Of a stretch of DNA of 64,000 nucleotides, positions 1-64,000 are shown in pieces. The DNA is taken from contig CAYSFG010000035.1 in NCBI GenBank assembly GCA_964430545.1, positions 4,463-68,462 of the forward strand, in the 5' to 3' direction. The notes under the pieces were generated by a model. It ran no database searches. It was not told where the DNA came from and worked only from the letters and a program-made list of their open reading frames with translations. This DNA comes from Candidatus Woesearchaeota archaeon (GTDB lineage Archaea; Nanobdellota; Nanobdellia; SCGC-AAA011-G17; GW2011-AR18). How positions within the stretch are numbered: position 1 is the first letter of the stretch; every line of letters begins with the position of its first letter. A program made the position numbers and the translations under genes.

Positions 1-173
1 ATGCCTAAATCTTCAATCTTTTTTAATATATTCTTTCCAAGTCGAGTATCATTATTAATTTCTACATAAGCTATATTCCATGAATAGGTTTTATTATCGA
101 TAATCGCAATAATTTGTTCTCTTTCTGGTTCTGGTAGGTTTGCATATACTTTAAGAAATTTTTCTTTGCTCAT
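1..173 (-). CDS. hypothetical small protein, 5' part only (continues past window start)
   Basis: ATG at 173-171 on the minus strand is preceded by a GGAGAGGT ribosome-binding site (plus 178-185). The frame is open to the window edge (MSKEKFLKVYANLPEPEREQIIAIIDNKTYSWNIAYVEINNDTRLGKNILKKIEDLG...). It is not in the supplied ORF track because it has no in-window stop. Confidence 0.4.
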   Translation of the reverse strand, partial: MSKEKFLKVYANLPEPEREQIIAIIDNKTYSWNIAYVEINNDTRLGKNILKKIEDLG

Positions 174-242
174 AACCTCTCCTCTACTAAAAATTAATAA
201 GTTATAATACTATATAAACTCTATTGTTTATATCATTGTGGT

Positions 243-263
243 TGCTGAAAAGTAGCAAGGATT
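243..263. repeat. copy 1 of a 21-nt motif TTGCTGARAAGTRGCAAGRAT (5-bp stem TTGCT/AGCAA, 7-nt loop); candidate operator/promoter element
   Basis: Direct sequence match with 1611-1631. It lies 5 nt past the stop of CDS 267-950 and about 70 nt upstream of the start of the minus-strand CDS ending at 173. Confidence 0.5.
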
Positions 264-266
264 ATT

Positions 267-950
267 TTATTCTAATTTTAATATCGCTTCTAGGTGTTTT
301 TCAAATATTTTTTGTTCTATATATCCATGTACTCCTTGTAAGTTGTCTTTGAACTGTTTTGAATTTATTGTTTCTTTTATTTTTTCTAGTCTATCCTTTA
401 GTAAGTATCTATTTGATACTTCTTCTTTTATCCATTCTATTTTTTCTGCTTTAGGCATTAGCATGAATATGTCTCTTATGTCTGTGTTTCTGCAGCTTAT
501 CATTTTCATAACTATTAAAGCATCTATGTTTATTATTCTTAGTTTTAGTTCTTCGTTTATTGTTTTACCTCTTAATAATTTTAAGCTTGAATTTTTTATT
601 ATCCATTCTGATTCAAATGTTGCACTTGTTTGTCTGTCCAATACTTTATCAAATAATATGTCTATGCTTGCTTTAAAATTGTTTTCTAATGTTTTTTCAT
701 ACTTATAAAATTTTCCATGATAAGGCAAATCATTGTTTTCTTTAATTGATTCCTTATAATTTAATTTTAATAATTCTTTTATGATTCTATCTAATTCTTT
801 TTGTTCTTTAATTACAATATCGCAATCTATTGAGAATCTAGGAAGGGTATAAGCATTTACTGCATATCCTCCAATTATTACAAATTTAAATTTCTTTATT
901 GATTTTAATATTTTAAATATTTCTTTTTCTCTAATCTGTAGTTGATCCAT
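267..950 (-). CDS. AbiEii/AbiGii-like nucleotidyltransferase (type IV toxin-antitoxin / abortive-infection toxin family)
   Basis: N-terminal 'FVIIGGYAVNAYTLPRFSIDCDIV' fits the GG(T)A...R.S.D.D motif of the AbiEii-type nucleotidyltransferase. C-terminal 'DALIVMKMISCRNTDIRDIFML' fits the K..A...R..RD.YD motif. It overlaps the upstream gene by 20 nt, indicating operon coupling. Confidence 0.5.
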   Translation of the reverse strand: MDQLQIREKEIFKILKSIKKFKFVIIGGYAVNAYTLPRFSIDCDIVIKEQKELDRIIKELLKLNYKESIKENNDLPYHGKFYKYEKTLENNFKASIDILFDKVLDRQTSATFESEWIIKNSSLKLLRGKTINEELKLRIINIDALIVMKMISCRNTDIRDIFMLMPKAEKIEWIKEEVSNRYLLKDRLEKIKETINSKQFKDNLQGVHGYIEQKIFEKHLEAILKLE

Positions 951-1533
951 ATTTTTTCCTCATGTAATTATAGGCATAATTATACATATTATTATCTTTT
1001 GCTATTTTTAATGTGTTCTTTAATTTTTCTACCTTTAATTCATTTATTGTTTTATTTTCTATTTTCGTTACGGGTATTAATATTATATATTCTCCTATTG
1101 TTGATCCTTTATTGATATAATTAGGTACATTATATTTGTTGAAGAAGTTTTTCCAATAATTTAAATCTTTTTTTAATATTTTTATGAAGTATGGTGATTT
1201 TTCTATTCCCCTTTGTACATATGAGTAATCTGACCATATTTCAACAGCTGATAAGTTAGTGAATGCATATTGTTTATCTGATTTTTTTATTAATTCTGGT
1301 ACTTTAAATTCTAATAAATTTTTGAATATATTATTTGGTTCTAAGCATTTGTAAGTATTTTTTGATTCTTTTTTTATCCATCCAGAATTTAATAATAATG
1401 AAAATATTTTCTTCTTCATGCTATTGCCAACAATCCAGTCTAAATCAGATTGTTTGAATGATTCTATTGAACCATGCTTAGAGAAAAATAAAGCATAGGC
1501 TCTTAATCCAAATTGTGGTATCTCATTTATCAT
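931..1533 (-). CDS. hypothetical protein, putative cognate antitoxin/regulator of the downstream nucleotidyltransferase (AbiEi-like by position)
   Basis: 200-aa ORF translationally coupled to the AbiEii-like gene. I recognise no diagnostic motif; the call rests on gene order alone. Confidence 0.35.
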   Translation of the reverse strand: MINEIPQFGLRAYALFFSKHGSIESFKQSDLDWIVGNSMKKKIFSLLLNSGWIKKESKNTYKCLEPNNIFKNLLEFKVPELIKKSDKQYAFTNLSAVEIWSDYSYVQRGIEKSPYFIKILKKDLNYWKNFFNKYNVPNYINKGSTIGEYIILIPVTKIENKTINELKVEKLKNTLKIAKDNNMYNYAYNYMRKKYGSTTD

Positions 1534-1610
1534 AGTTACCTATTAGGTAACCTTATTTATATAACTTTCGTTTTCTAAACATGGTGCTGTTCTATATAAA
1601 TAAAGCATGA

Positions 1611-1631
1611 TTGCTGAGAAGTGGCAAGAAT
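1611..1631. repeat. copy 2 of the 21-nt motif TTGCTGARAAGTRGCAAGRAT (A->G substitutions keep the stem via G-U pairing)
   Basis: Lies 78 nt upstream of the start (1533) of the minus-strand two-gene module. Matches 243-263 at 18 of 21 positions, differing only by transitions. Confidence 0.5.
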
Positions 1632-1992
1632 AAAATTATGAATAATAAGTTTTATAACTTAGACAAAATCTAATAGTTCATAGAATTTCACTTTATTCCC
1701 CATTATTGTTATTAATTTTGCTCTGAACAAGATATTACTGATTATATGGTCTATTTTAAAATATTCATATGTTAAGTTATTGAATTTTAAGATGTTTCAT
1801 CAGAGTTGCGTCCACTATGCCTTTAGATGAAAGTTATACTATATTTTGTGCAGGAAAACATAAGACTTAAAACTATTTAAGTTAAGTATGGCAAATGTAT
1901 GTGCAGGAAAAGAACCATTTCCAATGCTAAGGCATCTGCCGTCGGCGTATAATTTTCTAAAACTTTAAATACTAAAAGAATATTTTTAATAT

Positions 1993-3753
1993 ATGGTTTT
2001 TTCATTATTAAATATACTAGGTTTATTTGGGTTATTATCATTAATACCTTTAATTATTTTATATTTAATAAAACCAAAACCTGATGTGCTAAAAGTTCCA
2101 TCATTAATGTTTTTTATGCAGAAAACAAAATCATCTAGAATACAATCATTATTTAGATATTTTGAAAGAGAATTATTATTTTTTTTACAATTATTAGTAT
2201 TATTATTACTATCATTAAGTTTGGCACAACCAATATTTACAATAAATAAAGATGCTATTTCAAACAATATTGTTTTTTTATTAGACACAAGTGCAAGTTC
2301 AAATGTTATAGAAGTTAATGGACAAACAAGATTAGAAATATCTAAGAATAAAATAAAAGAATTAGCAACAAACAGGAATTCATTAATATTAATAAAATCA
2401 ATTCCAACATTAGCATTAAAAAATGTAGGAAAATCAGAATTATTAAGATATTTAGATAAAATAAAAAGCACAGATGATTTAAGCGATATATCTTCCAGTA
2501 TAATTGCTGCAAGCGAACTAATAACAGAAGGAAAAGGAAGAATAATAGTTTTAAGTGATATGCACACAAGTAAAGGCATTTCCATAGAAACGGCAAGAAA
2601 TATAATTGAAGGAAAGGGAATACATGTTGATTTAATAAATACTGCATCTTATAATAGAAAAAATATAGGAATAATAAATTTATTAATAACAGAAGATAGT
2701 GCTAATTTATATATAAAAAATTATAATAAGAATCTAGAAAATGTTCAATTAAAAATAGGAAATAATCAAAAGATATTACAAATAAAACCAGGAAATACAG
2801 AACCTTATGTCTTTAAGTATAATGAAGGTGTAACTGAAATAAAAATAGAAAATAAAGATGATTTTAGCAATGATAATAAAGTGTATTTAGTAAAACCTTA
2901 TAATGAAACTGTAAAAGTATTATATATCAGCAATAGTCCTTCTAAATATATAAGTGCAGTATTAAATTCTATACCTGGATTAAAAATAACGTATTCAGAA
3001 CCTCCAATAATATCAAAAAATGATTATGATATATATATAATAAATAATATTGATTATAAAAATATACTTGCTGGAACATTAAATGAAATAAAAGAAAAAA
3101 TGGATAAAGGAAAAATAATTATTTTAACAGCACAATATGATTTAAATAAGTTAGACACAGGGTCATTAATAGGTAAATTTGATAATTTAAAAGATGGTGG
3201 AGAAATTAAAACAAATTTTGCAAGTACATTTACAAAAGATGTAGAATTCGGATATGTAAAGAAATATTATCCTATAAAAGAATTTAAAGGACAACAAATA
3301 GCTGTTGTAGAAAATGATACAATTATAGGAATAGATGAAAATCATGGAAAACTATTTTATTATGGATTGATAGATACTGAAAATGATTTTAAACTAAATC
3401 CAAGTTATCCTGTATTTTGGAATTCAATTATATCTTATTTATTAGGCAGATCAACAATAAATGAATTAAATTTACATACAGGGAATTATTTTTATATAGC
3501 AAATGAAAGTATATTATTGGATAAATCTGGTGTGTTTGATTTTGGAAAAAATAAGATAGCTGTAAATTTATTAAATGAAGAAGAATCAAATATTAATATT
3601 ATAACTAATGTTGGGGAAGTTAATAAAATAGATTCTAAACTTGAAAGCATAAAAACAAATGTTGATTATAAATTAGAATTTTATTTAATATTAATTGCAT
3701 TATTATTAATAGCTTTTGAGTTTTATTATATAAAAAGAAGAGGGGAATTATGA
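1993..3753 (+). CDS. BatA-like membrane protein with N-terminal double-TM 'aerotolerance' domain and a vWA domain
   Basis: N-terminus 'LLSLIPLIILYLIKPKP...RIQSLFRY' resembles the BatA N-terminal domain. vWA MIDAS-type motif 'VFLLDTSASS' (DxSxS). A C-terminal TM helix is followed by 'IKRRGE'. Confidence 0.6.
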   Translation: MVFSLLNILGLFGLLSLIPLIILYLIKPKPDVLKVPSLMFFMQKTKSSRIQSLFRYFERELLFFLQLLVLLLLSLSLAQPIFTINKDAISNNIVFLLDTSASSNVIEVNGQTRLEISKNKIKELATNRNSLILIKSIPTLALKNVGKSELLRYLDKIKSTDDLSDISSSIIAASELITEGKGRIIVLSDMHTSKGISIETARNIIEGKGIHVDLINTASYNRKNIGIINLLITEDSANLYIKNYNKNLENVQLKIGNNQKILQIKPGNTEPYVFKYNEGVTEIKIENKDDFSNDNKVYLVKPYNETVKVLYISNSPSKYISAVLNSIPGLKITYSEPPIISKNDYDIYIINNIDYKNILAGTLNEIKEKMDKGKIIILTAQYDLNKLDTGSLIGKFDNLKDGGEIKTNFASTFTKDVEFGYVKKYYPIKEFKGQQIAVVENDTIIGIDENHGKLFYYGLIDTENDFKLNPSYPVFWNSIISYLLGRSTINELNLHTGNYFYIANESILLDKSGVFDFGKNKIAVNLLNEEESNINIITNVGEVNKIDSKLESIKTNVDYKLEFYLILIALLLIAFEFYYIKRRGEL

Positions 3754-6131
3754 TATTAAATATAAATATAATTGATATAGCTTATAACTATTTTGAAAGA
3801 CCTTATGTTTTATTTATCTATTTATTTATTTTTATTGTATTAATATATTTAATTAATAAAAATTTTGTAGAATTGTCATTAGAAAATATAAAAAAAAGTA
3901 AATCTAAAAGATTATTTATATTCATATCAAGGGCTTTAGTATTTTTATTATTAATAATAGCATTAGCAGGACCTTTTATAGAAAAATCTAAAACAATACA
4001 TGGAGAACCCAGAATAAAAATATTAGTGGATAATTCAACATCTATGCAATTATATGACTTAAAAATAGCTGATAAACTTAAAATAGCATTAGAAAATAAA
4101 ATACCAACAGAAATAGAATATATTACATTTGGCGATAAATCGGCGATAGCAGATGCATTAATGGCAAATGTTAAAAAAAATGAAAATATATTATTAATAA
4201 GTGATGGAAATAATAATGTTGGAATTGAATTAGGTGACGTTGTTTTAAGAGCAAATGCATTAAATGCAACAATAAATGCTATAAAATTAAAATCGAAAAA
4301 TTATGATACTTCAATAAGTATTGCCGGAAGTGACAAGACAATAGCTGATGTAGAAAATACTTTTAAAGTAAGAATACAACAAACAGAAAAAAAACCACTA
4401 AGAGTAATAGTAGATGTAGATGGACAACAAATAATAAATAAAATTACAGATAAAGATTTTGATTTTAAACAAACTTTTATTTCCGGATATCATAAAATAA
4501 CTGCTAAAATAGATAATGTTGATTACTTTCCAGAAAATAGTGTTTATTATAAAACAATAAAAGTAGTGCCAAAACCTAAAATATTAATTATTGGAAAAGA
4601 AACTGATGAAATAGAAACATTGTTTAAACCAATATATGATGTTGTTATTATGGATAATATACCTGAAAATCTTAAAGACTATACTTCTTTAGTTATAGAT
4701 AATATTGACGCAAATGATTTAAATGATAAAACACATCAAATATCAAACTTTGTTGCAGAAGGAAATGGATTATTTGTTATTGGTGGTGGTAATTCTTTTG
4801 ATTCTGGAAATTATAAGGGCTCAAGATTTGAACAAATATTGCCAGCTTATGTGGCAAAAGCAGGAAAGAAAAGAGGAGAAACAAATATTGTATTTGTAAT
4901 AGATATAAGTGGAAGTACAGGACATAAATTTGGAGAATCAGTAAAAGTAGATGTAGAAAAAGCACTTGCAGTAGATATGATACAAAATTTAAGTTTAATA
5001 AATAATGTAGGTGCAGTAGCATTTAATACTTTAAGTTATAAACTTTCAGATATACAACCTTTAATATTAAATAAAAATAAAATGTTAGATATTATATCAA
5101 GATTAAAATATGATGGCGGTACATCTATAGGCCAGGGATTAGGGGCAGCTCTTGAAATGTTACAAGATAAAGGCGGAAGCAAGGACATAATTTTAATATC
5201 AGATGGAAAAAATCAAGATTTTGATGAAGCAAGAAATGCTGCAACTGTAGCTGGAAGTAAGGGAATAAGAATATATTCAGTAGGCGTAGGAGAAGATACA
5301 TATAAAGAAAATATGCAATGGTTTGCTGATATCACAGGAGGAACTTATTTTGAACCTGATTCTACAGATAGAATAAGAGTATTATTTGGAAATACACAAA
5401 GCGTAGGTAATAAAAAAATATTTCCTTTAGTTGTAATTGATAAACACCATTTTATAACAAATGAATTTAATCCAAAAGCAAGTCTCTATGGATATAACCA
5501 AATTGTACCAAGCAGCAGTGGAAAAGTATTAATAACAACAGATATTGGTGACCCTATATTAATTACAGGAAGATTAGGTCTTGGGAGAATAGTAGTATTA
5601 GCAACAGACTACAAACTTTATGGATTTGAATTATTAAACAAAGATAATTCATTATTAACAACAAGAACAATGAACTGGATAATAGGAGATCCAGAAAGAA
5701 AAAATGAAAAATATATAAATATACCTGATACAAGAGAAGATGAAGATGCTCAAATAACTATAAGATCAGAAGAACAACCAGTCTCAGATAATATAGCATT
5801 ATATAAAATAGATAATAAGTTGTATATGGGCAGTATAAGAATTGAAAAAAGAGGTTTTAATAGTGCATTAGGCGCAATATTTGCAGTAAACTATAAAAGA
5901 GAATATCAAAATATAATTATAAACCCTGAACTTGAAGAAATAGTAAAATCTACAAATGGAAGGATGTTTGAAGATAATCAAGTTGATGAAATAGTTGAAT
6001 ATGTTAAACAAAGATCTAATAGAGAGGAATTAAAAAAAGTTAATTATGCATGGATATTTGCTATGATTGCTTTAATAATTTATTTAACAGAAGTATGTAT
6101 AAGAAGAATAGCAAAAAATAAAAATTTATAA
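3750..6131 (+). CDS. membrane-anchored protein with two vWA domains (Bat-like)
   Basis: Two MIDAS motifs, 'ILVDNSTSM' and 'VFVIDISGSTG'. N- and C-terminal TM segments. The ATGA overlap with the upstream gene indicates an operon. Confidence 0.6.
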   Translation: MILNINIIDIAYNYFERPYVLFIYLFIFIVLIYLINKNFVELSLENIKKSKSKRLFIFISRALVFLLLIIALAGPFIEKSKTIHGEPRIKILVDNSTSMQLYDLKIADKLKIALENKIPTEIEYITFGDKSAIADALMANVKKNENILLISDGNNNVGIELGDVVLRANALNATINAIKLKSKNYDTSISIAGSDKTIADVENTFKVRIQQTEKKPLRVIVDVDGQQIINKITDKDFDFKQTFISGYHKITAKIDNVDYFPENSVYYKTIKVVPKPKILIIGKETDEIETLFKPIYDVVIMDNIPENLKDYTSLVIDNIDANDLNDKTHQISNFVAEGNGLFVIGGGNSFDSGNYKGSRFEQILPAYVAKAGKKRGETNIVFVIDISGSTGHKFGESVKVDVEKALAVDMIQNLSLINNVGAVAFNTLSYKLSDIQPLILNKNKMLDIISRLKYDGGTSIGQGLGAALEMLQDKGGSKDIILISDGKNQDFDEARNAATVAGSKGIRIYSVGVGEDTYKENMQWFADITGGTYFEPDSTDRIRVLFGNTQSVGNKKIFPLVVIDKHHFITNEFNPKASLYGYNQIVPSSSGKVLITTDIGDPILITGRLGLGRIVVLATDYKLYGFELLNKDNSLLTTRTMNWIIGDPERKNEKYINIPDTREDEDAQITIRSEEQPVSDNIALYKIDNKLYMGSIRIEKRGFNSALGAIFAVNYKREYQNIIINPELEEIVKSTNGRMFEDNQVDEIVEYVKQRSNREELKKVNYAWIFAMIALIIYLTEVCIRRIAKNKNL

Positions 6132-6153
6132 ACTTTAAAAATGATATAATAAC

Positions 6154-6630
6154 ATGGGATTCATAGACTATAATGCAAATTTGGGATTATTTATACTGAT
6201 AATATTAATATCAGGAATAGCAATAGGACTTACTGTATTTTATCAAGCAAATTTTAAAGATATAAATTATAAATATGATACTAAAATAAGTGAATTAAAT
6301 AAAACATTTGAAAAATTATTAGGAACACAAGATGTATTAAACAAAACAAAAGAAGAACTAGATCTAAAAGCAAAAAGAGAAGAAGATTTATCAGGAAAAT
6401 ATACATCAACAAAAGAACAAAAAGAAAGACTACAAACAGAAAATTCAGGATTATCAAAAGATTTAGCAAACACAAGATCACAAGTTGATATACTTAAAGC
6501 ACAGATAGACCAATTAAATTTGAATATAGTTAGTTTACAAACAACAATATCAGATTTAACAAGCCAAAAAAATAATCTAAATACTATAGTAAACTGCTAC
6601 AGGAGTGCAGCACCAAATGCAAATTGTTGA
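6154..6630 (+). CDS. membrane-anchored coiled-coil protein
   Basis: N-terminal TM helix followed by a long heptad-like stretch rich in E/K/L/Q; lies in the Bat-like operon. Confidence 0.45.
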   Translation: MGFIDYNANLGLFILIILISGIAIGLTVFYQANFKDINYKYDTKISELNKTFEKLLGTQDVLNKTKEELDLKAKREEDLSGKYTSTKEQKERLQTENSGLSKDLANTRSQVDILKAQIDQLNLNIVSLQTTISDLTSQKNNLNTIVNCYRSAAPNANC

Positions 6631-7393
6631 AAAAGCATTAAGAGAAATAAAACTTATGATTTATATATTTGATATTGGCAATTTACTACTTAATACATTT
6701 ATAATATTTATGATAATTTTAATATTTACAATATTATTTAATTTTAAATGGTATTTTGCTTTACTAAGTTTAGTATATTTAATATATTTTATTATAAGAG
6801 AAATTAAAAAAAATAAATATTATATTGTAGAAAATAAAGTAAGAGATTTAAGAGAAAGATTAACAACAGTAGCTGATAATTTGTATAAAACTAATCCTAT
6901 AGTTGATTCTTTAAAAGAAGATGTTGTAAAAGATATAAAAAAAATCAAAACATCTTATTTTATAGATTATAATACATTAACCAGCAGATTGATAATATTT
7001 GGATCATTAACTTTTATTGTTGTATTATTAGCTTTTTTAAGTGTGAAATTTGATTTTCAGGGATTTAAACTACCAGAAGTTAATATTGTTACAAATAGAG
7101 GATTTATTAATCAAACAGAAAATTTAAAATTTAGCTTGTCAGAAGGTAACTTAACTGATATATTAGGAAATAAATCAATAGCTGAATTAGGAAAAAAAGA
7201 ATTAAAATTAACAATAAACCCATTAGAAAGTGATACTAATTTAAATGTTATAAAACAAACTCAAAAAGAAGACTTTAATAGCCCAGATTTTCCAAAAGAA
7301 ATATATACAAGATATGATAGATCATATCAAGAAAAAATAGCTAAAGAAAACCAGAAAATAGTTAAAGATTATTTTGAAAAAATAACAAGGTGA
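6605..7393 (+). CDS. membrane protein (hypothetical, Bat-operon member)
   Basis: Several hydrophobic segments; overlaps the upstream gene; same strand and operon as MoxR. Confidence 0.4.
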   Translation: MQHQMQIVEKALREIKLMIYIFDIGNLLLNTFIIFMIILIFTILFNFKWYFALLSLVYLIYFIIREIKKNKYYIVENKVRDLRERLTTVADNLYKTNPIVDSLKEDVVKDIKKIKTSYFIDYNTLTSRLIIFGSLTFIVVLLAFLSVKFDFQGFKLPEVNIVTNRGFINQTENLKFSLSEGNLTDILGNKSIAELGKKELKLTINPLESDTNLNVIKQTQKEDFNSPDFPKEIYTRYDRSYQEKIAKENQKIVKDYFEKITR

Positions 7394-7397
7394 AAAA

Positions 7398-9722
7398 ATG
7401 GTAAGTATGGAAGAAATACAAAAAAAATTTAAATTGATAAACTCTGAAGTTTCTAAAGTTGTAATTGGACAGGATAAAGTTGTTGAACAATTATTAGTAG
7501 CATTATTATGTAATGGGCATGTTTATTTAGAAGGATATCCGGGATTAGCAAAAACATTATTAGTAAAAACAATATCAAATATAATGGATTTAAAATTCTC
7601 AAGAATACAAGGTACACCAGACTTATTACCTAGTGATGTAACTGGAACTTATATAATAGATGAAAGCAAAGGAAAAAAAGAGTTTAAATTTCAACCAGGA
7701 CCAATATTTGCAAATATAATATTATTAGATGAAGTTAATAGAGCCACCCCTAAGACCCATTCATCAATATTAGAAGCAATGCAAGAAAGACAAGTAACTG
7801 TAGGAAATGCAACATATAAATTAGAAGAACCGTTCTTTGTATTAGCAACTGGAAATCCTATTGAGCAAGAAGGAAGCTTAACATTAGATCAATCAGTTTT
7901 TATAAATGGAGAATTAAAAACAGGACATGAATTATTAGAACAAGTTAAAAATAATAATACCCAAATATTAAAAAATGGAGATTTTGATTTATATAAACTT
8001 GAAGATTCATATACATATTCTTTAAATTCTAATGGAAAACTTAAGAAAAGTGAATGTTATCTTTATACTTTGCCTTATGATGATGAAATTATAAAGGTAA
8101 AAACTAGAATTGGAAGAGAAATTAAAGTTTCTAAAAATCATCCTTTTTTAATAAATGAAAAAGGAGAAATAAAATGGAAGAAAGCAGAAGAACTAATTGA
8201 AGGAGATTATTTAGTTACACCGGCAGCATTAAATGATGAGTATCATACAGAAGAAGTAGTTTCACATTTAGGTATATTAAATGAATTAAATAAAAAGTAT
8301 AAAATAATAAAATATGAAGAATATTTAAAATTAAAAGAACATAAAGAAATAAGCTTACCATCTTGGATATTAAATTTAAACTCTGAACTAAGAAAAGAAT
8401 TTTTGAAAACATTTATTTCATTAGAAGGATGCATAAGAGATAATATGATAAAAGTTTCACAAGCAAATAAAAATAACATTAATATTTTATCTTATTTATT
8501 ATTAAAAGAGGGTATAATTTCATTGTTTTTTGAAAAGAAGAAAAAAAATCATAGTGATTATGTAATAAAAATACAAGGAGAAGACTTTTTAAAATATTTA
8601 TTAAATATAGGATGGCTAAACGAAGAAACAAGAATTGAATGGTTAAATAGAGCAAAAAATGGAAAATTTTCATCTTTCAGAGTAATACCTACACCAAGAA
8701 ATCTTGTATTAAGACTTGTAAATTTATTAGGAATAAATTTAGTTCATACATACAAAAATCGAAAAAACTTTGTTAATAGGGAATGGTATTGTGGATATAA
8801 ATCTATAAAAGAAGGAAGAGAAAATATTTCCTTAGATATGTTTAAATTAATGCTTAATGGAATGGAAAAGGAGATAAATCTTAGAAATAATGTTGATTTA
8901 AATAATATTTCTAAGTCAAAAGATATAAAAAATACGGCGATTTTATGTGGCTTATCTATTAAAGATATTGAAACAAATATTAACATACCTTTTAATAAAA
9001 TTTCTAATTATTATGAAAATAATAATAGCAAACATTCACAACAAATAATAACTTGTGTTAAAAATGAATTTTTAAACAGACTCGAAGAAGCAAAATCTAT
9101 ATTAAACTATTTAAAAAAATTAGCAACAGAAGAAGTGTTATATGACAAAATAGAAAAATTATCTTATGAACCATATAATGGATTAATATTTGGATTGACA
9201 GTTCCAGGATTGCAGAATTATATTGGAGGTTATGGTGCTTGTGGTATTAATCATAATACTTTTAAATTATCAGAGGCACAAGTTGATAGATTTTTATTTA
9301 AAATAAATGTAGAATATCCTAAAATAGAAGAAGAATTAGAAATAGTTAGTAAATACAGTGAAATAACACCAGCTGAGATAAAAATAAAAACAGTATTTAC
9401 AAGTGAAGAATTAATAAAACTACAATCTTATGCAAAACAAATACCTATAGCAAAAGATATATTAAAATATGCTGTAGATTTAGTTGTTAGTACAAGAAAT
9501 AATAAACAATTAATTGAATATGGGGCAAGTCCAAGAGCTAGCATATCTTTAATAATGGCTGGAAAAGCAAGAGCATTAATTAATGGAAGAAAATATGTAA
9601 GTAAAGATGATATTAATGTAATGGCCTTACCTGTATTAAGACACAGAATAATAATCAGCTTTGAAGCAGAAAGACAAAATATGACAGAAGACGATGTGAT
9701 AACTAAATTAATTAAGAAATAA
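7398..9722 (+). CDS. MoxR-family AAA+ ATPase interrupted by an intein
   Basis: Walker A 'GYPGLAKT'. The extein junctions rejoin to '...ATGNPIEQEG|TFKLSEAQVDRF...', which resembles the conserved MoxR block NPIEQEGTYPLPEAQLDRF. The protein is 774 aa against about 310-320 aa expected for MoxR. Confidence 0.85.
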   Translation: MVSMEEIQKKFKLINSEVSKVVIGQDKVVEQLLVALLCNGHVYLEGYPGLAKTLLVKTISNIMDLKFSRIQGTPDLLPSDVTGTYIIDESKGKKEFKFQPGPIFANIILLDEVNRATPKTHSSILEAMQERQVTVGNATYKLEEPFFVLATGNPIEQEGSLTLDQSVFINGELKTGHELLEQVKNNNTQILKNGDFDLYKLEDSYTYSLNSNGKLKKSECYLYTLPYDDEIIKVKTRIGREIKVSKNHPFLINEKGEIKWKKAEELIEGDYLVTPAALNDEYHTEEVVSHLGILNELNKKYKIIKYEEYLKLKEHKEISLPSWILNLNSELRKEFLKTFISLEGCIRDNMIKVSQANKNNINILSYLLLKEGIISLFFEKKKKNHSDYVIKIQGEDFLKYLLNIGWLNEETRIEWLNRAKNGKFSSFRVIPTPRNLVLRLVNLLGINLVHTYKNRKNFVNREWYCGYKSIKEGRENISLDMFKLMLNGMEKEINLRNNVDLNNISKSKDIKNTAILCGLSIKDIETNINIPFNKISNYYENNNSKHSQQIITCVKNEFLNRLEEAKSILNYLKKLATEEVLYDKIEKLSYEPYNGLIFGLTVPGLQNYIGGYGACGINHNTFKLSEAQVDRFLFKINVEYPKIEEELEIVSKYSEITPAEIKIKTVFTSEELIKLQSYAKQIPIAKDILKYAVDLVVSTRNNKQLIEYGASPRASISLIMAGKARALINGRKYVSKDDINVMALPVLRHRIIISFEAERQNMTEDDVITKLIKK
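7875..9257 (+). mobile_element. intein (461 aa) with probable LAGLIDADG-type homing endonuclease domain inside the MoxR ATPase
   Basis: Block A 'SLTLDQSVFINGE' begins immediately after EQEG. Block B-like 'KVSKNHPFL'. Endonuclease-like 'FLKTFISLEGCI'. C-terminal 'GINHN' is followed by Thr (+1). Removing the insert restores a contiguous MoxR. Confidence 0.75.
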
Positions 9723-9731
9723 ATTCAGTCT

Positions 9732-10583
9732 ATGGTAATACAAACAGATTTTCTAAGACAATTGGATAAATTTAACTTAGTAATACATAAAAAAGTAGCA
9801 TCAGGTTTTATTGGCGATAGAAGAGCAAATTTTACAGGATCAGGATTAATATTTAAAGATTATTCAACTTATGTACCAGGAGATGATTTTAAACATATAG
9901 ATTGGCTAGTTTATGGGAAGACAGATAAATTATATGTGAAAAGATATGAAGAAGATAGAAACTTAACAATACATATATTATTAGATATAAGTGGAAGCAT
10001 GAATTTTGGAACTAAAATTAAAAAATATGAATTTGGGAGTATGATAGCATTAGGATTTAGTTATATAGCAATGAAAAATAATGAAAAATTTGTATTAAGT
10101 ACATTTGATGATAAATTAGAATTTTTTAAACCAAAAAAAGGAGCAAGACAATTAGCTGCAATATTAAATTATTTAAATAGTAAAACAGCAAAGGGAATAA
10201 GCAGCTTTGAGCAATCATTAATTAGTTATAAAAGTTTAGTAAACTCAAGAGCAATGATTATAATAATATCAGATTTTTTTTATGATATAGAACAAATAAA
10301 GACAATATTACATAAGTATAAGAATAATAAAATAAAATTAATACAGGTTTTAGATTCAGTAGAAAAAAAAATGAATTTAGATGGAGAATATAATTTAGTT
10401 GATCTTGAAAGTGATAATAAAATGCATACTTATATAGATCCATTAGTAAGACAAGAATATTTAAAAAGATTAGAAGAACATAATACTAAAATAATAAATT
10501 CTTGTGCTGAAGTTAAAGCAGACTTTTATACTGTTAATAATGAAGAAAACATATTTGATGTATTTTATAGAATATTAAATTAA
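9732..10583 (+). CDS. DUF58 family protein (vWA-like, MoxR partner)
   Basis: 'YVPGDDFKHIDWLVYGKTDKLYVKRYEEDRNLTIHILLDISGSM' matches the DUF58 signature; lies immediately downstream of MoxR. Confidence 0.75.
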   Translation: MVIQTDFLRQLDKFNLVIHKKVASGFIGDRRANFTGSGLIFKDYSTYVPGDDFKHIDWLVYGKTDKLYVKRYEEDRNLTIHILLDISGSMNFGTKIKKYEFGSMIALGFSYIAMKNNEKFVLSTFDDKLEFFKPKKGARQLAAILNYLNSKTAKGISSFEQSLISYKSLVNSRAMIIIISDFFYDIEQIKTILHKYKNNKIKLIQVLDSVEKKMNLDGEYNLVDLESDNKMHTYIDPLVRQEYLKRLEEHNTKIINSCAEVKADFYTVNNEENIFDVFYRILN

Positions 10584-12077
10584 ATAAATATTATCTAAAT
10601 CTTCTTTAATTACATAATCCAGTTTATATTTATCTTCTGCGTAAATTTTAAATAAAATCTCTCTTTTTATAACTTTATCATTTACTTTTTTATACAAATA
10701 AATTCCCGCCCCTTTATCATAAGGAGCTCCAGCTATTTTTGCAATTTTGGAAACTAAACGATTACTAATAATTTTAATTCTACCAGATTTTTTAGATTTA
10801 TAATCAAAAGTGTATTTACCTAAACTTATATCTTCAGGTTTAATATTTGGATTGCCACCTTGAGCTTTAATAATTTCCTGCATTTTTTTATAAGCCAGAC
10901 CAGACTCTAATATTTCACTAGCTTTTTTACCACCATTTTTTACTCCAACCATTTCTAATAATAATCCTGCCATATAAACTGATTTTTTTGATAAATCTTC
11001 AGGACCATTATTTTGCAAAACTTTTAAAACATCAATCGCTTCAAGAGCGGGACCAACACCATTACCAATAGGTTGATCTCCATTTGTTATTATTACTTTA
11101 ATTTTAAGATTAAGTTTTTTACCAAGAATAATAAATTTTTTTGATAAATCTTCTGCTTTTTTTATAGATTTAAATTTAGCTTCACGACCAATAGGAATGT
11201 CAATTAAAACATGAGTAGAACCTGCGGATAATTTTTTAGCTAATATAGATGCTAATAAAAAACCTTCTGGATCAATATTTAATACTTTTTCTAATTTAAT
11301 TAATTTATCATCGGCAGAAGCCAAATCTAAAGCACCCCCCCAAACCATACAACCATTAGTTTTATTTACTATTTCCATAATTTTGTCTTTAGAAAAAGAA
11401 ACAGGAGCTAATACTTCTACACAATCTGAAGTTCCTGCGGGAGATGTAATAGACCTAGTAGAAGTTTTTGGAATTATAAAACCTGCTGCTGCAATAATAG
11501 GAACTACAATCATAGTTGTTCTGTTGTTGGGAATTCCACCTATTGAATGTTTATCTGCAATAATTTTTTTATTAAACTTTAATTTGCCACTATTATTAAC
11601 AATTGCTTTAGTTAAATATGCAGATTCGTTTAATGTCATACCATTAATGTAACAAGCAGAAACAAAATAAGTAGCTTCAACTTCTGTTAATATATTTGAT
11701 AATAAATCTTTTATAATTTGATCAATCTCTTTTTCATTTAATTCATTATTATCTAACTTCTTTTTAATATAATCTAAAGATTTTGGTATTTGAGTAGGAA
11801 AAACTTCTATAATTTCATTATCTTTTAAACTTAATTCATCAGCAACATCTATGAAAACACCTATTTCTCCCTGTTCTATCCCTTTTTTTCCTAAAGCTTC
11901 ATCTACAGAAATTATTAAACTTTTTTTATTTTTTATTTCTATCCTGTCTAAAGGTTTAATTCCTAAATCATTAATATCTTTTTCATTTAATATACCAATA
12001 AATGGTCCTTTTGTTGCTATTTGTAATATCTTAATTTTAAGTTTCAATTTTATTACCACCAAAATTAAAATAATCAT
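10575..12077 (-). CDS. deoA: AMP phosphorylase / thymidine phosphorylase family (archaeal-type, about 500 aa)
   Basis: Glycosyl-transferase family 3 motifs 'KHSIGGIPNNRTTMIVVPIIAAAGFIIPKTSTRSITSPAGTSD'; length typical of archaeal AMP phosphorylase. The true start is probably the TTG at about 12047 ('LKLKIKILQ...'), which would remove the overlap with the upstream gene. Confidence 0.8.
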   Translation of the reverse strand: MIILILVVIKLKLKIKILQIATKGPFIGILNEKDINDLGIKPLDRIEIKNKKSLIISVDEALGKKGIEQGEIGVFIDVADELSLKDNEIIEVFPTQIPKSLDYIKKKLDNNELNEKEIDQIIKDLLSNILTEVEATYFVSACYINGMTLNESAYLTKAIVNNSGKLKFNKKIIADKHSIGGIPNNRTTMIVVPIIAAAGFIIPKTSTRSITSPAGTSDCVEVLAPVSFSKDKIMEIVNKTNGCMVWGGALDLASADDKLIKLEKVLNIDPEGFLLASILAKKLSAGSTHVLIDIPIGREAKFKSIKKAEDLSKKFIILGKKLNLKIKVIITNGDQPIGNGVGPALEAIDVLKVLQNNGPEDLSKKSVYMAGLLLEMVGVKNGGKKASEILESGLAYKKMQEIIKAQGGNPNIKPEDISLGKYTFDYKSKKSGRIKIISNRLVSKIAKIAGAPYDKGAGIYLYKKVNDKVIKREILFKIYAEDKYKLDYVIKEDLDNIYLI

Positions 12078-13035
12078 TTAATATTATTATAAAAGAAGAT
12101 AAAATTATTGGTCCGACAATGAAACCTATAGCCCCGAATATGCTAATACCACCTAAGGCACCAAGTATTACAACAATGGGGTGAACATTAGCCTTTATTT
12201 GAGCAACTTTTGCTTTAATGAAATGTTCTGTTAAATTTAATATTATCCCTATAATTATTAAACCAACTACTTGTGTAGTATCTCCTTCTAAAAGTGCAAA
12301 AAATGCTATAGGAAGCCATATAACTACAGGGCCTATAAAAGGAATAAAAGCAGCTATACCTATCATCAATGCAAATAGAAATGGAGAATGAATTCCTAAT
12401 AACTTAAATCCTAATAAAGATATGATAAACTGAATTATTGCTGTTAAAAATAAGCCATATATTATAGCATCTGTTACATTTTTAATATGATTTACAAGTT
12501 CTGATCTTTTTTTAATTGGAATTATACACCTTATTTTGTCTACAAATTTTTCTCCTAAAATTAAAAAATAAAACAAAGCTAAAATTGATATAAATAATGA
12601 TATTAATTTTGATGGTACATTAAATAAAAAATTAATTGTTTCTATTTTAATGTATGATATAACTTTAGTAATACTATCTGAAATTAGTATACTTAAAGTT
12701 GGCTGATTTTTAAAATAAGATGAAGTAATATCTTGAATATTATTTACAATGTTGCCTTCTTTAATTATGTTAATTGTTTCTTTTGATATAGAATTTGCTA
12801 TAAAAACAATAGGCAATAAAAATATTATAATTATTAATATTGTTACAATTAATGCGCTTATAATATCATTTTTTATTACAGACATTAATTTTTTATATAA
12901 AGGATACCCTAAATAAGCAAGGATTGAACTTATTAATAATGCTGAAATAAATGGTTTGATTATGGTAAATGATAGATAAATTATGATTATAAGAAAACCT
13001 ATTAGGACATATTTATTAAATTCTTCTTTATCCAT
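12037..13035 (-). CDS. AI-2E family (UPF0118/PerM-like) transporter
   Basis: About 330 aa with eight predicted TM helices in the arrangement typical of AI-2E permeases. Confidence 0.45.
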   Translation of the reverse strand: MDKEEFNKYVLIGFLIIIIYLSFTIIKPFISALLISSILAYLGYPLYKKLMSVIKNDIISALIVTILIIIIFLLPIVFIANSISKETINIIKEGNIVNNIQDITSSYFKNQPTLSILISDSITKVISYIKIETINFLFNVPSKLISLFISILALFYFLILGEKFVDKIRCIIPIKKRSELVNHIKNVTDAIIYGLFLTAIIQFIISLLGFKLLGIHSPFLFALMIGIAAFIPFIGPVVIWLPIAFFALLEGDTTQVVGLIIIGIILNLTEHFIKAKVAQIKANVHPIVVILGALGGISIFGAIGFIVGPIILSSFIIILNDYFNFGGNKIET

Positions 13036-13089
13036 ACTATTATTAATCTTAATATAATTTATAAACTTTATTAATTACTTAACTTTATA

Positions 13090-15159
13090 ATGTGTGGAAT
13101 AATAGGAGTATTTGGGGATAAAAATTCAAGAAAACTTGTTCAGAAAGAATTAGAGTTAATTAATAATAGGGGCAGAGATGGAAAATTTTTTATAAGATTA
13201 GATAATGATTCTAGCGTTGGACATTGTTTACATGCTGTAGTTGGAAAGTTAAAACAACCATTAAAAGCTAAAGGAATATTTTTAGCAAATTGTGAAATAT
13301 ATAATTGGAAAGAATTAAGTTCAGAATATCTAATAAAATCTGAAAACGATGCTGATTTATTTTTTAAATTAATTGAAAAAATTGGATTAGAAGAAACTTT
13401 AGAATTAGTTGATGGGGATTATGCTGGATGTTATATTATTAATAATAAATTATATTTATTTAAAGATTTATTAGGTGTAAAACCGTTATGGTATAGTTTT
13501 AATAAAAAATTTGTATTTGCTTCTGAGAAAAAAGTTCTTGAGAATTTAGGATGTGAAAAAATATATGACCTTAGCCCTAGAATGATTTTAATTTATAACA
13601 TTAAAAATAGTAAATTAACTTTTATTAATAGAAAATTTATAGAACTTAATAAAAATGAGAAAGAATATCCTATAATAAAAAAAGAAACATTAGGATTATT
13701 AATAAATGCAATATCAAAAAGAATACCTGACAGCAAATTTGGAGTAATGTTCTCCGGCGGAATAGATTCTGTTTTTATAACATTAATATTAAAACAATTA
13801 AGAGTTAAATTTAATTGTTATACTTGTATTGTAGAAGATGGCAATTTTAACAAGGCAGAAGATCTTATATATTCTGAAAAAATAGCTAAAGAATTAGGAT
13901 TAAAATTAAAAATTATAAAGGTTCAATTAAAAGATATTAAAAAAGCTTTAAAAATAGTTCCTATAACTATAGAATCTAATAATGTTACGAAAGTTAGTGT
14001 TGCATTACCTTTTTATTTTATATCTAAAAAAGCAAAAGAAGATGGTTGTAAAGTATTAATGTCTGGATTAGGAAGTGAAGAAATATTTGCAGGATATGAA
14101 AGACATAAAAGAAGTTTAGATATAAATAAAGAATGTTATTCAGGATTATTATGGCTTTATGAAAGAGATTTATACAGAGATGATGTAATAACAATGTATA
14201 ATAGTGTTGAATTAAGAGTCCCATTTCTTGACTTAACGTTAGTAAAATATGTTTTGAATATAGATCAAAAATATAAAATTAATAATGAGAATAATAAAAT
14301 AATTTTAAGAGAAATAGCTTTTGGATTAGGGTTAAAAAAAGAATATGCTTACAGGAAAAAAAGAGCAGCACAGTATGGTGGAAATTTTGATAAAGCCATA
14401 GATAAATTAGCTAGATTAGAAAATGCTAAAAGTAAATCTGAATATTTATATAAATATTATCATAAACCTAATTTGAAATTAGGTGTATTATATTCTGGTG
14501 GAAAAGATAGTAATTATTCTATGTATATAATGCAAAAACAGAATTATGAAATAAAATGTTTAATAAGTTTAAAAAGTTTAAATAAAGATTCATATATGTT
14601 TCATACTCCTAATATAAATTTTGTAAAATACCAAAGTGAAGCTTTAGAAATACCTATATTAATACAAGAAACTAAAGGAGAGAAAGAAAATGAATTAGAA
14701 GATATGAAAAATATTTTATTAAAAGCTAAAGAAAAATATGGATTGCAAGGTATAGTAACTGGGGCCTTATATTCCAATTATCAAAGGGACAGAATAGAAA
14801 AAATATGTGATTCAATAGGTCTAAAAGTATTTTCCCCGTTATGGCATAAAGAACAATTACAAGAACTTAAAGAGATTATAAATGAAGGATTTGAAGTTAT
14901 AATAATAAGAATAGCTGCAGATGGACTAAATAAAAACTGGTTGGGAAGAAAATTAGATTTTAAAGCTGTTGAAGAATTGGAAAGGTTATATTTGAAAAAT
15001 GGACTAAATATTGCAGGTGAGGGTGGCGAATTTGAGACATTTGTTTTAAATGGCCCTAATTTTAAAAAAATAATTCATATAGAAAAGTCTAAAATAAAAA
15101 TGGAATCTGAAAATTGTGGAGATTTAATTATTGAAAAAATTGGATTAAAAGATAAATGA
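13090..15159 (+). CDS. fusion protein: class-II glutamine amidotransferase + asparagine-synthetase-like PP-loop domain fused to a Dph6/MJ0570-type ATP pyrophosphatase (diphthine-ammonia ligase-like) domain
   Basis: N-terminus 'MCGIIGVF' (Cys2 nucleophile) and 'GHCLHAVVG...CEIYNWKEL'; PP-loop 'SGGIDS' about residue 222. A second PP-loop 'YSGGKDS' about residue 470 plus 'GEGGEFETFVLNGPNF' is the Dph6/MJ0570 hallmark. Confidence 0.7.
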   Translation: MCGIIGVFGDKNSRKLVQKELELINNRGRDGKFFIRLDNDSSVGHCLHAVVGKLKQPLKAKGIFLANCEIYNWKELSSEYLIKSENDADLFFKLIEKIGLEETLELVDGDYAGCYIINNKLYLFKDLLGVKPLWYSFNKKFVFASEKKVLENLGCEKIYDLSPRMILIYNIKNSKLTFINRKFIELNKNEKEYPIIKKETLGLLINAISKRIPDSKFGVMFSGGIDSVFITLILKQLRVKFNCYTCIVEDGNFNKAEDLIYSEKIAKELGLKLKIIKVQLKDIKKALKIVPITIESNNVTKVSVALPFYFISKKAKEDGCKVLMSGLGSEEIFAGYERHKRSLDINKECYSGLLWLYERDLYRDDVITMYNSVELRVPFLDLTLVKYVLNIDQKYKINNENNKIILREIAFGLGLKKEYAYRKKRAAQYGGNFDKAIDKLARLENAKSKSEYLYKYYHKPNLKLGVLYSGGKDSNYSMYIMQKQNYEIKCLISLKSLNKDSYMFHTPNINFVKYQSEALEIPILIQETKGEKENELEDMKNILLKAKEKYGLQGIVTGALYSNYQRDRIEKICDSIGLKVFSPLWHKEQLQELKEIINEGFEVIIIRIAADGLNKNWLGRKLDFKAVEELERLYLKNGLNIAGEGGEFETFVLNGPNFKKIIHIEKSKIKMESENCGDLIIEKIGLKDK

Positions 15160-15264
15160 ATTCGATATTTTTAAATCTAATATTATAGTTAGCTAACAAA
15201 ATCTTCAGATTATTTTTAGTATTTTTTTGACTAACACTAAACCCTTTTATACCTAAAAATTTAT

Positions 15265-16404
15265 ATGGTTTACTATGTTTCTAAAAACATGAAACAACCA
15301 TTATGTAAATATTTTGGAAAATGTGGCGGATGTGTAACACAACATATAGAATATGAACTACAATTAGAAAATAAAAAAAATCTATTAAGTAAATTATTAA
15401 ATTTTGAAGATATAAAAGTTTTTTCAGATGATGAATATTATTACAGAAACAGAATGGATTTTGTATTTAATAATAAAGTAATAGGGTTAAGAAAAAAAGG
15501 AACTTGGTATGATATTATAGATATAGAAAAATGTGTTATATCAAATAAAAGATTAAATGAATTAATAAAAGAAATAAGAGAATTTTTTAAAGAAATTGAT
15601 GCTTTTGATATAATAAAACATACCGGAACATTTAGATATTCTGTAATAAGAACACCGCAACAAGACTCTTCAATATCATTTGTTTTAAATAGTAATTCTA
15701 CTAAATTAGAACAAGCAAATGAAAAAATAAAAGAATTCTCAAAAATAACTACTGCAAATAATATAATAATAACTTATGTACAAGAAAACACAGATGTAAG
15801 CATATCAGAAGATTATTTTATTGTAAAAGGAAATGATTTTTTAAAAGAAGAATTTTTTAATAAAACTTTTAAATATCCTATACAAGGCTTTTTTCAAAAT
15901 AATTATAAAATAGCAAATAAAATGTTAGGATATACCAATGAATTAATAAAAAAATATGAAACTAAAGATTTAAGCTTGTTGGATTTATATGGCGGTGTAG
16001 GAACATTTGGGATAATAAATTCAGAATTATTTAAAGATGTCTTAATAGTTGAAAGCTTAAAATCTTCAATAGATGCAGCAAATGAAAATATAAAAGAAAA
16101 TTATATAAAAAATACTAAAGCAATAATATTAGATGCAATACAATTAAAGAAGCTGGAATTTAAAAATAAACTATTTGTAATAACTGACCCACCTAGAAGC
16201 GGAATGCATCTTAAAACAATAGAACAATTAAAAAAATTAAGACCTGAAGTTATAATATATGTATCTTGCAATCCCCAACAATTAGCCAAAGATGTTGAAA
16301 AATTTAAGAAATACAAAATAAATAGTGTTGCTATATTTGATTTATTTCCACAGACAAACCATTCAGAAGCAATAGTTGAATTAGTAAAAGATAATGTTAT
16401 ATAA
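15265..16404 (+). CDS. RumA/TrmA-family RNA (uracil-5)-methyltransferase with N-terminal Fe-S Cys cluster
   Basis: 'CKYFGKCGGCVTQHIEYELQLENKK' Cys motif; SAM fold 'LDLYGGVGTFG'; catalytic 'DPPRSG'. Confidence 0.8.
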   Translation: MVYYVSKNMKQPLCKYFGKCGGCVTQHIEYELQLENKKNLLSKLLNFEDIKVFSDDEYYYRNRMDFVFNNKVIGLRKKGTWYDIIDIEKCVISNKRLNELIKEIREFFKEIDAFDIIKHTGTFRYSVIRTPQQDSSISFVLNSNSTKLEQANEKIKEFSKITTANNIIITYVQENTDVSISEDYFIVKGNDFLKEEFFNKTFKYPIQGFFQNNYKIANKMLGYTNELIKKYETKDLSLLDLYGGVGTFGIINSELFKDVLIVESLKSSIDAANENIKENYIKNTKAIILDAIQLKKLEFKNKLFVITDPPRSGMHLKTIEQLKKLRPEVIIYVSCNPQQLAKDVEKFKKYKINSVAIFDLFPQTNHSEAIVELVKDNVI

Positions 16405-16579
16405 TTTTTTAATGAGACTTTTTGCAAAATCTTTAGTAATTTATAGTTCTTATTATATTTTTACTTTTAGTAGTAAAGAAAAATGCAAAAACCATGGGTT
16501 TGTGTGATAGCACATAAAAATAAGCAATAGTATTTTCTTAAAGTAATATACATCATAAAATTATTTTAAATTTTTAAAA

Positions 16580-16852
16580 CTAACTTAACACAGATGGTAA
16601 TGCTTTCTGTAATAAAAATAATATTACAAATATAGAAAATAACCAATGAAAAATACCATTAACTGCTGCAATAAAATATAAACCAGATAAAATATCAAGT
16701 AAACTTATAGAATCTCCAATTAAACTAAAAAACAGGCCTTTTATCATAAGATATACTGCCATAATAATAACTAAAGACTTTGGTAAATATTCAATAAGAA
16801 CTAAAGATAATATTGCTAACATATCAGCTAATCCAAGTAGTTTAATTATCAT
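16580..16852 (-). CDS. small integral membrane protein (hypothetical)
   Basis: 90 aa, three hydrophobic helices; sits in an otherwise non-coding gap. Confidence 0.35.
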   Translation of the reverse strand: MIIKLLGLADMLAILSLVLIEYLPKSLVIIMAVYLMIKGLFFSLIGDSISLLDILSGLYFIAAVNGIFHWLFSIFVILFLLQKALPSVLS

Positions 16853-16900
16853 TCTAAAATTATTTTATCAAGTATTTATATTAATTTCTATGAAAATGAA

Positions 16901-17242
16901 TTATAACTCAGAATAAACACTTTCTATATATCCTATTAGTTCTTTTATCCTGTTTAATTGAGCAGAATTTAACTTACCTGGATTTGTTTTACTAAGTTTA
17001 TCTAAATTTATATAAGAATCTGGTATATCTTTCTGAAGTCTTAACATAGGCCTTTCAGGAGCTTCATTTCTTAGGATAGCTTCTGTAGAACCAATAATAT
17101 TTTTTATATTATAATCAAATAACTGAGCTTTTGACATATCAGTAATAGAAAGACCTGACCTTTCTAATAGTTGTTCAGTTTCGTAAGCAATATTTCTTAA
17201 TTCTTTTAATTTTTCTAAAACTTCTGTACTTTTGTTTTGCAT
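16901..17242 (-). CDS. hypothetical protein
   Basis: 113-aa ORF with mixed, non-repetitive charged composition; no motif recognised. Confidence 0.4.
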   Translation of the reverse strand: MQNKSTEVLEKLKELRNIAYETEQLLERSGLSITDMSKAQLFDYNIKNIIGSTEAILRNEAPERPMLRLQKDIPDSYINLDKLSKTNPGKLNSAQLNRIKELIGYIESVYSEL

Positions 17243-17292
17243 GTTATTTGTGTTATCAAAGTATTTAAAAAGTTTTGTATTAATTAAAGGAT

Positions 17293-17934
17293 ATGAAAAA
17301 ATATATACAAGTAAATAAAGAACATTATTTCCATGATTATGATAATCTTGAGAGGTTTATTTCTTATTATTATCAATGCAAATTATTATTAGACTTAAAA
17401 CCTAAAACTGTATTAGAAATAGGTGTTGGTAATAGACTAACTTCTGATTATTTAAAAAATTATGGCCTTAATGTAACAAGTTGTGATATAGATAAAGCAT
17501 TAAAACCGGATTTTATAACAGATGTTAGAAAATTAAATTTTAAAAATAATAGTTTTGATGTGGTTTATGCTTTTCAAGTATTAGAACATCTGCCTTTTGA
17601 AGATTTTGAAAAATCATTATTGGAATTATATAGGGTTAGTAATAAATATGTTGTAATATCATTACCTTTTTATGGAACAAGCTTTGAGATAATACTAAAA
17701 TTTCCATTATTGAATAAATTAATAGGAAAAAGTTATATAAATTTATTTTTTAGATTTAATTATTTTTTTAAAAAGTTTAAATTTAATGGGCAACATTATT
17801 GGGAATTAGGAAGTAAAGGATGTTCATTAAATAAAATAAGAAATATACTAAATAAAAAATTTAAGATAATCAAAGAATTAAGACCTGTATTAAATAGTTA
17901 TCATTACTTTTTTGTATTAGAAAAATTATCTTAA
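17293..17934 (+). CDS. class I SAM-dependent methyltransferase
   Basis: Motif I 'VLEIGVGNRL'; motif post-I 'CDID'. Confidence 0.6.
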   Translation: MKKYIQVNKEHYFHDYDNLERFISYYYQCKLLLDLKPKTVLEIGVGNRLTSDYLKNYGLNVTSCDIDKALKPDFITDVRKLNFKNNSFDVVYAFQVLEHLPFEDFEKSLLELYRVSNKYVVISLPFYGTSFEIILKFPLLNKLIGKSYINLFFRFNYFFKKFKFNGQHYWELGSKGCSLNKIRNILNKKFKIIKELRPVLNSYHYFFVLEKLS

Positions 17935-18792
17935 TGCTTTTACAATTAATTCAGAAACATCTATTTTAGAATGTTTGTTAAGAATTGTATTTGTTGTTAT
18001 TATATTTCTTGTATTCTGTTTTATTTCATCATAAACTCTCTTATCTGCAAAAATACCATGTATGCTAATAACGTCAATAGATTTAGGTTTATATTTTTTA
18101 ATAGTTTTAATTGCTTCTAATATTGTATGGCCTGTAGAAATGATATCATCAATTATTATTATATCTTTTTTTTCTAAATTTATATCTTTATTTAAGTGAA
18201 CCCTAACTTTATTAGAACTAAACCTATTTTTATGCATAACTGCTGCTGAAGCATTAATTTTATTAGCAATACTCTGTGCCCACTGATAACTTTCATCATC
18301 AGGACCTATTATTACAGGATTCTTATAATTTTTAGCTATATAATCATCTATTAAATCATTAGCTGATAATTTTATACATTTTATAGGATATGCTTCATTT
18401 AAATTTTTATATCTGTGAAGATGAGGATCAATAGTTATTAATTCATCAAATACTTTAAATAATTGGCCCATATATTTACTAGTTATCGATTCGCCCGGAT
18501 TAAATCTTTTATCTTGTCGCATATAAGCAAGATAAGGGCATATTGCAATGACTTTTTTAGCCCCTAAATCTCTAGCTGTGTAACCTGCAAATAATAATTC
18601 TAAAGTTGATTCATTTGGTTCATATAATGTTTGTATTAGAATTAAATTTTCATTCTTAACATTAATATTAAATCTTAAATTTAATTCACCATCAGGAAAA
18701 TGATTAACAAATAAATCTGAATATTTAACATTTAATTTTTTAGCTATAGATCTTCCTAACTCTTTTGATTTAGAACAACCTATTATTATCAT
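17926..18792 (-). CDS. prs: ribose-phosphate pyrophosphokinase (PRPP synthetase)
   Basis: 'HFPDGE' near the N-terminus; PRPP-binding motif 'IIIDDIISTGHTI'; 288 aa. Confidence 0.85.
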   Translation of the reverse strand: MIIIGCSKSKELGRSIAKKLNVKYSDLFVNHFPDGELNLRFNINVKNENLILIQTLYEPNESTLELLFAGYTARDLGAKKVIAICPYLAYMRQDKRFNPGESITSKYMGQLFKVFDELITIDPHLHRYKNLNEAYPIKCIKLSANDLIDDYIAKNYKNPVIIGPDDESYQWAQSIANKINASAAVMHKNRFSSNKVRVHLNKDINLEKKDIIIIDDIISTGHTILEAIKTIKKYKPKSIDVISIHGIFADKRVYDEIKQNTRNIITTNTILNKHSKIDVSELIVKALR

Positions 18793-18876
18793 TTTACCTC
18801 TTTATCATTCTAATAATATTATATAAATCTTGTTATTCTTAGTTTTATTTTTTTATTAACTACATAAATTTTATAA

Positions 18877-19239
18877 TTATTCTTGATAATATTCACAGCC
18901 AATGACTAAACATAATTCAGCTTTTTTAAGCTCCTTACCTAAATAAGCAATATGTTGATGAATGTTGAACCATTTTTTATTATTTTGTTTATCATATTCA
19001 AAAATAGAATTATAAATATCCTGTGCCTTAACTCCTCTAAACTCTTTAAAAATAACGTTTTTATAATCACAAATAGCAACACCAATTTCATTAGTATCTC
19101 TATAAACCCTTATTAAAACATAACAACCATCGTCATTTTTATGATCTTTATATCCATCATATGATTTACATTTAATAACTTCAAAATCTTCAGCTACATT
19201 TTTATCTTTAACCCATGATGGTCTGTAATTATCTGTCAT
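18877..19239 (-). CDS. conserved hypothetical protein (possibly DUF4346-like; C-terminal 'HIAYLGKELKKAE')
   Basis: 120-aa ORF; the family assignment is from memory of the motif only. Confidence 0.4.
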   Translation of the reverse strand: MTDNYRPSWVKDKNVAEDFEVIKCKSYDGYKDHKNDDGCYVLIRVYRDTNEIGVAICDYKNVIFKEFRGVKAQDIYNSIFEYDKQNNKKWFNIHQHIAYLGKELKKAELCLVIGCEYYQE

Positions 19240-19329
19240 AGAATATCGAAAAGTTATTAATTATATAAAATTAACCATTTATTGAAAATTTAGGAAATCT
19301 ATATAAACAGCTTAATATATTTTTTAATT

Positions 19330-20178
19330 ATGGTTTTTGAAAATATTATAGGCCCAGAAAGTGCAAAAAAGAGTCCAACTAAATTATTTTTTATAGGAAT
19401 ATTCTTTGCAATAATAGCCGTAATATTTAGTTTATGGATATTTAAACAACAAGCAAGTCTAATAATGGTTTTTTTAGTAGTGATAATGTCTTTACCATTA
19501 GTTTATTTTACATTTAATCAAGAAGAAGAAGAAGACTGGATAATCCCAACAGAAGGCGGAATAATGAGAGAACATACTAAAGCAATAAAATTTTTAATGT
19601 ATTTATTCTTAGGTTTTACTGTAGGTTTTTCATTAGTATATATATTTTTACCAGAAGTTTTAGTACAAAATTTATTTAGTTCACAATTAGAAACAATAAG
19701 TCGTATAAATAATAATGTAAGTGGAAACTCAATATCAAATTCTACTTTTTTTATAATTTTAATTAATAATATAAAAGTAATGTTCTTTTGTTTATTATTT
19801 GCTTTCTTTTTTGGAGCTGGAGCAATATTTATACTAGCATGGAATGCTTCTGTTATAAGTGCAGCGATAGGGACATATTTTAGAAATGGTTTAGCAGAAT
19901 ATGCACACATATTAGGATGGAATAAAGGGGCTATATATTTACAATTATTTGTAGGAGGATTATTAAGATATTTATTACATGGTATATTTGAAATAGCTGC
20001 ATATTTCTTTGCAGGGTTAGCAGGAGGTATTATTTCTATAGCGCTTATTAATTATGGAATAAAAAACAAAGGTTTAAAAAAGATAACTATAGACGTTTCT
20101 ATGTTAATGAGTGTAGCTGTAGGTTTGTTAATAATTGGTGCAGTGGTAGAAGTTTTTGTTACACCATTATTATTTTGA
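19330..20178 (+). CDS. SpoIIM/DUF95-like integral membrane protein
   Basis: Multi-TM protein; 'FGAGAIFILAWNASVISAAIG' resembles the DUF95 core. Ends 4 nt before aglB. Confidence 0.4.
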   Translation: MVFENIIGPESAKKSPTKLFFIGIFFAIIAVIFSLWIFKQQASLIMVFLVVIMSLPLVYFTFNQEEEEDWIIPTEGGIMREHTKAIKFLMYLFLGFTVGFSLVYIFLPEVLVQNLFSSQLETISRINNNVSGNSISNSTFFIILINNIKVMFFCLLFAFFFGAGAIFILAWNASVISAAIGTYFRNGLAEYAHILGWNKGAIYLQLFVGGLLRYLLHGIFEIAAYFFAGLAGGIISIALINYGIKNKGLKKITIDVSMLMSVAVGLLIIGAVVEVFVTPLLF

Positions 20179-20181
20179 GAA

Positions 20182-22830
20182 ATGGAAAATTCTGAAATAG
20201 AAAAAAGGAAAGAGAAATTTTTAAATTATTTTAAAGGAAGATATGATTTATTACAATACTTAATATTATTTATAATATTGATATTAGGTATTTATGTAAG
20301 AATACAACCTTTAGATAAATTAATTGATCCTACAACAGGAAAATATATTACTATAGAATTGGATTCTACTTTATTTTTAAGATATGCTACTTATATTGCA
20401 GAACATGGAAAATTATTTACCCATGATGTTATGAGATATTATCCGTTAGGTAATGAAGTTTCAATTGGTGTTTTTACATCATATTTTGTAGCTTATTTAT
20501 GGAAATTTTTAAATACATTTATTCCAACTATATCAATTGAATATGTTAATAATCTTTATCCAGTAATAGCAATGGTAATAATGACTATATTCTTATTTTT
20601 ATTAATAAGAAGGTTATTTGACTGGAGAGTTGGTTTGTTAAGTTCTTTACTAATAAATGTAAATCCTGGATTTTTATTCAGAAGCTTAGGCGGAAGCACA
20701 GATCATGATATGTTAGGAATAATGTTTATAATTATGGCATTTTATTTTTATGTCACAGGATTACAAACTACTAAGATAAAAAATACTGTTATATTTGGCA
20801 TACTAACTGCTGTAATTGTTACACTTGCTTATTTAAATGGAGGATCTATACAATTTTTTTATTTTACAATAATGGCTTTTAGTTTATTAGAATTATTATT
20901 AGGAAAATTTAATAAAAAAGACTTAGGACTATTTACTACATTTGTTATTACACTTACAATATTATTATTATCTACAGGAAGAATAACATTCTCAAGTTTG
21001 GCAACATCAATAAGTACAATGCCATTATATCTTTTATTATTTGCTGGTTTAATTTATCATTATATATTTGATAAAAATGCAAAATATTTTTACTTTGTAA
21101 AGAAATATGAAAAAATATTTGATAAAGTGCCTCCAAATATACTAGCTATAATAACTGCTTTTATATTTTCATTATTATTTTTAATAATCTTCTACGGTTA
21201 TAATACAATAATCCATATTTTTTCTGGTTTATATTATCAGATATTTAAACCATTTTCTGCGACTAGATGGGTATTAACTGTTGCAGAAAATAGAAGTACC
21301 GTAATTAAAGATTGGATAGGGCAGTATGGTAAGTTTTTAATCTATACATCTGTAATAGGATCAATATTATTATTTTATGAAGCTGTGAAAAAGTTAAAAT
21401 CTTACAAAACACTTACTATTACTTATATTATTTTTATTTTTACTTATTTTATATCAAGATATGATAATTCAGGTACTTTTGCTATAACTTCAGGTCTTTC
21501 TAAATTTTTATTATTATTTTCAGTATTATTAATAATTTTTGTAATTACTTATTATTATTTTAATACCTATAATAAAGATAAGGAAGAGTTTAAAAATATT
21601 TTAGAAATAAATAAAAAATATTCATTGATATTATTTTGGTTTATAATTATGACATTTATAGCAACTACAGCTATAAGATTTTTATTTGAATTAGCACCTA
21701 TAATAGTTATATTAAGCTCGTTTTTTATAATATATTTATTTGATTTATTTATTAATAGAAAAGAAAAATTTATAAGATATAGTGGATTGATACTTCTTGC
21801 ATTAGTTTTATTTAGTCCATTTAGTTTTGCAAGAGGTATAGTTTTTGATCAATATAATGAAGTTTACAATGTTGCAAGATTTACAGGTCCTGCATATAAT
21901 CAACAATGGCAGCAAACAGGAAAATGGGTAAGGGAAAATACACCTATTAATGCAATATTTGCACACTGGTGGGATTATGGATATTGGGTACAAAGTGGTT
22001 TTGAAAGAGCAACAGTAACAGATGGTGGAAACTTTATAGGCTGGTGGAACTATTTAATGGGGAGATATGTTTTAACCTCACAAACAGATGAAGAACCTTT
22101 GAAATTTTTATATGCTCATAATGTAACTAATCTATTAATTATACCTGATGAAATAGGAAAATATCCTGCTTATTCAAGTATTGGAAGTGATCTTAATTAT
22201 GACAGGCTTTCTTATATTCCTACATTTGCTTTAGATGATAGACTAACACAAAAAACAAGAAATTCAACTGTAATATATTATACTGGAAGTTTTGGATTTG
22301 ATGAAGATTTACAATTTAATGGAAAAATATTGCCTAGAAATTCAGCGGGTGTTGCTGGAGTTATGGTTACATTAAGTAATGATGTTAATGGTCAAATAAA
22401 TGGATTAGAACAGCCTGTAGCAATAGCTGGGCATAATAATGAAAGATATAATTTAAAAATGAGTTGTTTATACTTAGAGAAACCATACTTTTTTGATAAT
22501 TATGATATAGACGCATGTTTAAGAATAATACCTACTTTTACTGATAATAATCAAGTTAATGCAATTGGAACTGGATTTTATCTATCAAAAAAAGTTTTAC
22601 ATAGTTTAGTTGGAAGATTATATATATTAAATATAAATTCTAAATATTTTGAATTAATATATGATGAAACAACAAGAGGAATGCCATTAGCTTATTATCA
22701 AGGAAGATTAATAGGACCACACAAAGTATGGAAAGTAAATTATCCTAAAGATTTTAAACTTACTGCTGAAGAATATAATTTTTACACAAGAACTGACTAT
22801 CCTGATATAAACTTAACAAAACCCGTATAA
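20182..22830 (+). CDS. aglB: archaeal oligosaccharyltransferase AglB (STT3 family)
   Basis: Diagnostic 'WWDYGYW' motif (residues about 590); N-terminal 13-TM region; 882 aa typical of AglB. Confidence 0.85.
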   Translation: MENSEIEKRKEKFLNYFKGRYDLLQYLILFIILILGIYVRIQPLDKLIDPTTGKYITIELDSTLFLRYATYIAEHGKLFTHDVMRYYPLGNEVSIGVFTSYFVAYLWKFLNTFIPTISIEYVNNLYPVIAMVIMTIFLFLLIRRLFDWRVGLLSSLLINVNPGFLFRSLGGSTDHDMLGIMFIIMAFYFYVTGLQTTKIKNTVIFGILTAVIVTLAYLNGGSIQFFYFTIMAFSLLELLLGKFNKKDLGLFTTFVITLTILLLSTGRITFSSLATSISTMPLYLLLFAGLIYHYIFDKNAKYFYFVKKYEKIFDKVPPNILAIITAFIFSLLFLIIFYGYNTIIHIFSGLYYQIFKPFSATRWVLTVAENRSTVIKDWIGQYGKFLIYTSVIGSILLFYEAVKKLKSYKTLTITYIIFIFTYFISRYDNSGTFAITSGLSKFLLLFSVLLIIFVITYYYFNTYNKDKEEFKNILEINKKYSLILFWFIIMTFIATTAIRFLFELAPIIVILSSFFIIYLFDLFINRKEKFIRYSGLILLALVLFSPFSFARGIVFDQYNEVYNVARFTGPAYNQQWQQTGKWVRENTPINAIFAHWWDYGYWVQSGFERATVTDGGNFIGWWNYLMGRYVLTSQTDEEPLKFLYAHNVTNLLIIPDEIGKYPAYSSIGSDLNYDRLSYIPTFALDDRLTQKTRNSTVIYYTGSFGFDEDLQFNGKILPRNSAGVAGVMVTLSNDVNGQINGLEQPVAIAGHNNERYNLKMSCLYLEKPYFFDNYDIDACLRIIPTFTDNNQVNAIGTGFYLSKKVLHSLVGRLYILNINSKYFELIYDETTRGMPLAYYQGRLIGPHKVWKVNYPKDFKLTAEEYNFYTRTDYPDINLTKPV

Positions 22831-22835
22831 TAAAA

Positions 22836-24320
22836 ATGGAAATAAATCTTAAAAAAAATAAATTTTTTATTATTTCTATTATTTTACTATTAATAAATTT
22901 TTTCTTTAGACTTATTAATCAATCTAAAATGCTTAAATATTTTCCAGTTGATTATAATACAGATGGCGCTTCTTATATGGCGCAGTTGTTTTTTTTAAAA
23001 TCGTGCGGATTTCATAATATTTGTAATTATTGGTATAATGGATTTGTAAATTTTTTACATAGCCCCCCTGGATGGTATGTTTTTACACTACCAATATTTA
23101 ATATTACTAAAATTGTTAATGTTGCTACTTATATCTCTATGATAATTATATTTTTATTGTCTTTTATTATAATTTATTATTGTTATGGTAAAATAAACTT
23201 TACGAAATTTGAAAGAATAGCCTTATTTATTTTCTTTTTTGGGAATGCAATTGCGGTTGGTAACTTTATAAAATTAATAAGAGTGCATGAACTATTTGCT
23301 TGGATGAATTTTTTAATATTCTTTTTTATAATATATTATTATAAAGATAAACCTATAGATAAAAGAATATATTTAATAAGTCTTGTTTATACATTTATAT
23401 TAATTTCTTATCAAAGTGTTGGAGTAATAGTTTCAATATTATTCTTATCATTATTTTTAGTGAAAAAAGGCAAAGAAAAAATTTATGTTTTATTAGCTGC
23501 TTTATTTTCTTTAATTCTAAGCGCATTTTGGTGGCTACCAGCTATATTAAGATTTAATGATGGAGGAATAGCCGCTCTTCAGCAGGGTATTTGGCTTTTA
23601 AGATTTGATAAACTTAATTTTTATACAAATATCTTTGCTACAATAATCCCTATTATATTCTTAATTACTTTTTATTTATATTATAATAAAAATAAAGATA
23701 AAAATGAATTATTATTTTACTTGCCAGTTATAGTGTTAATTTTTATATTCTTATTTAGAGTTTATCCATTTATTCCCTTCTTTGGGAATATATTCCCAGA
23801 TCCTTATTTAGTATTTTTTATTTTTTTTATATCATTTTTATTTTTTAAAATAAAATTTAGTATTAAATTATTAAAGTTATTACCTTATATTATTTTTATT
23901 ATTGTTTTAATAAGTTTAACATTTAGTGTGTTTAGAACGCCTTTATTTATTGTGCCTAATAGTTCATTAAACATAGATATCGAAAATTCATTGTCTAAAG
24001 TTAATAAATCATTTTTATTCTTTGGTGAACTTGGATCTTACATTCAAATAAAAAATATTTATTCTTATGCTCCAACAAAGTATAATATCTCTACCCCATT
24101 TGGATGGTATCCTGAAGTTAAAAATGTTGAATATTTAGATTCTTATTATAAAAATGTAAATGATAATTTTGTTAAAAAAGACTGTAAAAATTTTAAAAAA
24201 TATGTTCTTTTATTTAATGTTACAGATATTATTACAATAGATAATGACTGTGATTTTTTACTTTCTTGTGATTTTAAATTTAAACATTCTTTTAATAAAA
24301 TATGTATTTATAGTGTTTAG
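22836..24320 (+). CDS. polytopic membrane protein, possible GT-C-fold glycosyltransferase
   Basis: 494 aa, 10 or more TM helices, first loop 'VDYNTDGASY'. Starts 6 nt after aglB. Confidence 0.4.
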   Translation: MEINLKKNKFFIISIILLLINFFFRLINQSKMLKYFPVDYNTDGASYMAQLFFLKSCGFHNICNYWYNGFVNFLHSPPGWYVFTLPIFNITKIVNVATYISMIIIFLLSFIIIYYCYGKINFTKFERIALFIFFFGNAIAVGNFIKLIRVHELFAWMNFLIFFFIIYYYKDKPIDKRIYLISLVYTFILISYQSVGVIVSILFLSLFLVKKGKEKIYVLLAALFSLILSAFWWLPAILRFNDGGIAALQQGIWLLRFDKLNFYTNIFATIIPIIFLITFYLYYNKNKDKNELLFYLPVIVLIFIFLFRVYPFIPFFGNIFPDPYLVFFIFFISFLFFKIKFSIKLLKLLPYIIFIIVLISLTFSVFRTPLFIVPNSSLNIDIENSLSKVNKSFLFFGELGSYIQIKNIYSYAPTKYNISTPFGWYPEVKNVEYLDSYYKNVNDNFVKKDCKNFKKYVLLFNVTDIITIDNDCDFLLSCDFKFKHSFNKICIYSV

Positions 24321-24354
24321 AAAGTATTAAAAAATAGAGTTATTTCTATTTATT

Positions 24355-25047
24355 ATGAATAAAGATCAGGATTATTTATGGGATTTAGGGGAACAAGATT
24401 TTTGGCATATGAATAAAGATAGAGTCTTATTAAAATTATTAAAAGGGAAAAATGTATTAGATGTAGGTGCAGGAACAGGTATGTTTTCTATAAAAATGAA
24501 TGATCTCGGTATGAATGTTACTTATATTGATTCTTATGATAAGTATGTTAATATCGCTAAGAAAAGGGCTGGAAATAGAAAAATAAAATTTATATGTGGA
24601 GATTTTTTAAAATATAAATTTAAGAAAAAATTTGATTGTGTAATTATAAGCGGATTTATAGAACATGTAGAAGATGATATAAGTTTGTTAAATGGAATAA
24701 ATAAATTATTAAAAAAAAATGGAAGATTAATATTATTAACTTCAGCTTATCCATGGTTATATTCTGCATTTGATAAAAGTGTGGGGCATTATAGAAGATA
24801 TACCAAAAAAGAGTTGCTTATGAAAATAGATATTACTGGTTTTAATGTAAAATTTATTAAATACTGGGATATTTTAGGATTTCCAGCTTTATTGTTGACT
24901 AAATTAACAGGAAGAATAGCATTTTCTTCTGAAGGATTAAAAAATAAAAAAATAAATAAATTATTAGATTTGTGGTTTAGAATATTTGAAAATAAAATGA
25001 TTATACCATTTGGATTAGATTTAATTTTAACAGCAGACAAAAAATGA
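24355..25047 (+). CDS. class I SAM-dependent methyltransferase
   Basis: Motif I 'VLDVGAGTGMFS'. Confidence 0.65.
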   Translation: MNKDQDYLWDLGEQDFWHMNKDRVLLKLLKGKNVLDVGAGTGMFSIKMNDLGMNVTYIDSYDKYVNIAKKRAGNRKIKFICGDFLKYKFKKKFDCVIISGFIEHVEDDISLLNGINKLLKKNGRLILLTSAYPWLYSAFDKSVGHYRRYTKKELLMKIDITGFNVKFIKYWDILGFPALLLTKLTGRIAFSSEGLKNKKINKLLDLWFRIFENKMIIPFGLDLILTADKK

Positions 25048-25868
25048 AAACACTATTATTAACAATGGACTTAGAAGAATTTGTTACACCAGCAGAAATA
25101 GGTATGAAAGTTAATAAAGATGAAATGTTTAAAATAAGTATAGAAGGATTAAAAAATTTTAAAAAAATATTAGATAAATATGAAAAATTAAAAGTTACAT
25201 TTTTTACAACATGGGAGTTTGCTGAAAAAGCTGAGAAAGAATTAAAAGAAATATTAGAAAATGGAAGGCATGAATTAGCATTGCATGGATTAGAACATAG
25301 TTTAGACTATCCTAAAATGAATGAAAAAAAATTACAAAAAGTATTGAGTAAAGCTAAAAAAAAATTAGAAAATAAGTTTAATACTAAAATAAAAGGTTTT
25401 AGAGCCCCACAGATGGGAAGTATTAAATTAAGTGTTTTAAAAAAAATAAGGATAAAATATGATAGTTCTTTACATCCTACTTATATACCTGGAAAATATA
25501 ATAATTTTTTTAAAAGTAGGAATATTTATTTAGAAAATGGAATATATGAAATACCTGTTTCAGTAACTCCATTGTTTAGATTACCATTTTCTTGGATATG
25601 GCTTAGAAATATGGGATTTACTTATGCTAAATTTTGTAGTAATTTAAATTTTATAAATTCAGATTATGTTAATATATATTTACATCCATGGGAATTTGTA
25701 AATATAAACATTGATCCTTATAATAAAAAAATATTAAAACTAATAATAAGAAAAACTGGTGATAAATATTTAAAACTAGTTGATAATCTAATAAAATGGT
25801 ATTTTAACAAGAACTTAAAATCTATGACAATAAATGAATATTTGGAAAAAAAATATGGAAATAAATAA
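25044..25868 (+). CDS. polysaccharide deacetylase-like (DUF3473/CE4-like) protein
   Basis: 'KVTFFTTWEFAEK...GRHELALHGLEHS' resembles the DUF3473/polysaccharide deacetylase family. ATGA overlap with the upstream methyltransferase. Confidence 0.5.
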   Translation: MKTLLLTMDLEEFVTPAEIGMKVNKDEMFKISIEGLKNFKKILDKYEKLKVTFFTTWEFAEKAEKELKEILENGRHELALHGLEHSLDYPKMNEKKLQKVLSKAKKKLENKFNTKIKGFRAPQMGSIKLSVLKKIRIKYDSSLHPTYIPGKYNNFFKSRNIYLENGIYEIPVSVTPLFRLPFSWIWLRNMGFTYAKFCSNLNFINSDYVNIYLHPWEFVNINIDPYNKKILKLIIRKTGDKYLKLVDNLIKWYFNKNLKSMTINEYLEKKYGNK

Positions 25869-26439
25869 ACATTTTGATGATAAATCTGAAAATTATACTA
25901 TAAATAGAAATAAAGGAATTTTGGGATTAATAGTAAAAGCAGAAAAATTAAAAGTTTTAGAATTTTTAAATATAAATAAAAATGATTTTATTTTAGATGC
26001 TGGTTGTGGAGATGGATTTTATTCTATAATAATAAAAGAAAAAGAAGCTCAGGTTTTAGGTTTAGACATTTCTAAAGATATGATTTATAGATTAAATAAA
26101 AGAGGTATAGAAGGAAAAGTTATGAATATAGAAAATTTAAATTTTAAGAAAAAATTTGATAAAATATTATGTGCAGGAGCAATGGAATTTTTAAAAAAAC
26201 CAAAAAAAGCTGTTGATTCATTTTATAATTCTCTAAAAAACAATGGTATCTTAGTAATACAATACCCTAGAAAATCATTATTTAGCTATTTATATAAATT
26301 ATATCATAAATTACATGGAATAAATATTAAATTATTTAGTAAAAAAGAATTTGAAATATTAGTTTGTGACGATTTTTATATAGAAAAAAATGAAAATGCA
26401 GGAATAATATCTGCTGTGATAAAATGTGTTAAAAAGTAA
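25834..26439 (+). CDS. class I SAM-dependent methyltransferase
   Basis: Motif I 'ILDAGCGDGFYS'. Confidence 0.65.
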   Translation: MNIWKKNMEINKHFDDKSENYTINRNKGILGLIVKAEKLKVLEFLNINKNDFILDAGCGDGFYSIIIKEKEAQVLGLDISKDMIYRLNKRGIEGKVMNIENLNFKKKFDKILCAGAMEFLKKPKKAVDSFYNSLKNNGILVIQYPRKSLFSYLYKLYHKLHGINIKLFSKKEFEILVCDDFYIEKNENAGIISAVIKCVKK

Positions 26440-26456
26440 ATCTTTTATATGATATA

Positions 26457-27206
26457 TTGTTTGATAATTCTATGAAAAAACCATATTATTCAATTATAAT
26501 ACCTGCATATAACGAAGAAAAAATAATAAGTTCAACAATAAATAAAGTATATTTATTTTTAAAAAAACAAAAAGTACCATTTGAATTGATTATAACTGAT
26601 GATGGAAGCAAAGACAGCACGCTTAAAATAGCTGAAGATCTTTCTAAAAAACATAAAGAAATAAGGATTGTAAGCAATAAAATAAATCAAGGCAGAGGGG
26701 CTGCTTTAAATAATGCTTTTAAAAATTCAAAAGGAGAAGTTTTAGTTTATATAGATGCTGATTTAGCAATAGATTTAAATTTATTTCCTAGATTAATGAA
26801 AGCAATAAAAGAGCAAGGGGCTGATATAGCTGTAGGATCAAAACATTTGAAAGAATCACAAGTAGAATATCCTAAATTAAGGAGAATATTTAGCAAATGT
26901 TATGCTTTTCTTGCTTATTTATTATTAAGATCAAAAATCAAAGATTATCAATGTGGATTTAAAGCTTTTAAAAGAGAAAAAATATTACAATTATTACCAT
27001 ATTTAAAAAATAAAGGATGGGCTTGGGATACTGAAGTAATAATAAAAGCACAATGGATGGGATGGAAAGTTATAGAATTACCTGCTAAAGTAATAAATAT
27101 TTATGGAAGGGAAAGTAAAGTTAAATTGTTTAATGATGTAAAAAGAATGGGATTAGATTTATTAAATTTGTATTTTGAAAAGAAAAAATTTATGAAAAAT
27201 ATTTAA
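26457..27206 (+). CDS. GT2 polyprenol/dolichyl-phosphate glycosyltransferase (Dpm1/AglD-like)
   Basis: 'YSIIIPAYNEE', 'TDDGSKDST', 'YIDADL' (DxD), 'QCGFKAF'. Confidence 0.75.
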   Translation: MFDNSMKKPYYSIIIPAYNEEKIISSTINKVYLFLKKQKVPFELIITDDGSKDSTLKIAEDLSKKHKEIRIVSNKINQGRGAALNNAFKNSKGEVLVYIDADLAIDLNLFPRLMKAIKEQGADIAVGSKHLKESQVEYPKLRRIFSKCYAFLAYLLLRSKIKDYQCGFKAFKREKILQLLPYLKNKGWAWDTEVIIKAQWMGWKVIELPAKVINIYGRESKVKLFNDVKRMGLDLLNLYFEKKKFMKNI

Positions 27207-27233
27207 TTGATATATATTCTATAAAATATAGGT

Positions 27234-27250
27234 TATATATATATATATAT
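27234..27250. repeat. (TA)8 dinucleotide microsatellite abutting a TTTAAATA TATA-like box
   Basis: 'tatatatatatatatat' followed by 'ttaaatac'; lies 48 nt upstream of the likely TTG start (27298) of the secreted-protein gene. Confidence 0.8.
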
Positions 27251-27285
27251 TTAAATACTTAAAAAAATATAATAATATAAAAATA

Positions 27286-27996
27286 GTGGTGATTATATTG
27301 GAACATAAATATAAAATTTTAACAGGAACGATATTCTTATTTATTGGATTATCAATGTTATTTTTTGTATCAAATACAATAACAGGAAATACAGCAAGAG
27401 AATCAACAGGAAATACAATAGGAAATACAACAGGAAATACAATAGGAAATACAATACCAAGAATAATAAATGTAAGTGCATATGCTGGTTATATGGCGGA
27501 TTGTGAACCTTCAGAAACTGGTTTTATAGGTTTCCGTAGTTGTCCTAGAAGAAATGATTATACTATAAATGATAATGATTGGTTGAAATTTTATTTGAGT
27601 ACGAATATACCAATGCATTCATGCTGGATTAGTTCTTTACATGATAGATATGGAAAAACAAATAAGCCTACAGCTCTAATTACCCCCAAAATTATTATGC
27701 ATAAAATTACCTCTACTTATTTTTATGTATCAATATATTCAAATGATGGCGTTCAACTATTATTTAATCAAAACCCAATTAATCCCTATGAATATTTCCC
27801 TTTATTGCAACAATCAATTTTAAAACCTGGAAGTAAATCATGGGATACTATAGAATTTGAATGCATTTCGGCAGACTCACAAGGTCAGATAACATTACCA
27901 GTTATTTCTTATAAAAAATCAAGATCAAATCATGGTGGGTGGTTATCATTATTTTGTCCAGAAAATGGAAATAATCGTGCAGATTGTGGGAAATAA
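27286..27996 (+). CDS. secreted/surface Cys-rich protein with N-terminal signal-anchor (pilin-like class III signal?) and GNTx tandem repeats; paralog of 38164-38667
   Basis: SD GGTGAT at 27288-27293. The likely true start is TTG 27298, giving 'MEHKYKILTGTIFLFIGL...TGNTA', which aligns with 'MENKNKLYLGSVFLVLGL...TGNAA' of the paralog. Six Cys; 'NVS' and 'NTT' sequons; ends 'DCGK'. Confidence 0.55.
   Translation: MVIILEHKYKILTGTIFLFIGLSMLFFVSNTITGNTARESTGNTIGNTTGNTIGNTIPRIINVSAYAGYMADCEPSETGFIGFRSCPRRNDYTINDNDWLKFYLSTNIPMHSCWISSLHDRYGKTNKPTALITPKIIMHKITSTYFYVSIYSNDGVQLLFNQNPINPYEYFPLLQQSILKPGSKSWDTIEFECISADSQGQITLPVISYKKSRSNHGGWLSLFCPENGNNRADCGK
27385..27456 (+). repeat. in-frame 12-nt tandem repeat (ggaaatacaaya; 4 contiguous copies plus one nearby) encoding GNT[IT] repeats
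   Basis: Exact or near-exact 12-mers at 27409, 27421, 27433 and 27445, and a diverged copy at 27385. Confidence 0.75.
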
Positions 27997-28114
27997 ATTA
28001 ATTATTTTTAGTTTATAGTTAAATAAAAATAAACTTCTTTATATCTAATAATTTATACCGTTTGTTATATTTTATATTAGTAAAACATATAAAACTTAAA
28101 GAAATTATAAAACT

Positions 28115-29653
28115 ATGCTAAATAATAAAAAAGTAAATTATTCTTTAATACTAATAATATTATTAACATTATTCCTAAGATTATTTTGGTTAAATCATAC
28201 AATATTAGAAGGAGATATGTTTAGAGATTTAACTATTGCCGATAATATTATTAAAGGAAATATTAGATTAGTTGGAATAACTGCAGGGATAGAAGAAACA
28301 TCAACTCAACAATCATTTGGTCCTATAATGTATTATATACTTGCTTTTTTAATGTTAATATCTAAAAATCTTTTATTTATTGTAGGATTTGTGGCTTTAT
28401 TAAATTCATTAGCTGTGTTATTAACTTATTATTTTTGTAGAAAATATTTTGATGAAAAAACTGCGATAATTGCTTCTTTATTATATGCTATAAACCCATG
28501 GGCTATATATATGAGCGATATATTCTGGAATCCCAATTTTTTACCGATATTTTCAATATTATTATTTTATTTTTTATTTAAATTAATTATAAATGAAAAT
28601 AATTGGGCTTTTCCTATAACCAGCTTTTTAATAGCAATAATGCTAAACTTTCACCTAACACCATTATTTTATTTACCAATATTAATTTTATCAATATTAT
28701 TATTTAGAAGAGATATAAAACTTAAATATTATTTTTATAGTTTAATAACTTTTTTATTACCATTTATACCCTTTATTTATTTTAATTTAAAACACGGATA
28801 TTCATTACTAGGACCAGTATTATATGGTTCAGTAAGAGAATCAAGCACATTTTTTACAAGTTTAATAGAATCTATAGGAATACCTATAATGTTAGCTACT
28901 AATTATTTAGGAAAGTATGTTTATGGAGAAAGTTTTATTTTTTATAATAAAATAATGTATTATCTGGTTTTATTTATAACTGCTATAACAGTATTATTAT
29001 TTGGATTAGGATTATTATATTTAATTTTACAAATAAGAAAAGATATAATTTTAAAGAATAATACTAAGGTAAAATATTATTTAATTTTATTTATTATAAT
29101 TATACCTATGTTATTACAATTTATAAGATTTAGCAATATAAGCCCACACTACTATTTTATGTTATATCCAATACAATTTGTATTACTAGGTTTAATAATT
29201 AAAAAATTAATAGAATATAAAAATCTTAAAAAAATAACTTATTTTATACTTGTTTTAATAATTTTAATCAATTTATTTACGATATATGCCTTACATGATT
29301 ATATAGAAAAAAATGGAAGCACAAAATATGGGGAATTTAGTATATCTTATAAAAATAAACAAGAAGTAATTAATTTTATAGTCAATGATTCAAAAGAACA
29401 ACCAATAAAAATACTATTTTATGGAAGAAGTTATAAAAGTTTTAAATACTTATTTGATAATCAAAACATTAAAATAGATTATAAAACTATAGATAATAGT
29501 GATAATATTAAAAATTTTAATGGTTATTATTTAATATTAGACAAAGTATCTTATCATAGAGTAATATTAAATAAAGAACAAGAAGACTTTTTTAATAATT
29601 TAAAGATACATTATATTATAAGAAGCGTTGATTTATACAAAATTAAAGAATAA
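28115..29653 (+). CDS. polytopic membrane protein, GT-C-fold (ArnT/PMT-like) glycosyltransferase candidate
   Basis: 512 aa; about 11 TM helices in the N-terminal two-thirds, then a soluble C-terminal domain. Confidence 0.45.
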   Translation: MLNNKKVNYSLILIILLTLFLRLFWLNHTILEGDMFRDLTIADNIIKGNIRLVGITAGIEETSTQQSFGPIMYYILAFLMLISKNLLFIVGFVALLNSLAVLLTYYFCRKYFDEKTAIIASLLYAINPWAIYMSDIFWNPNFLPIFSILLFYFLFKLIINENNWAFPITSFLIAIMLNFHLTPLFYLPILILSILLFRRDIKLKYYFYSLITFLLPFIPFIYFNLKHGYSLLGPVLYGSVRESSTFFTSLIESIGIPIMLATNYLGKYVYGESFIFYNKIMYYLVLFITAITVLLFGLGLLYLILQIRKDIILKNNTKVKYYLILFIIIIPMLLQFIRFSNISPHYYFMLYPIQFVLLGLIIKKLIEYKNLKKITYFILVLIILINLFTIYALHDYIEKNGSTKYGEFSISYKNKQEVINFIVNDSKEQPIKILFYGRSYKSFKYLFDNQNIKIDYKTIDNSDNIKNFNGYYLILDKVSYHRVILNKEQEDFFNNLKIHYIIRSVDLYKIKE

Positions 29654-31613
29654 TAATTGCTATTATAACAATACATAAAGTTACTAAACTTATAATCTCA
29701 AATATTTTAGGTATAGCTATAAATTCTAATGTAAAGTTTGTTCGACCTTTAGGAATTTCCAAACCTATAAGCTTATTACTAGTTTCATAAATCTTTATAT
29801 TATTATTTATTTTCCAATAAGGATGATACGAAAACTTTAATTCAATATTTTGTTTATTACTACTATTAATTAGAAATTCTATTTTATCATTATTTATAAA
29901 ACTAATGTTATAATCCAATGGCTTTTCATAACTTATCCATAAAGGATTATAATCTTTAAAATTAAATACAGAAAAAGTTTTGCCTTCTTTTTCTAAAATA
30001 AAATCTTTAGAACTTAAAAGTTTATTTTTTAGTATTTTATCTGAAGTAATTACATATTTAGAATTATAAGTTATTAAAATATTTTTAAATTCATTAATTG
30101 AAACATTTTCAATTTTATTTTTACCTATAACGCCAGTTTCTGTAATTAAAAACTCTTCAGTATGATAAACTCTAGTAATCCAAGAGGTTAAAAAATTTAC
30201 TTTTGTATAAATTGGTGAAATTGATAATATCATATTTTTTCTTTCAATATTAGAATTACCATATGTATTTTGATCAAAAACTCTTGTTTTATAAGGGTCT
30301 ACTGTATTATTAATCCATAAAATAGTTTCAATAGCCTCATTAAATGTAATAGAAGAACTTGAAGTTTGAGTAAGTGATTTATTAGGAATATTAATAGTAA
30401 TAAACATCAATGGAATAATTAGCATACCTAATAAAGTTAAATATAAGACTTTTTTATATTTTTTAATTAAGAATGATAAACCTATAACTGCAAAAAATGG
30501 AAGTAATATTTTTGCTGTATAAACTGCACGTGCAGGATAAACTGCAATAGTATTAAGAATTGTTATATCAGTAAAAAATGGAATTAAGAGCCAAAAATTA
30601 CTTGCATATAATACTAATATTAGAAAGAAAATAAACATGGTCCTTATTTCTATATTTTTTAAAAGTTTATTTTTAAATATATAAAAAATTCCTAAAAATG
30701 CTAATAAATCTAAAAGTAAAACTGATAAATTTTTAAAAATAGAATAGAATAATTCTAAAAAACCTTCTTTTAAGTTAATATTTAAAATTTTTATTATGGG
30801 TTCTAAATGAATTTTTAGAGAAAATAACATTCCTGTCTCAATAAATATAATCTCTTTTAGACTATTGCCAAGACCAATCCTTGTTCCTATTGGTGTGTTT
30901 GTATAATTACTTGTTTGAATTATTGGAAAAATGTAAAAACTGCTTAATAATATCCCTATGACTAATACAATCAATAAATAATAAATATTTCTCTTATAAT
31001 TTTTATAATCTGCTAAAGTTTTGCAAAACAAAAACATTATAGCAATAATCCCGATAATATTGTGGGCTAGTATTATTAAAAATAAAATTATAGCAAGAAT
31101 CAATGAATTTTTTAAATTTTGTTTTAATTTAAATGAAAAATCAATTAATAATATTAATAAGCATAAAGCAATACCTGTTGCCCATAAACCCGTCAATATA
31201 GCTCCATGCCAGCTTTCAATAAATAATAAAGATATAGAAACTAATAAACTTGGAAGTATTTTAAATCTAAACTTTAAAAATCTAAACATTAATAATGAAG
31301 GACCGATAAAACTTAAAAATAAAATTATTTTATAGGCTAATTCTATATTTATAATTAAAGATAGTAAAACTATAAGATAATGACCTAATATTGGAATATA
31401 TGTGTAAAGAGGAATACCTGCAAAAACATAAGGGTACCATCCAGAAATATTTCCATTTGCTATTAATGTTTTTAAATAATATAATTCAATAAAATGTGGA
31501 ATATTATCTGAATAAGTCATCAAGCCCGGAGAAAATATAGAATGTAGTAAAATAAAAGCAGTAAATAATAGTATAAAATAAGGAATATACTCTTTTGAAT
31601 TGTTTATTTTCAT
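29643..31613 (-). CDS. large polytopic membrane protein (YfhO/GT-C-like) with C-terminal extracytoplasmic domain
   Basis: 656 aa; about 13 TM helices followed by a roughly 250-aa hydrophilic domain and a terminal TM helix. Confidence 0.4.
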   Translation of the reverse strand: MKINNSKEYIPYFILLFTAFILLHSIFSPGLMTYSDNIPHFIELYYLKTLIANGNISGWYPYVFAGIPLYTYIPILGHYLIVLLSLIINIELAYKIILFLSFIGPSLLMFRFLKFRFKILPSLLVSISLLFIESWHGAILTGLWATGIALCLLILLIDFSFKLKQNLKNSLILAIILFLIILAHNIIGIIAIMFLFCKTLADYKNYKRNIYYLLIVLVIGILLSSFYIFPIIQTSNYTNTPIGTRIGLGNSLKEIIFIETGMLFSLKIHLEPIIKILNINLKEGFLELFYSIFKNLSVLLLDLLAFLGIFYIFKNKLLKNIEIRTMFIFFLILVLYASNFWLLIPFFTDITILNTIAVYPARAVYTAKILLPFFAVIGLSFLIKKYKKVLYLTLLGMLIIPLMFITINIPNKSLTQTSSSSITFNEAIETILWINNTVDPYKTRVFDQNTYGNSNIERKNMILSISPIYTKVNFLTSWITRVYHTEEFLITETGVIGKNKIENVSINEFKNILITYNSKYVITSDKILKNKLLSSKDFILEKEGKTFSVFNFKDYNPLWISYEKPLDYNISFINNDKIEFLINSSNKQNIELKFSYHPYWKINNNIKIYETSNKLIGLEIPKGRTNFTLEFIAIPKIFEIISLVTLCIVIIAIIIL

Positions 31614-31669
31614 TTAAACTTTGTATATCAGAAAAATATATAAATGCTTAAGATTAACAATAGTTTACT

Positions 31670-32491
31670 ATGGTAGATATAAAAAAGGTTTTATTTGTAA
31701 ATCCTAAACCTCAGGTTTCTCAGGTAATAATGGAAGCAACACAATATCCACCACTAGGAATAGCTTATACTGCGGCTTATTTAGAAACTCATGGAATAGA
31801 ATGTAAAATTATAGATGCAGATATTTTAAATTTAGAAAATGAAGAAATTTATGAAAATATAAAAAATTTTAATCCTGATATGGTAGGAATAACATTTAAT
31901 GTAGCAAAAGTACAGGAAGCAATAACAATATCAACTTGGATAAAAAATACTTTAGGAAAAATAGTTATTTTAGGAGGGCCATCTTCATCAGGAGATGTTA
32001 AAGAAGTATTAAAAAAATCAAAAGCAGATTGTATAGTAAAATCAGAAGGAGAAATAGTTACATTAAATATTGTACAAACAAAAGCAGATTTTAAAAACAT
32101 AAAAGGTATAGTTTATTTAAATGGTGAAGAGTTAATAGTAACACCAGACCAAGAACCAATAAGAGACTTAGATTCATTACCTATACCTGCATATCATTTA
32201 TTACCTCCATTAAAATTATATAAAACCAGGGCAAGAAAAATGCCAGTAGTTCCTATGGTCACAGAAAGAGGATGCCCCTATGGTTGTATGTTTTGTAATT
32301 CTGCAAAAACAGGATTCAGACCAAGAAGCCCAGAAAATGTTGTAAAAGAAATAGAAACATTAATCAATAAATTTGGGGTGAAACAAATAGATATCTTAGA
32401 TGATAATTTTACTTTTAATTTAGATAGAGCACATAAAATATGTGATTTAATATTGGAAAAAAAAAATAAAAATATTAATAACTTTTCCTAA
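31670..32491 (+). CDS. B12-binding radical SAM protein, N-terminal fragment (gene split by frameshift in an A10 run)
   Basis: B12-binding domain 'KVLFVNPKP...PPLGIAYTAAYLETHGIECKIIDADI'; radical SAM 'ERGCPYGCMFC' (CxxxCxxC). Confidence 0.6.
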   Translation: MVDIKKVLFVNPKPQVSQVIMEATQYPPLGIAYTAAYLETHGIECKIIDADILNLENEEIYENIKNFNPDMVGITFNVAKVQEAITISTWIKNTLGKIVILGGPSSSGDVKEVLKKSKADCIVKSEGEIVTLNIVQTKADFKNIKGIVYLNGEELIVTPDQEPIRDLDSLPIPAYHLLPPLKLYKTRARKMPVVPMVTERGCPYGCMFCNSAKTGFRPRSPENVVKEIETLINKFGVKQIDILDDNFTFNLDRAHKICDLILEKKNKNINNFS

Positions 32492-32534
32492 TGGATTAAG
32501 AGCAGATAGATTAACAGAAGAATTAGTTGCAAAA

Positions 32535-33080
32535 ATGGCAAAAGCTGGAGTTTATAGGACAGGAATAGGAATAGAATCAGGAGAACAAAAAATAGTAGAC
32601 GGAATAAAAAAATCATTAGACTTAGAAAAAGTAAGAATAGCAATGAAATGGTTAAGAAAATATGGAATAATCTCATTTGGATATTTCCAATTTGGCTTAC
32701 CTGGAGAAACATTTGACTCAATGCAAAAAACAATAGATTTTGCAAGAGATATAAACCCAAACTGGGCAAATTTTGGAGTAACAACACCATTACCAGGTAC
32801 TTTATTATATAAAATGTTAAAAGATACTAATAAATTAAATACTTCTGAAGATCAAAATATATCTACTGGATTTTATTCAATAAAAAAAGGATATGGTGAT
32901 ACAGAAACTTTAAAAATGCAGGATGTTTTAGATTATCAAAGAAAAGCATGGATGAAGTTTTATTTCAGACCAAGTAAAATGTTTGATGTACTTAAAACAA
33001 TAAAATCCTATGGAGAATTAAGGTGGACATTATCTCTAGCTTTTCCTATATTAAAAGGAATTATAAATAAAGGAAATTAA
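32535..33080 (+). CDS. B12-binding radical SAM protein, C-terminal fragment
   Basis: An alternative frame upstream of the annotated Met continues 'FPNGLRADRLTEELVAKMAKAGVYRTGIGIESG', the canonical radical SAM core, contiguous with the upstream fragment after a 1-nt shift at 32457-32466. Confidence 0.6.
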   Translation: MAKAGVYRTGIGIESGEQKIVDGIKKSLDLEKVRIAMKWLRKYGIISFGYFQFGLPGETFDSMQKTIDFARDINPNWANFGVTTPLPGTLLYKMLKDTNKLNTSEDQNISTGFYSIKKGYGDTETLKMQDVLDYQRKAWMKFYFRPSKMFDVLKTIKSYGELRWTLSLAFPILKGIINKGN

Positions 33081-33129
33081 TATTGAAATTAAGCTTTCAA
33101 ATGTGTTAAATAATTCATATAATATCACT

Positions 33130-33852
33130 CTAAAATTTTTTTATACCTAATACTTGGATTCCATGACCTTCTCTTTTTATAATATTGTTATAACCAGCTT
33201 CTTTATACCATTTTTCTATTTCTTCAAAAGTATGAATGCTTTGATATTTTGGAGATAAATAATCAAATATTAAAAATTCAAGAGATTTTATAGTAAATTT
33301 CCTATTATATTTTGAAAAGTAATTTAATATATTAATAGGTATATAAATGAATAATGCAAATATTAAAGAAATTAATTTTATGATTGAGTAATGATACTTA
33401 TATACTATAAAATATTTTCTAATTAACATAAATATATTTCTTTTAGAATAAACCATAATATACAATCTATCTTTATTTACTCTTGCAAGTTCCATAAAAG
33501 CTTTTTTTGGATTAGGAGTATGATGTAAAACCCCCTCACAATAGATTATATCAAAAAATGAATCAGGAAACGACAAATTCATAATATCTGCTTTAATAAA
33601 TTTTAAATTTTTACTTTTAGGCAAAGTAATTATATCAATACCATATACTTTTTTAGAATACTTTGAAATAGACTTAGTTAATCTTCCTGAACCACATCCA
33701 GCATCAAGAATCTGTTTATTAGTTAGGTTATAAGGCTTTAATTTTATATCATTACAAAATTTATAAAATTCTTCCTTTTTACTTAATCCATAGGTTAAAT
33801 ACTTTGTATCATAATTTTTCCATTGATATTCAAAAGACCAAGTTTTATTCAT
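33130..33852 (-). CDS. class I SAM-dependent methyltransferase
   Basis: Motif I 'ILDAGCGSGRLT'. Confidence 0.65.
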   Translation of the reverse strand: MNKTWSFEYQWKNYDTKYLTYGLSKKEEFYKFCNDIKLKPYNLTNKQILDAGCGSGRLTKSISKYSKKVYGIDIITLPKSKNLKFIKADIMNLSFPDSFFDIIYCEGVLHHTPNPKKAFMELARVNKDRLYIMVYSKRNIFMLIRKYFIVYKYHYSIIKLISLIFALFIYIPINILNYFSKYNRKFTIKSLEFLIFDYLSPKYQSIHTFEEIEKWYKEAGYNNIIKREGHGIQVLGIKKF

Positions 33853-33919
33853 AAAATCACTTTATAATAAAGATTTCTGGTTTTTATTAAACTTTTTATT
33901 TTATTAGTTTTGTGTAATT

Positions 33920-34717
33920 TTATTTTTTAGTTATATAACCATAAATAAAAGAACCATAATTATGTTTAAAATATGTTTTATTTAAAAGCCATTCAAAAAA
34001 ATTATATGGATATACTAAATAACATAAAGGAGAACTAAATAATCTTTTAAAATATTCTTTAGAATAACTAATATTAGAAATACCATCAAGAACAATAATA
34101 TTAAAATTAAATTTTTCAAAATTTTTTTTTATATCTTCTTTTATGACAAACTTTTCATTAGGAGTTCTCATATTATTGCTGTTAAAAGGAGATTTCTCAT
34201 CTCTAAAAAGCCATAAAACTGGGTTTTTAGCATTAGGTTCAAAGATAAATACTTTACCATTATTTTTTAATATTCTATTAATTTCTCTAATAACCTTTTC
34301 ATAGTTAATAAAGTGATGTAAAATACCGCATAAAAATATTATATCTACAGACCCTTTTTTAAGTTTAGTATTCTCTATATCGCCAACTATAAATTTTATA
34401 TTTTTGAAATTTTTTTTAGCCATACTAATACAATTATTAGAAATATCAATACCCAATATGTTGTTAAGATTATTTTTACTTATTTTATAGGTTATTTCTC
34501 CAGTACCACAACCCATATCTATAATTAAATCTTCTTTAGATGGTTTTGTAAGATTAATAAACAAATTAATAATTTTATCATAAGTTTTTGAAGAGAACGC
34601 ATTCCAATGTTGTTCTATGGTAAATTCATTAAAATAATTTTTTTCTTTGGTTTTGTCTTGCATAAAACTTAAAATTAATTGTGCTATATAAATATAATCT
34701 TTATTAAAAATATTCAT
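33920..34717 (-). CDS. class I SAM-dependent methyltransferase
   Basis: Motif I 'IIDMGCGTGEIT'; motif II 'DIIFLCGILHH'. Confidence 0.65.
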   Translation of the reverse strand: MNIFNKDYIYIAQLILSFMQDKTKEKNYFNEFTIEQHWNAFSSKTYDKIINLFINLTKPSKEDLIIDMGCGTGEITYKISKNNLNNILGIDISNNCISMAKKNFKNIKFIVGDIENTKLKKGSVDIIFLCGILHHFINYEKVIREINRILKNNGKVFIFEPNAKNPVLWLFRDEKSPFNSNNMRTPNEKFVIKEDIKKNFEKFNFNIIVLDGISNISYSKEYFKRLFSSPLCYLVYPYNFFEWLLNKTYFKHNYGSFIYGYITKK

Positions 34718-34827
34718 ATTTTAGTGTTATAATAATATTTTAATTAAAAAATTAAATTTTTATATTATATAAATAACCATTTTAATTTATTAGTAAAACA
34801 TATAAAACTTGTAGAAATTCTTAAAAC

Positions 34828-36120
34828 ATGCTAAAAATATATAATGGGAAGAAAAAAGTATTAATATTGGGTGGTGGGTTGTCTGGATTAGCAGCAGCTG
34901 ATAGATTGTTGGATACTCAAGATTATGAAATTTTAATTTTAGAAAAAGCTTCATTTTTAGGGGGATTAGCCTCAAGTTTTCTGAAAGATGGAGAAGAAAT
35001 ACCTAGGTTTAATCATCATATTGTAAGTAGTAATAGGATAACATTAGATTATTTAAAAAGATATAATTTAATGGGTGAAAATATCTGGAAAAAAGTAAAA
35101 ATGGCCATATGTGTATATGGAGAATTATATAATATAAATACTTTAATGGGTTTATTAAAATTTAAGTTTTTAAGTTTAAAAGGAAGAATAAAATTAGGCC
35201 TTTTTGGAGCTTACTTAATATTTTTAATGGATCCAGAAAAAATACCAGATAATATGGATGCAGAAAGTTGGTTATTAAAATATGCAGGAAAAGAAGTCAC
35301 TGAAAAAGTATGGTATAATTTATATGCTAGAAATAAATTTAATTTAAACTTAAAACAGATATCTGCAAAACAATTTGCTAATAGATTATATGAAAAAGAA
35401 GGATATGATGATTTTACTTACCCTATGAAAGGAATACAGGGAATGATAGATGGATTGGAAAGAGATATAAAAGATAAAAAAGGAAATATACTTATGTCTG
35501 TAAATATAAAAGAACTCGATATAGAAAATAAAACAATTAAGTATATTGTAGATGATAAAGAAGAAAAATATTATTTTGATATTATAATTAATACAATACC
35601 TGTACCAGAATTATTAAAATTTACAAAAGGATTACCGAAAGAATATATAAAAGAAATTAAAAAATTAAGATATGTGCCTGTTGTTGGATTATGTTTTGGT
35701 ACAAAAGAATATTTAGACAAAGATAATTATTGGATAAATCTAATAAATGAAAGAATACATGTAATCTACCAACATTCATTATTAATAGATAAATATAAAT
35801 CAAAAGTATCATGGTGTATAAGATATGGTGGAAGTGAAGAAGATTTAATTAAAACAGATGAAGATATAAAAGAAAAATATTTGGAAGTAATTAAAAAATA
35901 TTTTCCAGAAATGAAATTAGAATGGTGTATGGTATTTAGAGAAAAATATGCAGAACCAATATATGATAAAGAGTATATAAAATATTGCCCTAAATATAAA
36001 ACACCAATACCTTATTTATTTAACTCAGGAATACAAGTAACATTCCCTAAAATAAGAAATATGAATGTGGCTTTAGAATCTGGAATAAAAGTTGCAGAAA
36101 TAATTATGGGGAAAAAATGA
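34828..36120 (+). CDS. FAD/NAD(P)-binding oxidoreductase (amine-oxidase / phytoene-desaturase / UDP-galactopyranose-mutase-like Rossmann family)
   Basis: N-terminal dinucleotide-binding 'VLILGGGLSGLAAADRLL...ILEKASFLGGLA'. Confidence 0.6.
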   Translation: MLKIYNGKKKVLILGGGLSGLAAADRLLDTQDYEILILEKASFLGGLASSFLKDGEEIPRFNHHIVSSNRITLDYLKRYNLMGENIWKKVKMAICVYGELYNINTLMGLLKFKFLSLKGRIKLGLFGAYLIFLMDPEKIPDNMDAESWLLKYAGKEVTEKVWYNLYARNKFNLNLKQISAKQFANRLYEKEGYDDFTYPMKGIQGMIDGLERDIKDKKGNILMSVNIKELDIENKTIKYIVDDKEEKYYFDIIINTIPVPELLKFTKGLPKEYIKEIKKLRYVPVVGLCFGTKEYLDKDNYWINLINERIHVIYQHSLLIDKYKSKVSWCIRYGGSEEDLIKTDEDIKEKYLEVIKKYFPEMKLEWCMVFREKYAEPIYDKEYIKYCPKYKTPIPYLFNSGIQVTFPKIRNMNVALESGIKVAEIIMGKK

Positions 36121-36971
36121 AAATAAAATCATTATTATTGTTATTAAGAATTAACCAATGGTATAAAAATTTAGTTATATATTTGGGAATAATATTTTCA
36201 GGACTATTATTAAATATAAATTTATTATCTTTAGTAACATTAGGTTTTATTAGTTTATGTTTACTATCTTCTACAAATTATATAATAAATGATATTATAG
36301 ATAGAAAAAAAGATATAGAACATCCTGAAAAGAAAAAAAGACCTATAGCTTCTGGGGAAATAAATATATATATTGCACTAATTTTAGCTTTAATATTATT
36401 TATAATATCATTATATCTAGCTTATATTATAAATCTTAATTTTTTTTATACTGTAGTAATCTTATTTATAATTACTACTTTTTATTCTATATTATTAAAA
36501 AATGTATTATTTTTAGATATATTAATAATATCAACAAATTTTGTAATAAGGGCTGTATCAGGAATATTTATAATTAAGAAAACATTATCTCCATGGTTAG
36601 TGTTATGTCCATTCTTTTTGGCATTGTTTTTAGTTGTTGGAAAAAGGAAAGCAGACTTAGATTTATTAAAAACAAATGCAGAAAGTCATAAACTAGTATT
36701 AAAACATTACACACCAGAAATAACAAATGCGTTATTAATTATATCTACTACACTTTTAATAATTTCTTATTCGTTATATGCTTTTCTAAGTGAACATAAA
36801 TATTTATTATTAACTTTGCCATTTGCTATTTATGTTATATTTAAATATTTATTTTTAATATATACAGAATCAGAAATAGCAAGAAAACCACATATAATAT
36901 ATAAAGATAAAGAATTATTAATTGGAATAATAATGTGGATATTAATTACTTTATTACTTTTATATCTCTAA
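36117..36971 (+). CDS. UbiA-family prenyl-phosphate transferase (motif resembles the decaprenyl-phosphate phosphoribosyltransferase subgroup)
   Basis: 'NYIINDIIDRKKDIEHPEKKKRPIASG' (NDxxDxxxD...RPIASG); 8-9 TM helices; ATGA overlap with the FAD oxidoreductase. Confidence 0.7.
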   Translation: MKIKSLLLLLRINQWYKNLVIYLGIIFSGLLLNINLLSLVTLGFISLCLLSSTNYIINDIIDRKKDIEHPEKKKRPIASGEINIYIALILALILFIISLYLAYIINLNFFYTVVILFIITTFYSILLKNVLFLDILIISTNFVIRAVSGIFIIKKTLSPWLVLCPFFLALFLVVGKRKADLDLLKTNAESHKLVLKHYTPEITNALLIISTTLLIISYSLYAFLSEHKYLLLTLPFAIYVIFKYLFLIYTESEIARKPHIIYKDKELLIGIIMWILITLLLLYL

Positions 36972-38035
36972 TATTTTTTAAATAATTCTCCCCATTCTGT
37001 TTTCATAAATTTATTAATCCTATATTTACCTATAGTATTATACCATAAATAATCATGATAAAATTCACTTCCAAAAATACATGCTTTAAATAATGGGGTG
37101 TGAAATAATATTTTTTCTATAAATCTAGAAGATTTTTTCCTAAACAATTGATCGAAGAATATTACTGGAGATTTACCAGTAGAAAAATTAAAATTAACAT
37201 TAGAAATATCTTCACCTATAATATCAATTTGTCTAATATCTCCAATACCTAACCCTCTATCGTGGGCAATTTTAATAAAGGGTATTTTTAATGGATCAAA
37301 ACCCATCATCTTAGCTGAAACAGCATCTATTGCTACTTGATCTGAACTTGCTAAAATATAATTTTTAATTTTAGGAATCATAGTACGAGGGCCATTACCA
37401 TCTCCACAGACTGTTCCGTCAGCTACAGCAAAAATATTCTTATGAATTTCTTTTTGAATTTGTAGTAAATCAACTAAAACTTCATGAATCATTTTGTGAC
37501 AATGATGTCTCCTTTCTGTTATTAAACCCCCGAATGCATTTTTAAGAGCGCCGGTTATTGTTGTATGGCCATGGCATTTTAAAGTATTTAAGTGAATAAT
37601 ATTAGTATTCATGAATAATTTAGGAATCTTATGACCATCAGAAAAAATTTTATCTAAAGCTAACATTTCATGTTTTGGTTTATAAGTTACCCATTCAGTT
37701 TCTGTTAATGGGGTATATTTTAAATTATATTTTTCTAAAACTGGAAGCCATTTATTTCCTATGGCCCCTTCCCATACATTTGTAACGACGGTACGATTTT
37801 CTACTGGAATAATATTTTTATAATTATCTTCTATAAGCTTTTTGACAACACCTTCTAATTGCCAAGGTTCACTAGAACAAGAAGGAAAATATTTTGACCA
37901 TGAAAGATTTAATTTTAAAATAGTATTATATTCTTTTAATATAATTTTTTTATAATTTGCTAGATCCATTAGTTTAGAATAATCATCTAATATATTTTTT
38001 GGAGATGTTTTTAATACAACAACTTTTGATTTCAT
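36968..38035 (-). CDS. DUF362-like protein
   Basis: 'HGHTTITGALKNAFGGLITERRHHCH' resembles the DUF362 core; the assignment is from memory. Confidence 0.4.
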   Translation of the reverse strand: MKSKVVVLKTSPKNILDDYSKLMDLANYKKIILKEYNTILKLNLSWSKYFPSCSSEPWQLEGVVKKLIEDNYKNIIPVENRTVVTNVWEGAIGNKWLPVLEKYNLKYTPLTETEWVTYKPKHEMLALDKIFSDGHKIPKLFMNTNIIHLNTLKCHGHTTITGALKNAFGGLITERRHHCHKMIHEVLVDLLQIQKEIHKNIFAVADGTVCGDGNGPRTMIPKIKNYILASSDQVAIDAVSAKMMGFDPLKIPFIKIAHDRGLGIGDIRQIDIIGEDISNVNFNFSTGKSPVIFFDQLFRKKSSRFIEKILFHTPLFKACIFGSEFYHDYLWYNTIGKYRINKFMKTEWGELFKKY

Positions 38036-38103
38036 AAAAATTTGAATATTAGAAAGGTATAAATATATTTTGATTATTAAAGTATATGCTGTAATATGGA
38101 TGT

Positions 38104-38118
38104 TATATATATATATAT
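38104..38118. repeat. (TA)7 microsatellite abutting a TTTAAATA TATA-like box
   Basis: 'tatatatatatatat' followed by 'ttaaataac'; lies 46 nt upstream of the ATG at 38164. Same architecture as 27234-27257. Confidence 0.8.
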
Positions 38119-38163
38119 TTAAATAACTATTAACTTAAAATATAAAATATAAGAGGTGATTAT

Positions 38164-38667
38164 ATGGAAAATAAAAATAAATTATATTTAGGTAGTGTAT
38201 TTTTAGTTTTAGGATTATTTGCTATATTTTTAAGTAGTAGTTATACTGGAAATGCAGCATTTAATAGATTACCAAGTACACCAAGTTCAGGAAATCAAGC
38301 TGGAATTGCTAATTTAGCAGGATCTAAATTTGAATGTATAAAACTAAGTGCTCCACTTGCTTGGACTTTTGATAATAATGGTAATTTAAATTCAACACTT
38401 AATTCTTCCCAAGTTGATGCTAGACTCACAGGTTATGGAAATTGTAGAAGAACTGGTTATAATTCACTGTGTCTAATAGATAGGCATAAAATGACTGTGG
38501 ATAAAACTAACAATCAATGCCCCCTGTACGGCACTAATATAAAATATATCTATACTAGTGATTCGATAGAAACATGTGATAATAAACCTAAAAGAATTGA
38601 TATAACATGTCGTGTAGGTTATAGTCAAGATATTTCTTATATGGATGAAGTTTTATGTTGTAAATAA
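38164..38667 (+). CDS. secreted/surface Cys-rich protein with N-terminal signal-anchor; paralog of 27286-27996
   Basis: SD GGTGAT at 38155-38160. 'MENKNKLYLGSVFLVLGLFAIFLSSSYTGNAA'. Eight Cys; 'NST' and 'NSS' sequons; ends 'LCCK'. Confidence 0.55.
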   Translation: MENKNKLYLGSVFLVLGLFAIFLSSSYTGNAAFNRLPSTPSSGNQAGIANLAGSKFECIKLSAPLAWTFDNNGNLNSTLNSSQVDARLTGYGNCRRTGYNSLCLIDRHKMTVDKTNNQCPLYGTNIKYIYTSDSIETCDNKPKRIDITCRVGYSQDISYMDEVLCCK

Positions 38668-38836
38668 AAGTAATAAATTATTTTTTTATTTTTCTTTAAT
38701 ATAAAAAAAAAATTATATAATTTTTTGATTAAAACTTATTTATTATTAATTAACAACAAACAAAATATAAACTTATTAATCTTTTTATGAATCAATTATT
38801 CGAAACCTTTTTAATATATAACAAATTTTTTAAATT

Positions 38837-39835
38837 ATGATATCTGTTTATATTTATGGAATTATAAGTTTTGTAGCAACATTCCTAGTTTGTAAATGGT
38901 TAATAAGGTATTTATATAGAATAGGATTAGTTGTCAAAGACCAAAATAAAGAAAATAAACCTTTAGTGCCTATATCAGGAGGATTAGCAGTTTTAGTTGG
39001 TATTTTTTCAGGATTATTAGTTTTTATATTTAACAGAACTTTTTTTAATGGCAAATATGATTTAATATTAAACAATAATAATCTAGTAATATTATTTGCT
39101 GCTATGATATCTTTGTTTATATTAACCTTAGTAGGTTTCTTAGATGATTTAGTTATAAAACCTTCAAAAGAAAGCTCAGCAGGATTAAGACAATGGCAAA
39201 AACCATTATTAACATTAACTGCTGCAATTCCTTTAATGGTAATAAATATTGGTACAACACATATTGGACTGCCCTTTTTTGGAGTTATCGAACTAGGGCT
39301 TTTATATCCTTTAATCATAGTTCCCATAGGTGTTGTAGGTGCGGCTAATATGGTTAATATGTTAGCTGGATATAATGGTATGGAAACTGGAATGGGAATA
39401 ATTTATATAGGAAGTTTAGGATTGTATGCTTTTGTATATGAAAGACATATTGCAGCTTTAATAGCTTTAGTAACATTTGGAGCATTATTAGCTTTTTATT
39501 ATTATAATAAATATCCTGCAAAAATATTGCCGGGAGATAGTTTAACTTATTTATTAGGGGGGATAATAGCAATAATTGCGATAGTTGGAAACTTAGAAAG
39601 AGCTGCATTAATAATATCAATACCATTTTTTATAGAATTTATATTAAAAGCAAGAAGTAAGTTTCAAGCAAATAGTTATGGATATTATAAAAATGGGAAA
39701 ATTCAATCATTACATAATAAAATTTATTCAATACCTCATCTATTAACTAGAAAAGGAGCATTTACTGAAAAACAAGTAATTTATTTTGTTATTGCTATAG
39801 AATCTTTTTTCAGTATATTAATATGGTTAATCTAA
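38837..39835 (+). CDS. UDP-HexNAc:polyprenol-phosphate HexNAc-1-phosphate transferase (GPT/MraY/WecA family; AglH-like)
   Basis: 'VGFLDDLV' (DDxxD-like) and 'AANMVNMLAGYNGMETG'; about 10 TM helices. Confidence 0.6.
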   Translation: MISVYIYGIISFVATFLVCKWLIRYLYRIGLVVKDQNKENKPLVPISGGLAVLVGIFSGLLVFIFNRTFFNGKYDLILNNNNLVILFAAMISLFILTLVGFLDDLVIKPSKESSAGLRQWQKPLLTLTAAIPLMVINIGTTHIGLPFFGVIELGLLYPLIIVPIGVVGAANMVNMLAGYNGMETGMGIIYIGSLGLYAFVYERHIAALIALVTFGALLAFYYYNKYPAKILPGDSLTYLLGGIIAIIAIVGNLERAALIISIPFFIEFILKARSKFQANSYGYYKNGKIQSLHNKIYSIPHLLTRKGAFTEKQVIYFVIAIESFFSILIWLI

Positions 39836-41094
39836 AAAAAATATTTGAATATCATAAGGAAGATAGTTTGATAAGAGATAGTGCTATATTATTTTTAGCA
39901 GCATCTGGATTGACATTATCTGGATTTTTATTTCATTTTTATATGGGAAGAAAATTAGGACCTGCAAGTTATGGTGATCTAGGAATAATATTTTCTATAT
40001 TATATATTTTTTTAGTAGCTTTTTTTGTTATACAAACAATAATAACAAGTTTTGTTGCCACATACAAAGCTAAAAATGAAGAAGATAAAATAAATGTTTT
40101 ATTAAGAAGGGCATTAAAAAGATTTTTAAAAGCAGGAATAATTATTGCTTTTTTATTTTTATTGATTAGTAAGTTTATATCTAATTTTTTACGTATTAAT
40201 ATAATTTATTTATGGATAATGGTTCCAATGATAATTTTATTATTTTTATTACCTGTAACAAGAGGAGTAATGCAGGGATTGGAAAATTTTAAATTATTAG
40301 GATTTAATATGACAGTTGAAGGATTTATTAAATTATCTATGGGAGTTTTATTTGTGTTTATTGGATTTGGAGTAGCAGGAGCAATATGGGCTTTGTTTTT
40401 AAGTTATACATTAGCATTTGGGCATTCATTTTTTTCTTTAAAAAAATATATATCTAAAAAAGAAATAGAATTTGATAGCAAGCCAATATATAAATATGCA
40501 ATACCTGTAATATTATCTTTATTTTTATTTACTGGATTTTATACAATTGATGTATTATTAGTAAAACATTTTTTTGATGAACATACAGCTGGATTGTATA
40601 TTGCTTTGTCATTTTTAGGAAAAATAATTTTCTTTGGAACACAAAGTGTAGCAACTGTAATGTTTCCTAAAGCTGTATCAAATTTTACTGTAAATAAAAT
40701 AAGTAAAAAACTTGTAAATAAAGCAATGTTTTTAGTAGGGATAATAGGTGGATTAGCAGTTATTGCTTATTTTATAATACCTAAAATAGCAGTAATGATA
40801 TTATATGGAAAAACTTACCTTGAAATTGTACCTTACTTAGGTCTTTATGGATTAGTAATGCTTATATTATCATTAAGTTATGTTTTAGTATTTTATAATT
40901 TATCCTTACATAGAAAGAAATTTATTTTAATATTACTAATATTTATAATTGCAGAAGCTTTAATATTAACAATATTCCACAATAGTATTATGCAAATAAT
41001 TTTAATATTATTGGCATTAATGTCTTTAATGTATATAAGTTTATTAATTTATACTTACTATGATAAAATTATCAATAATAATACCGGCATATAA
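39823..41094 (+). CDS. Wzx-like oligosaccharide flippase (MOP superfamily polysaccharide biosynthesis protein)
   Basis: 423 aa; 12 or more TM helices in the topology typical of MOP flippases. Confidence 0.5.
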   Translation: MVNLKKIFEYHKEDSLIRDSAILFLAASGLTLSGFLFHFYMGRKLGPASYGDLGIIFSILYIFLVAFFVIQTIITSFVATYKAKNEEDKINVLLRRALKRFLKAGIIIAFLFLLISKFISNFLRINIIYLWIMVPMIILLFLLPVTRGVMQGLENFKLLGFNMTVEGFIKLSMGVLFVFIGFGVAGAIWALFLSYTLAFGHSFFSLKKYISKKEIEFDSKPIYKYAIPVILSLFLFTGFYTIDVLLVKHFFDEHTAGLYIALSFLGKIIFFGTQSVATVMFPKAVSNFTVNKISKKLVNKAMFLVGIIGGLAVIAYFIIPKIAVMILYGKTYLEIVPYLGLYGLVMLILSLSYVLVFYNLSLHRKKFILILLIFIIAEALILTIFHNSIMQIILILLALMSLMYISLLIYTYYDKIINNNTGI

Positions 41095-41818
41095 TGAGGA
41101 ATTTAGAATAATAAACACTTTAAATAGTTATTATAATTTTTTTTATGAAATTTATAAAAATAATTTTGAAATAATTGTAGTAGCAAATAACTGCAAAGAT
41201 AAAACTACTCTTATTGTTAAAAAATTTATGGAAAATAAAAAACAAGTAAAACTTTTAGATATTGTGACTAATGTTGGTAAAGGTGGTGCAATAATAGAAG
41301 GATTTAATATTGCTAAAGGAGAATTATTAGGCTTTGTAGATGCAGATAATTCAACAAAACCAGAAGCATTTAATGATTTAATTTTAAATATAAAAAATAA
41401 TGATGGAATAATCGCTTCAAGATGGATGAAGAAATCTAAAGTAAGCCCAAAACAATCATTAAAAAGAAGAATAGCATCTAGAACTTTTAATATTTTAATA
41501 AGATTATTATTTAAAATAAAATTAAGTGATACACAATGTGGGGCTAAATTATTTAAAAAAGAAGCTATAAAAAATGTTATTTATAAATTAGGAATAACTA
41601 GATGGGCTTTTGATATTGATTTATTATATTTATTAAAAAGAAATAATTTTAAAATAATAGAAATTCCAACTGTATGGAGTGATGCCCCCGGATCTAACCT
41701 TAATGTAAGAAAAGCATCTTTTGAAATGTTTTTAGCAATAATAAGACTAAGATTTATATATTCACCTTTTAAATTTATAGTTAAGTTATATGATAAAATT
41801 ATGGTGTGGTTAAAATGA
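41060..41818 (+). CDS. GT2 polyprenol-phosphate glycosyltransferase
   Basis: 'LSIIIPAYNEE', 'FVDADN', 'QCGAKLF'. Confidence 0.7.
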   Translation: MIKLSIIIPAYNEEFRIINTLNSYYNFFYEIYKNNFEIIVVANNCKDKTTLIVKKFMENKKQVKLLDIVTNVGKGGAIIEGFNIAKGELLGFVDADNSTKPEAFNDLILNIKNNDGIIASRWMKKSKVSPKQSLKRRIASRTFNILIRLLFKIKLSDTQCGAKLFKKEAIKNVIYKLGITRWAFDIDLLYLLKRNNFKIIEIPTVWSDAPGSNLNVRKASFEMFLAIIRLRFIYSPFKFIVKLYDKIMVWLK

Positions 41819-42909
41819 AGATATTAGTATTTAATTGGAAGGATATAAAGCATCCTTATGCTGGCGGAGCAGAAGTAAATATACATGAACAAGCAAAAAG
41901 ATGGATAAAGAAAGACCATTTTGTAACTCAATTTAGCCCTATGTTTAAGGATGCGAAAAAAAGTGAAATAGTAGATGGAATTGAAATAATAAGAAAAGGT
42001 GGCAGATATAGTGTTTATTTATGGGCTGTTTTATATTATTTTTTTAAACTAAGAAAAGATGCTGAAGTTGTGATAGATATTGAGAATGGAATACCATTTT
42101 TTACACCATTATTTTCAAGAAAACCAAAACTTGCTATAATGCACCATGTTCATGATGGAGTATTTTTTAAAGAATTACCCTATTTAGTAGCATGGATACC
42201 GTATTTATTGGAAAGATATGGAATAAGAATATTTTACAAAAATGTAAAATTTATAGCAGTATCAGAAACTACTAAAGAAGAAATGATAAATAAATTAAAA
42301 TTAAAACCTAATAATATAAAAATTGTATATAATGGTTTAAATCATGAAAATCTTAAAAGTAAAATTATAAAAAATAAAAACCCAACAATAATATATTTTG
42401 GAAGATTAATGAAGTATAAAAGAATAGATTTGTTAATGGATATATTTTCCGAAGTATTAAAAGAAATTCCAGAATCTAAACTTTATATAGCAGGAACTGG
42501 AGTAATAGAAGAAGAATTAAAAGAAAAAACCAAAAATATGAAATTAGAAGATAAGATAATATTTTGTGGATATGTAAGCGAAGAAAATAAAAAAGATTTA
42601 TTAAAAAGTTCATGGATATTTGTAAATCCATCAAGCATGGAAGGATGGGGAGTAACTGTAATAGAAGCAAATGCTTTAGGATTACCAGCTTTAGCATTTA
42701 ATGTACCAGGCTTAAAGGAAGCAATAAAAAATAATGAAACAGGATTTTTAGTTGAAAACGAAAAAGAAATGAAAGAAAAGATTATAAGATTATTAAACGA
42801 TAAAAAACTAAGAGAAGAATTAGGAAAAAATGCTATAAAATGGAGCAAAAATTTTAGTTGGGACAAAACAGCTGAAAAAACAATGAATATATTAAAGAGT
42901 TTAAAATGA
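41806..42909 (+). CDS. GT4 glycosyltransferase (GT-B fold)
   Basis: 'EGWGVTVIEANALGLPALAFNVPGLKE' (EX7E motif). Confidence 0.8.
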   Translation: MVKMKILVFNWKDIKHPYAGGAEVNIHEQAKRWIKKDHFVTQFSPMFKDAKKSEIVDGIEIIRKGGRYSVYLWAVLYYFFKLRKDAEVVIDIENGIPFFTPLFSRKPKLAIMHHVHDGVFFKELPYLVAWIPYLLERYGIRIFYKNVKFIAVSETTKEEMINKLKLKPNNIKIVYNGLNHENLKSKIIKNKNPTIIYFGRLMKYKRIDLLMDIFSEVLKEIPESKLYIAGTGVIEEELKEKTKNMKLEDKIIFCGYVSEENKKDLLKSSWIFVNPSSMEGWGVTVIEANALGLPALAFNVPGLKEAIKNNETGFLVENEKEMKEKIIRLLNDKKLREELGKNAIKWSKNFSWDKTAEKTMNILKSLK

Positions 42910-43715
42910 AAAATAAAAAAGTATCTGTTATAATAACTACAAGAAATGAACAGAAAAATATAGAAAAAATATTAAAAAGCATTAAAAAACAGACATACAA
43001 AAATATAGAAATAATAATTGTAGATAATAATAGCAATGATAAAACAAAAGAAATAGCAAAAAAATACGGAAAAGTTTTTGATAGAGGGCCAGAAAGAAGT
43101 GCACAAAGAAATTATGGCGCTGAAAAATCTAAAGGAGATTATTTATTATTCTTAGATGCTGATATGGAATTAACTCAAAATGTTATCAAAGAAGTTGTTA
43201 TTAATATTAAAGAAAATATTGCAATGATAATACCTGAAAAATCTGTAGGAAAAAGTTTTTGGGGTAAGGTTAAAGTCTTAGAAAGAAATTGTTATATAAA
43301 TGATTTAGATATGGAGTTACCAAGATTTTATGAAAGAAAAACTTTTTTTAAATTAAAAGGATTTGATGAGAAAATAACAGGACAAGAAATAGAAGATTTA
43401 TACAATCATGCTTTAAAATTAGGAAATGTCGGAAGAATAAATGAATTTATAATACATAATGAATTGATGAATAGTCTTTGGTTAATAATAAATAAAAAAT
43501 ACTATTATTGTTTAACATTGGATAGATATATAAAAAAAAGTAATAATCTGGCTAAAAGACAATTTAAATTTTTCAGACCAGCTTATTTAAGAAATTTTAA
43601 AGAATTCTTAAAACATCCAATATTAACCTATGGATTTTTAGTAATGAGAACAGGAGAAAGTATTGCAGCAATAATAGGGTTATATACTGGAAAAATAAGA
43701 AAAAATGATCGATAA
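42906..43715 (+). CDS. GT2 glycosyltransferase
   Basis: 'VSVIITTRNEQKNI...IIVDNNSNDKT...FLDADM'. Confidence 0.7.
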   Translation: MKNKKVSVIITTRNEQKNIEKILKSIKKQTYKNIEIIIVDNNSNDKTKEIAKKYGKVFDRGPERSAQRNYGAEKSKGDYLLFLDADMELTQNVIKEVVINIKENIAMIIPEKSVGKSFWGKVKVLERNCYINDLDMELPRFYERKTFFKLKGFDEKITGQEIEDLYNHALKLGNVGRINEFIIHNELMNSLWLIINKKYYYCLTLDRYIKKSNNLAKRQFKFFRPAYLRNFKEFLKHPILTYGFLVMRTGESIAAIIGLYTGKIRKNDR

Positions 43716-43974
43716 ATTAAAAGAAAATATAATAAATTCACATGCATTATGCCACGATCCTTTACTAAATATATCAAAAATTAAAAAAGAAATTGAAAAA
43801 TCAATAGAAGAGATAAATAGCATAAAAGATGAAATATTAAATAAGGAAATAAAAACAATACTTCAAGAAATATTAGATTATATAAATAAAAATGAATTAA
43901 AAATTATAGAAAAAAATATTAATTATATTGACGATAATATAAGGAAAGTATGGGAAAAAATAGAAAATTTATAA
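43705..43974 (+). CDS. hypothetical small coiled-coil protein
   Basis: 89-aa ORF overlapping the upstream glycosyltransferase by 11 nt; charged helical composition. Confidence 0.3.
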   Translation: MIDKLKENIINSHALCHDPLLNISKIKKEIEKSIEEINSIKDEILNKEIKTILQEILDYINKNELKIIEKNINYIDDNIRKVWEKIENL

Positions 43975-44010
43975 CAAAAGTATTATAAATTAAATTATAT
44001 TACAAAATAT

Positions 44011-45132
44011 ATGGGATTAGGAGAAACTATACTAAAAGCTACTACAAAACCTACAAAAGTTTTAAGATTATTTGGAAATGGCCTGCAAAGTTTTATTTCT
44101 GGAAGAAAAGCGTCATCTTTACCTTATAGATTACAAATAGAAAATGGAAATATATGCAACTTAAGATGTACTATGTGCGCTTTAAATGTTATGAAAAGAA
44201 AAAAAGGAATGATGAATCTTGAAAAATTTAAAGAAGTATTTGATACAGTAAAACCAGCTTATGTAAATTTAACTGGTTATAGTGAAATGATTTTAAATAA
44301 AGATATGTTTGATATAATAAAATATGCGAAAAGTAAAGGAGCATTTGTAAAAATAGATTCTAATGCAACACTAACTACAGATGATAAAGCTAATAAAATA
44401 ATTGATTCTGGAATAGATTTAATATCAATAAGTGTTGATGGAGCAACCAAAGAAACATATGAAAAAATAAGAATACCTGCTAAATTTGAAGTTGTAATAG
44501 AAAATTTAAAAAATTTAGTAAAAGTAAGAAATGAAAGAAAAAGTAAAACACAGATTCATATGGCGTTTGTATGTCAATTGCCTAATTTTCATGAACTACC
44601 TGCAATAATAAAATTAGCAGATGAATTTGGTGTAGACCAACTAAATAGCCCCTTTGTTACTGAATATGACATTAAGATGAATGAAAAATATAAACTAGAC
44701 AAAGTAGACTTTGAAAAATTAAAATCAATATACAATGAAGCTTTAGAAGTTAGTAAAAACGTAAAAGTAAAAACAAACATAGAAAGTATAGGATATTATC
44801 TTAAAAAAATAGAAGCAGGAACAATGTTTAAGATGAATGATGCACACTGTTATCTGCCTTGGTATAGCGCTTATATAACTTGGGAAGGAGATGTATTACC
44901 ATGTTGTTATTATTATGATGGACAAGTAAACTTTGGGAATATATTTCAAAAATCATTTAATGAAATATGGCATAGTAATGAATATCAGAATTTTAGAGAA
45001 CAATTAGTTAAACAAAAAATAGGCATATGCGCAACATGTGGTTATAGAGATGATTTTTTACAAGATAGATTTGCTAAATTTACAAAATATTTACCATTCA
45101 CAAAATTAATAAGTAATAGAAAAAGTTTTTAA
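44011..45132 (+). CDS. radical SAM protein with C-terminal SPASM/twitch-like Cys-rich domain
   Basis: 'GNICNLRCTMCA' (CxxxCxxC); C-terminal 'CYLPWYSAYITWEGDVLPCCY...GICATCG'. Confidence 0.75.
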   Translation: MGLGETILKATTKPTKVLRLFGNGLQSFISGRKASSLPYRLQIENGNICNLRCTMCALNVMKRKKGMMNLEKFKEVFDTVKPAYVNLTGYSEMILNKDMFDIIKYAKSKGAFVKIDSNATLTTDDKANKIIDSGIDLISISVDGATKETYEKIRIPAKFEVVIENLKNLVKVRNERKSKTQIHMAFVCQLPNFHELPAIIKLADEFGVDQLNSPFVTEYDIKMNEKYKLDKVDFEKLKSIYNEALEVSKNVKVKTNIESIGYYLKKIEAGTMFKMNDAHCYLPWYSAYITWEGDVLPCCYYYDGQVNFGNIFQKSFNEIWHSNEYQNFREQLVKQKIGICATCGYRDDFLQDRFAKFTKYLPFTKLISNRKSF

Positions 45133-45133
45133 A

Positions 45134-46627
45134 TTATTTTTTAACTTCTAATATTAAAACTATAGGCTGAGCTTTATTTTCAGATAAATAAAACGATGCA
45201 ACTGGCTTTAATTTATCTTGATTAGTTTTAACACCTTCTATAAATTTATCAGGCATTTGATTAAAAAAAGATAGTACAACATACTTAATTTTTGGATTAG
45301 AAAAAGCTTCATTAATATCCACAGCATTATTTTGTCTTTCAGAATGATACTGAATCTCTGCAGAAGTAGCTGGAGAAATATAACCCTCATCTTTTGAAAG
45401 ATGTTGATTAAGCCATATACCTGCTTCCTTAACTTGCTTAAATGAATCAGCTTTTGAGATTATATTGGAGTTAGCCATTTCAATATTGGAATTAATAATA
45501 AAAACAATAATTAAAATAACTATAATAGTAGAAATGGATTTATTATACTTTCTTAATATATTATACATTTTTGATAATACTAAACCTGCTGCTAAAAATA
45601 AACCTACAAAAAAATTAAAATAATACCTCTCTTCAATATAATAACCATAGTTGATCTTTGCTGCAAATAAAATAGTTAAAACAATCCACAAAAATAAAAA
45701 TAATTTATTACCAAGAGCTTTATCTTTATTTTTAATAATAATATCCAAGCCAAGAAATATTTGTAATAAATATAAAAAACCTAAAATAGATAAAACCATT
45801 AAAATAATACCTTCAATAGAAAGAAAAGATTTTAATTGAGAAGTTAAAGAACTAATAAATGATCTTCCTAATGTTGTTCTAGTACCAAATGTCTGTAAAA
45901 AAAAAGCAATAGGAGAACCATAAGAAATATACTGCCAAATAATAAAAGGAATTATCAAAATAAAACTTATTAATGTACTTTTAATTAAATGTTTATTTTT
46001 AATAAAAGAAAATCTTTCAGTAATTATCAAATATAAAATAATTAGTATAGCAACTAAGGCATTTGTATACTTCATCAAAAATCCAAGAACTAAAGTTGGA
46101 ATTAATAACAAAGTGTAAATATTATTTTTATTATTTATATATCCTTTAAAGAAAAATAATATCGTTAACAACCAAAATGTTAATACTGGGACATCAACTA
46201 ATAACCTATATGAAAAAAATAAATGAGACCAAAATACAGCAGTAAAAATAGAAGCAAATAAAGCAGTAAGATCATCAAACATTTCTTTACCAATAAGATA
46301 AATGAGTATTATATTTGAAAAATAGAATAAACCCATAAATATTCTTATTCCTATTTCATTAATATTTAATTTAAAAAATAAAGCTGTTATTAATGAAAAT
46401 AAAATTGGTCTTATGGGACTAAATGTAGCTATTGGAAAATCCTTGGCTAGATATTTGGCATAATTAAGATAATCAGCTTCGTCAAACCACAAAGCTTGAG
46501 AAAATGTTTTTGTAAAATAATAAATGAAGTAAATTAATGATAATAACAAAATAATAAGAAATATTTTATTATAAATTGATTTATTATAAAATTCTCTAGA
46601 TTTTTTTATGATACTATTAATAATCAT
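45134..46627 (-). CDS. GT-C-fold membrane glycosyltransferase (GT39/GT83-like)
   Basis: 497 aa; about 12 TM helices; first loop 'WFDEADYLNYAK' (DE motif). Confidence 0.45.
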   Translation of the reverse strand: MIINSIIKKSREFYNKSIYNKIFLIILLLSLIYFIYYFTKTFSQALWFDEADYLNYAKYLAKDFPIATFSPIRPILFSLITALFFKLNINEIGIRIFMGLFYFSNIILIYLIGKEMFDDLTALFASIFTAVFWSHLFFSYRLLVDVPVLTFWLLTILFFFKGYINNKNNIYTLLLIPTLVLGFLMKYTNALVAILIILYLIITERFSFIKNKHLIKSTLISFILIIPFIIWQYISYGSPIAFFLQTFGTRTTLGRSFISSLTSQLKSFLSIEGIILMVLSILGFLYLLQIFLGLDIIIKNKDKALGNKLFLFLWIVLTILFAAKINYGYYIEERYYFNFFVGLFLAAGLVLSKMYNILRKYNKSISTIIVILIIVFIINSNIEMANSNIISKADSFKQVKEAGIWLNQHLSKDEGYISPATSAEIQYHSERQNNAVDINEAFSNPKIKYVVLSFFNQMPDKFIEGVKTNQDKLKPVASFYLSENKAQPIVLILEVKK

Positions 46628-46661
46628 ATATTTATACTTAATCTATAATTTATAATACTTT

Positions 46662-47528
46662 TTATTTAGTAGATTCAATCCTTGACCATATTTTATTAAA
46701 ATTTTGTTTCCTAATCTTTATTTTTATAAAAATCATAAACCACAAATAAAGACGAGCAAATAATAATAAAATAGTATAAATAAATTCTTTAGATTTTTTA
46801 GCATAAATAAAAACTTCTAAAAAACCTAATGATTCTGAAGCAAAAGACCTACGCATCTTAATATTAGATTTCGTAAAACTTCTTATTTGATAATAACCAC
46901 CAGCACTTCTAATTTTTTGATTAGTCCAATCCTTAAATGTAGTAGGATATTTAACATAAACTAAAGCATTAGGTGCATAGAAAATTTTATAACCTTTATC
47001 AAGAATAATATTTGAGATAATAGCATCATCAGATAAGGAATTTTCAGGAATGCTTCCAACAATATTCCTAATAGCCATAAGATAGCCTGTACAAACAAAA
47101 TTTTTACCACTTAATCTCAACTTATGGGCCATATTAGTAAGAACAAAAGACCAGTAGCCTAAAATATTATCTTTAGGATTTAAAGAAATAGGATGACCAG
47201 AAACAGCACCAACTTCTTTATTTGAAAAATAACTTAATAATTCTTTTAATGAATCTTTACCTACAAAAACATCACCATCTGTAAATATCATTATATCATT
47301 TTTATTTGTAAATTTTTTAAAAACTAAATTAAGGGCTGAAGGTTTTCCTTTGCTTTCATCTTGAATATGCAAAACATCCTTAAATCTCAAAAATTCATTC
47401 TTAGTTTCTAAATCAGGGCATACTACATAAATTTTATATTTTTTATTTAATTTTTGCTCTTTAAAAGAAGAAATAGCCTTAGCTATCGTGTTAGGTTCTT
47501 TATATGCAATAATAATAATACGAATCAT
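46662..47528 (-). CDS. GT2-like glycosyltransferase
   Basis: 'IIIIAYKEPNTI', 'FTDGDVF'; C-terminal TM helix. Confidence 0.55.
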   Translation of the reverse strand: MIRIIIIAYKEPNTIAKAISSFKEQKLNKKYKIYVVCPDLETKNEFLRFKDVLHIQDESKGKPSALNLVFKKFTNKNDIMIFTDGDVFVGKDSLKELLSYFSNKEVGAVSGHPISLNPKDNILGYWSFVLTNMAHKLRLSGKNFVCTGYLMAIRNIVGSIPENSLSDDAIISNIILDKGYKIFYAPNALVYVKYPTTFKDWTNQKIRSAGGYYQIRSFTKSNIKMRRSFASESLGFLEVFIYAKKSKEFIYTILLLFARLYLWFMIFIKIKIRKQNFNKIWSRIESTK

Positions 47529-48640
47529 TTCAATAACTCCTTATATAATATCTCTAAATCATTACTTATGGAGTCCCAAGTAAAATTTTTAACTCTATTA
47601 TAACCTTTTAATTGAAGTTTTTTTAATAATTTTTTATTACTAATGAGAATAGAAATTTTATCTTTTAAATCTACTAAATTATTATCTTCAAAAATTAAAC
47701 CTGCATTACCAACAACAGAAGGTAATCCTCCTCTATCAGAAGTTATAACTGCGCATTTTCTTGAAAACGCTTCTAGTACCACTATACCAAAAGCTTCATA
47801 ATGACTAGGATGAATAAAAATATCAGCATCATTTAAAGCTTCAAATTTTTCTTTATCTGAAAGGTCTTTTAATATTAAAATATTAATCTTATTTTTAGAT
47901 AACTCTTCAAGATTTTTACTATTAGGATCATTACTACCAATAATAACAAACATAACATCTGGAAATGAATCAGCTACTTCAATAACTTGATCCAATCCTT
48001 TACTTTTATTAAGTCTAGCTATTGATATTGATAATAATTTATTTTTAATTTTATAACGCTTTTTAAAACTAGATTTAATATTTTTTAATAAAAAACTTGG
48101 AATACCATTTGGAATTATACTAATCTTGTTTTTATCAATATTAAAATTATTAATAATCCATTCTTTCTCTGGAATATTAAGTGCTATTAGTTTATTATAT
48201 TTCTTTAAGATAATCTTACCCAATGTCTTATCAAAAACAGGAATAATTTTATCTATTATATAATTTCTTAAACCCTTAGGATAATTTGGCCAATGAAGAG
48301 TCAAAACTGACTTTTTACTAGAAAAAAAAGGAACTAAATTATGTGGCTGTCTATAAGCATGAACGTGAATGATATCTGAATTAGACTTTCTAATATAATT
48401 TAAAACTGAAATGAAAACAGGACTGAACTCACCAATATTAAATAAAGTATTAAATCTAACAATAGAAATTCCATTATAATTTTCTTTACCAATATTTATT
48501 TTTTTATTCCTCAAACTATTAGAAGTTAAAACCTCGACTTCATGACCTTTCTTAACCATTTGTCTTGCTAGATTAAGAACATGATTCTCCATACCACCCT
48601 TAACAGGATAAAAAAAAGGACAAACATAAGTTATTTTCAT
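47525..48640 (-). CDS. GT4 glycosyltransferase
   Basis: 'SHYEAFGIVVLEAFSRKCAVITSDRGGLPSVV'. Confidence 0.75.
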   Translation of the reverse strand: MKITYVCPFFYPVKGGMENHVLNLARQMVKKGHEVEVLTSNSLRNKKINIGKENYNGISIVRFNTLFNIGEFSPVFISVLNYIRKSNSDIIHVHAYRQPHNLVPFFSSKKSVLTLHWPNYPKGLRNYIIDKIIPVFDKTLGKIILKKYNKLIALNIPEKEWIINNFNIDKNKISIIPNGIPSFLLKNIKSSFKKRYKIKNKLLSISIARLNKSKGLDQVIEVADSFPDVMFVIIGSNDPNSKNLEELSKNKINILILKDLSDKEKFEALNDADIFIHPSHYEAFGIVVLEAFSRKCAVITSDRGGLPSVVGNAGLIFEDNNLVDLKDKISILISNKKLLKKLQLKGYNRVKNFTWDSISNDLEILYKELLK

Positions 48641-49791
48641 TTTAATAATTTTAAATACTCCTCCTCAAGCTTTAAAGAAATATTATCATATCTAAATTCT
48701 TTTACTTTTATAAAATTATTAAACTGCAATTTAGTTCTCAATTTATTATCTTTTATTAATCTTATAAAACATGTTTCTAATTGTTTAAGATTATTAAAAT
48801 CATATAATAAACCATTATCTTCAGAAACTAAAAATTTTCCACCTTCTGTTCTTGTGGAAATAATAACATTTCTCTTAGCCATAGCTTCAAGAATAGTTAT
48901 ACCAAAAGCCTCCCACTCACTTGGAAAAACATAAATCTCAGATAATTCAAGAATCGAAAGTTTCTCTTCATCACTAGGATCAAGAATAATTCTAACATTG
49001 TTTTCTAAATTATAATTTTTAACTAATTGATTAATACTATTATAATAACCAGCATCACTACCCATAACTACAAGAATAATATCTTTATTTAACTTTAACA
49101 AGTTAGGAAGAACTTTAATAACTTGATCAATACCTTTATACTCGTGAATCCTGCCTAAATAAGATATAACAAACTTATTTTTTAGATTATATTTTTTATT
49201 AACATTAATTGAATTATTTCTTTTAAGTAAATCCTTAGATATACCGTTAGGAACGTAAACTATTTTATCTTTCTTAAAACCATAATCCTTAGAAAGCCAT
49301 TTATATTGATAAGGATTAACTTGAATTACTAAAGAATAGATTTTATTAATCTGAAACTCAACTAAATTTACAAAAAATTTTAATATTTTCTGCCATAAAG
49401 GATAAAATTTTAATGCCATGAATGGTCCGTGAGGTGTAATAACAAATTTTGTTTCAGGATCTTTTATTTTTTTTAATAATATACAAATATCATGCCATAA
49501 AAATCCTAAAGAATGAACATGTATTATATCAAAATCTTCTTTTAACAAAGCCTTTAACATATCAGGATAAAAAACAAAATAATAGCGATATCTAAAAATA
49601 GTTTTAAATCTATGAATTTTTATATTTTCAATTACTTCATATTTTTTATTTATTATTTTATCATCTTTCCTATTCGATGTAAAAACATGAACTTCATGAT
49701 TTTTTGCAAGTTCTTTAGCTAAATAATAACAATTATTCTCTGCACCACCATAAAAAGGATGGAAATAAGTTGAAATGAATCCAATTTTCAT
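48637..49791 (-). CDS. GT4 glycosyltransferase
   Basis: 'SEWEAFGITILEAMAKRNVIISTRTEGG'. Confidence 0.75.
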   Translation of the reverse strand: MKIGFISTYFHPFYGGAENNCYYLAKELAKNHEVHVFTSNRKDDKIINKKYEVIENIKIHRFKTIFRYRYYFVFYPDMLKALLKEDFDIIHVHSLGFLWHDICILLKKIKDPETKFVITPHGPFMALKFYPLWQKILKFFVNLVEFQINKIYSLVIQVNPYQYKWLSKDYGFKKDKIVYVPNGISKDLLKRNNSINVNKKYNLKNKFVISYLGRIHEYKGIDQVIKVLPNLLKLNKDIILVVMGSDAGYYNSINQLVKNYNLENNVRIILDPSDEEKLSILELSEIYVFPSEWEAFGITILEAMAKRNVIISTRTEGGKFLVSEDNGLLYDFNNLKQLETCFIRLIKDNKLRTKLQFNNFIKVKEFRYDNISLKLEEEYLKLLK

Positions 49792-49850
49792 GTATTTTAT
49801 ATTATAATAAGATTTAATAGTATTTCTAATAGTTATTTTAGCTTATAACA

Positions 49851-50495
49851 ATGCTTAAAAATCATCTATGTTACTTTAGAATTATGCAATTAAAAGAATC
49901 ATTAAATTTAGTTCAAAAATTAATTGAATTAGAAACATTTAAGTCTATAGGATTAGAAACTGGATTAATTGTAAATGAAGAAGAAATTGAAATAAAAAGA
50001 AGATTGATTTTAAAAAGTTTTTATGATAAAAATAAATTAGCCTATGATGTATCAAGAGGAATAGAATCTTATGTTAAATTAATAGAACCAATAGAAGAAA
50101 GATATAACTCACTCTGGAAAAAATCTACAACACCCAAGAAAAATCCTAAATTAGAAGAAGAAATCATAAAAGTTTTTACCTCAATAAATAATATAGGAGC
50201 AGCTTATATCCCAAATATAGAAAGTTTCACACGTAATGGGCGAATAAAAGCCATGCAACCTATGGATATATTTTCATTATTGACAGGCATGACATTTTCT
50301 TCATTATCTTACTTAAATATTACTAATACTAATTTATCTAATTTATCTAATTACTATTATTTAATTCCAGTTAGTTTTTTAGTTTTGCCTTACTTAGTGC
50401 TTAGGCCTACAGATGCTACTTTAAAATATAGTCTCGAAGCATTACATCAATCTGCAGAAAAAACAGATAATTATTTAAGAAAAAACACAATTTAA
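49851..50495 (+). CDS. hypothetical protein
   Basis: 214-aa ORF between divergent GT operons; the real start may be the internal Met (MQLKES...). Confidence 0.3.
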   Translation: MLKNHLCYFRIMQLKESLNLVQKLIELETFKSIGLETGLIVNEEEIEIKRRLILKSFYDKNKLAYDVSRGIESYVKLIEPIEERYNSLWKKSTTPKKNPKLEEEIIKVFTSINNIGAAYIPNIESFTRNGRIKAMQPMDIFSLLTGMTFSSLSYLNITNTNLSNLSNYYYLIPVSFLVLPYLVLRPTDATLKYSLEALHQSAEKTDNYLRKNTI

Positions 50496-50531
50496 TAAAA
50501 TTAATAAATAGAATACAAATCAATAATTCTA

Positions 50532-51254
50532 ATGTTATCATTATTTATACCTGTTTATAATGGAGAAAGAATACTAGAAGTAAATATATCTAGGGTTTAC
50601 AATTTCTTAAAAAAAAATAAATATGACTTTGAAATAATAATAGTAGATGATAATTCTAATGATAATACACTTGAAATATCAAAAAAATTATCAAAAAAAT
50701 ATAAAGAAATAAGATATTTATATTATAATAATGGTCCTTCAAGAAGAGAAAATCTAGGAAAATCATTTTATCAATCTAAAGGGAATATTATTTTTTTTAT
50801 GGATTTAGATTTATCTGTAGATTTAATTTATTTTAATGAATTAATAAATAAAATAAAAGAAAATGATATTGTAATAGGAAGTAGATATCAAGGAATAAAA
50901 GCAGAAAGAAGCATAGAGAGGTTATTAATAAGCAAGATTTATAATCTTATAATGAAAATAATCTTTAATTCAAAAATACAAGACCATCAATGCGGTTTTA
51001 AAATATTTAAAAAAGAAAAAATGTTAGAAATATTAGATTATATGGGTTATGATAAAACATATCAAAGAGGATGGTTTTGGGATGTAGAATTATTAGTAAG
51101 AGCACAAAATAAATTGTTTAAAATAAAAGAAATACCTGTAAAATGGAAAGGAGATATGGAAAGCACATTTAATATTAAAAGAGAATTAAGAATACTAAAA
51201 TATATATTAAGAAATAGAAAAAAAATAAGAAATGGAGAAAAAAATAATGAATAA
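50532..51254 (+). CDS. GT2 polyprenol-phosphate glycosyltransferase
   Basis: 'LSLFIPVYNGE', 'IIVDDNSNDNT', 'FMDLDL', 'QCGFKIF'. Confidence 0.7.
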   Translation: MLSLFIPVYNGERILEVNISRVYNFLKKNKYDFEIIIVDDNSNDNTLEISKKLSKKYKEIRYLYYNNGPSRRENLGKSFYQSKGNIIFFMDLDLSVDLIYFNELINKIKENDIVIGSRYQGIKAERSIERLLISKIYNLIMKIIFNSKIQDHQCGFKIFKKEKMLEILDYMGYDKTYQRGWFWDVELLVRAQNKLFKIKEIPVKWKGDMESTFNIKRELRILKYILRNRKKIRNGEKNNE

Positions 51255-52905
51255 AAAAGTATTTTATATATTGTTATTTTTTATTATTATCTTTGGACTA
51301 TTCTTAAGATTAAAATATACAAATTTTCATGCAGAACTATCATCAGATGAAGGAGAATCTTTATTGCTTGCAAAATCAATATTTACAGGAAATGTATTAC
51401 TTCAATGGTCATATTATAGACCATTTTTACTCCCATTACTATGGGGATTATTATTTAAATTAGGATTTGGAGAGACAGCCATACACTTAACTGTAATAAT
51501 ATTTTCTTTAATAGGGATATTTTATATCTGCTTACTAGGAGAATACTTATTTAATAAAAAAACAGGTTTAATAGCTGCTTTATTATATGCTATATTTAGT
51601 CAGGATATATTATATAGTGGAAGAGTATTACTAAATACGCCATCAATGGCATTGTGGGTAGTTGGAATCTATTATTTTGTAAGATCATTAGATAATGATA
51701 ATAAAAGTTTATACTTATGTGGAGTAATATCTGGAATTTCTGTATTAATATATAATCAAATGATACCAATGTTCTTATTATTTCTAATATATTTAATATT
51801 TACTAAAGGAATATTATTTTTTAAAGAAAAAGAATATAGAAATTTTATTTTAATATTCACCATAATATATCTTATAAATTTTATATTTAGTTATATAATG
51901 TATAAAAATCCATTTAAGATGTTAATATATGGATTGTGGTTAAGTTATGCCGGGTATAGTTATTTTGGGCTTTTTAATGTCCTAAGAGATATAGGAACAT
52001 TTTTTTATATTTCATTAGGAACAATATTTCTGTCATTATTTTTATTATCATTATTATACTTTATTAAACCAATAAAATTTTTATTTAATAGTTTATATAA
52101 TTACCTTAAAAAAAATACTAAAATATTTTATAGCATACTATTTAGCATTATTTTATTAATTTTTATATTTATTATTCTGAAATATTTTACTAGAAATAAA
52201 GAAATTATAACTCAGTTTATAATAACAAATATCTTTACATTTTTTATTTTAATTACAGGAATTTATATATTATACAAATTAAAGTATTACTTTTCTTATA
52301 CTTCAAAGAAAATAGAAAAACTAGATATTAATCTATTATTTTTAATCTGGGTTTTTATAATACCCATATTCATATTTAAAGTAACTGGACATTTTGAAGG
52401 CAGATATTTTATGCCAATATTTATACCCATGTTTATTTTAATTGCATTGTCAATAAATAAATTAACACAATATTCAAAATACACAACAATATTTGTTATA
52501 TTAATTCTTATTTTTGGGATATATTTACAAATTAATAATACAAACAAAATAGTAAATAATTTTGGTTTTAGCGAAGGATTAAACGAGTTTGGAAAGTGGA
52601 TACAAAAAAATACAAATGAAAAAGATATAATAGTTGGACCATGGAATTCAGCTTTAGCATATTATATGAACAGACAGATATATTATTACCCACATGGAAG
52701 ATATAGTTCTGGTATAGAATATGAAAAATTTGATAAAGAAATGAAACAATTAAAACCAAAGTATATTATAATATATGAACTTGATAAATATAAAGAGTAT
52801 AATGATTATTATAAAAATTTTTTACAAGAAAATAAACAATATAATTTAATATATAGTTTTGTTACAAAAAATAGCAATACTAATCTAAACGTGTATTCTA
52901 TATAA
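51232..52905 (+). CDS. GT-C-fold membrane glycosyltransferase (ArnT/PMT-like)
   Basis: 557 aa; first loop 'LSSDEGESLLLAK'; about 13 TM helices plus a C-terminal soluble domain. Confidence 0.45.
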   Translation: MEKKIMNKKVFYILLFFIIIFGLFLRLKYTNFHAELSSDEGESLLLAKSIFTGNVLLQWSYYRPFLLPLLWGLLFKLGFGETAIHLTVIIFSLIGIFYICLLGEYLFNKKTGLIAALLYAIFSQDILYSGRVLLNTPSMALWVVGIYYFVRSLDNDNKSLYLCGVISGISVLIYNQMIPMFLLFLIYLIFTKGILFFKEKEYRNFILIFTIIYLINFIFSYIMYKNPFKMLIYGLWLSYAGYSYFGLFNVLRDIGTFFYISLGTIFLSLFLLSLLYFIKPIKFLFNSLYNYLKKNTKIFYSILFSIILLIFIFIILKYFTRNKEIITQFIITNIFTFFILITGIYILYKLKYYFSYTSKKIEKLDINLLFLIWVFIIPIFIFKVTGHFEGRYFMPIFIPMFILIALSINKLTQYSKYTTIFVILILIFGIYLQINNTNKIVNNFGFSEGLNEFGKWIQKNTNEKDIIVGPWNSALAYYMNRQIYYYPHGRYSSGIEYEKFDKEMKQLKPKYIIIYELDKYKEYNDYYKNFLQENKQYNLIYSFVTKNSNTNLNVYSI

Positions 52906-52959
52906 TATATAATTTAATTATTAGAAAAGGTTATAAAGATTCTAAAATTTTGCTTTTTT

Positions 52960-54639
52960 ATGATAATATTAGGGGTACATGATGGACATGATTCTGGAGC
53001 TAGCTTAATAAAAGATGGAAGAATAATAGCCGCAGTAAACGAAGAAAGACTAAATAGAACAAAATTATTTACTGGATTACCAAAGTTATCAATAGAAGAA
53101 GTCTTTAAAATATCAGGTATAGAAAAAAGTAAAGTAGAAGGAATTGCTTTATCTGGAACATCAGGATTAATGGCAAATATAGGATGGGAAAATGTTTCTT
53201 TTAAAAAAAAATTATATCAAACAATAGCAAACAATACTCCATTTCCTAAATATATAACATTTTCACATTTACAAAGAACAATATTTAATCCATTAAGAGA
53301 TAAAACTACAGAAAAATATCTAAAACAAAATGGATTTGATGCAGAAATAAAATATTTTGATCATCATAAATGTCATGCAGCAACAGCATATTATGCATCT
53401 GGAAAAAATGAATGTTTAATATTTACAACAGATGGAAGTGGCGATGGACTAAGCGCTAGTGTATACCATTGTAAAGATGGAGAGATGAACTTAATTAAAG
53501 AAATACCAACATTTCATTCATTAGGATATTTCTATGCATATGTAACGATGCTTTTTGGATTTAAGATGTTTAAGCATGAAGGGAAAACAACAGGCCTAGC
53601 AGCATTTGGAAATCCAGAAAAATGTTATAGTTATTTTGAAAAATATTTTGACTTCAAAGATGGAAAATTAGTAAATACCTCAGGATTAATAGGAAAACCA
53701 GCATATGAATATCTAAAGAAAGAATTAGAAAGTTATAGCAGAACAGATATTGCTGCAGCTTTACAGAAAAGATTAGAAGATGTAATGATAAAATTCGTAA
53801 AATACTATGTAGAAAAAATAAAAGTTTATGACTTAGCATTAGCTGGCGGGGTATTTGCAAATGTAAAATTAAATCAAAAAATATTAGAACTACCAGAAGT
53901 AAATAGCGTTTTTATATATCCAAATATGGGAGATGGAGGATTAGCTAGTGGGGCAGCTTTTAATATGTACAAGATTAAAAATGATAAGTTAAGGCCTTAT
54001 AGATTAGATAATGTTTATTTTGGTTCTAGTTTTACTGACGAAGAAATTCTTAATGAAGTAAAAGAACAAGGATTAGAAGCTGAATATGTAAAAGATATAG
54101 AGAAATATGCAGCTGAATTAGTGTCTCATAAAAAGATAGTTGGAAACTTTAGTGGAAGAATGGAATATGGACCAAGAGCATTAGGAAATAGAAGTATAAT
54201 AGCAGACCCAACAGATAAAACTATAAATGATTGGCTAAATAAAAGAATGCGTCGCTCGGAATTTATGCCTTTCGCCCCTTCAATAATGAAAGAATATTGT
54301 AATGATTATTTTGAAAACTTTGAAAAAGCAGAATATCCTTCAGAATTTATGACAATAACCTTTAATTGTAAAGAAATAGCAAGAAAAGCAGAAGCTGTAG
54401 TTCATGTAGATAATACTGCAAGACCACAAGCTGTGACAAAAACTAATAATTTAAGATATTATAAAATATTAGATAATTATAATAAAATAACTGGACTCCC
54501 AATATTTATCAATACAAGTTTTAACATACATGAAGAACCAATAGTATGCACACCAAAAGATGCATTAATAAGTTTGAAAAAAGACTGTGTTGATGTAGTA
54601 ACAATAGGAAATTATGTTGTTTACGATAAGAATAATTAA
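52960..54639 (+). CDS. carbamoyltransferase (NodU/CmcH family)
   Basis: N-terminal 'ILGVHDGHDSGASLIKDGRIIAAVNEERLNRTK' and a C-terminal carbamoyltransferase domain; 559 aa. Confidence 0.85.
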   Translation: MIILGVHDGHDSGASLIKDGRIIAAVNEERLNRTKLFTGLPKLSIEEVFKISGIEKSKVEGIALSGTSGLMANIGWENVSFKKKLYQTIANNTPFPKYITFSHLQRTIFNPLRDKTTEKYLKQNGFDAEIKYFDHHKCHAATAYYASGKNECLIFTTDGSGDGLSASVYHCKDGEMNLIKEIPTFHSLGYFYAYVTMLFGFKMFKHEGKTTGLAAFGNPEKCYSYFEKYFDFKDGKLVNTSGLIGKPAYEYLKKELESYSRTDIAAALQKRLEDVMIKFVKYYVEKIKVYDLALAGGVFANVKLNQKILELPEVNSVFIYPNMGDGGLASGAAFNMYKIKNDKLRPYRLDNVYFGSSFTDEEILNEVKEQGLEAEYVKDIEKYAAELVSHKKIVGNFSGRMEYGPRALGNRSIIADPTDKTINDWLNKRMRRSEFMPFAPSIMKEYCNDYFENFEKAEYPSEFMTITFNCKEIARKAEAVVHVDNTARPQAVTKTNNLRYYKILDNYNKITGLPIFINTSFNIHEEPIVCTPKDALISLKKDCVDVVTIGNYVVYDKNN

Positions 54640-54955
54640 GGAGAATGTTATGAAAAAATCATTATTAAAAATTTTAATATGCCCATTATGTAAAAATAAT
54701 TTTAAATTAAAAATTCAAGAACAAAATGAAAAAGAAATACTAGAAGGAACACTAAAATGTAAATGCAATGAATATAAGATAAATAATGGAATACCAAGAA
54801 TGGTGATAGATAAAGATTTAACTAATGTGAAAAAAAGAACATCTAAAGTATGGGGATATCAATGGAATTATTTTAAAAATTTTATAAAAGAAAGTGAAGA
54901 ACAATTCTTAAGATGGTTAACGCCAATAAAAAAAGAATACTTTCAAAAAAATTAA
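54614..54955 (+). CDS. Trm112-like zinc-ribbon domain, N-terminal fragment of a frameshifted Trm112-methyltransferase fusion
   Basis: 'LLKILICPLCKNNFKL...LKCKCNEYKINNGIPRMV'; the likely real start is the Met at about 54650. Confidence 0.45.
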   Translation: MLFTIRIIKENVMKKSLLKILICPLCKNNFKLKIQEQNEKEILEGTLKCKCNEYKINNGIPRMVIDKDLTNVKKRTSKVWGYQWNYFKNFIKESEEQFLRWLTPIKKEYFQKN

Positions 54956-55623
54956 TATTAGACGCCGGATGTGGAACAGGAAGACATTCTTATTTCAGTG
55001 CAAAATTTGGAGGTAGAGTAATAGGAATAGATTTAAGTAATGCAGTTGAAACAGCAAGGGAAATAAATAAAGATAAAAATGTAGAAATAATACAAGCAGA
55101 TGTATATAATTTACCTTTTAAAGATAACACTTTTGATTTTATTTATTCAATAGGTGTTATACACCATTTACCCAATCCTACTAAATGTGTAGAATCATTA
55201 ACAAAAAAACTAAAACCCGGAAAACAAATAAGTATATGGTTGTATGGCTATGAAAATAGTTTAATAATGGTAAAATTAATAGAACCATTTAGAAAACTAC
55301 TTAAAAATATTAATTTAAGACTTCTAAACTATATTTCTTTAATAATAACAATACCTTACTTTCTAATAACTAAACTAATCTATAAACCAATAAATAAATT
55401 AAGAATAAAAATTTTAGAAAATATCTTACCATACAATGAATATTTTTATCAATTCTCAAGCTTCGGATTTAATCATCACTGGATGAACGTATTTGATAAA
55501 TTAAATGCACCATTAGCTAATTATTATAAAAAAGAAGAAGCTAAAGAATTATTAAAAGGACTAAAAGATGTAACTATATATCCTGTTAATAATATTAGCT
55601 GGACTGTTCATGGAATTAAGTAA
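54913..55623 (+). CDS. class I SAM-dependent methyltransferase (C-terminal part of the Trm112-methyltransferase fusion)
   Basis: Motif I 'ILDAGCGTGRHS' lies only 17 residues from the annotated Met; the frame is restored with the upstream ORF by a 1-nt shift in the A7 run at 54928-54934. Confidence 0.6.
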   Translation: MVNANKKRILSKKLILDAGCGTGRHSYFSAKFGGRVIGIDLSNAVETAREINKDKNVEIIQADVYNLPFKDNTFDFIYSIGVIHHLPNPTKCVESLTKKLKPGKQISIWLYGYENSLIMVKLIEPFRKLLKNINLRLLNYISLIITIPYFLITKLIYKPINKLRIKILENILPYNEYFYQFSSFGFNHHWMNVFDKLNAPLANYYKKEEAKELLKGLKDVTIYPVNNISWTVHGIK

Positions 55624-55677
55624 TTATTAAATTCATTAAAGAAAATATTTAAATAATATGTTATACTGTATTCTATA

Positions 55678-56460
55678 ATGTTAAAATGGAATAAAAAAAT
55701 ATTTTATCTTTTAATTATAATTCTGTTAACTGTATTTATTATATATTTAATGAAAATTTTAATATTTCATGAAGTTATAATAGATAATAGTGTTGTAACT
55801 ACAAATTTAACAATGCATAAAACTACATTGAAAATAATGCCTTTAGGTGATTCTATAACTGAGGGAGACTTATATGGGGGTTATAGGGTTAATTTAAAAC
55901 AAATGATGGATAATGTTGGCTTTAATACTGATTTTGTTGGAAGAAAAACTACAAATGGAAATACTACAGGATTTATAGATATAGAACACGAAGGATATAA
56001 TAGTGCAACTATAGATACTTTGGGATATCCTTATTTAATTTCTGATGAAATAGATGAAGATATTATAGAAACATTTAAACCAAGAATTGTACTGCTTTTG
56101 ATCGGAACTAATGACTTATTTTGCCAATGTAAGAGTGAAATTCAAATAATAGATAGTTTAAGTATACTAATTAATAAAATATTAAATAAAGATGAAAAAT
56201 TGTATATTATAGTAGGAACTGTTCCCCCATTAGGTTCTTCAAGAGAATTATTAAATAATAGAGTAAATAAACTAAATTTGTTATTACCTACAATGATCTC
56301 TTCTAAAGGAAATAGGGTTTCTTTAGTTGACATTAATTTAGCTCTTAATAGATTTGTAGACTTAAGTGATGATATACATCCCAATAGAGATGGTTATAAA
56401 AAAATAGCAGAAGTTTGGTTTAGTAGAATTAATGAAATGATAAATTTAACAATTACCTAA
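55678..56460 (+). CDS. SGNH/GDSL hydrolase with N-terminal membrane anchor
   Basis: Block I 'LGDSITEG'; block V 'DDIHPN'. Confidence 0.75.
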   Translation: MLKWNKKIFYLLIIILLTVFIIYLMKILIFHEVIIDNSVVTTNLTMHKTTLKIMPLGDSITEGDLYGGYRVNLKQMMDNVGFNTDFVGRKTTNGNTTGFIDIEHEGYNSATIDTLGYPYLISDEIDEDIIETFKPRIVLLLIGTNDLFCQCKSEIQIIDSLSILINKILNKDEKLYIIVGTVPPLGSSRELLNNRVNKLNLLLPTMISSKGNRVSLVDINLALNRFVDLSDDIHPNRDGYKKIAEVWFSRINEMINLTIT

Positions 56461-56604
56461 ATTAAAATAGAAATAAACTGATAAAAAAGTAATTTAAATA
56501 ATTAAATTAATAAATATTTTTTTAAAAAAATTTTATAATTTTAATAAAATAAACTACTTTTTTTAAAAACAAAACTTTAAAAGCAATGTTATTATCCTGA
56601 AATT

Positions 56605-57495
56605 ATGGCAATAAAAATATTTGTTACAGGTGCATCTGGGTATTTAGGTACTAATTTAGTAAGAAAATTAAATCAAAAAGGTTATTTCATAAAAGCACTT
56701 GTAAGAAATGTTAATAAAGCAGAAGCTTTAAAATCTAAAAATGTTAAAGTAATAATAGGGGATATAATAAATATTAACAGTTATGAAAAAGAACTAAAAG
56801 ACGTAGACGTAATATATCATTTAGCTGCAATAATAGGAAATAATAATAAAGAATTAAATTTCTTAGTACATGTTGAAGCTGTAAAAAAATTAATAGAAGC
56901 TGCAAAAAAAAATAATGTTAAAAGAATAATTTATGTAAGTACAATATCAGCATCATATTTAAAAAGAAGCCATTATGCAGAATCAAAACTACAAGCAGAA
57001 AAACTATTTTTTAATTCTGGGATACCAACAACAATAATAAGACCAAACTTAATAATTGGAAGAAAAAGCCCGCAATTAGAAAAAATAAGCACAATGGTTA
57101 AATTACCTTTAATACCTGTAGTAGGATCTGGAAAAAAACTAATACAACCAATAAATGTAGAACAATTAAGCGAAGTCTTAATAAAACTATTAGAAAATAA
57201 AAATTTTATAAACCATACAATATCAATCTCTGGATCAGAAAAAATAACATTTAATCAATTTTTAGATATAATAAGCAAAAATATAATAGGAAAAACAAAG
57301 TTTAAATTACACTTACCAATATTTGCTTGTAGTATACTAGCAACAATATTAGAAAAAGGACTAAAAGATAAAGCTCCATTAAATAAAGGACAAGTTATAT
57401 TATTAAACCAAGATTCAGTATCTTCATTTAATGATGTTAAAAAACTATTTGATCTTAAAGAAGAAAAAATAATGGATATTATAGGAGAAAAATGA
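56605..57495 (+). CDS. NAD-dependent epimerase/dehydratase (SDR) family
   Basis: 'VTGASGYLGTNL'; 'YAESK' catalytic YxxxK. Confidence 0.8.
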   Translation: MAIKIFVTGASGYLGTNLVRKLNQKGYFIKALVRNVNKAEALKSKNVKVIIGDIININSYEKELKDVDVIYHLAAIIGNNNKELNFLVHVEAVKKLIEAAKKNNVKRIIYVSTISASYLKRSHYAESKLQAEKLFFNSGIPTTIIRPNLIIGRKSPQLEKISTMVKLPLIPVVGSGKKLIQPINVEQLSEVLIKLLENKNFINHTISISGSEKITFNQFLDIISKNIIGKTKFKLHLPIFACSILATILEKGLKDKAPLNKGQVILLNQDSVSSFNDVKKLFDLKEEKIMDIIGEK

Positions 57496-58382
57496 AAATT
57501 TTACTAACAGGGGCAAATGGATTTTTAGGTAAAATAGTAACAACAAAATTAATAAATGAAGGTCATAATATAACTGCATTAGTAATACCAGAAGAAGATA
57601 CAACATATTTAGCAACATTAAAAAATGTTAATGTTTTAAGATGTGATATAACTGATTCTAATAGTATAAAAGATGTAATGAAAAAAATAGATGTAGTAAT
57701 ACACTTAGCGGCATTATTAAATAGTTCTGATGAAAACTTAAATATGAAAATAAATTATGAAGGAACAAGAAATATAGCTGATCTTGCTGAAAAAAATAAT
57801 GTTAAAAGATTTATTTTTACATCATCAATGACAGCCACATCAAATAATCCAAATGCTTATGGGAAATCAAAAAAATTAGCAGAAGAATATCTTAATACAA
57901 AAAAATTTAATACAATAATAATAAGACCAACATTATTATATGGAAAAGGAGGAGCAGCTTTTAATAAATTAAAAGACATGATAAACATCCTTCCAATATT
58001 TGTACCAGTAATAGGAAAAGGAAATTCAATAAAACAACCAATATATGTTGAAGATGCAGCTGAAATAATAAAAAAAGCAGCAACAATAGAAATTAATACA
58101 AATAAAATTTATCAAATGGGCGGACCAGAACAAATAGAATTTAAAGAATATGTGAAAAAAATATTAAAAATACAAGGTAAGAATAAAAAATTATTATATA
58201 TACCGAGATTCTTTATATGGACCATGTTGGGAATAATTGAAAAAGTAACTAAAAATCTCCCAGTAACTAGAGAAGCAATACTAGAATTAGAAACTGATAC
58301 AAAAGTAGATTTTACAATAATAGAAAATGATTTTACTATAAAATTAATAAAATTAGATGAAGGAATTAAGAAAAGTTTATAA
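57492..58382 (+). CDS. NAD-dependent epimerase/dehydratase (SDR) family
   Basis: 'LTGANGFLGKIV'; 'YGKSK'. ATGA overlap with the upstream paralog. Confidence 0.8.
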   Translation: MKILLTGANGFLGKIVTTKLINEGHNITALVIPEEDTTYLATLKNVNVLRCDITDSNSIKDVMKKIDVVIHLAALLNSSDENLNMKINYEGTRNIADLAEKNNVKRFIFTSSMTATSNNPNAYGKSKKLAEEYLNTKKFNTIIIRPTLLYGKGGAAFNKLKDMINILPIFVPVIGKGNSIKQPIYVEDAAEIIKKAATIEINTNKIYQMGGPEQIEFKEYVKKILKIQGKNKKLLYIPRFFIWTMLGIIEKVTKNLPVTREAILELETDTKVDFTIIENDFTIKLIKLDEGIKKSL

Positions 58383-60251
58383 TTATTTTTCAATAAATTT
58401 TTCATACCATAATTCAAAAGTTAACAAAGACCATAACTGTCTAGCATAAAATAAAGGTGAACTATTAAAATTCTTAATCATCTTATTAATAATATAATAA
58501 TCAAAAATACCTTGTTTATTAATATTCTTAATAGATAATTTATCTTCTATTAAAGACATTAAATCACTTTTTAACCATAAATCAATAGGAACATAAAATC
58601 TTTGTTTTTTTCTATTAATAATATCTTTAGGAAGCAGATCAGAAACAATTTTTCTTAAAATATACTTATTTTTAAAACCATTAAGTTTAAGATGATTAGG
58701 CATACTAAAAGCAAGATTAACCAATTTATAATCTAATAAAGGAACTCTAGATTCAACACCAAAAGCCATAGTCATTCTATCAGATTTAGTTAACATATTC
58801 TCAGGAAGTAATACTTTAGTCTCAAAATTAAGAATCTTATTAATATTATTATTAGCTATAAAATAATTGTTAATGTAAGATTCAGGAGGAATGATTTTTT
58901 TATTGTTTAAATAATTTTTTTGTTCATCATAATCAAAAATACTAGTAATTTCAGTATAAGCTTTAGGTAAATCATGAATAGAATCTAAAAATTTAACAGC
59001 CCTATTTTTACCTTCATTACCTAGACTAGAACTATATTTAAAAAATTTATTAAGAATAGCATTGGGTACAAGTTTAATAGCTGATTTACTAAAATTAATA
59101 GCTAAAGGAATTTTTTTAATTTTATTACCATAATGTAAGAATTTAACCTGTTCATAACCTGCTAATGTTTCATCTCCACCATCACCAGTTAAAACAACAG
59201 AAACATATTTTTTAGCGTTCTTAGAAAGAAGATAAACAGGAATCATAGCAGGATCACATAATGGTTCATCAGCATGATAAATAATATTATTAAGATCATT
59301 AATAATATCAGACTTTACAACAAATTCTTTATGATCAGTATTAAAAAAATCTGAAACTTTTTTAGCATAAGGAAGTTCATTAATTTTTTTGTGATCAAAA
59401 CCAACTGAGAAAGTCTTAATATCATTAACTTTTAATTTATTCATCATAGCAACAACAGAACTAGAATCAATACCTCCACTAAGATAAACACCAAGAGAAA
59501 CATCACTCATTAATCTAGAACTAACAGATTCAGTATAAAACTTTTTATATTTTTTTAAATAAAAACTATCATTATAAAACTTATTAGAAAAATTGATGTT
59601 ATAATAATTGTTTTTCTTTAATTTTTTAGTTTTTAAATCAAATATTAAATATTCACCAGGAAGCATCCTAAAAATATTATTAAAAATAGTGTTTGAAGTG
59701 AAAACAAACCTATAAGCAAGATATTGTGATAAAGCATCATTATTAATAATCCTATTAATTGTATTATCTTCAAGAATTGACTTAATTTCAGAAGCAAAAA
59801 TAAACTTATTATTATCATAATAATAAAATAAAGGCTTAACACCAATATGATCCCTAGCTAATAAAAAGATATTTTTATTTATATCATATAAACAAAAAGC
59901 AAAATCCCCATTTAATTTTTTTAAACATTCTACTCCATATTCTTTGTAAGCATAAATTATAGTTTCAGTATCAGTTTCAGACTTAAAATTATATTTTTTT
60001 TCTAATTCTCTTCTTAATTCCCTATAATTATATATCTCTCCATTAAAAGTAATCCAAATAGTTTCACTATCATCAGACATAGGTTGTTTACCTTTAATAC
60101 TTAAATCAATTATTGCTAATCTTCTATGCCCTAAAGAAACATTTTTATCTGTGTAATAACCAAAACCATCAGGACCCCTATGGATCAATTTATCAGACAT
60201 TCTCCTAATCAAAACTTTATCAAACCAATTAAAACCAACAATACCGCACAT
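58383..60251 (-). CDS. asnB: asparagine synthase (glutamine-hydrolysing)-family amidotransferase
   Basis: 'MCGIVGFN', 'LGHRRLAIIDL', PP-loop 'SGGIDSS'; 622 aa. Confidence 0.85.
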   Translation of the reverse strand: MCGIVGFNWFDKVLIRRMSDKLIHRGPDGFGYYTDKNVSLGHRRLAIIDLSIKGKQPMSDDSETIWITFNGEIYNYRELRRELEKKYNFKSETDTETIIYAYKEYGVECLKKLNGDFAFCLYDINKNIFLLARDHIGVKPLFYYYDNNKFIFASEIKSILEDNTINRIINNDALSQYLAYRFVFTSNTIFNNIFRMLPGEYLIFDLKTKKLKKNNYYNINFSNKFYNDSFYLKKYKKFYTESVSSRLMSDVSLGVYLSGGIDSSSVVAMMNKLKVNDIKTFSVGFDHKKINELPYAKKVSDFFNTDHKEFVVKSDIINDLNNIIYHADEPLCDPAMIPVYLLSKNAKKYVSVVLTGDGGDETLAGYEQVKFLHYGNKIKKIPLAINFSKSAIKLVPNAILNKFFKYSSSLGNEGKNRAVKFLDSIHDLPKAYTEITSIFDYDEQKNYLNNKKIIPPESYINNYFIANNNINKILNFETKVLLPENMLTKSDRMTMAFGVESRVPLLDYKLVNLAFSMPNHLKLNGFKNKYILRKIVSDLLPKDIINRKKQRFYVPIDLWLKSDLMSLIEDKLSIKNINKQGIFDYYIINKMIKNFNSSPLFYARQLWSLLTFELWYEKFIEK

Positions 60252-60286
60252 AAGAATTTCTAGTTTAGATATTATTATAAAATTAA

Positions 60287-61213
60287 CTATAAAATGTTTT
60301 CTATACTATAAGTTGTTTTATTATGTACTTTATGATATATCCTAACAAGAACTTCACCTAAAAACCCAAGAATTATAGACAATGTACCAGTAATTATTAA
60401 TATTGCCGCTCCTAATGCTACTGGCCCTACAGGCACTGTTTTGGTTATTATTAATTTTATTAGTTGTTCAATTATTAAAATTATGGCTATGATATATTGA
60501 AATATACCAATAAGACCGAAAAAATGCAAAGGTCTGGTAGAATAATCAGCCCAAAACTTTAAGAAAATCATATCAAGAAAACCATGTAATAACCTTTTGG
60601 CGTTGTATTTAGTCTTACCATATTTACGTTCACGATGGTTTACCTGAACTTCAGTAACTTTAAAACCTTTTAATTTTATAATTGTTGTAATATATCTATG
60701 CATTTCTCCATATAATTCAATATCTTTAATAGATTCATTAGTATAAGCTTTCAAGGTACAACCAGAATCATGTATAGTCTCATTAAACAATAACCTTCTT
60801 AGTTTATTAGCAATCTTAGAATTAATTTTTTTACCAAATGAGTCATTTCTATTATATCTCCATCCAGAAACTACATCATAACCAGATTTAATCTTTTCAA
60901 TTAATTTAGGAATATCCCTAGGATCATTTTGTAAATCACTATCTATTGTTATTATTATATCTCCTTTAGAATTTTTAAAACCTGCATCAAGAGCAGCTGT
61001 CTGACCAAAATTTTTTCTAAATTTTATTATTTTTACGTATTTATCTTTACTCTTAATTCTTATTAATTCTTCAAAACTTTTGTCAGTACTACCATCATCA
61101 ATAAAAATAATCTCATAATTAATATCTAATTTTGATAAAACACTCTTTAATTCAGAATATAAAATAGAAATATTTTTTTCTTCATTGTATACTGGCACTA
61201 CAATTGATAACAT
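60287..61213 (-). CDS. GT2 polyprenol-phosphate glycosyltransferase with C-terminal GtrA-like TM region (DPM/AglK-like)
   Basis: 'LSIVVPVYNEEKNI', 'FIDDGSTDKS', 'TIDSDLQNDP'; two or three C-terminal TM helices. Confidence 0.8.
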   Translation of the reverse strand: MLSIVVPVYNEEKNISILYSELKSVLSKLDINYEIIFIDDGSTDKSFEELIRIKSKDKYVKIIKFRKNFGQTAALDAGFKNSKGDIIITIDSDLQNDPRDIPKLIEKIKSGYDVVSGWRYNRNDSFGKKINSKIANKLRRLLFNETIHDSGCTLKAYTNESIKDIELYGEMHRYITTIIKLKGFKVTEVQVNHRERKYGKTKYNAKRLLHGFLDMIFLKFWADYSTRPLHFFGLIGIFQYIIAIILIIEQLIKLIITKTVPVGPVALGAAILIITGTLSIILGFLGEVLVRIYHKVHNKTTYSIENIL

Positions 61214-61255
61214 AAATACTAAAATAATACAATAAGTAAATAAAGCTTACTAAAA

Positions 61256-62434
61256 TTATTTAGAATTATAATTAATAGCCTCATTAACATTAGATATTGA
61301 TAAATCAGGAAGCATTCCATTTTTATACAATGGATGAGTTTCAATAGGAATAGGAACTTTATCAAATTTAAAAATAGGATTCATATAATTACAAACAAAT
61401 TCTCTACTATAAGCAGCATAACACATCTTGTGACGTTTAGTAAATAAAGGACTATTGCAAGCTTTCTCCCATGCTTGTCTTAATGACATATTTTGAACAT
61501 TACCTAAAGATAAAGGAATAAAAAAACAAGGAAACATTTCACCAGTAACATTAACACCAATATAAGCATTACCAGCAGGACAACCAAAACCAAAATAATT
61601 ATTAGTCAAATGAGTGGAAACATAGACACTTCTTCTAGCTATTTTATTTAATTTTTTAACATCTTCATTATTTAATAAAATATCTTGTTTAGTAGAAGCA
61701 TAACCTGTAGGGATAATAGGATTAACAGTTATGTATATTTTCTCTTTTTCAGCAAAATTAATCATCTTATCAAAAGTACCATCACTAAAATCTTTATGAG
61801 AAACCACACTAGCCATAGAAAAGTCTAAACCATACTTTTTACAATAGTCTTTAACTTTGAAAGCAGTTTCATATGCACCTTTAATTTTTAATATTGAATC
61901 ATGCTTTTCTGCTTCTAAAGAATGAATTGAAATAGTAATATTGTTTAAACCTAAATCAGCAAGCTCCTTTACTTTAGTTTCATTTAATAAAGTTCCATTA
62001 GTAGCTAAAATACTATAAATACCGTGATGTTTAGCTCTCTTAACAAGTTCATTAATCCCTTTGTATAACATAGGTTCACCACCGATCAAACCTATAACAG
62101 GAACATTTAATTCTGCACATTGATCAATAATATCTAAATAATTTTCCAGAGAAAGAATTCCTACTTTTTTTGTGAATAAACCATTAGAACAAAAATCACA
62201 TCTAGCATTACAAGCAAGAGTTACAAATATTTCTACAAATCTTATTTGTTCTTTTTTAAGAAAATTAACCCTAAAATAACCTTTTACAAATCTTTTAAAA
62301 ATTTTAAAGTTAGGAATTAGTTTTAAAACAAATAAAGCAGTATAATATTTTGTAATAAGATTATCAAAAAAACTTAACTTTTCCTCTTTCTTATTTGATA
62401 AAGATCCTTTTTGACAATTTGAACAATCATCCAT
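61256..62434 (-). CDS. radical SAM protein with Cys-rich N- and C-terminal extensions
   Basis: 'TLACNARCDFC' (CxxxCxxC); an N-terminal 'CSNC' pair and additional C-terminal Cys residues (twitch/SPASM-like). Confidence 0.75.
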   Translation of the reverse strand: MDDCSNCQKGSLSNKKEEKLSFFDNLITKYYTALFVLKLIPNFKIFKRFVKGYFRVNFLKKEQIRFVEIFVTLACNARCDFCSNGLFTKKVGILSLENYLDIIDQCAELNVPVIGLIGGEPMLYKGINELVKRAKHHGIYSILATNGTLLNETKVKELADLGLNNITISIHSLEAEKHDSILKIKGAYETAFKVKDYCKKYGLDFSMASVVSHKDFSDGTFDKMINFAEKEKIYITVNPIIPTGYASTKQDILLNNEDVKKLNKIARRSVYVSTHLTNNYFGFGCPAGNAYIGVNVTGEMFPCFFIPLSLGNVQNMSLRQAWEKACNSPLFTKRHKMCYAAYSREFVCNYMNPIFKFDKVPIPIETHPLYKNGMLPDLSISNVNEAINYNSK

Positions 62435-62523
62435 TTTTTTAATAAAATTGTACTATTATTTAAATATTTTGAATTTTAAAAATAAAACATTAAATTTATA
62501 TATTTTAGATAAAATAAAATTGT

Positions 62524-62742
62524 ATGAAAATAATACATGAAAGAGAAAAATGTATAGGATGTGGAATGTGTGTTGAACATGCGCCAACATTTTGGAAAAT
62601 TTCTGAAGATGGAAAAGCAATGTTAATAGGATCTAAAGAAAGTAACAGACTATTTAGCAAGAATATACAAGATAAAGATTTAACTTCTAATCAAAATGCT
62701 GTTAATGATTGTCCTGTAAACGTGATAAAGATAAAAAAATAA
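62524..62742 (+). CDS. small ferredoxin-like 4Fe-4S protein
   Basis: 'CIGCGMCVEHAP' ... 'CPV'; 72 aa; divergent from the radical SAM gene. Confidence 0.55.
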   Translation: MKIIHEREKCIGCGMCVEHAPTFWKISEDGKAMLIGSKESNRLFSKNIQDKDLTSNQNAVNDCPVNVIKIKK

Positions 62743-62774
62743 AAACTTAAATATCAATTGGTTATACAAAAGAT

Positions 62775-64000
62775 ATGAAATTATTAGAAAATACTAAATT
62801 TATATTATTATTCTTAATATTTTTATCACTAATAACTATAGATTATAATATAAAAATTATTAATAGTGATTTATTAATGCTCGGTCCAAGTGTTGAAAAA
62901 ATGATAGATAATAGTTTATACGCAAATGATTTTACAATAACTGTACATAAACAAATTTATCCAGATGGTTTTAAGTATTTAATTTTAATATTTACTATAA
63001 TAACAAAAGACCAAGGCATATCAAATTTAATATTATCAATAATCTTTAAGATATTATTTGTTTTATCAATGTATAAGTTATTATTATATTTATTAAAAGA
63101 TAAAAAACAAGCATTTCTTGGAGCAGCATTATCTATATTAACTTATCACGGAATACCTGGATGGCAATTTGGAATTGCACAAATAGTGCCACAAATGTTG
63201 GTAGATACATTCTATCCATTAATGTTTTATTTAACATTCAAATCACTGAAAGATATAAAATATATTTATTATGTTTTTATAATAACAGGAATATTATTTT
63301 ATATACATCCATTATCAATACCCCCATTACTATTATTTATTTTTATTATATTTGTATTTTATGGAAGAAAAGAATACAAACATTTTATATTAGCTGGATT
63401 ATTATTTTTAGTAATAATATCACCGGCAATAATAAAAAGTAAAAGTGCTACATTTTTTAAAAATGATGAATTATACTTTAATATAGTTGAGAAAAGAGTA
63501 GCTGAAGTACACCTACCGGAATTAAGCTTTGGAACAATAAAATTAATATTATTATCCTTTTTAGGATTACTTGGATATTATTTTAAAGAAGAAAAAAATA
63601 AAGAAGACAAAGCAATTTTATACTGGATTATAGGTTTAATTATAGTTTTTTTCATATTATCTTTATTAATGAAACAATTTAAACTACTTTATTCAATTGA
63701 ACCAACAAGATATCCAAGATTTCTAATACTATTTTCTTTTATATATTTAGCACCGTTATTAAAAAAACTAAAAAAAATAAGTAAAATAATACCATTATTA
63801 ATAATTTTATTATTATTTATATTATCATGGCAGTTTTCACATATATTCCTAATATTGCCTGGTATAAATAATGTATTTTGTAGTTCATTAAATAATACAA
63901 AAAATGTATGGTCTTGTATGCCTCAACAACAAAAAATAACTTATCCTAAAGAAGTAAAGCAAGTATGTGAATGGTTAAAAGAAAATACACAAAAAGATGA
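62775..64000 (+). CDS. polytopic membrane protein, 3'-truncated by the window end (possible GT-C-like)
   Basis: ATG at 62775 opens a frame with no stop through 64000; I checked it codon by codon. Multi-TM. It is not in the ORF track because it has no stop. The track ORF 63161-63442 lies in another frame and is spurious. Confidence 0.5.
   Translation, partial: MKLLENTKFILLFLIFLSLITIDYNIKIINSDLLMLGPSVEKMIDNSLYANDFTITVHKQIYPDGFKYLILIFTIITKDQGISNLILSIIFKILFVLSMYKLLLYLLKDKKQAFLGAALSILTYHGIPGWQFGIAQIVPQMLVDTFYPLMFYLTFKSLKDIKYIYYVFIITGILFYIHPLSIPPLLLFIFIIFVFYGRKEYKHFILAGLLFLVIISPAIIKSKSATFFKNDELYFNIVEKRVAEVHLPELSFGTIKLILLSFLGLLGYYFKEEKNKEDKAILYWIIGLIIVFFILSLLMKQFKLLYSIEPTRYPRFLILFSFIYLAPLLKKLKKISKIIPLLIILLLFILSWQFSHIFLILPGINNVFCSSLNNTKNVWSCMPQQQKITYPKEVKQVCEWLKENTQKD

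Follow-up and report, generated by a model that had tools for sequence, protein, structure and literature searches.

A gene cluster for sugar attachment at the cell surface, about 44 kb long, runs from position 20182 to the end of the window (the whole 64,000-nt stretch of DNA analysed, to which all coordinates refer) and continues beyond it. Its genes are tightly packed and lie where a first-pass annotation had placed them; the GC content is even along the cluster, about 0.19-0.26, and the base composition gives no sign of a foreign origin. Judging from sequence, the host is a Woesearchaeota-type DPANN archaeon, and the sources of the homologues are named Woesearchaeota or Nanoarchaeia.

Glycosyltransferases of the cluster

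Seven membrane glycosyltransferases of the GT-C type, AglB and six others, are predicted from family or fold to act outside the cell, and each has an acidic residue soon after TM1. The 882-aa oligosaccharyltransferase AglB/STT3 (20182..22830, +; Pfam STT3 81.5 bits, STT3-PglB_core) contains the motif WWDYGYW. Three further proteins pass the Pfam gathering score, all for PMT_2: 28115..29653 (+, 37.6 bits, with an hhalign probability of 98.7 % against the PMT_2 profile), 45134..46627 (-, 74.4 bits), the last gene of an operon of the order GT4-GT4-GT2-GT-C, and 51232..52905 (+, 59.7 bits, also Glyco_transf_22). In the latter two the acidic residue is part of a DE pair in the first loop (FDEADY and SDEGES, respectively).

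For 22836..24320 (+, about 495 aa, a DPANN family) and 29643..31613 (-, a rare YfhO/PTPS_related-like family) the sequence itself has no match in Pfam, and the assignment comes from AlphaFold2 models with pLDDT values of 96.2 and 93.2, respectively. In Foldseek searches with these models, only GT-C structures reached probability 1.0 (STT3/PglB/AglB, AftA, AftD, ArnT) and transporters stayed below 0.2; the best matches were GT-C throughout for 22836, and so were the best 21 (21/21) for 29643. By these high-confidence models, both have a GT-C fold. The family of 22836 has 110 homologue clusters, part of them with PF10131, and P37 and D43 are invariant in it, D43 being located in the first outer loop and present in 98 of 98 sequences. 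The protein at 29643, whose C-terminal part comprises a beta-sandwich domain and a TM helix, has 244 relatives among 1.84 billion representatives; PF10131 matches 25 and YfhO 8 of 53 homologues, over which D36 is at least 90 % conserved.

The gene at 62775..64000 (+), open at the window end, encodes about 10 TM segments and scores 21 bits against PMT_2, below the cut-off of 26.1. It aligns in register with three GT-C profiles at hhalign probabilities of 76, 80 and 96 %, compared with less than 5 % for the Wzx, GPT and UbiA controls, and is a probable, not proven, GT-C. Pfam, AlphaFold2 with Foldseek, and hhalign together bear out the AglB and six GT-C-like proteins of the first-pass annotation, 62775 only as probable, and family and fold analysis left all in the GT-C superfamily and turned none into a transporter.

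Pfam also confirms three proposed GT4 enzymes (GT-B fold 41806..42909, +, Glycos_transf_1 145.8 bits; 47525..48640, -; 48637..49791, -), an AglH/WecA-type polyprenyl-phosphate HexNAc-1-phosphate transferase, or GPT (38837..39835, +; Glycos_transf_4, PF00953, 118 bits), which scores far under the MraY cut-offs, and a candidate Wzx/MATE-like flippase with about 10 TM segments (39823..41094, +; Polysacc_synt, Polysacc_synt_3, MatE).

All six GT2 enzymes are present, but only about four of them look like the polyprenol-phosphate sugar synthases that they had all been called. The one at 60287..61213 (-) is the only full-length enzyme of the ArnC/PgfS type among them, of ArnC/GtrB/PgfS type by NCBIfam (ArnC 8-311/316, E 1.6e-57; PgfS 3-304/308), with TM helices at its C-terminus. 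Three look DPM1/PpgS/AglJ-like: 26457..27206 (+; Pfam Glycos_transf_2 119.5 bits), a candidate lipid-phosphate-sugar synthase also resembling Dol-P-hexose transferases (NCBIfam PpgS 4-213/226, DPhHxTase 3-185/213), 41060..41818 (+; Pfam 96.2 bits), AglJ/PpgS-like along most of its length (AglJ 2-227/293), and 50532..51254 (+), with a PgfS/ArnC/AglJ-like catalytic domain. By their sequences the remaining two are generic GT2 enzymes and were overcalled, namely 42906..43715 (+; Pfam 103.6 bits), with NCBIfam matches confined to its N-terminal half, and 46662..47528 (-; Glyco_tranf_2_3 in Pfam, PgaC/NodC-like in NCBIfam). Several GT2 genes neighbour GT-C genes: 26457 with 28115, 46662 with 45134, 50532 overlapping 51232, and 60287 near 62775.

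Tailoring enzymes and small proteins

Five class I SAM methyltransferases lie in the cluster: 24355..25047 (+), 25834..26439 (+), 33130..33852 (-) and 33920..34717 (-), with Methyltransf_11 scores of 63.9, 59, 66.3 and 79.7 bits, and 54913-55623. Six had been counted in this range; the further one, at 17293, is located upstream. The fifth overlaps a Trm112-like zinc ribbon ORF (54614-54955) by 43 nt, and the pair (54614..55623, +) is possibly a single frameshifted gene; the sequence has poly-A runs there. Three radical SAM genes are present as proposed, one of them frameshifted. A frameshift within an A10 run close to 32466 breaks this B12-binding enzyme (31670..33080, +) into ORFs 31670-32491 (Pfam B12-binding and the N-terminal part of Radical_SAM) and 32535-33080 (the C-terminal part), and its orthologue in the relative locus L088 is intact (469 aa). 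The other two are radical SAM/SPASM enzymes at 44011..45132 (+; Pfam Radical_SAM, SPASM), for which no NCBIfam family reaches its cut-off, and at 61256..62434 (-; Pfam and NCBIfam).

The other tailoring enzymes were all recovered in place. The CE4 polysaccharide deacetylase (25044..25868, +; Polysacc_deac_1; NCBIfam XrtA-system deacetylase-like 68.9 bits) has no detectable TM segment and is predicted to be cytoplasmic, and the SGNH/GDSL esterase (55678..56460, +) is predicted to sit outside the cell by an N-terminal TM anchor. A NodU/CmcH-type carbamoyltransferase (52960..54639, +; Carbam_trans_N, Carbam_trans_C; NodU-like 125 bits) is followed further on by two extended SDRs with TGxxGxxG and YxxxK motifs (56605..57495 and 57492..58382, both +) and an AsnB-type glutamine amidotransferase (58383..60251, -; Asn_synthase 288 bits; TIGR01536 481 bits, above its cut-off).

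Two small secreted proteins, Cys-rich and anchored at the N-terminus, had been put forward as glycoprotein substrates. The first (27286..27996, +) has one TM segment, 6 Cys and a 12-nt tandem repeat (D1) encoding TGNT units; the second (38164..38667, +) is its paralogue at the N-terminus (BLASTP E 2.5e-4), and the upstream DNA is alike as well (repeat D3, 27225-27274 / 38093-38142). Each has two N-X-S/T sequons; at 0.85 and 1.2 per 100 aa, where the window averages 0.71, they are not enriched in sequons, and the proposed role is not supported. A 214-aa protein (49851..50495, +) matched no family in Pfam or NCBIfam, and TM prediction gave no segment for it.

The UbiA-family module

The operon at 34828-38035 encodes a FAD oxidoreductase, a UbiA-family protein and a DUF362 protein, none of which was mentioned in the first-pass annotation. 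The soluble oxidoreductase (34828..36120, +; amine-oxidase/phytoene-desaturase fold, PRK07233 type; Pfam Amino_oxidase 84.3 bits) scores 247.2 bits against NCBIfam NF005560 (cut-off 252), and its gene overlaps that of the UbiA-family protein (36117..36971, +) by 4 nt. The latter resembles DPPR synthase, a polyprenyl-phosphate 5-phosphoribosyltransferase: it matches NF008977 over its full length with 227.6 bits, under the equivalog cut-off of 234, and ordinary prenyltransferase families in NCBIfam with at most 55 bits. The convergent gene for the soluble DUF362 protein (36968..38035, -; Pfam 87.1 bits) overlaps its end. I know of no activity for DUF362, which shares a Pfam clan with LarA. The clan membership is given in PMC11770544.

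PDB 8j8j, the M. tuberculosis decaprenyl-phosphate phosphoribosyltransferase Rv3806c, is matched over the full length (E 4e-33). Nine of 11 functional residues of Rv3806c, with roles described in PMC10994848, are retained (R22/K28/N73/D77/K87/R90/Y138/K143/K191, corresponding to R11/K17/N58/D62/K72/R75/Y123/K128/K176) and are also invariant across 38 archaeal homologues; Tyr157 is replaced by Phe, and Lys208 aligns one residue off.

Relatives of this protein occur in at least 534 genomes. In 82 loci, some partial or redundant (L006 = L046), genes within 4 kb encode DUF362 (31), GT-C (28), FAD oxidoreductase (26), SDR (17), PAP2 (13) and AglB (8), with at least one of these in 66, all lower bounds given detection by single-sequence phmmer; the 29643 family was found in 0 of 82. 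The oxidoreductase orthologues (58-73 % identity) adjoin UbiA in their 26 loci, accompanied by DUF362 alone in 16, SDR alone in 8, both in 0 and neither in 2, and the DUF362 orthologues are 69-80 % identical. The order GT2, GT-C, UbiA, PAP2 recurs, 9 of the 13 PAP2-bearing loci have a GT-C as well, and the UbiA-PAP2 adjacency resembles the Rv3806c/Rv3807c pair of M. tuberculosis. The window has no gene for a PAP2 or HAD phosphatase, so that nothing in it is a candidate for turning Dol-P-ribose-5-P into Dol-P-ribose. The SDRs of the window are 20 kb from the UbiA gene and only about 33 % identical to those flanking the oxidoreductase and UbiA elsewhere. The probable product of the module is a five-carbon sugar donor linked to a lipid.

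Relatives and a proposed assembly route

AglB adjoins SpoIIM and a 22836-family GT-C in four relatives. SpoIIM, AglB, 22836-family GT-C, CE4, methyltransferase and GT2 form a core common to L003, L087 and L088, joined in some relatives by PMT_2, and variable modules come after it. L003 lacks the window's 29643-38667 and 27286, L088 has the radical SAM, FAD oxidoreductase, UbiA and DUF362 block at the same position, and L087 differs again; the earlier description of a variable island therefore agrees with gene content. In L003 and L088 a PMT_2 GT-C directly follows a 26457-type GT2, and both have 28115 orthologues (47 % in L003); the 50532 orthologue in L006 (51.5 %) adjoins a FAD oxidoreductase and a PMT_2 gene. 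The GT-C set had been called unusually large. L004, a 21-kb locus that also has AglB next to a 22836-family GT-C, encodes about five GT-C besides AglB, and other relatives have similar clusters, so that many GT-C genes are the norm in this lineage rather than an exception.

From knowledge of these families, I infer the substrates, products and order of steps as follows. The GPT would begin a glycan on dolichyl phosphate at the cytoplasmic face, and GT4 and GT2 enzymes would lengthen it; methyltransferases, CE4 deacetylase, AsnB amidotransferase, carbamoyltransferase, SDRs and radical SAM enzymes would tailor its sugars, the Wzx-like protein would flip it, and AglB would transfer it to Asn residues in surface proteins. 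Alongside this, small GT2 enzymes would make dolichyl-phosphate monosaccharides (60287 firmly; 26457, 41060 and 50532 probably), and the UbiA-family enzyme would convert PRPP to dolichyl-phospho-ribose-5-phosphate. The genes for the FAD oxidoreductase and DUF362 lie on either side of the UbiA gene and are strongly conserved alongside it. The likeliest role for the two proteins, a guess from gene position, would be to alter the pentose on its lipid carrier at the cytoplasmic face; this would be an epimerisation of the oxidation/reduction type, DprE1/DprE2-like in its working, although the oxidoreductase belongs to a different fold family than DprE1. Once flipped, the lipid-phosphate sugars would serve the six non-STT3 GT-C enzymes outside the cell for adding single residues to a glycan, protein or lipid. 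As a counterpoint to this model, there is one flippase candidate for many lipid-linked species.

The earlier observation is confirmed overall and its interpretation partly supported; the proposal that glycans are elaborated extracellularly by more than a single N-glycan pathway is strengthened by the GT2/GT-C neighbours and by a second, UbiA-type class of lipid-donor synthase. A main cell-surface glycan assembly locus, with a conserved core and exchangeable modules, is probably the best explanation of the gene content, the synteny and co-occurrence, and the families and folds assigned by computation. The likeness of the UbiA-family protein and its neighbours over the 82 loci suggest, rather than demonstrate, that archaea have lipid-linked pentofuranose donors; to my knowledge, a route to lipid-linked five-carbon sugar donors has so far been studied only in bacteria.

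Glycosyltransferases and tailoring genes of the cluster

From 20182 to the end of the window about 38 genes are densely packed, and the GC content, which lies between 0.19 and 0.27 across the window, shows no compositional break at the cluster. Pfam scans were run on every open reading frame of the window. The gene at 20182 encodes an AglB, as had been read from the sequence: the STT3 domain (PF02516) scores 81.5 bits against a Pfam cut-off of 24.5, the motif HWWDYGYW is found in the translation, and STT3-PglB_core is matched at 595-634. It is not, however, a member of the archaeosortase-A-associated AglB subfamily TIGR04154 (106 bits, cut-off 450). The same scans recover the three GT4 enzymes, the PF00953 GPT (38837) and the Wzx/MATE-like protein (39823) listed in the first-pass annotation, together with its carbamoyltransferase, AsnB, two SDRs (both of the extended type), SGNH esterase (anchored in the membrane by its N-terminus) and CE4 deacetylase. 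The three radical SAM proteins are present as well, but the B12-binding one is not intact, as its gene at 31670-33080 is split by a +/-1 frameshift in an A10 run (32456-32481). Its orthologue in the related locus L088 is intact at 469 aa, and the frameshift may stem from an error in the assembly, mark a pseudogene or act as a slippage switch. Instead of six SAM methyltransferases, five of class I lie within the cluster and a sixth is found upstream of it, at 17293. A Trm112-like zinc-ribbon reading frame overlaps a methyltransferase reading frame by 43 nt in another frame amid poly-A runs (54614-55623), and this appears to be another homopolymer frameshift, within what is usually a single fused gene.

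The two small proteins 27286 and 38164 had been put forward as glycoprotein substrates. Judged by sequence they are secreted or anchored and Cys-rich, but with two sequons apiece they are not convincing as reporter substrates. Like 49851, they lack a Pfam match, and NCBIfam yielded no family for any of these three reading frames. The DNA upstream of the two genes is alike (27225-27274 and 38093-38142, 78 % over 50 nt), as are the N-termini of their products, and in 27286 five 12-nt tandem repeats (27381-27464) encode TGNT-type units.

Beside AglB, six further GT-C proteins had been proposed; five of these are now assigned by Pfam or by a fold model and the last one, 62775, is a probable member. 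The PMT_2 domain is found in 28115, 45134 and 51232 (37.6, 74.4 and 59.7 bits, respectively; gathering score 26.1). For 22836 and 29643 neither Pfam nor a sequence search of the PDB gave a useful match (MJ1213, a hit for 22836 at E 0.023, was rejected as spurious), and no NCBIfam family was obtained for 22836, 51232 or 62775. The 22836 family comprises at least 110 clusters of proteins of approximately 495 aa from Woesearchaeota- or Nanoarchaeia-type archaea, and some members carry PF10131. Exact-sequence look-ups placed the 22836 protein itself on two 5-kb Logan contigs only, and gave no contig for AglB or 29643. The 29643 family is rarer: 244 relatives were found in 1.84 billion representatives; PF10131 is matched by 25 of 53 members and YfhO by 8 of 53. 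AlphaFold2 models from these alignments reached a pLDDT of 96.2 (22836) and 93.2 (29643), and for both models the Foldseek matches with a probability of 1.0 are exclusively GT-C proteins (STT3, PglB, AglB, AftA, AftD, ArnT), whereas transporters in the same lists stay at or below 0.16, with a TM-score of about 0.1. An acidic residue is located just past the first transmembrane helix, D43 being invariant in the 22836 family and D36 at least 90 % conserved in the 29643 family. Judged by these models, both proteins have the GT-C fold. The model of 29643 further shows a C-terminal beta-sandwich (residues ~440-630) followed by a final transmembrane helix, and this domain could be a carbohydrate-binding module as in EmbC, AftD or GT136.

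The protein 62775 is cut by the end of the window, and its PMT_2 score of 21 bits is under the cut-off of 26.1. When aligned with hhalign to three independent GT-C profiles it gave probabilities of 76, 80 and 96 %, over an equivalent region and in register, against less than 5 % for the controls (Wzx, GPT and UbiA). It went undetected with a small PMT_2 profile made in-house, and a metagenome scan with the truncated protein returned no relatives.

All six GT2 genes of the first-pass annotation are present by Pfam, but not all are of the polyprenol-phosphate type, as 42906 and 46662 are generic GT2 enzymes. Among them 60287, with a GT2 catalytic domain and C-terminal transmembrane helices (segments at 230-285), aligns with NCBIfam ArnC over 8-311 of 316 positions (E 1.6e-57) and with PgfS over 3-304 of 308, both under the equivalog cut-offs. 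It is ArnC/GtrB-type at the family level only, with a donor-synthase activity that is predicted. In 26457, 41060 and 50532 most of the PpgS, DPhHxTase (Dol-P-hexose transferase) and AglJ models is covered, at 32-65 bits and far under the cut-offs. GT2 and GT-C genes are adjacent or overlapping in three places (50532-51232, 46662-45134 and 26457-28115), and GT2 genes next to GT-C genes form the pattern known from ArnC/ArnT or GtrB/GtrC.

A conserved core and variable content in relatives

In three related loci (L003, L087 and L088) the window's housekeeping flank is retained, with genes for an AMP-phosphorylase-like protein, AI-2E, a Dph6 fusion, PRPP synthase, DUF4346 and SpoIIM. The core is shared too, and consists of AglB, the 22836-family GT-C, CE4, methyltransferases and GT2, and in some loci also of PMT_2; the pair of AglB and 22836-family GT-C also occurs in the more distant genome L004. 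After the core the content differs. L003 continues with PMT_2 and then GPT, Wzx and GT2, and is without the window's 29643-38667 and 27286; L088 carries radical SAM, FAD oxidoreductase, UbiA and DUF362 genes at the corresponding place, and L087 has other genes. This combination of a shared core and differing post-core content indicates a mosaic, strain-variable cluster, as the first-pass annotation had guessed. I had considered 29643-38667 as a single insertion unique to the window, which the radical SAM-FAD oxidoreductase-UbiA-DUF362 block at the same place in L088 contradicts. The flanks of the variable segment contain no tRNA genes and no convincing mobile-element repeats. The GT-C set, previously called unusually large, is normal in its richness for this lineage, as L004 holds AglB and about five further GT-C genes in 21 kb, and the cluster alone is the expected kind of locus here.

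The PMT_2 gene 28115 and the FAD oxidoreductase/UbiA operon have in common a 48-nt direct repeat (28075-28122 and 34788-34835, 88 % identical) that covers their upstream DNA and start codon; it may act as a common promoter or be the trace of a recombination that links them. Outside the cluster, the fusion of an AsnB-like amidotransferase to diphthamide synthase (Dph6) at 13090-15159 is kept in L003 and L087. An intein that includes a LAGLIDADG homing-endonuclease domain is found in the MoxR-type AAA ATPase at 7398-9722, which belongs to a BatA/VWA/DUF58 cluster (1993-10583), and the start of the window (267-950) encodes an AbiEii/DUF6036-type, toxin-antitoxin-like nucleotidyltransferase.

The UbiA-family protein and its neighbours

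The Pfam scans also detected three genes that were absent from the first-pass annotation: a FAD oxidoreductase (34828), a UbiA-family protein (36117) and a DUF362 protein (36968). Against NF008977, the decaprenyl-phosphate phosphoribosyltransferase model, 36117 scores 227.6 bits, just under the cut-off of 234, and is aligned over 2-288 of 297 positions. Its residues 7-276 match the structure of Mycobacterium tuberculosis Rv3806c (8j8j, 18-293) with E 4e-33. In Rv3806c, mutagenesis (PMC10994848) identified R22, K28, N73, D77, K87, R90, Y138, K143, Y157, K191 and K208 as binding Mg, the diphosphate of PRPP and the phosphate of the acceptor. Nine of these 11 functional residues are identical in 36117 and invariant in 38 archaeal homologues; the exceptions in 36117 are Y157, replaced by Phe, and K208, displaced by one residue.

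At least 534 species-representative genomes contain relatives of 36117; the 80 best are without exception Woesearchaeota- or Nanoarchaeia-type MAGs, and PGAP already names several orthologues 'decaprenyl-phosphate phosphoribosyltransferase'. A literature search found no paper on a DPPR synthase or on the module in Archaea or DPANN. A methanogen as the host of the window, at first considered for the low GC and DUF4346, was discarded when the source names of homologues pointed to Woesearchaeota and Nanoarchaeia. Many MAG records (L013, L015, L016 and others) are titled 'uncultured Methanosarcinales archaeon' but contain loci 50-57 % identical to Woesearchaeota-type genes, and these titles are probably taxonomic mislabels.

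Reading frames were called in 82 loci around UbiA homologues and searched with the proteins of the window. Within 4 kb of UbiA, DUF362 was found in 31 loci, GT-C in 28, FAD oxidoreductase in 26, SDR in 17, PAP2 in 13 and AglB in 8. The gene order GT2, GT-C, UbiA, PAP2 is recurrent, and 9 of the 13 PAP2 loci also hold a GT-C. Among the loci with FAD oxidoreductase, 16 have DUF362 only, 8 have SDR only, two have neither and none has both. This mutual exclusion beside FAD oxidoreductase and UbiA suggests, at the level of gene content, that DUF362 and SDR are alternative second components. The window's own SDR pair was considered as orthologous to those SDRs and discarded, the identity being only about 33 %.

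Both 34828 and 36968 are soluble proteins, and their orthologues are 58-80 % identical, above the 48 % of AglB in the closest relative. The fold of 34828 is that of amine oxidases and phytoene desaturases (Amino_oxidase/PRK07233 type), and no FAD_binding_4 (DprE1-type) protein is present in the window. A sequence search of the PDB gave nothing useful for DUF362, which is grouped in one Pfam clan with the racemase domain of LarA (PMC11770544). The Pfam scans found no phosphatase gene or domain in the window.

Proposed pathways, alternatives and meaning

What the analysis shows are the gene families, folds, synteny and co-occurrence of the locus. It is inferred that a cytoplasmic Dol-PP-glycan route leads through GPT, the GT4 and GT2 enzymes, tailoring and Wzx to AglB, and that several Dol-P-monosaccharide routes, from GT2 to GT-C, and one Dol-P-pentose route, from UbiA to GT-C, run parallel to it. 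More speculatively, the FAD enzyme and DUF362 (SDRs elsewhere) would remodel the lipid-linked pentose by analogy with DprE1/DprE2. As a tentative proposal, which I consider possible, Woesearchaeota-type DPANN archaea would make a dolichyl-phospho-pentofuranose by means of the UbiA-family protein, remodel it with the FAD enzyme and either DUF362 (LarA clan) or extended SDRs, as a non-orthologous replacement of DprE1/DprE2, and add it by GT-C enzymes to N-glycans or other surface molecules.

Alternatively, the module could belong to isoprenoid or lipid metabolism and just happen to lie amid glycosylation genes, with 36117 transferring prenyl rather than phosphoribose; models would be the haloarchaeal bacterioruberin pair (a CrtD-type desaturase and the UbiA-family elongase LyeJ) or a quinone or ether-lipid prenyltransferase. 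The FAD enzyme has a suitable fold and weak matches to HpnE (69 bits), CrtD and CrtI, but those to CrtD and CrtI are confined to the FAD-binding N-terminus. Likewise, 36117 belongs to the prenyltransferase superfamily (Pfam UbiA, 93.9 bits) and falls slightly below the NCBIfam cut-off, yet the best ordinary prenyltransferase family in NCBIfam reaches at most 55 bits, against 227.6 for DPPR synthase, and the next PDB match after Rv3806c is an ordinary UbiA at E 5.5e-4. Most residues shared with Rv3806c bind diphosphate and Mg, which users of prenyl diphosphates need too. However, K176-R177 of 36117 aligns with K191, the lysine of Rv3806c that binds the phosphate of the acceptor, and the sequence of 36117 shows no second DxxxD motif. 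The neighbours in the 82 loci are GT-C, PAP2, GT2, AglB and SDR genes and not isoprenoid enzymes. On balance I regard an isoprenoid pathway as unlikely.

Another possibility is that all genes act in building a single elaborate N-glycan, with the additional GT-C proteins as accessory subunits of the oligosaccharyltransferase or as redundant paralogues. A single GPT, a single Wzx, a 22836-family GT-C adjoining AglB in five of five loci examined, and the top Foldseek ranks of STT3, PglB and AglB for 22836 and 29643 would all fit. Those TM-scores to STT3 are about 0.5, however, and no better than to AftA, AftD or ArnT; the STT3 domain and WWDYG are found in 20182 only, and the other GT-C proteins are without a C-terminal STT3 core, matching instead PMT_2, PTPS_related and YfhO, which are families of lipid-P-monosaccharide users. 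The GT-C genes pair with GT2 genes as in ArnC-ArnT and GtrB-GtrC, and module content differs between relatives, as would befit separable functions. A single N-glycan is improbable as the whole explanation. That some or all of the GT-C-like proteins are transporters or other polytopic proteins is hardly credible: 22836, 29643 and 62775 do fail the Pfam gathering scores, and 62775 is truncated and had no homologues in its metagenome scan, but the exclusive GT-C matches of both models, the conserved acidic residue of the first loop and the hhalign result for 62775 (76-96 % against less than 5 %) oppose it. Neither family nor fold analysis reassigned a GT-C protein to transporters, the outcome that the first-pass annotation had named as refuting it, and this explanation is largely refuted for six of the seven.

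Among described systems, the cluster has the general design of archaeal agl clusters, as in Haloferax volcanii with AglB, the Dol-P-sugar GT2 enzymes AglJ and AglD and the outside-acting mannosyltransferase AglS, and in Methanococcus (PMC11407970, PMC2952790). AglB is likewise grouped here with GPT, GT2, GT4, a flippase-like protein and sugar-tailoring enzymes, and by analogy the GT2 enzymes would charge dolichyl phosphate with single sugars to be added outside the cell. In contrast to agl clusters with their one or two GT-C genes, the window has seven, one of them probable; a conserved, uncharacterised GT-C of the 22836 family accompanies its AglB, a putative phosphoribosyltransferase module of UbiA type occurs in it, and the host is a DPANN archaeon, a group for which a literature search found no described glycan pathway. 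The pentofuranose side chains of Citrobacter youngae O1/O2 depend on a PPPRS-phosphatase fusion, a MATE flippase, a GT136 GT-C and optionally an SDR epimerase (PMC11127046). The window similarly has a putative UbiA-family polyprenyl-phosphate phosphoribosyltransferase among GT-C genes, a MATE/Wzx-like transporter 2.9 kb from 36117, and extended SDRs (TGxxGxxG, YxxxK) within the cluster; unlike that system it is archaeal and presumably dolichol-based, lacks the fused HAD phosphatase (relatives have a separate PAP2 gene), and has FAD oxidoreductase and DUF362 as conserved partners, which are absent from that system.

The mycobacterial decaprenyl-phospho-arabinose pathway uses Rv3806c, the PAP2 protein Rv3807c, DprE1/DprE2 and the Emb/Aft GT-C enzymes (PMC10994848). 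Here 36117 matches Rv3806c over its full length, relatives have PAP2 directly after UbiA as in Rv3806c-Rv3807c, GT-C genes are neighbours with AftA and AftD among the structural matches, and a FAD enzyme with an SDR-type partner recurs beside UbiA. However, DprE1 has the vanillyl-alcohol-oxidase fold and the FAD enzyme of the window that of amine oxidases, its partner is a DUF362 protein or else an extended SDR, whereas DprE2 is a classical SDR, arabinose as the product is without sequence evidence, and the acceptors are certainly not arabinogalactan. The module differs from the bacterial systems in domain of life, redox partners and phosphatase organisation. Two-gene systems for lipid-P-sugars are ArnC/ArnT, GtrB/GtrC, CsbB/YfhO and Ppm1/Pmt. 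The end-to-end alignment of 60287 with ArnC and PgfS and the YfhO matches among relatives of 29643 recall ArnC/ArnT and CsbB/YfhO, but in the window several GT2/GT-C pairs occur in one locus, together with AglB, and a flippase of the GtrA type was not seen.

Attachment to other cells is the way of life of DPANN archaea and is presumably mediated by their surfaces; their glycans are almost uncharacterised. The locus provides a parts list: AglB in a conserved pairing with a new GT-C family, candidate donor synthases that are paired with a GT-C in several places, and a putative phosphoribosyltransferase module that is widespread. Lipid-linked pentofuranose chemistry is known from bacterial O antigens and from the cell walls of mycobacteria, in which it serves as a drug target. 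The proposal would assign roles to the FAD oxidoreductase of PRK07233 type and to DUF362, both uncharacterised but highly conserved. Should the module act as proposed, glycosylation with lipid-linked pentofuranose would extend to the Archaea; it would then be the first pathway of pentofuranosylation in that domain and give DUF362 a first function.

Follow-up and report, generated by a model that had tools for sequence, protein, structure and literature searches.

Two genes in the N-glycosylation island of an archaeon are each preceded by a long, pure run of TA dinucleotides that passes directly into a TATA-box-like octamer, and this arrangement raises the question of whether the repeat switches the genes on and off, tunes their expression by degrees, or is merely carried along by sequences that do the work. 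A preliminary description of the locus favored the first two possibilities, proposing that slipped-strand changes in tract length would alter the context of the BRE and TATA box and so tune or phase-vary expression. Here we take up the question for the window, by which we mean the whole 64-kb stretch of DNA that was analysed, and call the two cassettes site A and site B and the genes that follow them gene A and gene B.

The window has a GC content of ~23 % and encodes AglB/STT3, many glycosyltransferases, a flippase, methyltransferases, a diphthamide synthase, and an intein-bearing MoxR ATPase. The GT4 gene adjoining site B is 73 % identical to its counterpart in a Candidatus Woesearchaeota groundwater genome, and its close matches all come from Woesearchaeota, Pacearchaeota, or Nanoarchaeota MAGs. 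The assumption of an archaeal organism is borne out by AglB/STT3, diphthamide synthase, the MoxR intein, and this GT4 match, and the host is a Woesearchaeota-like DPANN archaeon, which makes an archaeal TATA box the appropriate reading of the octamer TTTAAATA. A bacterial reading of the promoters was rejected, as a sigma-70 scan returned fewer matches than shuffled sequences and intrinsic terminators were not found. Searches of the 64-kb window for Rfam families and an rRNA gene detected none. Genes A and B lie 10.9 kb apart, both inside the AglB N-glycosylation island, with a GT2 gene upstream of site A and a divergent gene opposite site B. Direct reading of the sequence upheld the cassette architecture at both sites and slightly refined its coordinates, giving the following features:

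27214-27233, plus strand: 20-nt flank upstream of site A, with weak homology to 38084-38103; perhaps regulatory DNA
27234-27250, plus strand: (TA)8T microsatellite of site A, at the BRE position, 100 % purity
27248-27257: 10-bp palindrome TATTTAAATA of site A, containing the TATA box
27250-27257, plus strand: putative TATA box TTTAAATA of site A, having the last T of the tract in common with it
27279-27297, plus strand: predicted 5' leader of gene A, ~18 nt, with a probable start near 27280
27288-27293, plus strand: SD GGTGAT of site A, read from the sequence, within GGTGATTATA at 27288-27297
27298-27996, plus strand: gene A, TTG start, an in-frame ORF of 232 codons (232 aa)
27298-27396, plus strand: predicted signal peptide of gene A, residues 1-33
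27381-27454, plus strand: 12-nt in-frame tandem repeat of gene A (GNTI/GNTT units), directly after the signal peptide
28000-28015, plus strand: T-rich stretch past the gene A stop, a likely archaeal oligo-T terminator
38084-38103, plus strand: 20-nt flank upstream of site B, homologous to 27214-27233
38104-38118, plus strand: (TA)7T microsatellite of site B, at the BRE position, 100 % purity
38118-38125, plus strand: putative TATA box TTTAAATA of site B, inside the palindrome TATTTAAATA at 38116-38125
38147-38163, plus strand: predicted 5' leader of gene B, ~16 nt, with a probable start near 38148
38153-38160, plus strand: SD GAGGTGAT of site B, within GAGGTGATTATA; GGTGAT at 38155
38164-38667, plus strand: gene B, ATG start, 167 aa, with residues 1-32 as predicted signal peptide
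38681-38693, plus strand: T7 and T4 runs past the gene B stop, a likely terminator

Since TATTTAAATA is a perfect 10-bp palindrome, the octamer reads alike on both strands. Between the TATA box and the Shine-Dalgarno (SD) element lie 30 nt at site A (to GGTGATTATA) and 29 nt at site B (to GAGGTGATTATA), and RNA folding of the two leaders gave structures no better than those of shuffled sequences. Both genes look monocistronic, given the T-runs 3' of each and a next gene with its own TATA-like box.

A survey of the 90 nt upstream of 57 listed ORFs revealed the promoter grammar against which these cassettes can be read. The motif TTTAWATA ends 19-23 nt before a start codon in 6 of its 15 exact occurrences (binomial P = 8e-5), and first-in-operon genes typically carry it, or a close variant, at this distance and without an SD. 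A peak at this position is the signature of leaderless mRNAs, and transcripts of this genome appear to be mostly leaderless. The identification of TTTAAATA as a TATA box gains from this survey, as the octamer matches the genome's own consensus. The two cassettes place it differently, with the box ending 40 nt (site A) and 38 nt (site B) before the start codon and an SD following; the leader lengths and transcription starts listed above were predicted by applying the genome's usual TATA-to-start distance, and a leader of 16-18 nt containing the SD agrees with an archaeal start ~22-24 nt past the TATA box. Genes A and B are thus among the few genes of the window with an SD-bearing leader, and their GGTGAT and GAGGTGAT elements match the canonical archaeal anti-SD. 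Other promoters of the window have an A-rich AAAAC or AAAATA just 5' of the TATA box, where the cassettes have ATATATA, and the strength that the preliminary description ascribed to the cassette promoter is putative. Compared with a canonical archaeal BRE-TATA promoter driving an SD-led mRNA, the cassettes are alike in the TATA octamer and the short GGTGAT-type leader and differ in having alternating TA at the BRE position and a TATA element embedded in a 10-bp palindrome. The window also holds a second duplicated promoter module, upstream of the genes at 28115 and 34828.

The two cassettes resemble each other well beyond chance. Their tracts are the longest two TA tracts of the 64 kb, the next longest being 11 bp, and GGTGATTATA occurs at these two sites and nowhere else in the window. 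Dinucleotide-preserving shuffles predict 0.09 TA tracts of 15 nt per window, and the composite TATATTTAAATA-N28-31-GGTGAT was found twice against an expectation of 0.00. Across 24 loci of related Woesearchaeota (252 kb), no more than three TA tracts are 10 bp or longer, with a maximum of 13 bp. We interpret the resemblance of site A and site B as homology, the mark of a duplicated module, and regard independent coincidence as excluded.

This homology is unevenly distributed along the two copies. Identity is 100 % over the segment comprising the tract and TATA box and 12/13 between the SD and the start codon, and the codons of the signal peptide are 68 % identical against a shuffle null of 53 +/- 3 %. 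The intervening spacer between the TATA box and SD is 68 % identical, which does not differ significantly from its null (62 +/- 5 %), and the 150 nt past the signal peptide are at background (55 % versus 51 %). Over the 20-nt upstream flank, 14/20 positions agree (70 %, versus 50 +/- 7 % and a maximum of 68 % in shuffles), a homology that appears marginal, and a search upstream of both sites for a common regulator-like palindrome found none.

At the protein level, BLASTP aligns residues 1-33 only (MEHKYKILTGTIFLFIGLSMLFFVSNTITGNTA with MENKNKLYLGSVFLVLGLFAIFLSSSYTGNAA; E = 3e-6), and these 33 residues form a signal peptide of the Sec type or an N-terminal anchor. A lipoprotein signal was rejected, as neither leader has a cysteine in or near it to form a lipobox, and a Class III (pilin) signal was ruled out by inspection of the leaders. 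The homology extends to the very first codons, where TTG-GAA-CAT-AAA-TAT-AAA (MEHKYK) of gene A aligns with ATG-GAA-AAT-AAA-AAT-AAA (MENKNK) of gene B, and it is on this homology with the gene B start that we place the start of gene A at TTG 27298. The NCBI annotation of gene A (P0002) begins instead at an internal ATG, 27355, which cuts the signal peptide. Exact-protein look-ups of gene A with a TTG or GTG start, and of three neighboring genes, returned nothing, which we attribute to differing gene calls.

The description of the two genes as paralogs therefore holds for their signal peptides, which align, and fails for the mature proteins, which are unrelated: gene B matches neither the mature part of A nor P0004, a distant homolog of that mature part. 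The latter emerged from an exhaustive phmmer search of 1.8 billion representative proteins, in which residues 55-219 of A match residues 161-307 of P0004 at 30 % identity (E = 3e-7 library-wide). P0004 is another signal-peptide protein, and the mature region of A (approximately residues 55-219) is a real domain. A second phmmer match, P0005, was set aside as probably spurious. A word-indexed search across 5.8 billion proteins returned A and B themselves and nothing else. The mature part of B is cysteine-rich and has no detectable relatives, and single-sequence AlphaFold models of both A and B are confident in the N-terminal helix alone (pLDDT 37-38). We apply the label "surface protein" to A and B by virtue of the signal peptide only. 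Gene A also contains the top-scoring tandem repeat in the window (score 104), the GNT(I/T) block, whose 12-nt unit is present 4 or 5 times, with one extra unit in run ERR4904393 (P0003/L044).

What the two loci have in common is an expression-and-export module placed on two otherwise unrelated genes. The preliminary description called for a search for other genes with this cassette, and we recovered no third copy in the window, the related loci, or the genome, metagenome, and viral collections. An exact-pattern scan gave 0 matches in GTDB representative genomes (a set to which the window's own genome does not belong), 4 in JGI metagenomes, and 3 in IMG/VR, none of these followed by a related gene; a leader-peptide profile search of ORF N-termini in the window and 38 other loci yielded no further copy; and by synteny the small gene is absent from 23 related Woesearchaeota loci that have the neighboring GT4 gene. 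As no further copies of the module were recovered, conservation is unusable as a test for selection on the tract.

To follow tract length, we compared the window with Logan contigs of two independent public runs, ERR4904393 and ERR3478687, retrieved through exact-protein look-ups; a literature search for the two runs found no paper that names them. The three assemblies are 99.9 % identical and yet represent distinct genotypes, with private SNPs in each run and one SNP common to both runs versus the window. Site A has (TA)8 in the window, (TA)8 in ERR4904393 (L044), and (TA)9 in ERR3478687 (L005), while site B has (TA)7 in the window, (TA)8 in ERR4904393 (L001), and (TA)7 in ERR3478687 (L002). 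For each tract, one of the two other assemblies thus departs from the window by a single TA unit (three assemblies in total), as predicted for slippage. Tract length is accordingly not invariant across related sequences, a statement that refers to three consensus assemblies in which stutter or assembler choice is possible. Pairwise comparison over 57.7 kb revealed 28 SNPs along with 6 indels, the latter confined to simple repeats: the two TA tracts, the 12-nt in-frame repeat of gene A, and three poly-A runs. A change was seen in 2 of 4 comparisons of the 15-17-bp TA tracts, compared with 0 of 14 for TA tracts of 8-10 bp (Fisher P = 0.04) and 3 of 381 for A/T runs of at least 6 (Fisher P = 8e-4). 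No loci of the region are more prone to slippage than the cassette (TA)n tracts, which change by single units. In the window, two nearby glycan-modification genes carry frameshifts with respect to ERR3478687, a B12/radical-SAM gene at the A10 run 32448-32457 and a methyltransferase gene at the A7 run 54945-54951.

These one-unit differences could be artefactual, reflecting PCR stutter or the choice of an assembler at tracts that are invariant in the organisms themselves. Dinucleotide repeats do stutter in PCR-based libraries, and the Logan contigs are fragmented around site A. Against this, consensus contigs of separate runs cross site B cleanly and differ in length, the shorter TA tracts are unchanged in 14/14 comparisons, and private SNPs set the three assemblies apart as genotypes; we consider an artefact highly improbable. 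The contig of ERR3478687 at site A ends exactly 11 nt past (TA)9, at the last 31-mer that holds the left anchor; with Logan assembly presumably using k = 31, the graph would branch at this point if an allele of (TA)10 or longer coexisted in the sample.

Genuine polymorphism is by itself no proof of function, since instability is to be expected of any (TA)8 tract. The cassette may simply contain a neutral microsatellite, a by-product of a very AT-rich genome that was seeded by TATA-like sequence next to the TATA box, was inherited via duplication, and varies in length with no measurable effect on expression, leaving the TATA box, SD, and signal peptide as the sole functional parts. Such an account sits well with the indel spectrum, in which all six events fall in simple repeats, ordinary A7 runs included, as if slippage were a generic indel process, as well as with the position of the tract, which falls outside the stretch of an archaeal core promoter where spacing is critical, and the lack of a conserved regulator site upstream of the tracts. 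It sits less well with the retention of a long pure tract fused to the TATA box in both copies while the adjacent spacer is at background, with the absence of such lengths from the rest of the window and their limit of 13 bp in the 252 kb of the 24 related loci, and with human UGT1A1, where (TA)n fused to a TATA element alters output. On balance we judge neutrality unlikely, though it is a serious contender.

The opposite possibility is that the cassettes are ON/OFF phase-variable contingency promoters, in which slippage would disturb the BRE/TATA context, or else a critical spacing, and so switch each surface protein. Tract length is polymorphic at both loci, both products carry export signals, the size of gene A varies through its in-frame repeat, and nearby glycan-modification genes show poly-A frameshifts, so that the ensemble resembles a multi-locus phase-variable set. 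There is also a bacterial precedent in Haemophilus influenzae, where van Ham et al. in 1993 reportedly found a (TA)9-11 tract at the hifA/hifB fimbrial promoters. That tract lies between the -35 and -10 elements of the hifA/hifB promoters, where it changes a critical spacing (PMC2651432). The two systems are alike in the TA unit, in similar tract length, in their association with promoters of exported surface structures, and in polymorphism between close strains, and the divergent gene arrangement of hifA/hifB has a parallel at site B only. The likeness ends at the mechanism, for hifA/hifB is a sigma-70 system with spacing-based ON/OFF control and a tract between -35 and -10 (PMC2651432), whereas the cassette has an archaeal TATA box with the tract 5' of it and no change in core spacing. 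Of the traits that mark a contingency promoter, the cassette has a pure repeat above the slippage threshold, strain polymorphism, and an exported product, and it lacks the defining one, a repeat placed between spacing-critical elements.

The same geometry bears on the mechanism advanced in the preliminary description. The tract lies 5' of the TATA box and exceeds a BRE in length, so that a change in n touches neither the sequence of BRE and TATA box nor the spacing from TATA box to start site: at tract lengths of 15-19 bp, the 6-7 bp that adjoin the TATA box and that TFB would contact read ATATAT(A) at any observed n, which speaks against the proposed alteration of BRE/TATA context. The BRE-proximal sequence is the same in all alleles, the distance from TATA box to start is constant, and no change larger than one unit was observed, all of which makes ON/OFF phase variation improbable.

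We favor a third reading, which we hold to be as apt to be right as wrong, namely that the (TA)n module is an unstable promoter tract of the rheostat type with a graded effect at most. The module runs from a conserved short flank through a pure (TA)n tract at the BRE position, the TATA box TTTAAATA, and a predicted leader of 16-18 nt with a GGTGAT-type SD, unusual in a mostly leaderless genome, to a 33-residue Sec-type signal peptide as its last part, before unrelated mature regions. Genes A and B would be lineage-specific secreted or cell-surface proteins, inserted as monocistronic units in the N-glycosylation island. A longer tract may offer TBP more overlapping TATATATA registers 5' of the canonical box, and each added unit would shift the upstream DNA, including the weakly conserved 20-nt flank, by 2 bp (~70 degrees) relative to the core promoter. 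The outcome would be graded tuning of transcription level or of start-site choice, with no ON/OFF switching.

We expect a graded effect by analogy with the A(TA)nTAA element of UGT1A1 and the upstream repeats of nadA. In the former, the basis of Gilbert syndrome, a variable (TA)n adjoins the TATA element in a TBP-dependent promoter and its effect is quantitative. UGT1A1 and the cassette are alike in a variable (TA)n joined directly to the TATA element of a TBP-type promoter; they differ in that UGT1A1 is a eukaryotic germline polymorphism without a BRE/TFB context and the cassette a rapidly varying microbial locus. In mechanism, the closest analogy is this kind of polymorphism, with (TA)n fused to a TATA element that TBP uses. 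At nadA of Neisseria meningitidis, a (TAAA)n repeat upstream of the core promoter modulates the expression level of a surface protein via NadR and IHF, beyond plain ON/OFF control, and the cassette likewise has its repeat 5' of the core promoter of a gene for an exported or surface protein, nadA being bacterial.

For the architecture of the module as a whole, the Vlp genes of Mycoplasma hyorhinis and the Vsp genes of M. bovis offer a parallel, with a conserved 5' module, divergent mature regions, a promoter repeat, and variable in-frame coding repeats. The cassettes are alike in joining a conserved promoter-leader-signal-peptide module and a simple repeat in the promoter to divergent mature parts, and gene A alone has a variable in-frame coding repeat of this kind. 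Vlp and Vsp are bacterial lipoproteins with a lipobox cysteine, their poly(A) tract lies between -35 and -10, and many of their genes are clustered side by side, whereas the cassettes serve two genes only, 10.9 kb apart and without a lipobox.

Phase or expression variation driven by repeats typifies host-adapted bacteria. In DPANN archaea, which live attached to their hosts, surface proteins and glycans form the interface with host and viruses. It is conceivable, and to our minds distinctly doubtful, that an episymbiotic-type DPANN archaeon maintains a multi-locus simple-repeat contingency set of the bacterial-pathogen kind in a surface and glycosylation island, whose members would be the two (TA)n rheostats, the 12-nt repeat of gene A, and poly-A switches in the B12/radical-SAM and methyltransferase genes. 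A 2025 review places the distribution of phase-variable loci in archaea among future work (PMC11868660), surveys that include archaea have been purely statistical (PMC2831843, PMC3315296), and our literature search found no paper that describes variation through repeats in DPANN or at any archaeal TATA promoter. If true, such a set would constitute the first concrete instance of archaeal repeat-driven surface variation acting on a TBP/TFB-type promoter.

Whatever the role of the tract, the start codon of gene A is corrected to TTG 27298, and even if the tract is neutral the cassettes would be a clean example of a promoter-leader-signal-peptide module reused on unrelated genes. The locus would also provide a simple testable system, in which templates differ in n alone. 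A slippage-prone repeat joined to a TATA box would show how stochastic variation can be built into a TBP promoter of the eukaryote-like kind.

For gene A, the start codon favoured by homology with gene B is TTG 27298. Two gene calls place it elsewhere: the public annotation begins at the internal ATG 27355 (protein P0002, 213 aa), which cuts off most of the signal peptide, and a Logan call begins at GTG 27289. Directly past the signal peptide lies a 12-nt in-frame tandem repeat encoding GNTI/GNTT (27381-27454), which has the top tandem-repeat score in the window, and the gene A product from the public run ERR4904393 (P0003) carries one repeat unit more than that of the window.

Length differences also occur in poly-A runs. 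A B12-binding radical-SAM gene located in the glycosylation island is broken in the window into two ORFs (31670-32491 and 32535-33080) by an A10 run at 32448-32457; the near-identical assembly ERR3478687 has A9 instead, leaving the gene whole at 469 aa (contig L003, 4299-5708). This difference may reflect a poly-A frameshift switch, or it may be an error of assembly. A methyltransferase gene is likewise broken in the window, at an A7 run at 54945-54951 (ORFs 54614-54955 and 54913-55623), and is split at the same run in ERR4904393, while ERR3478687 has A8 and a whole gene of 324 aa. Its counterparts on the compared contigs are:

L048, 10185-11159, methyltransferase gene
L049, 10185-11158, methyltransferase gene

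A third poly-A indel is intergenic, at the A7 run at 56524-56530, where ERR4904393 has one A fewer. Elsewhere in the window, a MoxR-type AAA+ ATPase gene (7398-9722), set in a BatA/VWA/DUF58 operon, contains an intein, which bears a LAGLIDADG homing-endonuclease domain and interrupts the coding sequence.

The genome appears to be mostly leaderless. In the window as a whole, boxes of the TTTAWATA type lie with their ends 19-23 nt ahead of start codons, and Shine-Dalgarno motifs are rare, GGTGAT occurring only 11 times with both strands counted. In a related Woesearchaeota genome (L027, 5328-5360), 20 nt separate the end of a (TA)5-6 tract from the start codon of a lipoprotein-like gene (MQKRNLVIFSLLVVSILLIAGC...). 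The gene seems to have a leaderless mRNA for which the tract itself provides the TATA box. Two unrelated metagenome contigs, L008 (~8724, minus strand) and L009 (~4908), carry (TA)13 fused to TTTAAATA, and neither has a cassette-like gene downstream of it.

Within the window, a second promoter-like module is duplicated. The copy at 28076-28122 precedes gene 28115, which encodes a PMT_2 glycosyltransferase, and the copy at 34789-34835 precedes gene 34828, of the amine-oxidase family. The two copies share 24 identical nucleotides, TTATTAGTAAAACATATAAAACTT, and the first codons of the two genes are also identical (ATGCTAAA). In addition, AAAAGTATTATAAATTA is found at the TATA position in two further upstream regions:

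upstream of 44011, plus strand, region with AAAAGTATTATAAATTA
46628-46660, upstream of the minus-strand gene 45134-46627, region with AAAAGTATTATAAATTA

The occurrence of AAAAGTATTATAAATTA in both regions hints further at the reuse of promoter sequences within the island.

Follow-up and report, generated by a model that had tools for sequence, protein, structure and literature searches.

It is probable that gene A of the 64-kb window (the whole stretch of 64,000 nucleotides analysed here) encodes a Sec-exported extracytoplasmic protein with a repeat spacer and a cysteine-bearing domain, and that a second gene, B, holds an unrelated passenger of the same expression and export cassette. Our best guess is that A is an envelope surface protein, possibly modified by the glycan machinery that surrounds its gene. 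The features of the two genes on which this reading is based are:

27234-27257, forward strand: (TA)n tract running into a TATA box, TTTAAATA at 27250-27257, taken as the A promoter
27286 (GTG) or 27298 (TTG) to 27996, forward strand: open reading frame of gene A
27288-27293, forward strand: Shine-Dalgarno (SD) sequence GGTGAT of A, 4 nt 5' of the TTG
27298-27996, forward strand: coding sequence of protein A, 232 aa, TTG start, stop TAA at 27994-27996
27298-27396, forward strand: leader of A, residues 1-33, with n-region MEHKYK, hydrophobic core I7-V24 (18 residues) and polar c-region SNTITGNTA
27381-27454, forward strand: 12-bp tandem repeat of the spacer, encoding (T/I)GNT units (TRF: period 12, 6.2 copies, 82% matches)
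27454-27993, forward strand: predicted globular domain of A, residues 53-232, with C69, C82, C109 and C189 conserved in the homolog P0004 and C220 and C230 in a C-terminal extension
28005-28009, forward strand: oligo-T run just 3' of the A stop, read from the sequence
38110-38160, forward strand: promoter and 5'UTR of B, with a (TA)n tract, the TATA box TTTAAATA at 38118-38125 and the SD GAGGTGAT at 38153-38160
38164-38667, forward strand: gene B, 167 aa, ATG start, 8 Cys, found by six-frame search

Judged by its conservation, A is a real gene: P0004 is 30% identical over the whole mature domain and retains invariant Cys and Trp residues as well as the motifs DWLKF, DTIEF and KSRxNHxGW. Read from the TTG at 27298, protein A begins with MEHKYKILTGTIFLFIGLSMLFFVSNTITGNTA, while the N-terminus of B is MENKNKLYLGSVFLVLGLFAIFLSSSYTGNAA. 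The TTG of A aligns with the ATG of B, both codons stand behind an identical GGTGATTATAT, and the homology runs codon by codon from B's ATG onward. Because the upstream DNA of both genes aligns in register, with GGTGATTATAT directly before both starts, TTG 27298 is well supported as the start codon of A, in agreement with the original prediction. The oligo-T run behind the stop codon is a possible archaeal termination signal; it counts for little, as such runs are frequent at 23% GC, and the window is uniformly very AT-rich (19-27% GC).

The promoter regions of A and B share a single plan, in which a (TA)n tract leads into TTTAAATA, followed by about 30 nt, GGTGATTATAT and the start codon. The tract upstream of A is (TA)8.5 (27234-27250, TRF), and the TATA boxes lie at -48 in A, i.e., 48 nt before the TTG, with GGTGAT as the SD, and at -46 in B with GAGGTGAT. 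Within the 64 kb, the exact 16-mer TATATATATTTAAATA was found only upstream of A and B, and the exact 11-mer GGTGATTATAT only at these same two genes. A and B have a distinctive expression signal in common. Among 903 pairs of 70-nt upstream regions, A and B were the best pair, scoring 63 against a mean of 20.1 ± 5.3. The scan of 58 ORF starts, for which the usual CCUCC-type anti-SD tail was assumed since the window contains no rRNA gene, also set the two genes apart. Most unit-leading genes look leaderless: they lack an SD, and their TATA-like box is at -27 to -32. A distal TATA box together with an SD of at least 6 nt occurs in only A and B of the 58 window ORFs. A would thus be transcribed from its own TATA-box promoter into a short-leadered, SD-bearing and apparently monocistronic mRNA that is translated from TTG 27298. 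In one Logan contig (L007), the tract preceding the TATA box of B is longer by one TA unit. A role of the (TA)n tract as a phase-variation switch appears unlikely, as a length change upstream of the TATA box keeps the spacing between TATA box and start.

The likeness of the two genes continues into the encoded leaders and ends there. The A and B leaders are 45% identical, with 70% positives over 33 residues (BLASTP E 3e-6), and their Smith-Waterman score of 71 lies about 12 SD above that of composition-preserving shuffles (20.5 ± 4.2; 0 of 500 reached 71). This agrees with the N-terminal similarity noticed originally, but the two proteins were also described as paralogs of one family, and this part did not hold. 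BLASTP gave no alignment beyond residues 1-33, and the mature parts scored at the shuffle mean (30 vs 30.2 ± 5.2). By these comparisons, the relationship between A and B consists only of the leader and the upstream promoter/SD module. At the nucleotide level the leaders are 62% identical, and 5 of the 15 identical residues use different codons, which indicates that the leader duplication is old. The leader is thus conserved as protein and as signal, and recent conversion is not the cause. B would then be an unrelated Cys-rich passenger behind an old copy of A's promoter/5'UTR/SD/signal cassette. A word-indexed search of 5.8 billion proteins returned no homologs of B. Since the cassette is shared and the passengers are unrelated, we propose that the two surface proteins are expressed and exported together without being members of one family.

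The combination that characterises a Sec-type signal or anchor, a charged n-region followed by one hydrophobic segment, was found in A, B and P0004, each of which has a short Lys/Arg-containing head. In A, K4 and K6 precede a single segment with a Kyte-Doolittle maximum (KD, 19-residue window) of 2.22 at residues 7-25; the B maximum is likewise 2.2 at residues 7-25. A second hydrophobic segment is absent in all three proteins, with no other KD19 window above 1.6 outside the N-terminus. These observations support the initial suggestion of an exported or membrane-inserted N-terminus, including its alternative of a signal anchor, and A is most likely a Sec-exported or membrane-tethered protein with a predicted surface location. 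This reading of A, B and P0004 is drawn from hydropathy and from rules applied by hand. An ordinary Sec-type signal, made up of a head rich in K, a hydrophobic core of 18 residues and TGNTA as the polar tail, would place the rest of A outside the membrane. Signal peptidase I may cut it close to the conserved G-N-(T/A)↓A, or it may be kept as an N-in/C-out anchor. The aligned (-3,-1) candidate sites, from the rule applied by hand, are G-N-T↓A in A, which is non-canonical with Thr at -1, and G-N-A↓A in B; the candidate site of P0004, V-N-A↓G, is textbook. On the side of an anchor are the 22-27 uncharged residues and the low-complexity spacer directly after the segment in A, B and P0004, which makes most sense as the stalk of an anchored ectodomain. 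We lean slightly toward an anchor. There is no N-terminal Cys, RR motif or C-terminal hydrophobic segment in A, and a lipoprotein, a Tat substrate or a C-terminally sorted protein was rejected on these grounds.

A, B and P0004 have the same layout, in which the transmembrane segment is followed by a low-complexity S/T/N/G/P stretch and then by a Cys-bearing domain. In A this stretch includes the 12-bp repeat at 27381-27454, which corresponds to the GNTx tract of the original prediction; its 6.2 copies read TGNT-ARES-TGNT-IGNT-TGNT-IGNT-IPRI. Logan contigs from two sequencing runs, ERR4904393 and ERR3478687, allowed a comparison with the window. They are >99.9% identical across the B locus (4.5 kb), and across the 0.9-kb A locus the sole difference is a 12-bp insertion. 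The insertion occurs in contig L008 (encoding P0002, 239 aa), which has one extra 12-bp unit in the A repeat and is otherwise identical. This suggests that the A spacer is variable in length. The extra 12-bp unit in A and the extra TA unit before B were found in different contigs of the same run, each in a single assembly, and could be assembly artefacts. In the mechanism we propose, the A signal is followed by a flexible (T/I)GNT spacer, whose length would shift as 12-bp units are gained or lost through strand slippage.

The domain behind the spacer contains all six cysteines of protein A (residues 69, 82, 109, 189, 220 and 230), as first described, and Cys accounts for 2.6% of the protein against a window mean of 0.86%. 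The Cys counts of A, B and P0004 are even (6, 8 and 8), and disulfides are probably formed in the A domain. At the end of the spacer would stand a beta-rich domain, about 180 aa long and stabilised by two conserved disulfides and one lineage-specific pair. Two AlphaFold2 models, made from two-sequence alignments, were mostly beta-strand at corresponding conserved blocks; with pLDDT values of 44 and 47 the models are unreliable, so that they are only weakly suggestive of a beta-rich fold. A Foldseek search of the PDB at this model quality gave nothing at E <= 0.001 and carries no meaning.

The family to which this domain belongs is small. Pfam, NCBIfam, PHROGs, PADLOC and PDB sequences gave no match to A at E <= 0.01 and only noise at E <= 10, and the word-indexed search of 5.8 billion proteins retrieved only A itself. 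An exhaustive HMMER search of 1.84 billion representative proteins identified one real homolog, P0004 (E 3e-7). A third match, the 1920-aa repeat protein P0005, was judged spurious (44 residues matched, E 9e-5). A profile built from A and P0004 detected no further relatives in the protein database, the species-representative genomes or the viral contigs, and in JGI metagenome contigs it found only the P0004 contig. By these searches, A and P0004 form a two-member orphan family.

P0004, a hypothetical protein of 310 aa, comes from groundwater metagenomes, where it is encoded on contigs L001-L005 (about 25% GC). Pairwise, it is 30% identical to A over A residues 55-219 (BLASTP E 7e-17), and the invariant positions include four Cys and the motifs DWLKF, DTIEF and KSRxNHxGWxSLF, the last of which reads KSRxNHxGW(F/L)SLF when the variable position is given. 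Like A, P0004 has an N-terminal hydrophobic segment and then a low-complexity spacer. Unlike A, it contains an additional N-terminal domain (about 65-100 aa, with Cys), and its spacer, rich in S/D/G, is much longer; the C-terminal CPENGNNRADC extension and sequons are missing. Its leader is unrelated to those of A and B. Its gene looks leaderless: the TATA box is about 30 nt away from the ATG and, unlike in A, an SD is absent. Nor does P0004 lie in any glycan island. Its neighbours are AbiEii, AAA_14, CN_hydrolase and a further protein that is Cys-rich and has a hydrophobic segment at its N-terminus; the first three give no functional clue for A. We also considered that P0004 joins a B-like part to an A-like part by fusion, as the ends of B and of the first domain of P0004 share 'VLCCK', and rejected this because the Smith-Waterman score (31) was at the shuffle mean (32).

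The location of A in a glycosylation island, as originally described, is confirmed by its neighbours:

26457-27206, forward strand: GT2 upstream of A, polyprenyl-phosphate sugar synthase-like (Pfam Glycos_transf_2, E 1.9e-34)
28115-29653, forward strand: multi-pass GT-C of the PMT_2 type downstream of A (Pfam PF13231, E 3.3e-9)

The best PDB match of the GT2 is the P. furiosus Dol-P-Man synthase 5mlz (E 1.7e-22), and the GT-C had no match among PDB sequences. The island extends over more than 40 kb, from about 20.2 to 62.4 kb of the window. It encodes AglB/STT3 (20182-22830), four PMT_2 GT-C enzymes, many GT2 and GT1-type transferases, a Glycos_transf_4 (AglH-like) initiating enzyme and a flippase, together with methyltransferases, a deacetylase, a carbamoyltransferase, epimerases, an AsnB-type amidotransferase and radical-SAM enzymes. 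The window also encodes a Dph6_archaeal equivalog, above the curated cutoff, and an AMP-phosphorylase-type protein. Along with AglB and the promoters of the leaderless TATA-box type, these mark the window as archaeal, and the organism is probably DPANN-like, judging from the GC content of about 23%, the scarcity of relatives and the groundwater origin of P0004. Its species is absent from the genome representatives, in which a scan with the PRPP synthase gave only chance hits to AT-rich bacteria. Two of the radical-SAM/SPASM enzymes (44011 and 61256) were considered as modifying enzymes with A and B as their precursors. This appears unlikely, as the genes are non-adjacent and the A and B proteins are large and have export signals; such enzymes are also common in sugar-modification clusters.

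The claim that A is glycosylated fared less well than its location, on which alone it is based. Protein A has two sequons, of which N43-T-T lies within the repeat and N58-V-S directly behind it. Its composition alone would predict about 3.5, and in sequon density it is 22nd among the 58 ORFs; the GNTI and GNTA units are not sequons. B also has two sequons, and P0004 has none among its 30 Asn. In one study, putative surface glycoproteins of a cultivated DPANN archaeon had 13-49 predicted sites. With two sequons against about 3.5 expected, none in P0004 and 13-49 in such DPANN surface glycoproteins, the sequons proposed as a mark of A are at or below chance and add nothing to the case for its glycosylation.

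Its position might mean that A is not a general surface protein and instead serves as a membrane-anchored accessory or dedicated acceptor of the GT2 at 26457 and the GT-C at 28115. A lies exactly between the Dol-P-Man-synthase-like GT2 (5mlz) and the PMT_2 GT-C, and at two other places in the island (50532/51232 and 46662/45134) a GT2 and a PMT_2 gene are directly adjacent with nothing between them. The Thr-rich spacer would be membrane-adjacent, where the GT-C active site would act, and the flippase gene and that of the AglH-like initiating transferase (GT4 family) come just downstream of B. On the other hand, the separate promoter of A and its distinct mode of expression argue against operon coupling to its neighbours, its sole homolog P0004 is not near glycosylation genes, and PF13231 is a broad GT-C family that implies no protein acceptor. 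We consider an accessory or dedicated acceptor unlikely. A more specific idea, to which we give a slim chance, is that GT2, A and GT-C form a self-contained protein O-glycosylation cassette, in which the GT-C would move the lipid-linked sugar made by the GT2 onto the threonines of the (T/I)GNT units. The Thr-rich spacer of A could, speculatively, be such a glycosyl acceptor. We know of no enzyme that has been identified for archaeal protein O-glycosylation. If true, the cassette would offer a first genetic handle on this modification, and the leader cassette of A and B would label the acceptor proteins that belong to the island itself. With a membrane-proximal Thr-rich repeat, encoded between a lipid-phosphate sugar synthase and a GT-C, A is a candidate acceptor that could be tested should the organism or its enzymes become tractable.

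A type IV pilin was also proposed for A, on account of a class III (pilin-like) signal. In this reading A and B would be pilin-like subunits cleaved after G10, with the hydrophobic N-terminus forming the filament core and the divergent C-terminal domains decorating it. A conserved hydrophobic N-terminus joined to unrelated C-terminal domains is indeed the pattern of pilin sets such as Haloferax volcanii PilA1-6, in which the H-domain is almost identical in all members (PMC4371748), Gly10 is invariant in A and B, and type IV filaments are frequent in DPANN archaea (bioRxiv 10.1101/2023.10.27.564410). The class III criteria were taken from PMC4371748, and the first 40 residues of A, B and P0004 were searched with the regular expression [KRDE][GA][ALIFQMVED][ILMVTAS]x3. 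This FlaFind-type motif was absent in all three. A charged residue at -2 is reported to be critical for archaeal prepilin peptidases (PMC4371748), but the sequences around G10 are K-I-L-T-G10↓T in A and K-L-Y-L-G10↓S in B, with uncharged T and L at -2. Hydrophobic residues (I7-L8 in A, L7-Y8-L9 in B) precede G10, so that the site is inside the H-domain and not before it. Cleavage there would leave only T11-V24 (14 residues) in A and S11-L23 (13 residues) in B before the polar SNT/SSS stretch, against a criterion of about 20. Pfam and NCBIfam searches of the ORFs in the 64 kb gave no A24 prepilin peptidase and neither PilB nor PilC, and a mature domain of about 180 aa behind a repeat spacer is unlike the usual compact head packed on alpha-1. 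By the criteria applied here, A is not a pilin, and the pilin-like signal of the original prediction is not supported. We keep the pilin reading as a rival of low probability because the conserved hydrophobic N-terminus with a divergent remainder recalls Haloferax PilA1-6. These proteins are, like the predicted products of A and B, Sec-dependent and surface-exposed, with a conserved N-terminal hydrophobic segment and divergence elsewhere. They differ in having a PibD site (RAVS/DAVS) with a charged -2 residue before the H-domain (PMC4371748). A and B lack this site and have no pilus machinery nearby.

Translation of A from the ATG of Met20 (27355), which would yield a 213-aa product without a functional signal, is hardly credible: it is the start used in the public, NCBI-derived entry P0001 (213 aa, leader missing) and ATG is the commoner start codon, but neither an SD nor a TATA box precedes 27355, the 19 preceding codons encode residues conserved in B, the ATG of which matches the TTG, P0004 likewise has an N-terminal hydrophobic segment, and the truncated product would begin with the hydrophobic stub MLFFV. 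Because the public Met20 start strips the signal, secretome surveys would miss A.

By itself, the exported protein predicted here is one more uncharacterised protein from an uncultured archaeon, and its value is limited. Its interest would lie in the cassette, since two unrelated Cys-bearing passengers appear to reuse one set of expression and export elements (TATA box, 5'UTR, SD and signal) in a window where most other genes look leaderless. The A/B cassette would thus be a small, concrete case of modular surface-protein gene assembly in archaea.

Two known systems resemble this arrangement. The variable surface lipoproteins of mycoplasmas (Vlp/Vsa type) combine a conserved cassette of promoter, 5'UTR and signal peptide with divergent mature regions. 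As in A and B, they have in-frame tandem repeats of variable copy number and a simple-sequence tract in the promoter. A and B differ from them in lacking a lipobox Cys, in having an archaeal promoter and in the position of the (TA)n tract, which is upstream of the TATA box. Furthermore, only two genes of the A/B type are known, and on/off switching is not in evidence. The second system is that of the haloarchaeal S-layer glycoproteins, which have a Thr-rich, O-glycosylated membrane-proximal stalk. This stalk is C-terminal and part of a very large protein with many sequons, whereas the A spacer is N-terminal, has about 25 residues and belongs to a 232-aa protein with two sequons. What the two have in common is a Thr-rich low-complexity stretch that separates the membrane anchor, predicted in A, from the folded part outside the cell.

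The archaeal contig carries glycosyltransferase genes of the GT2 and PMT_2 GT-C types as adjacent pairs, three of them within one island of the window:

26457-29653, GT2/PMT_2 GT-C neighbour pair
45134-47528, GT2/PMT_2 GT-C neighbour pair
50532-52905, GT2/PMT_2 GT-C neighbour pair

Gene A (27298-27996, forward strand), encoding the orphan protein predicted to be exported or membrane-tethered, sits between the partners of one such pair.

Start signals were examined at all 58 ORF starts of the window. In most genes heading a transcription unit, a TATA-like box lies 27-32 nt upstream of the start codon and a Shine-Dalgarno (SD) sequence is absent, which makes these genes appear leaderless. SD-like sequences mainly precede internal operon genes (7398, 17926 and 33130), as well as A and gene B (38164-38667), which has the leader and upstream module in common with A. 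At the B locus, the (TA)n tract ahead of the TATA box (window 38104) is longer by one TA unit in the matching Logan contig L007 (~1939-1942); the extra unit comes from one sequencing run, and the surrounding DNA is otherwise 99.9% identical.

A further similarity between upstream regions, ranking second-best among the 903 pairs of 70-nt regions compared in the window, links the GT-C gene directly downstream of A (28115) to an amine-oxidase-like gene (34828). The two share 88% identity over 48 nt (28075-28122 vs 34788-34835), and the block at 28075-28122 spans the upstream region of the GT-C gene and its first codons. This block is a second shared 5' module and may act as a common regulatory element or represent a conserved 5'UTR.

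The only detectable homolog of A, the 310-aa groundwater metagenome protein P0004, is encoded on contig L001. Directly downstream of it (9192-10328) lies a gene for a protein with an N-terminal hydrophobic segment, many cysteines, a Thr-rich linker and three repeats of the motif NAH(A)E..N.Y..(V/I)C; this gene is incomplete, as the contig end cuts through it. An AbiEii-type nucleotidyltransferase toxin gene (6647-7405) lies upstream of P0004 at a distance of two small called genes (~600 nt), and a gene of the same type occurs at the window edge (267-950), which is probably a coincidence.

Elsewhere in the window, a B12-binding radical-SAM gene is apparently split over two ORFs, of which 31670-32491 encodes the N-terminal part, with the B12-binding domain and the beginning of the radical SAM domain, and 32535-33080 the final portion of the latter; the split could stem from a frameshift or a sequencing error, or the gene could be a pseudogene. 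The AAA-ATPase/VWA (MoxR/chelatase-like) protein encoded at 7398-9722, within a BatA/DUF58/VWA-type gene cluster (1993-10583), contains, at roughly residues 166-252, the N-terminal splicing region of an intein. Finally, at 13090-15159, an asparagine-synthase-like amidotransferase is fused to the archaeal diphthine-ammonia ligase Dph6.
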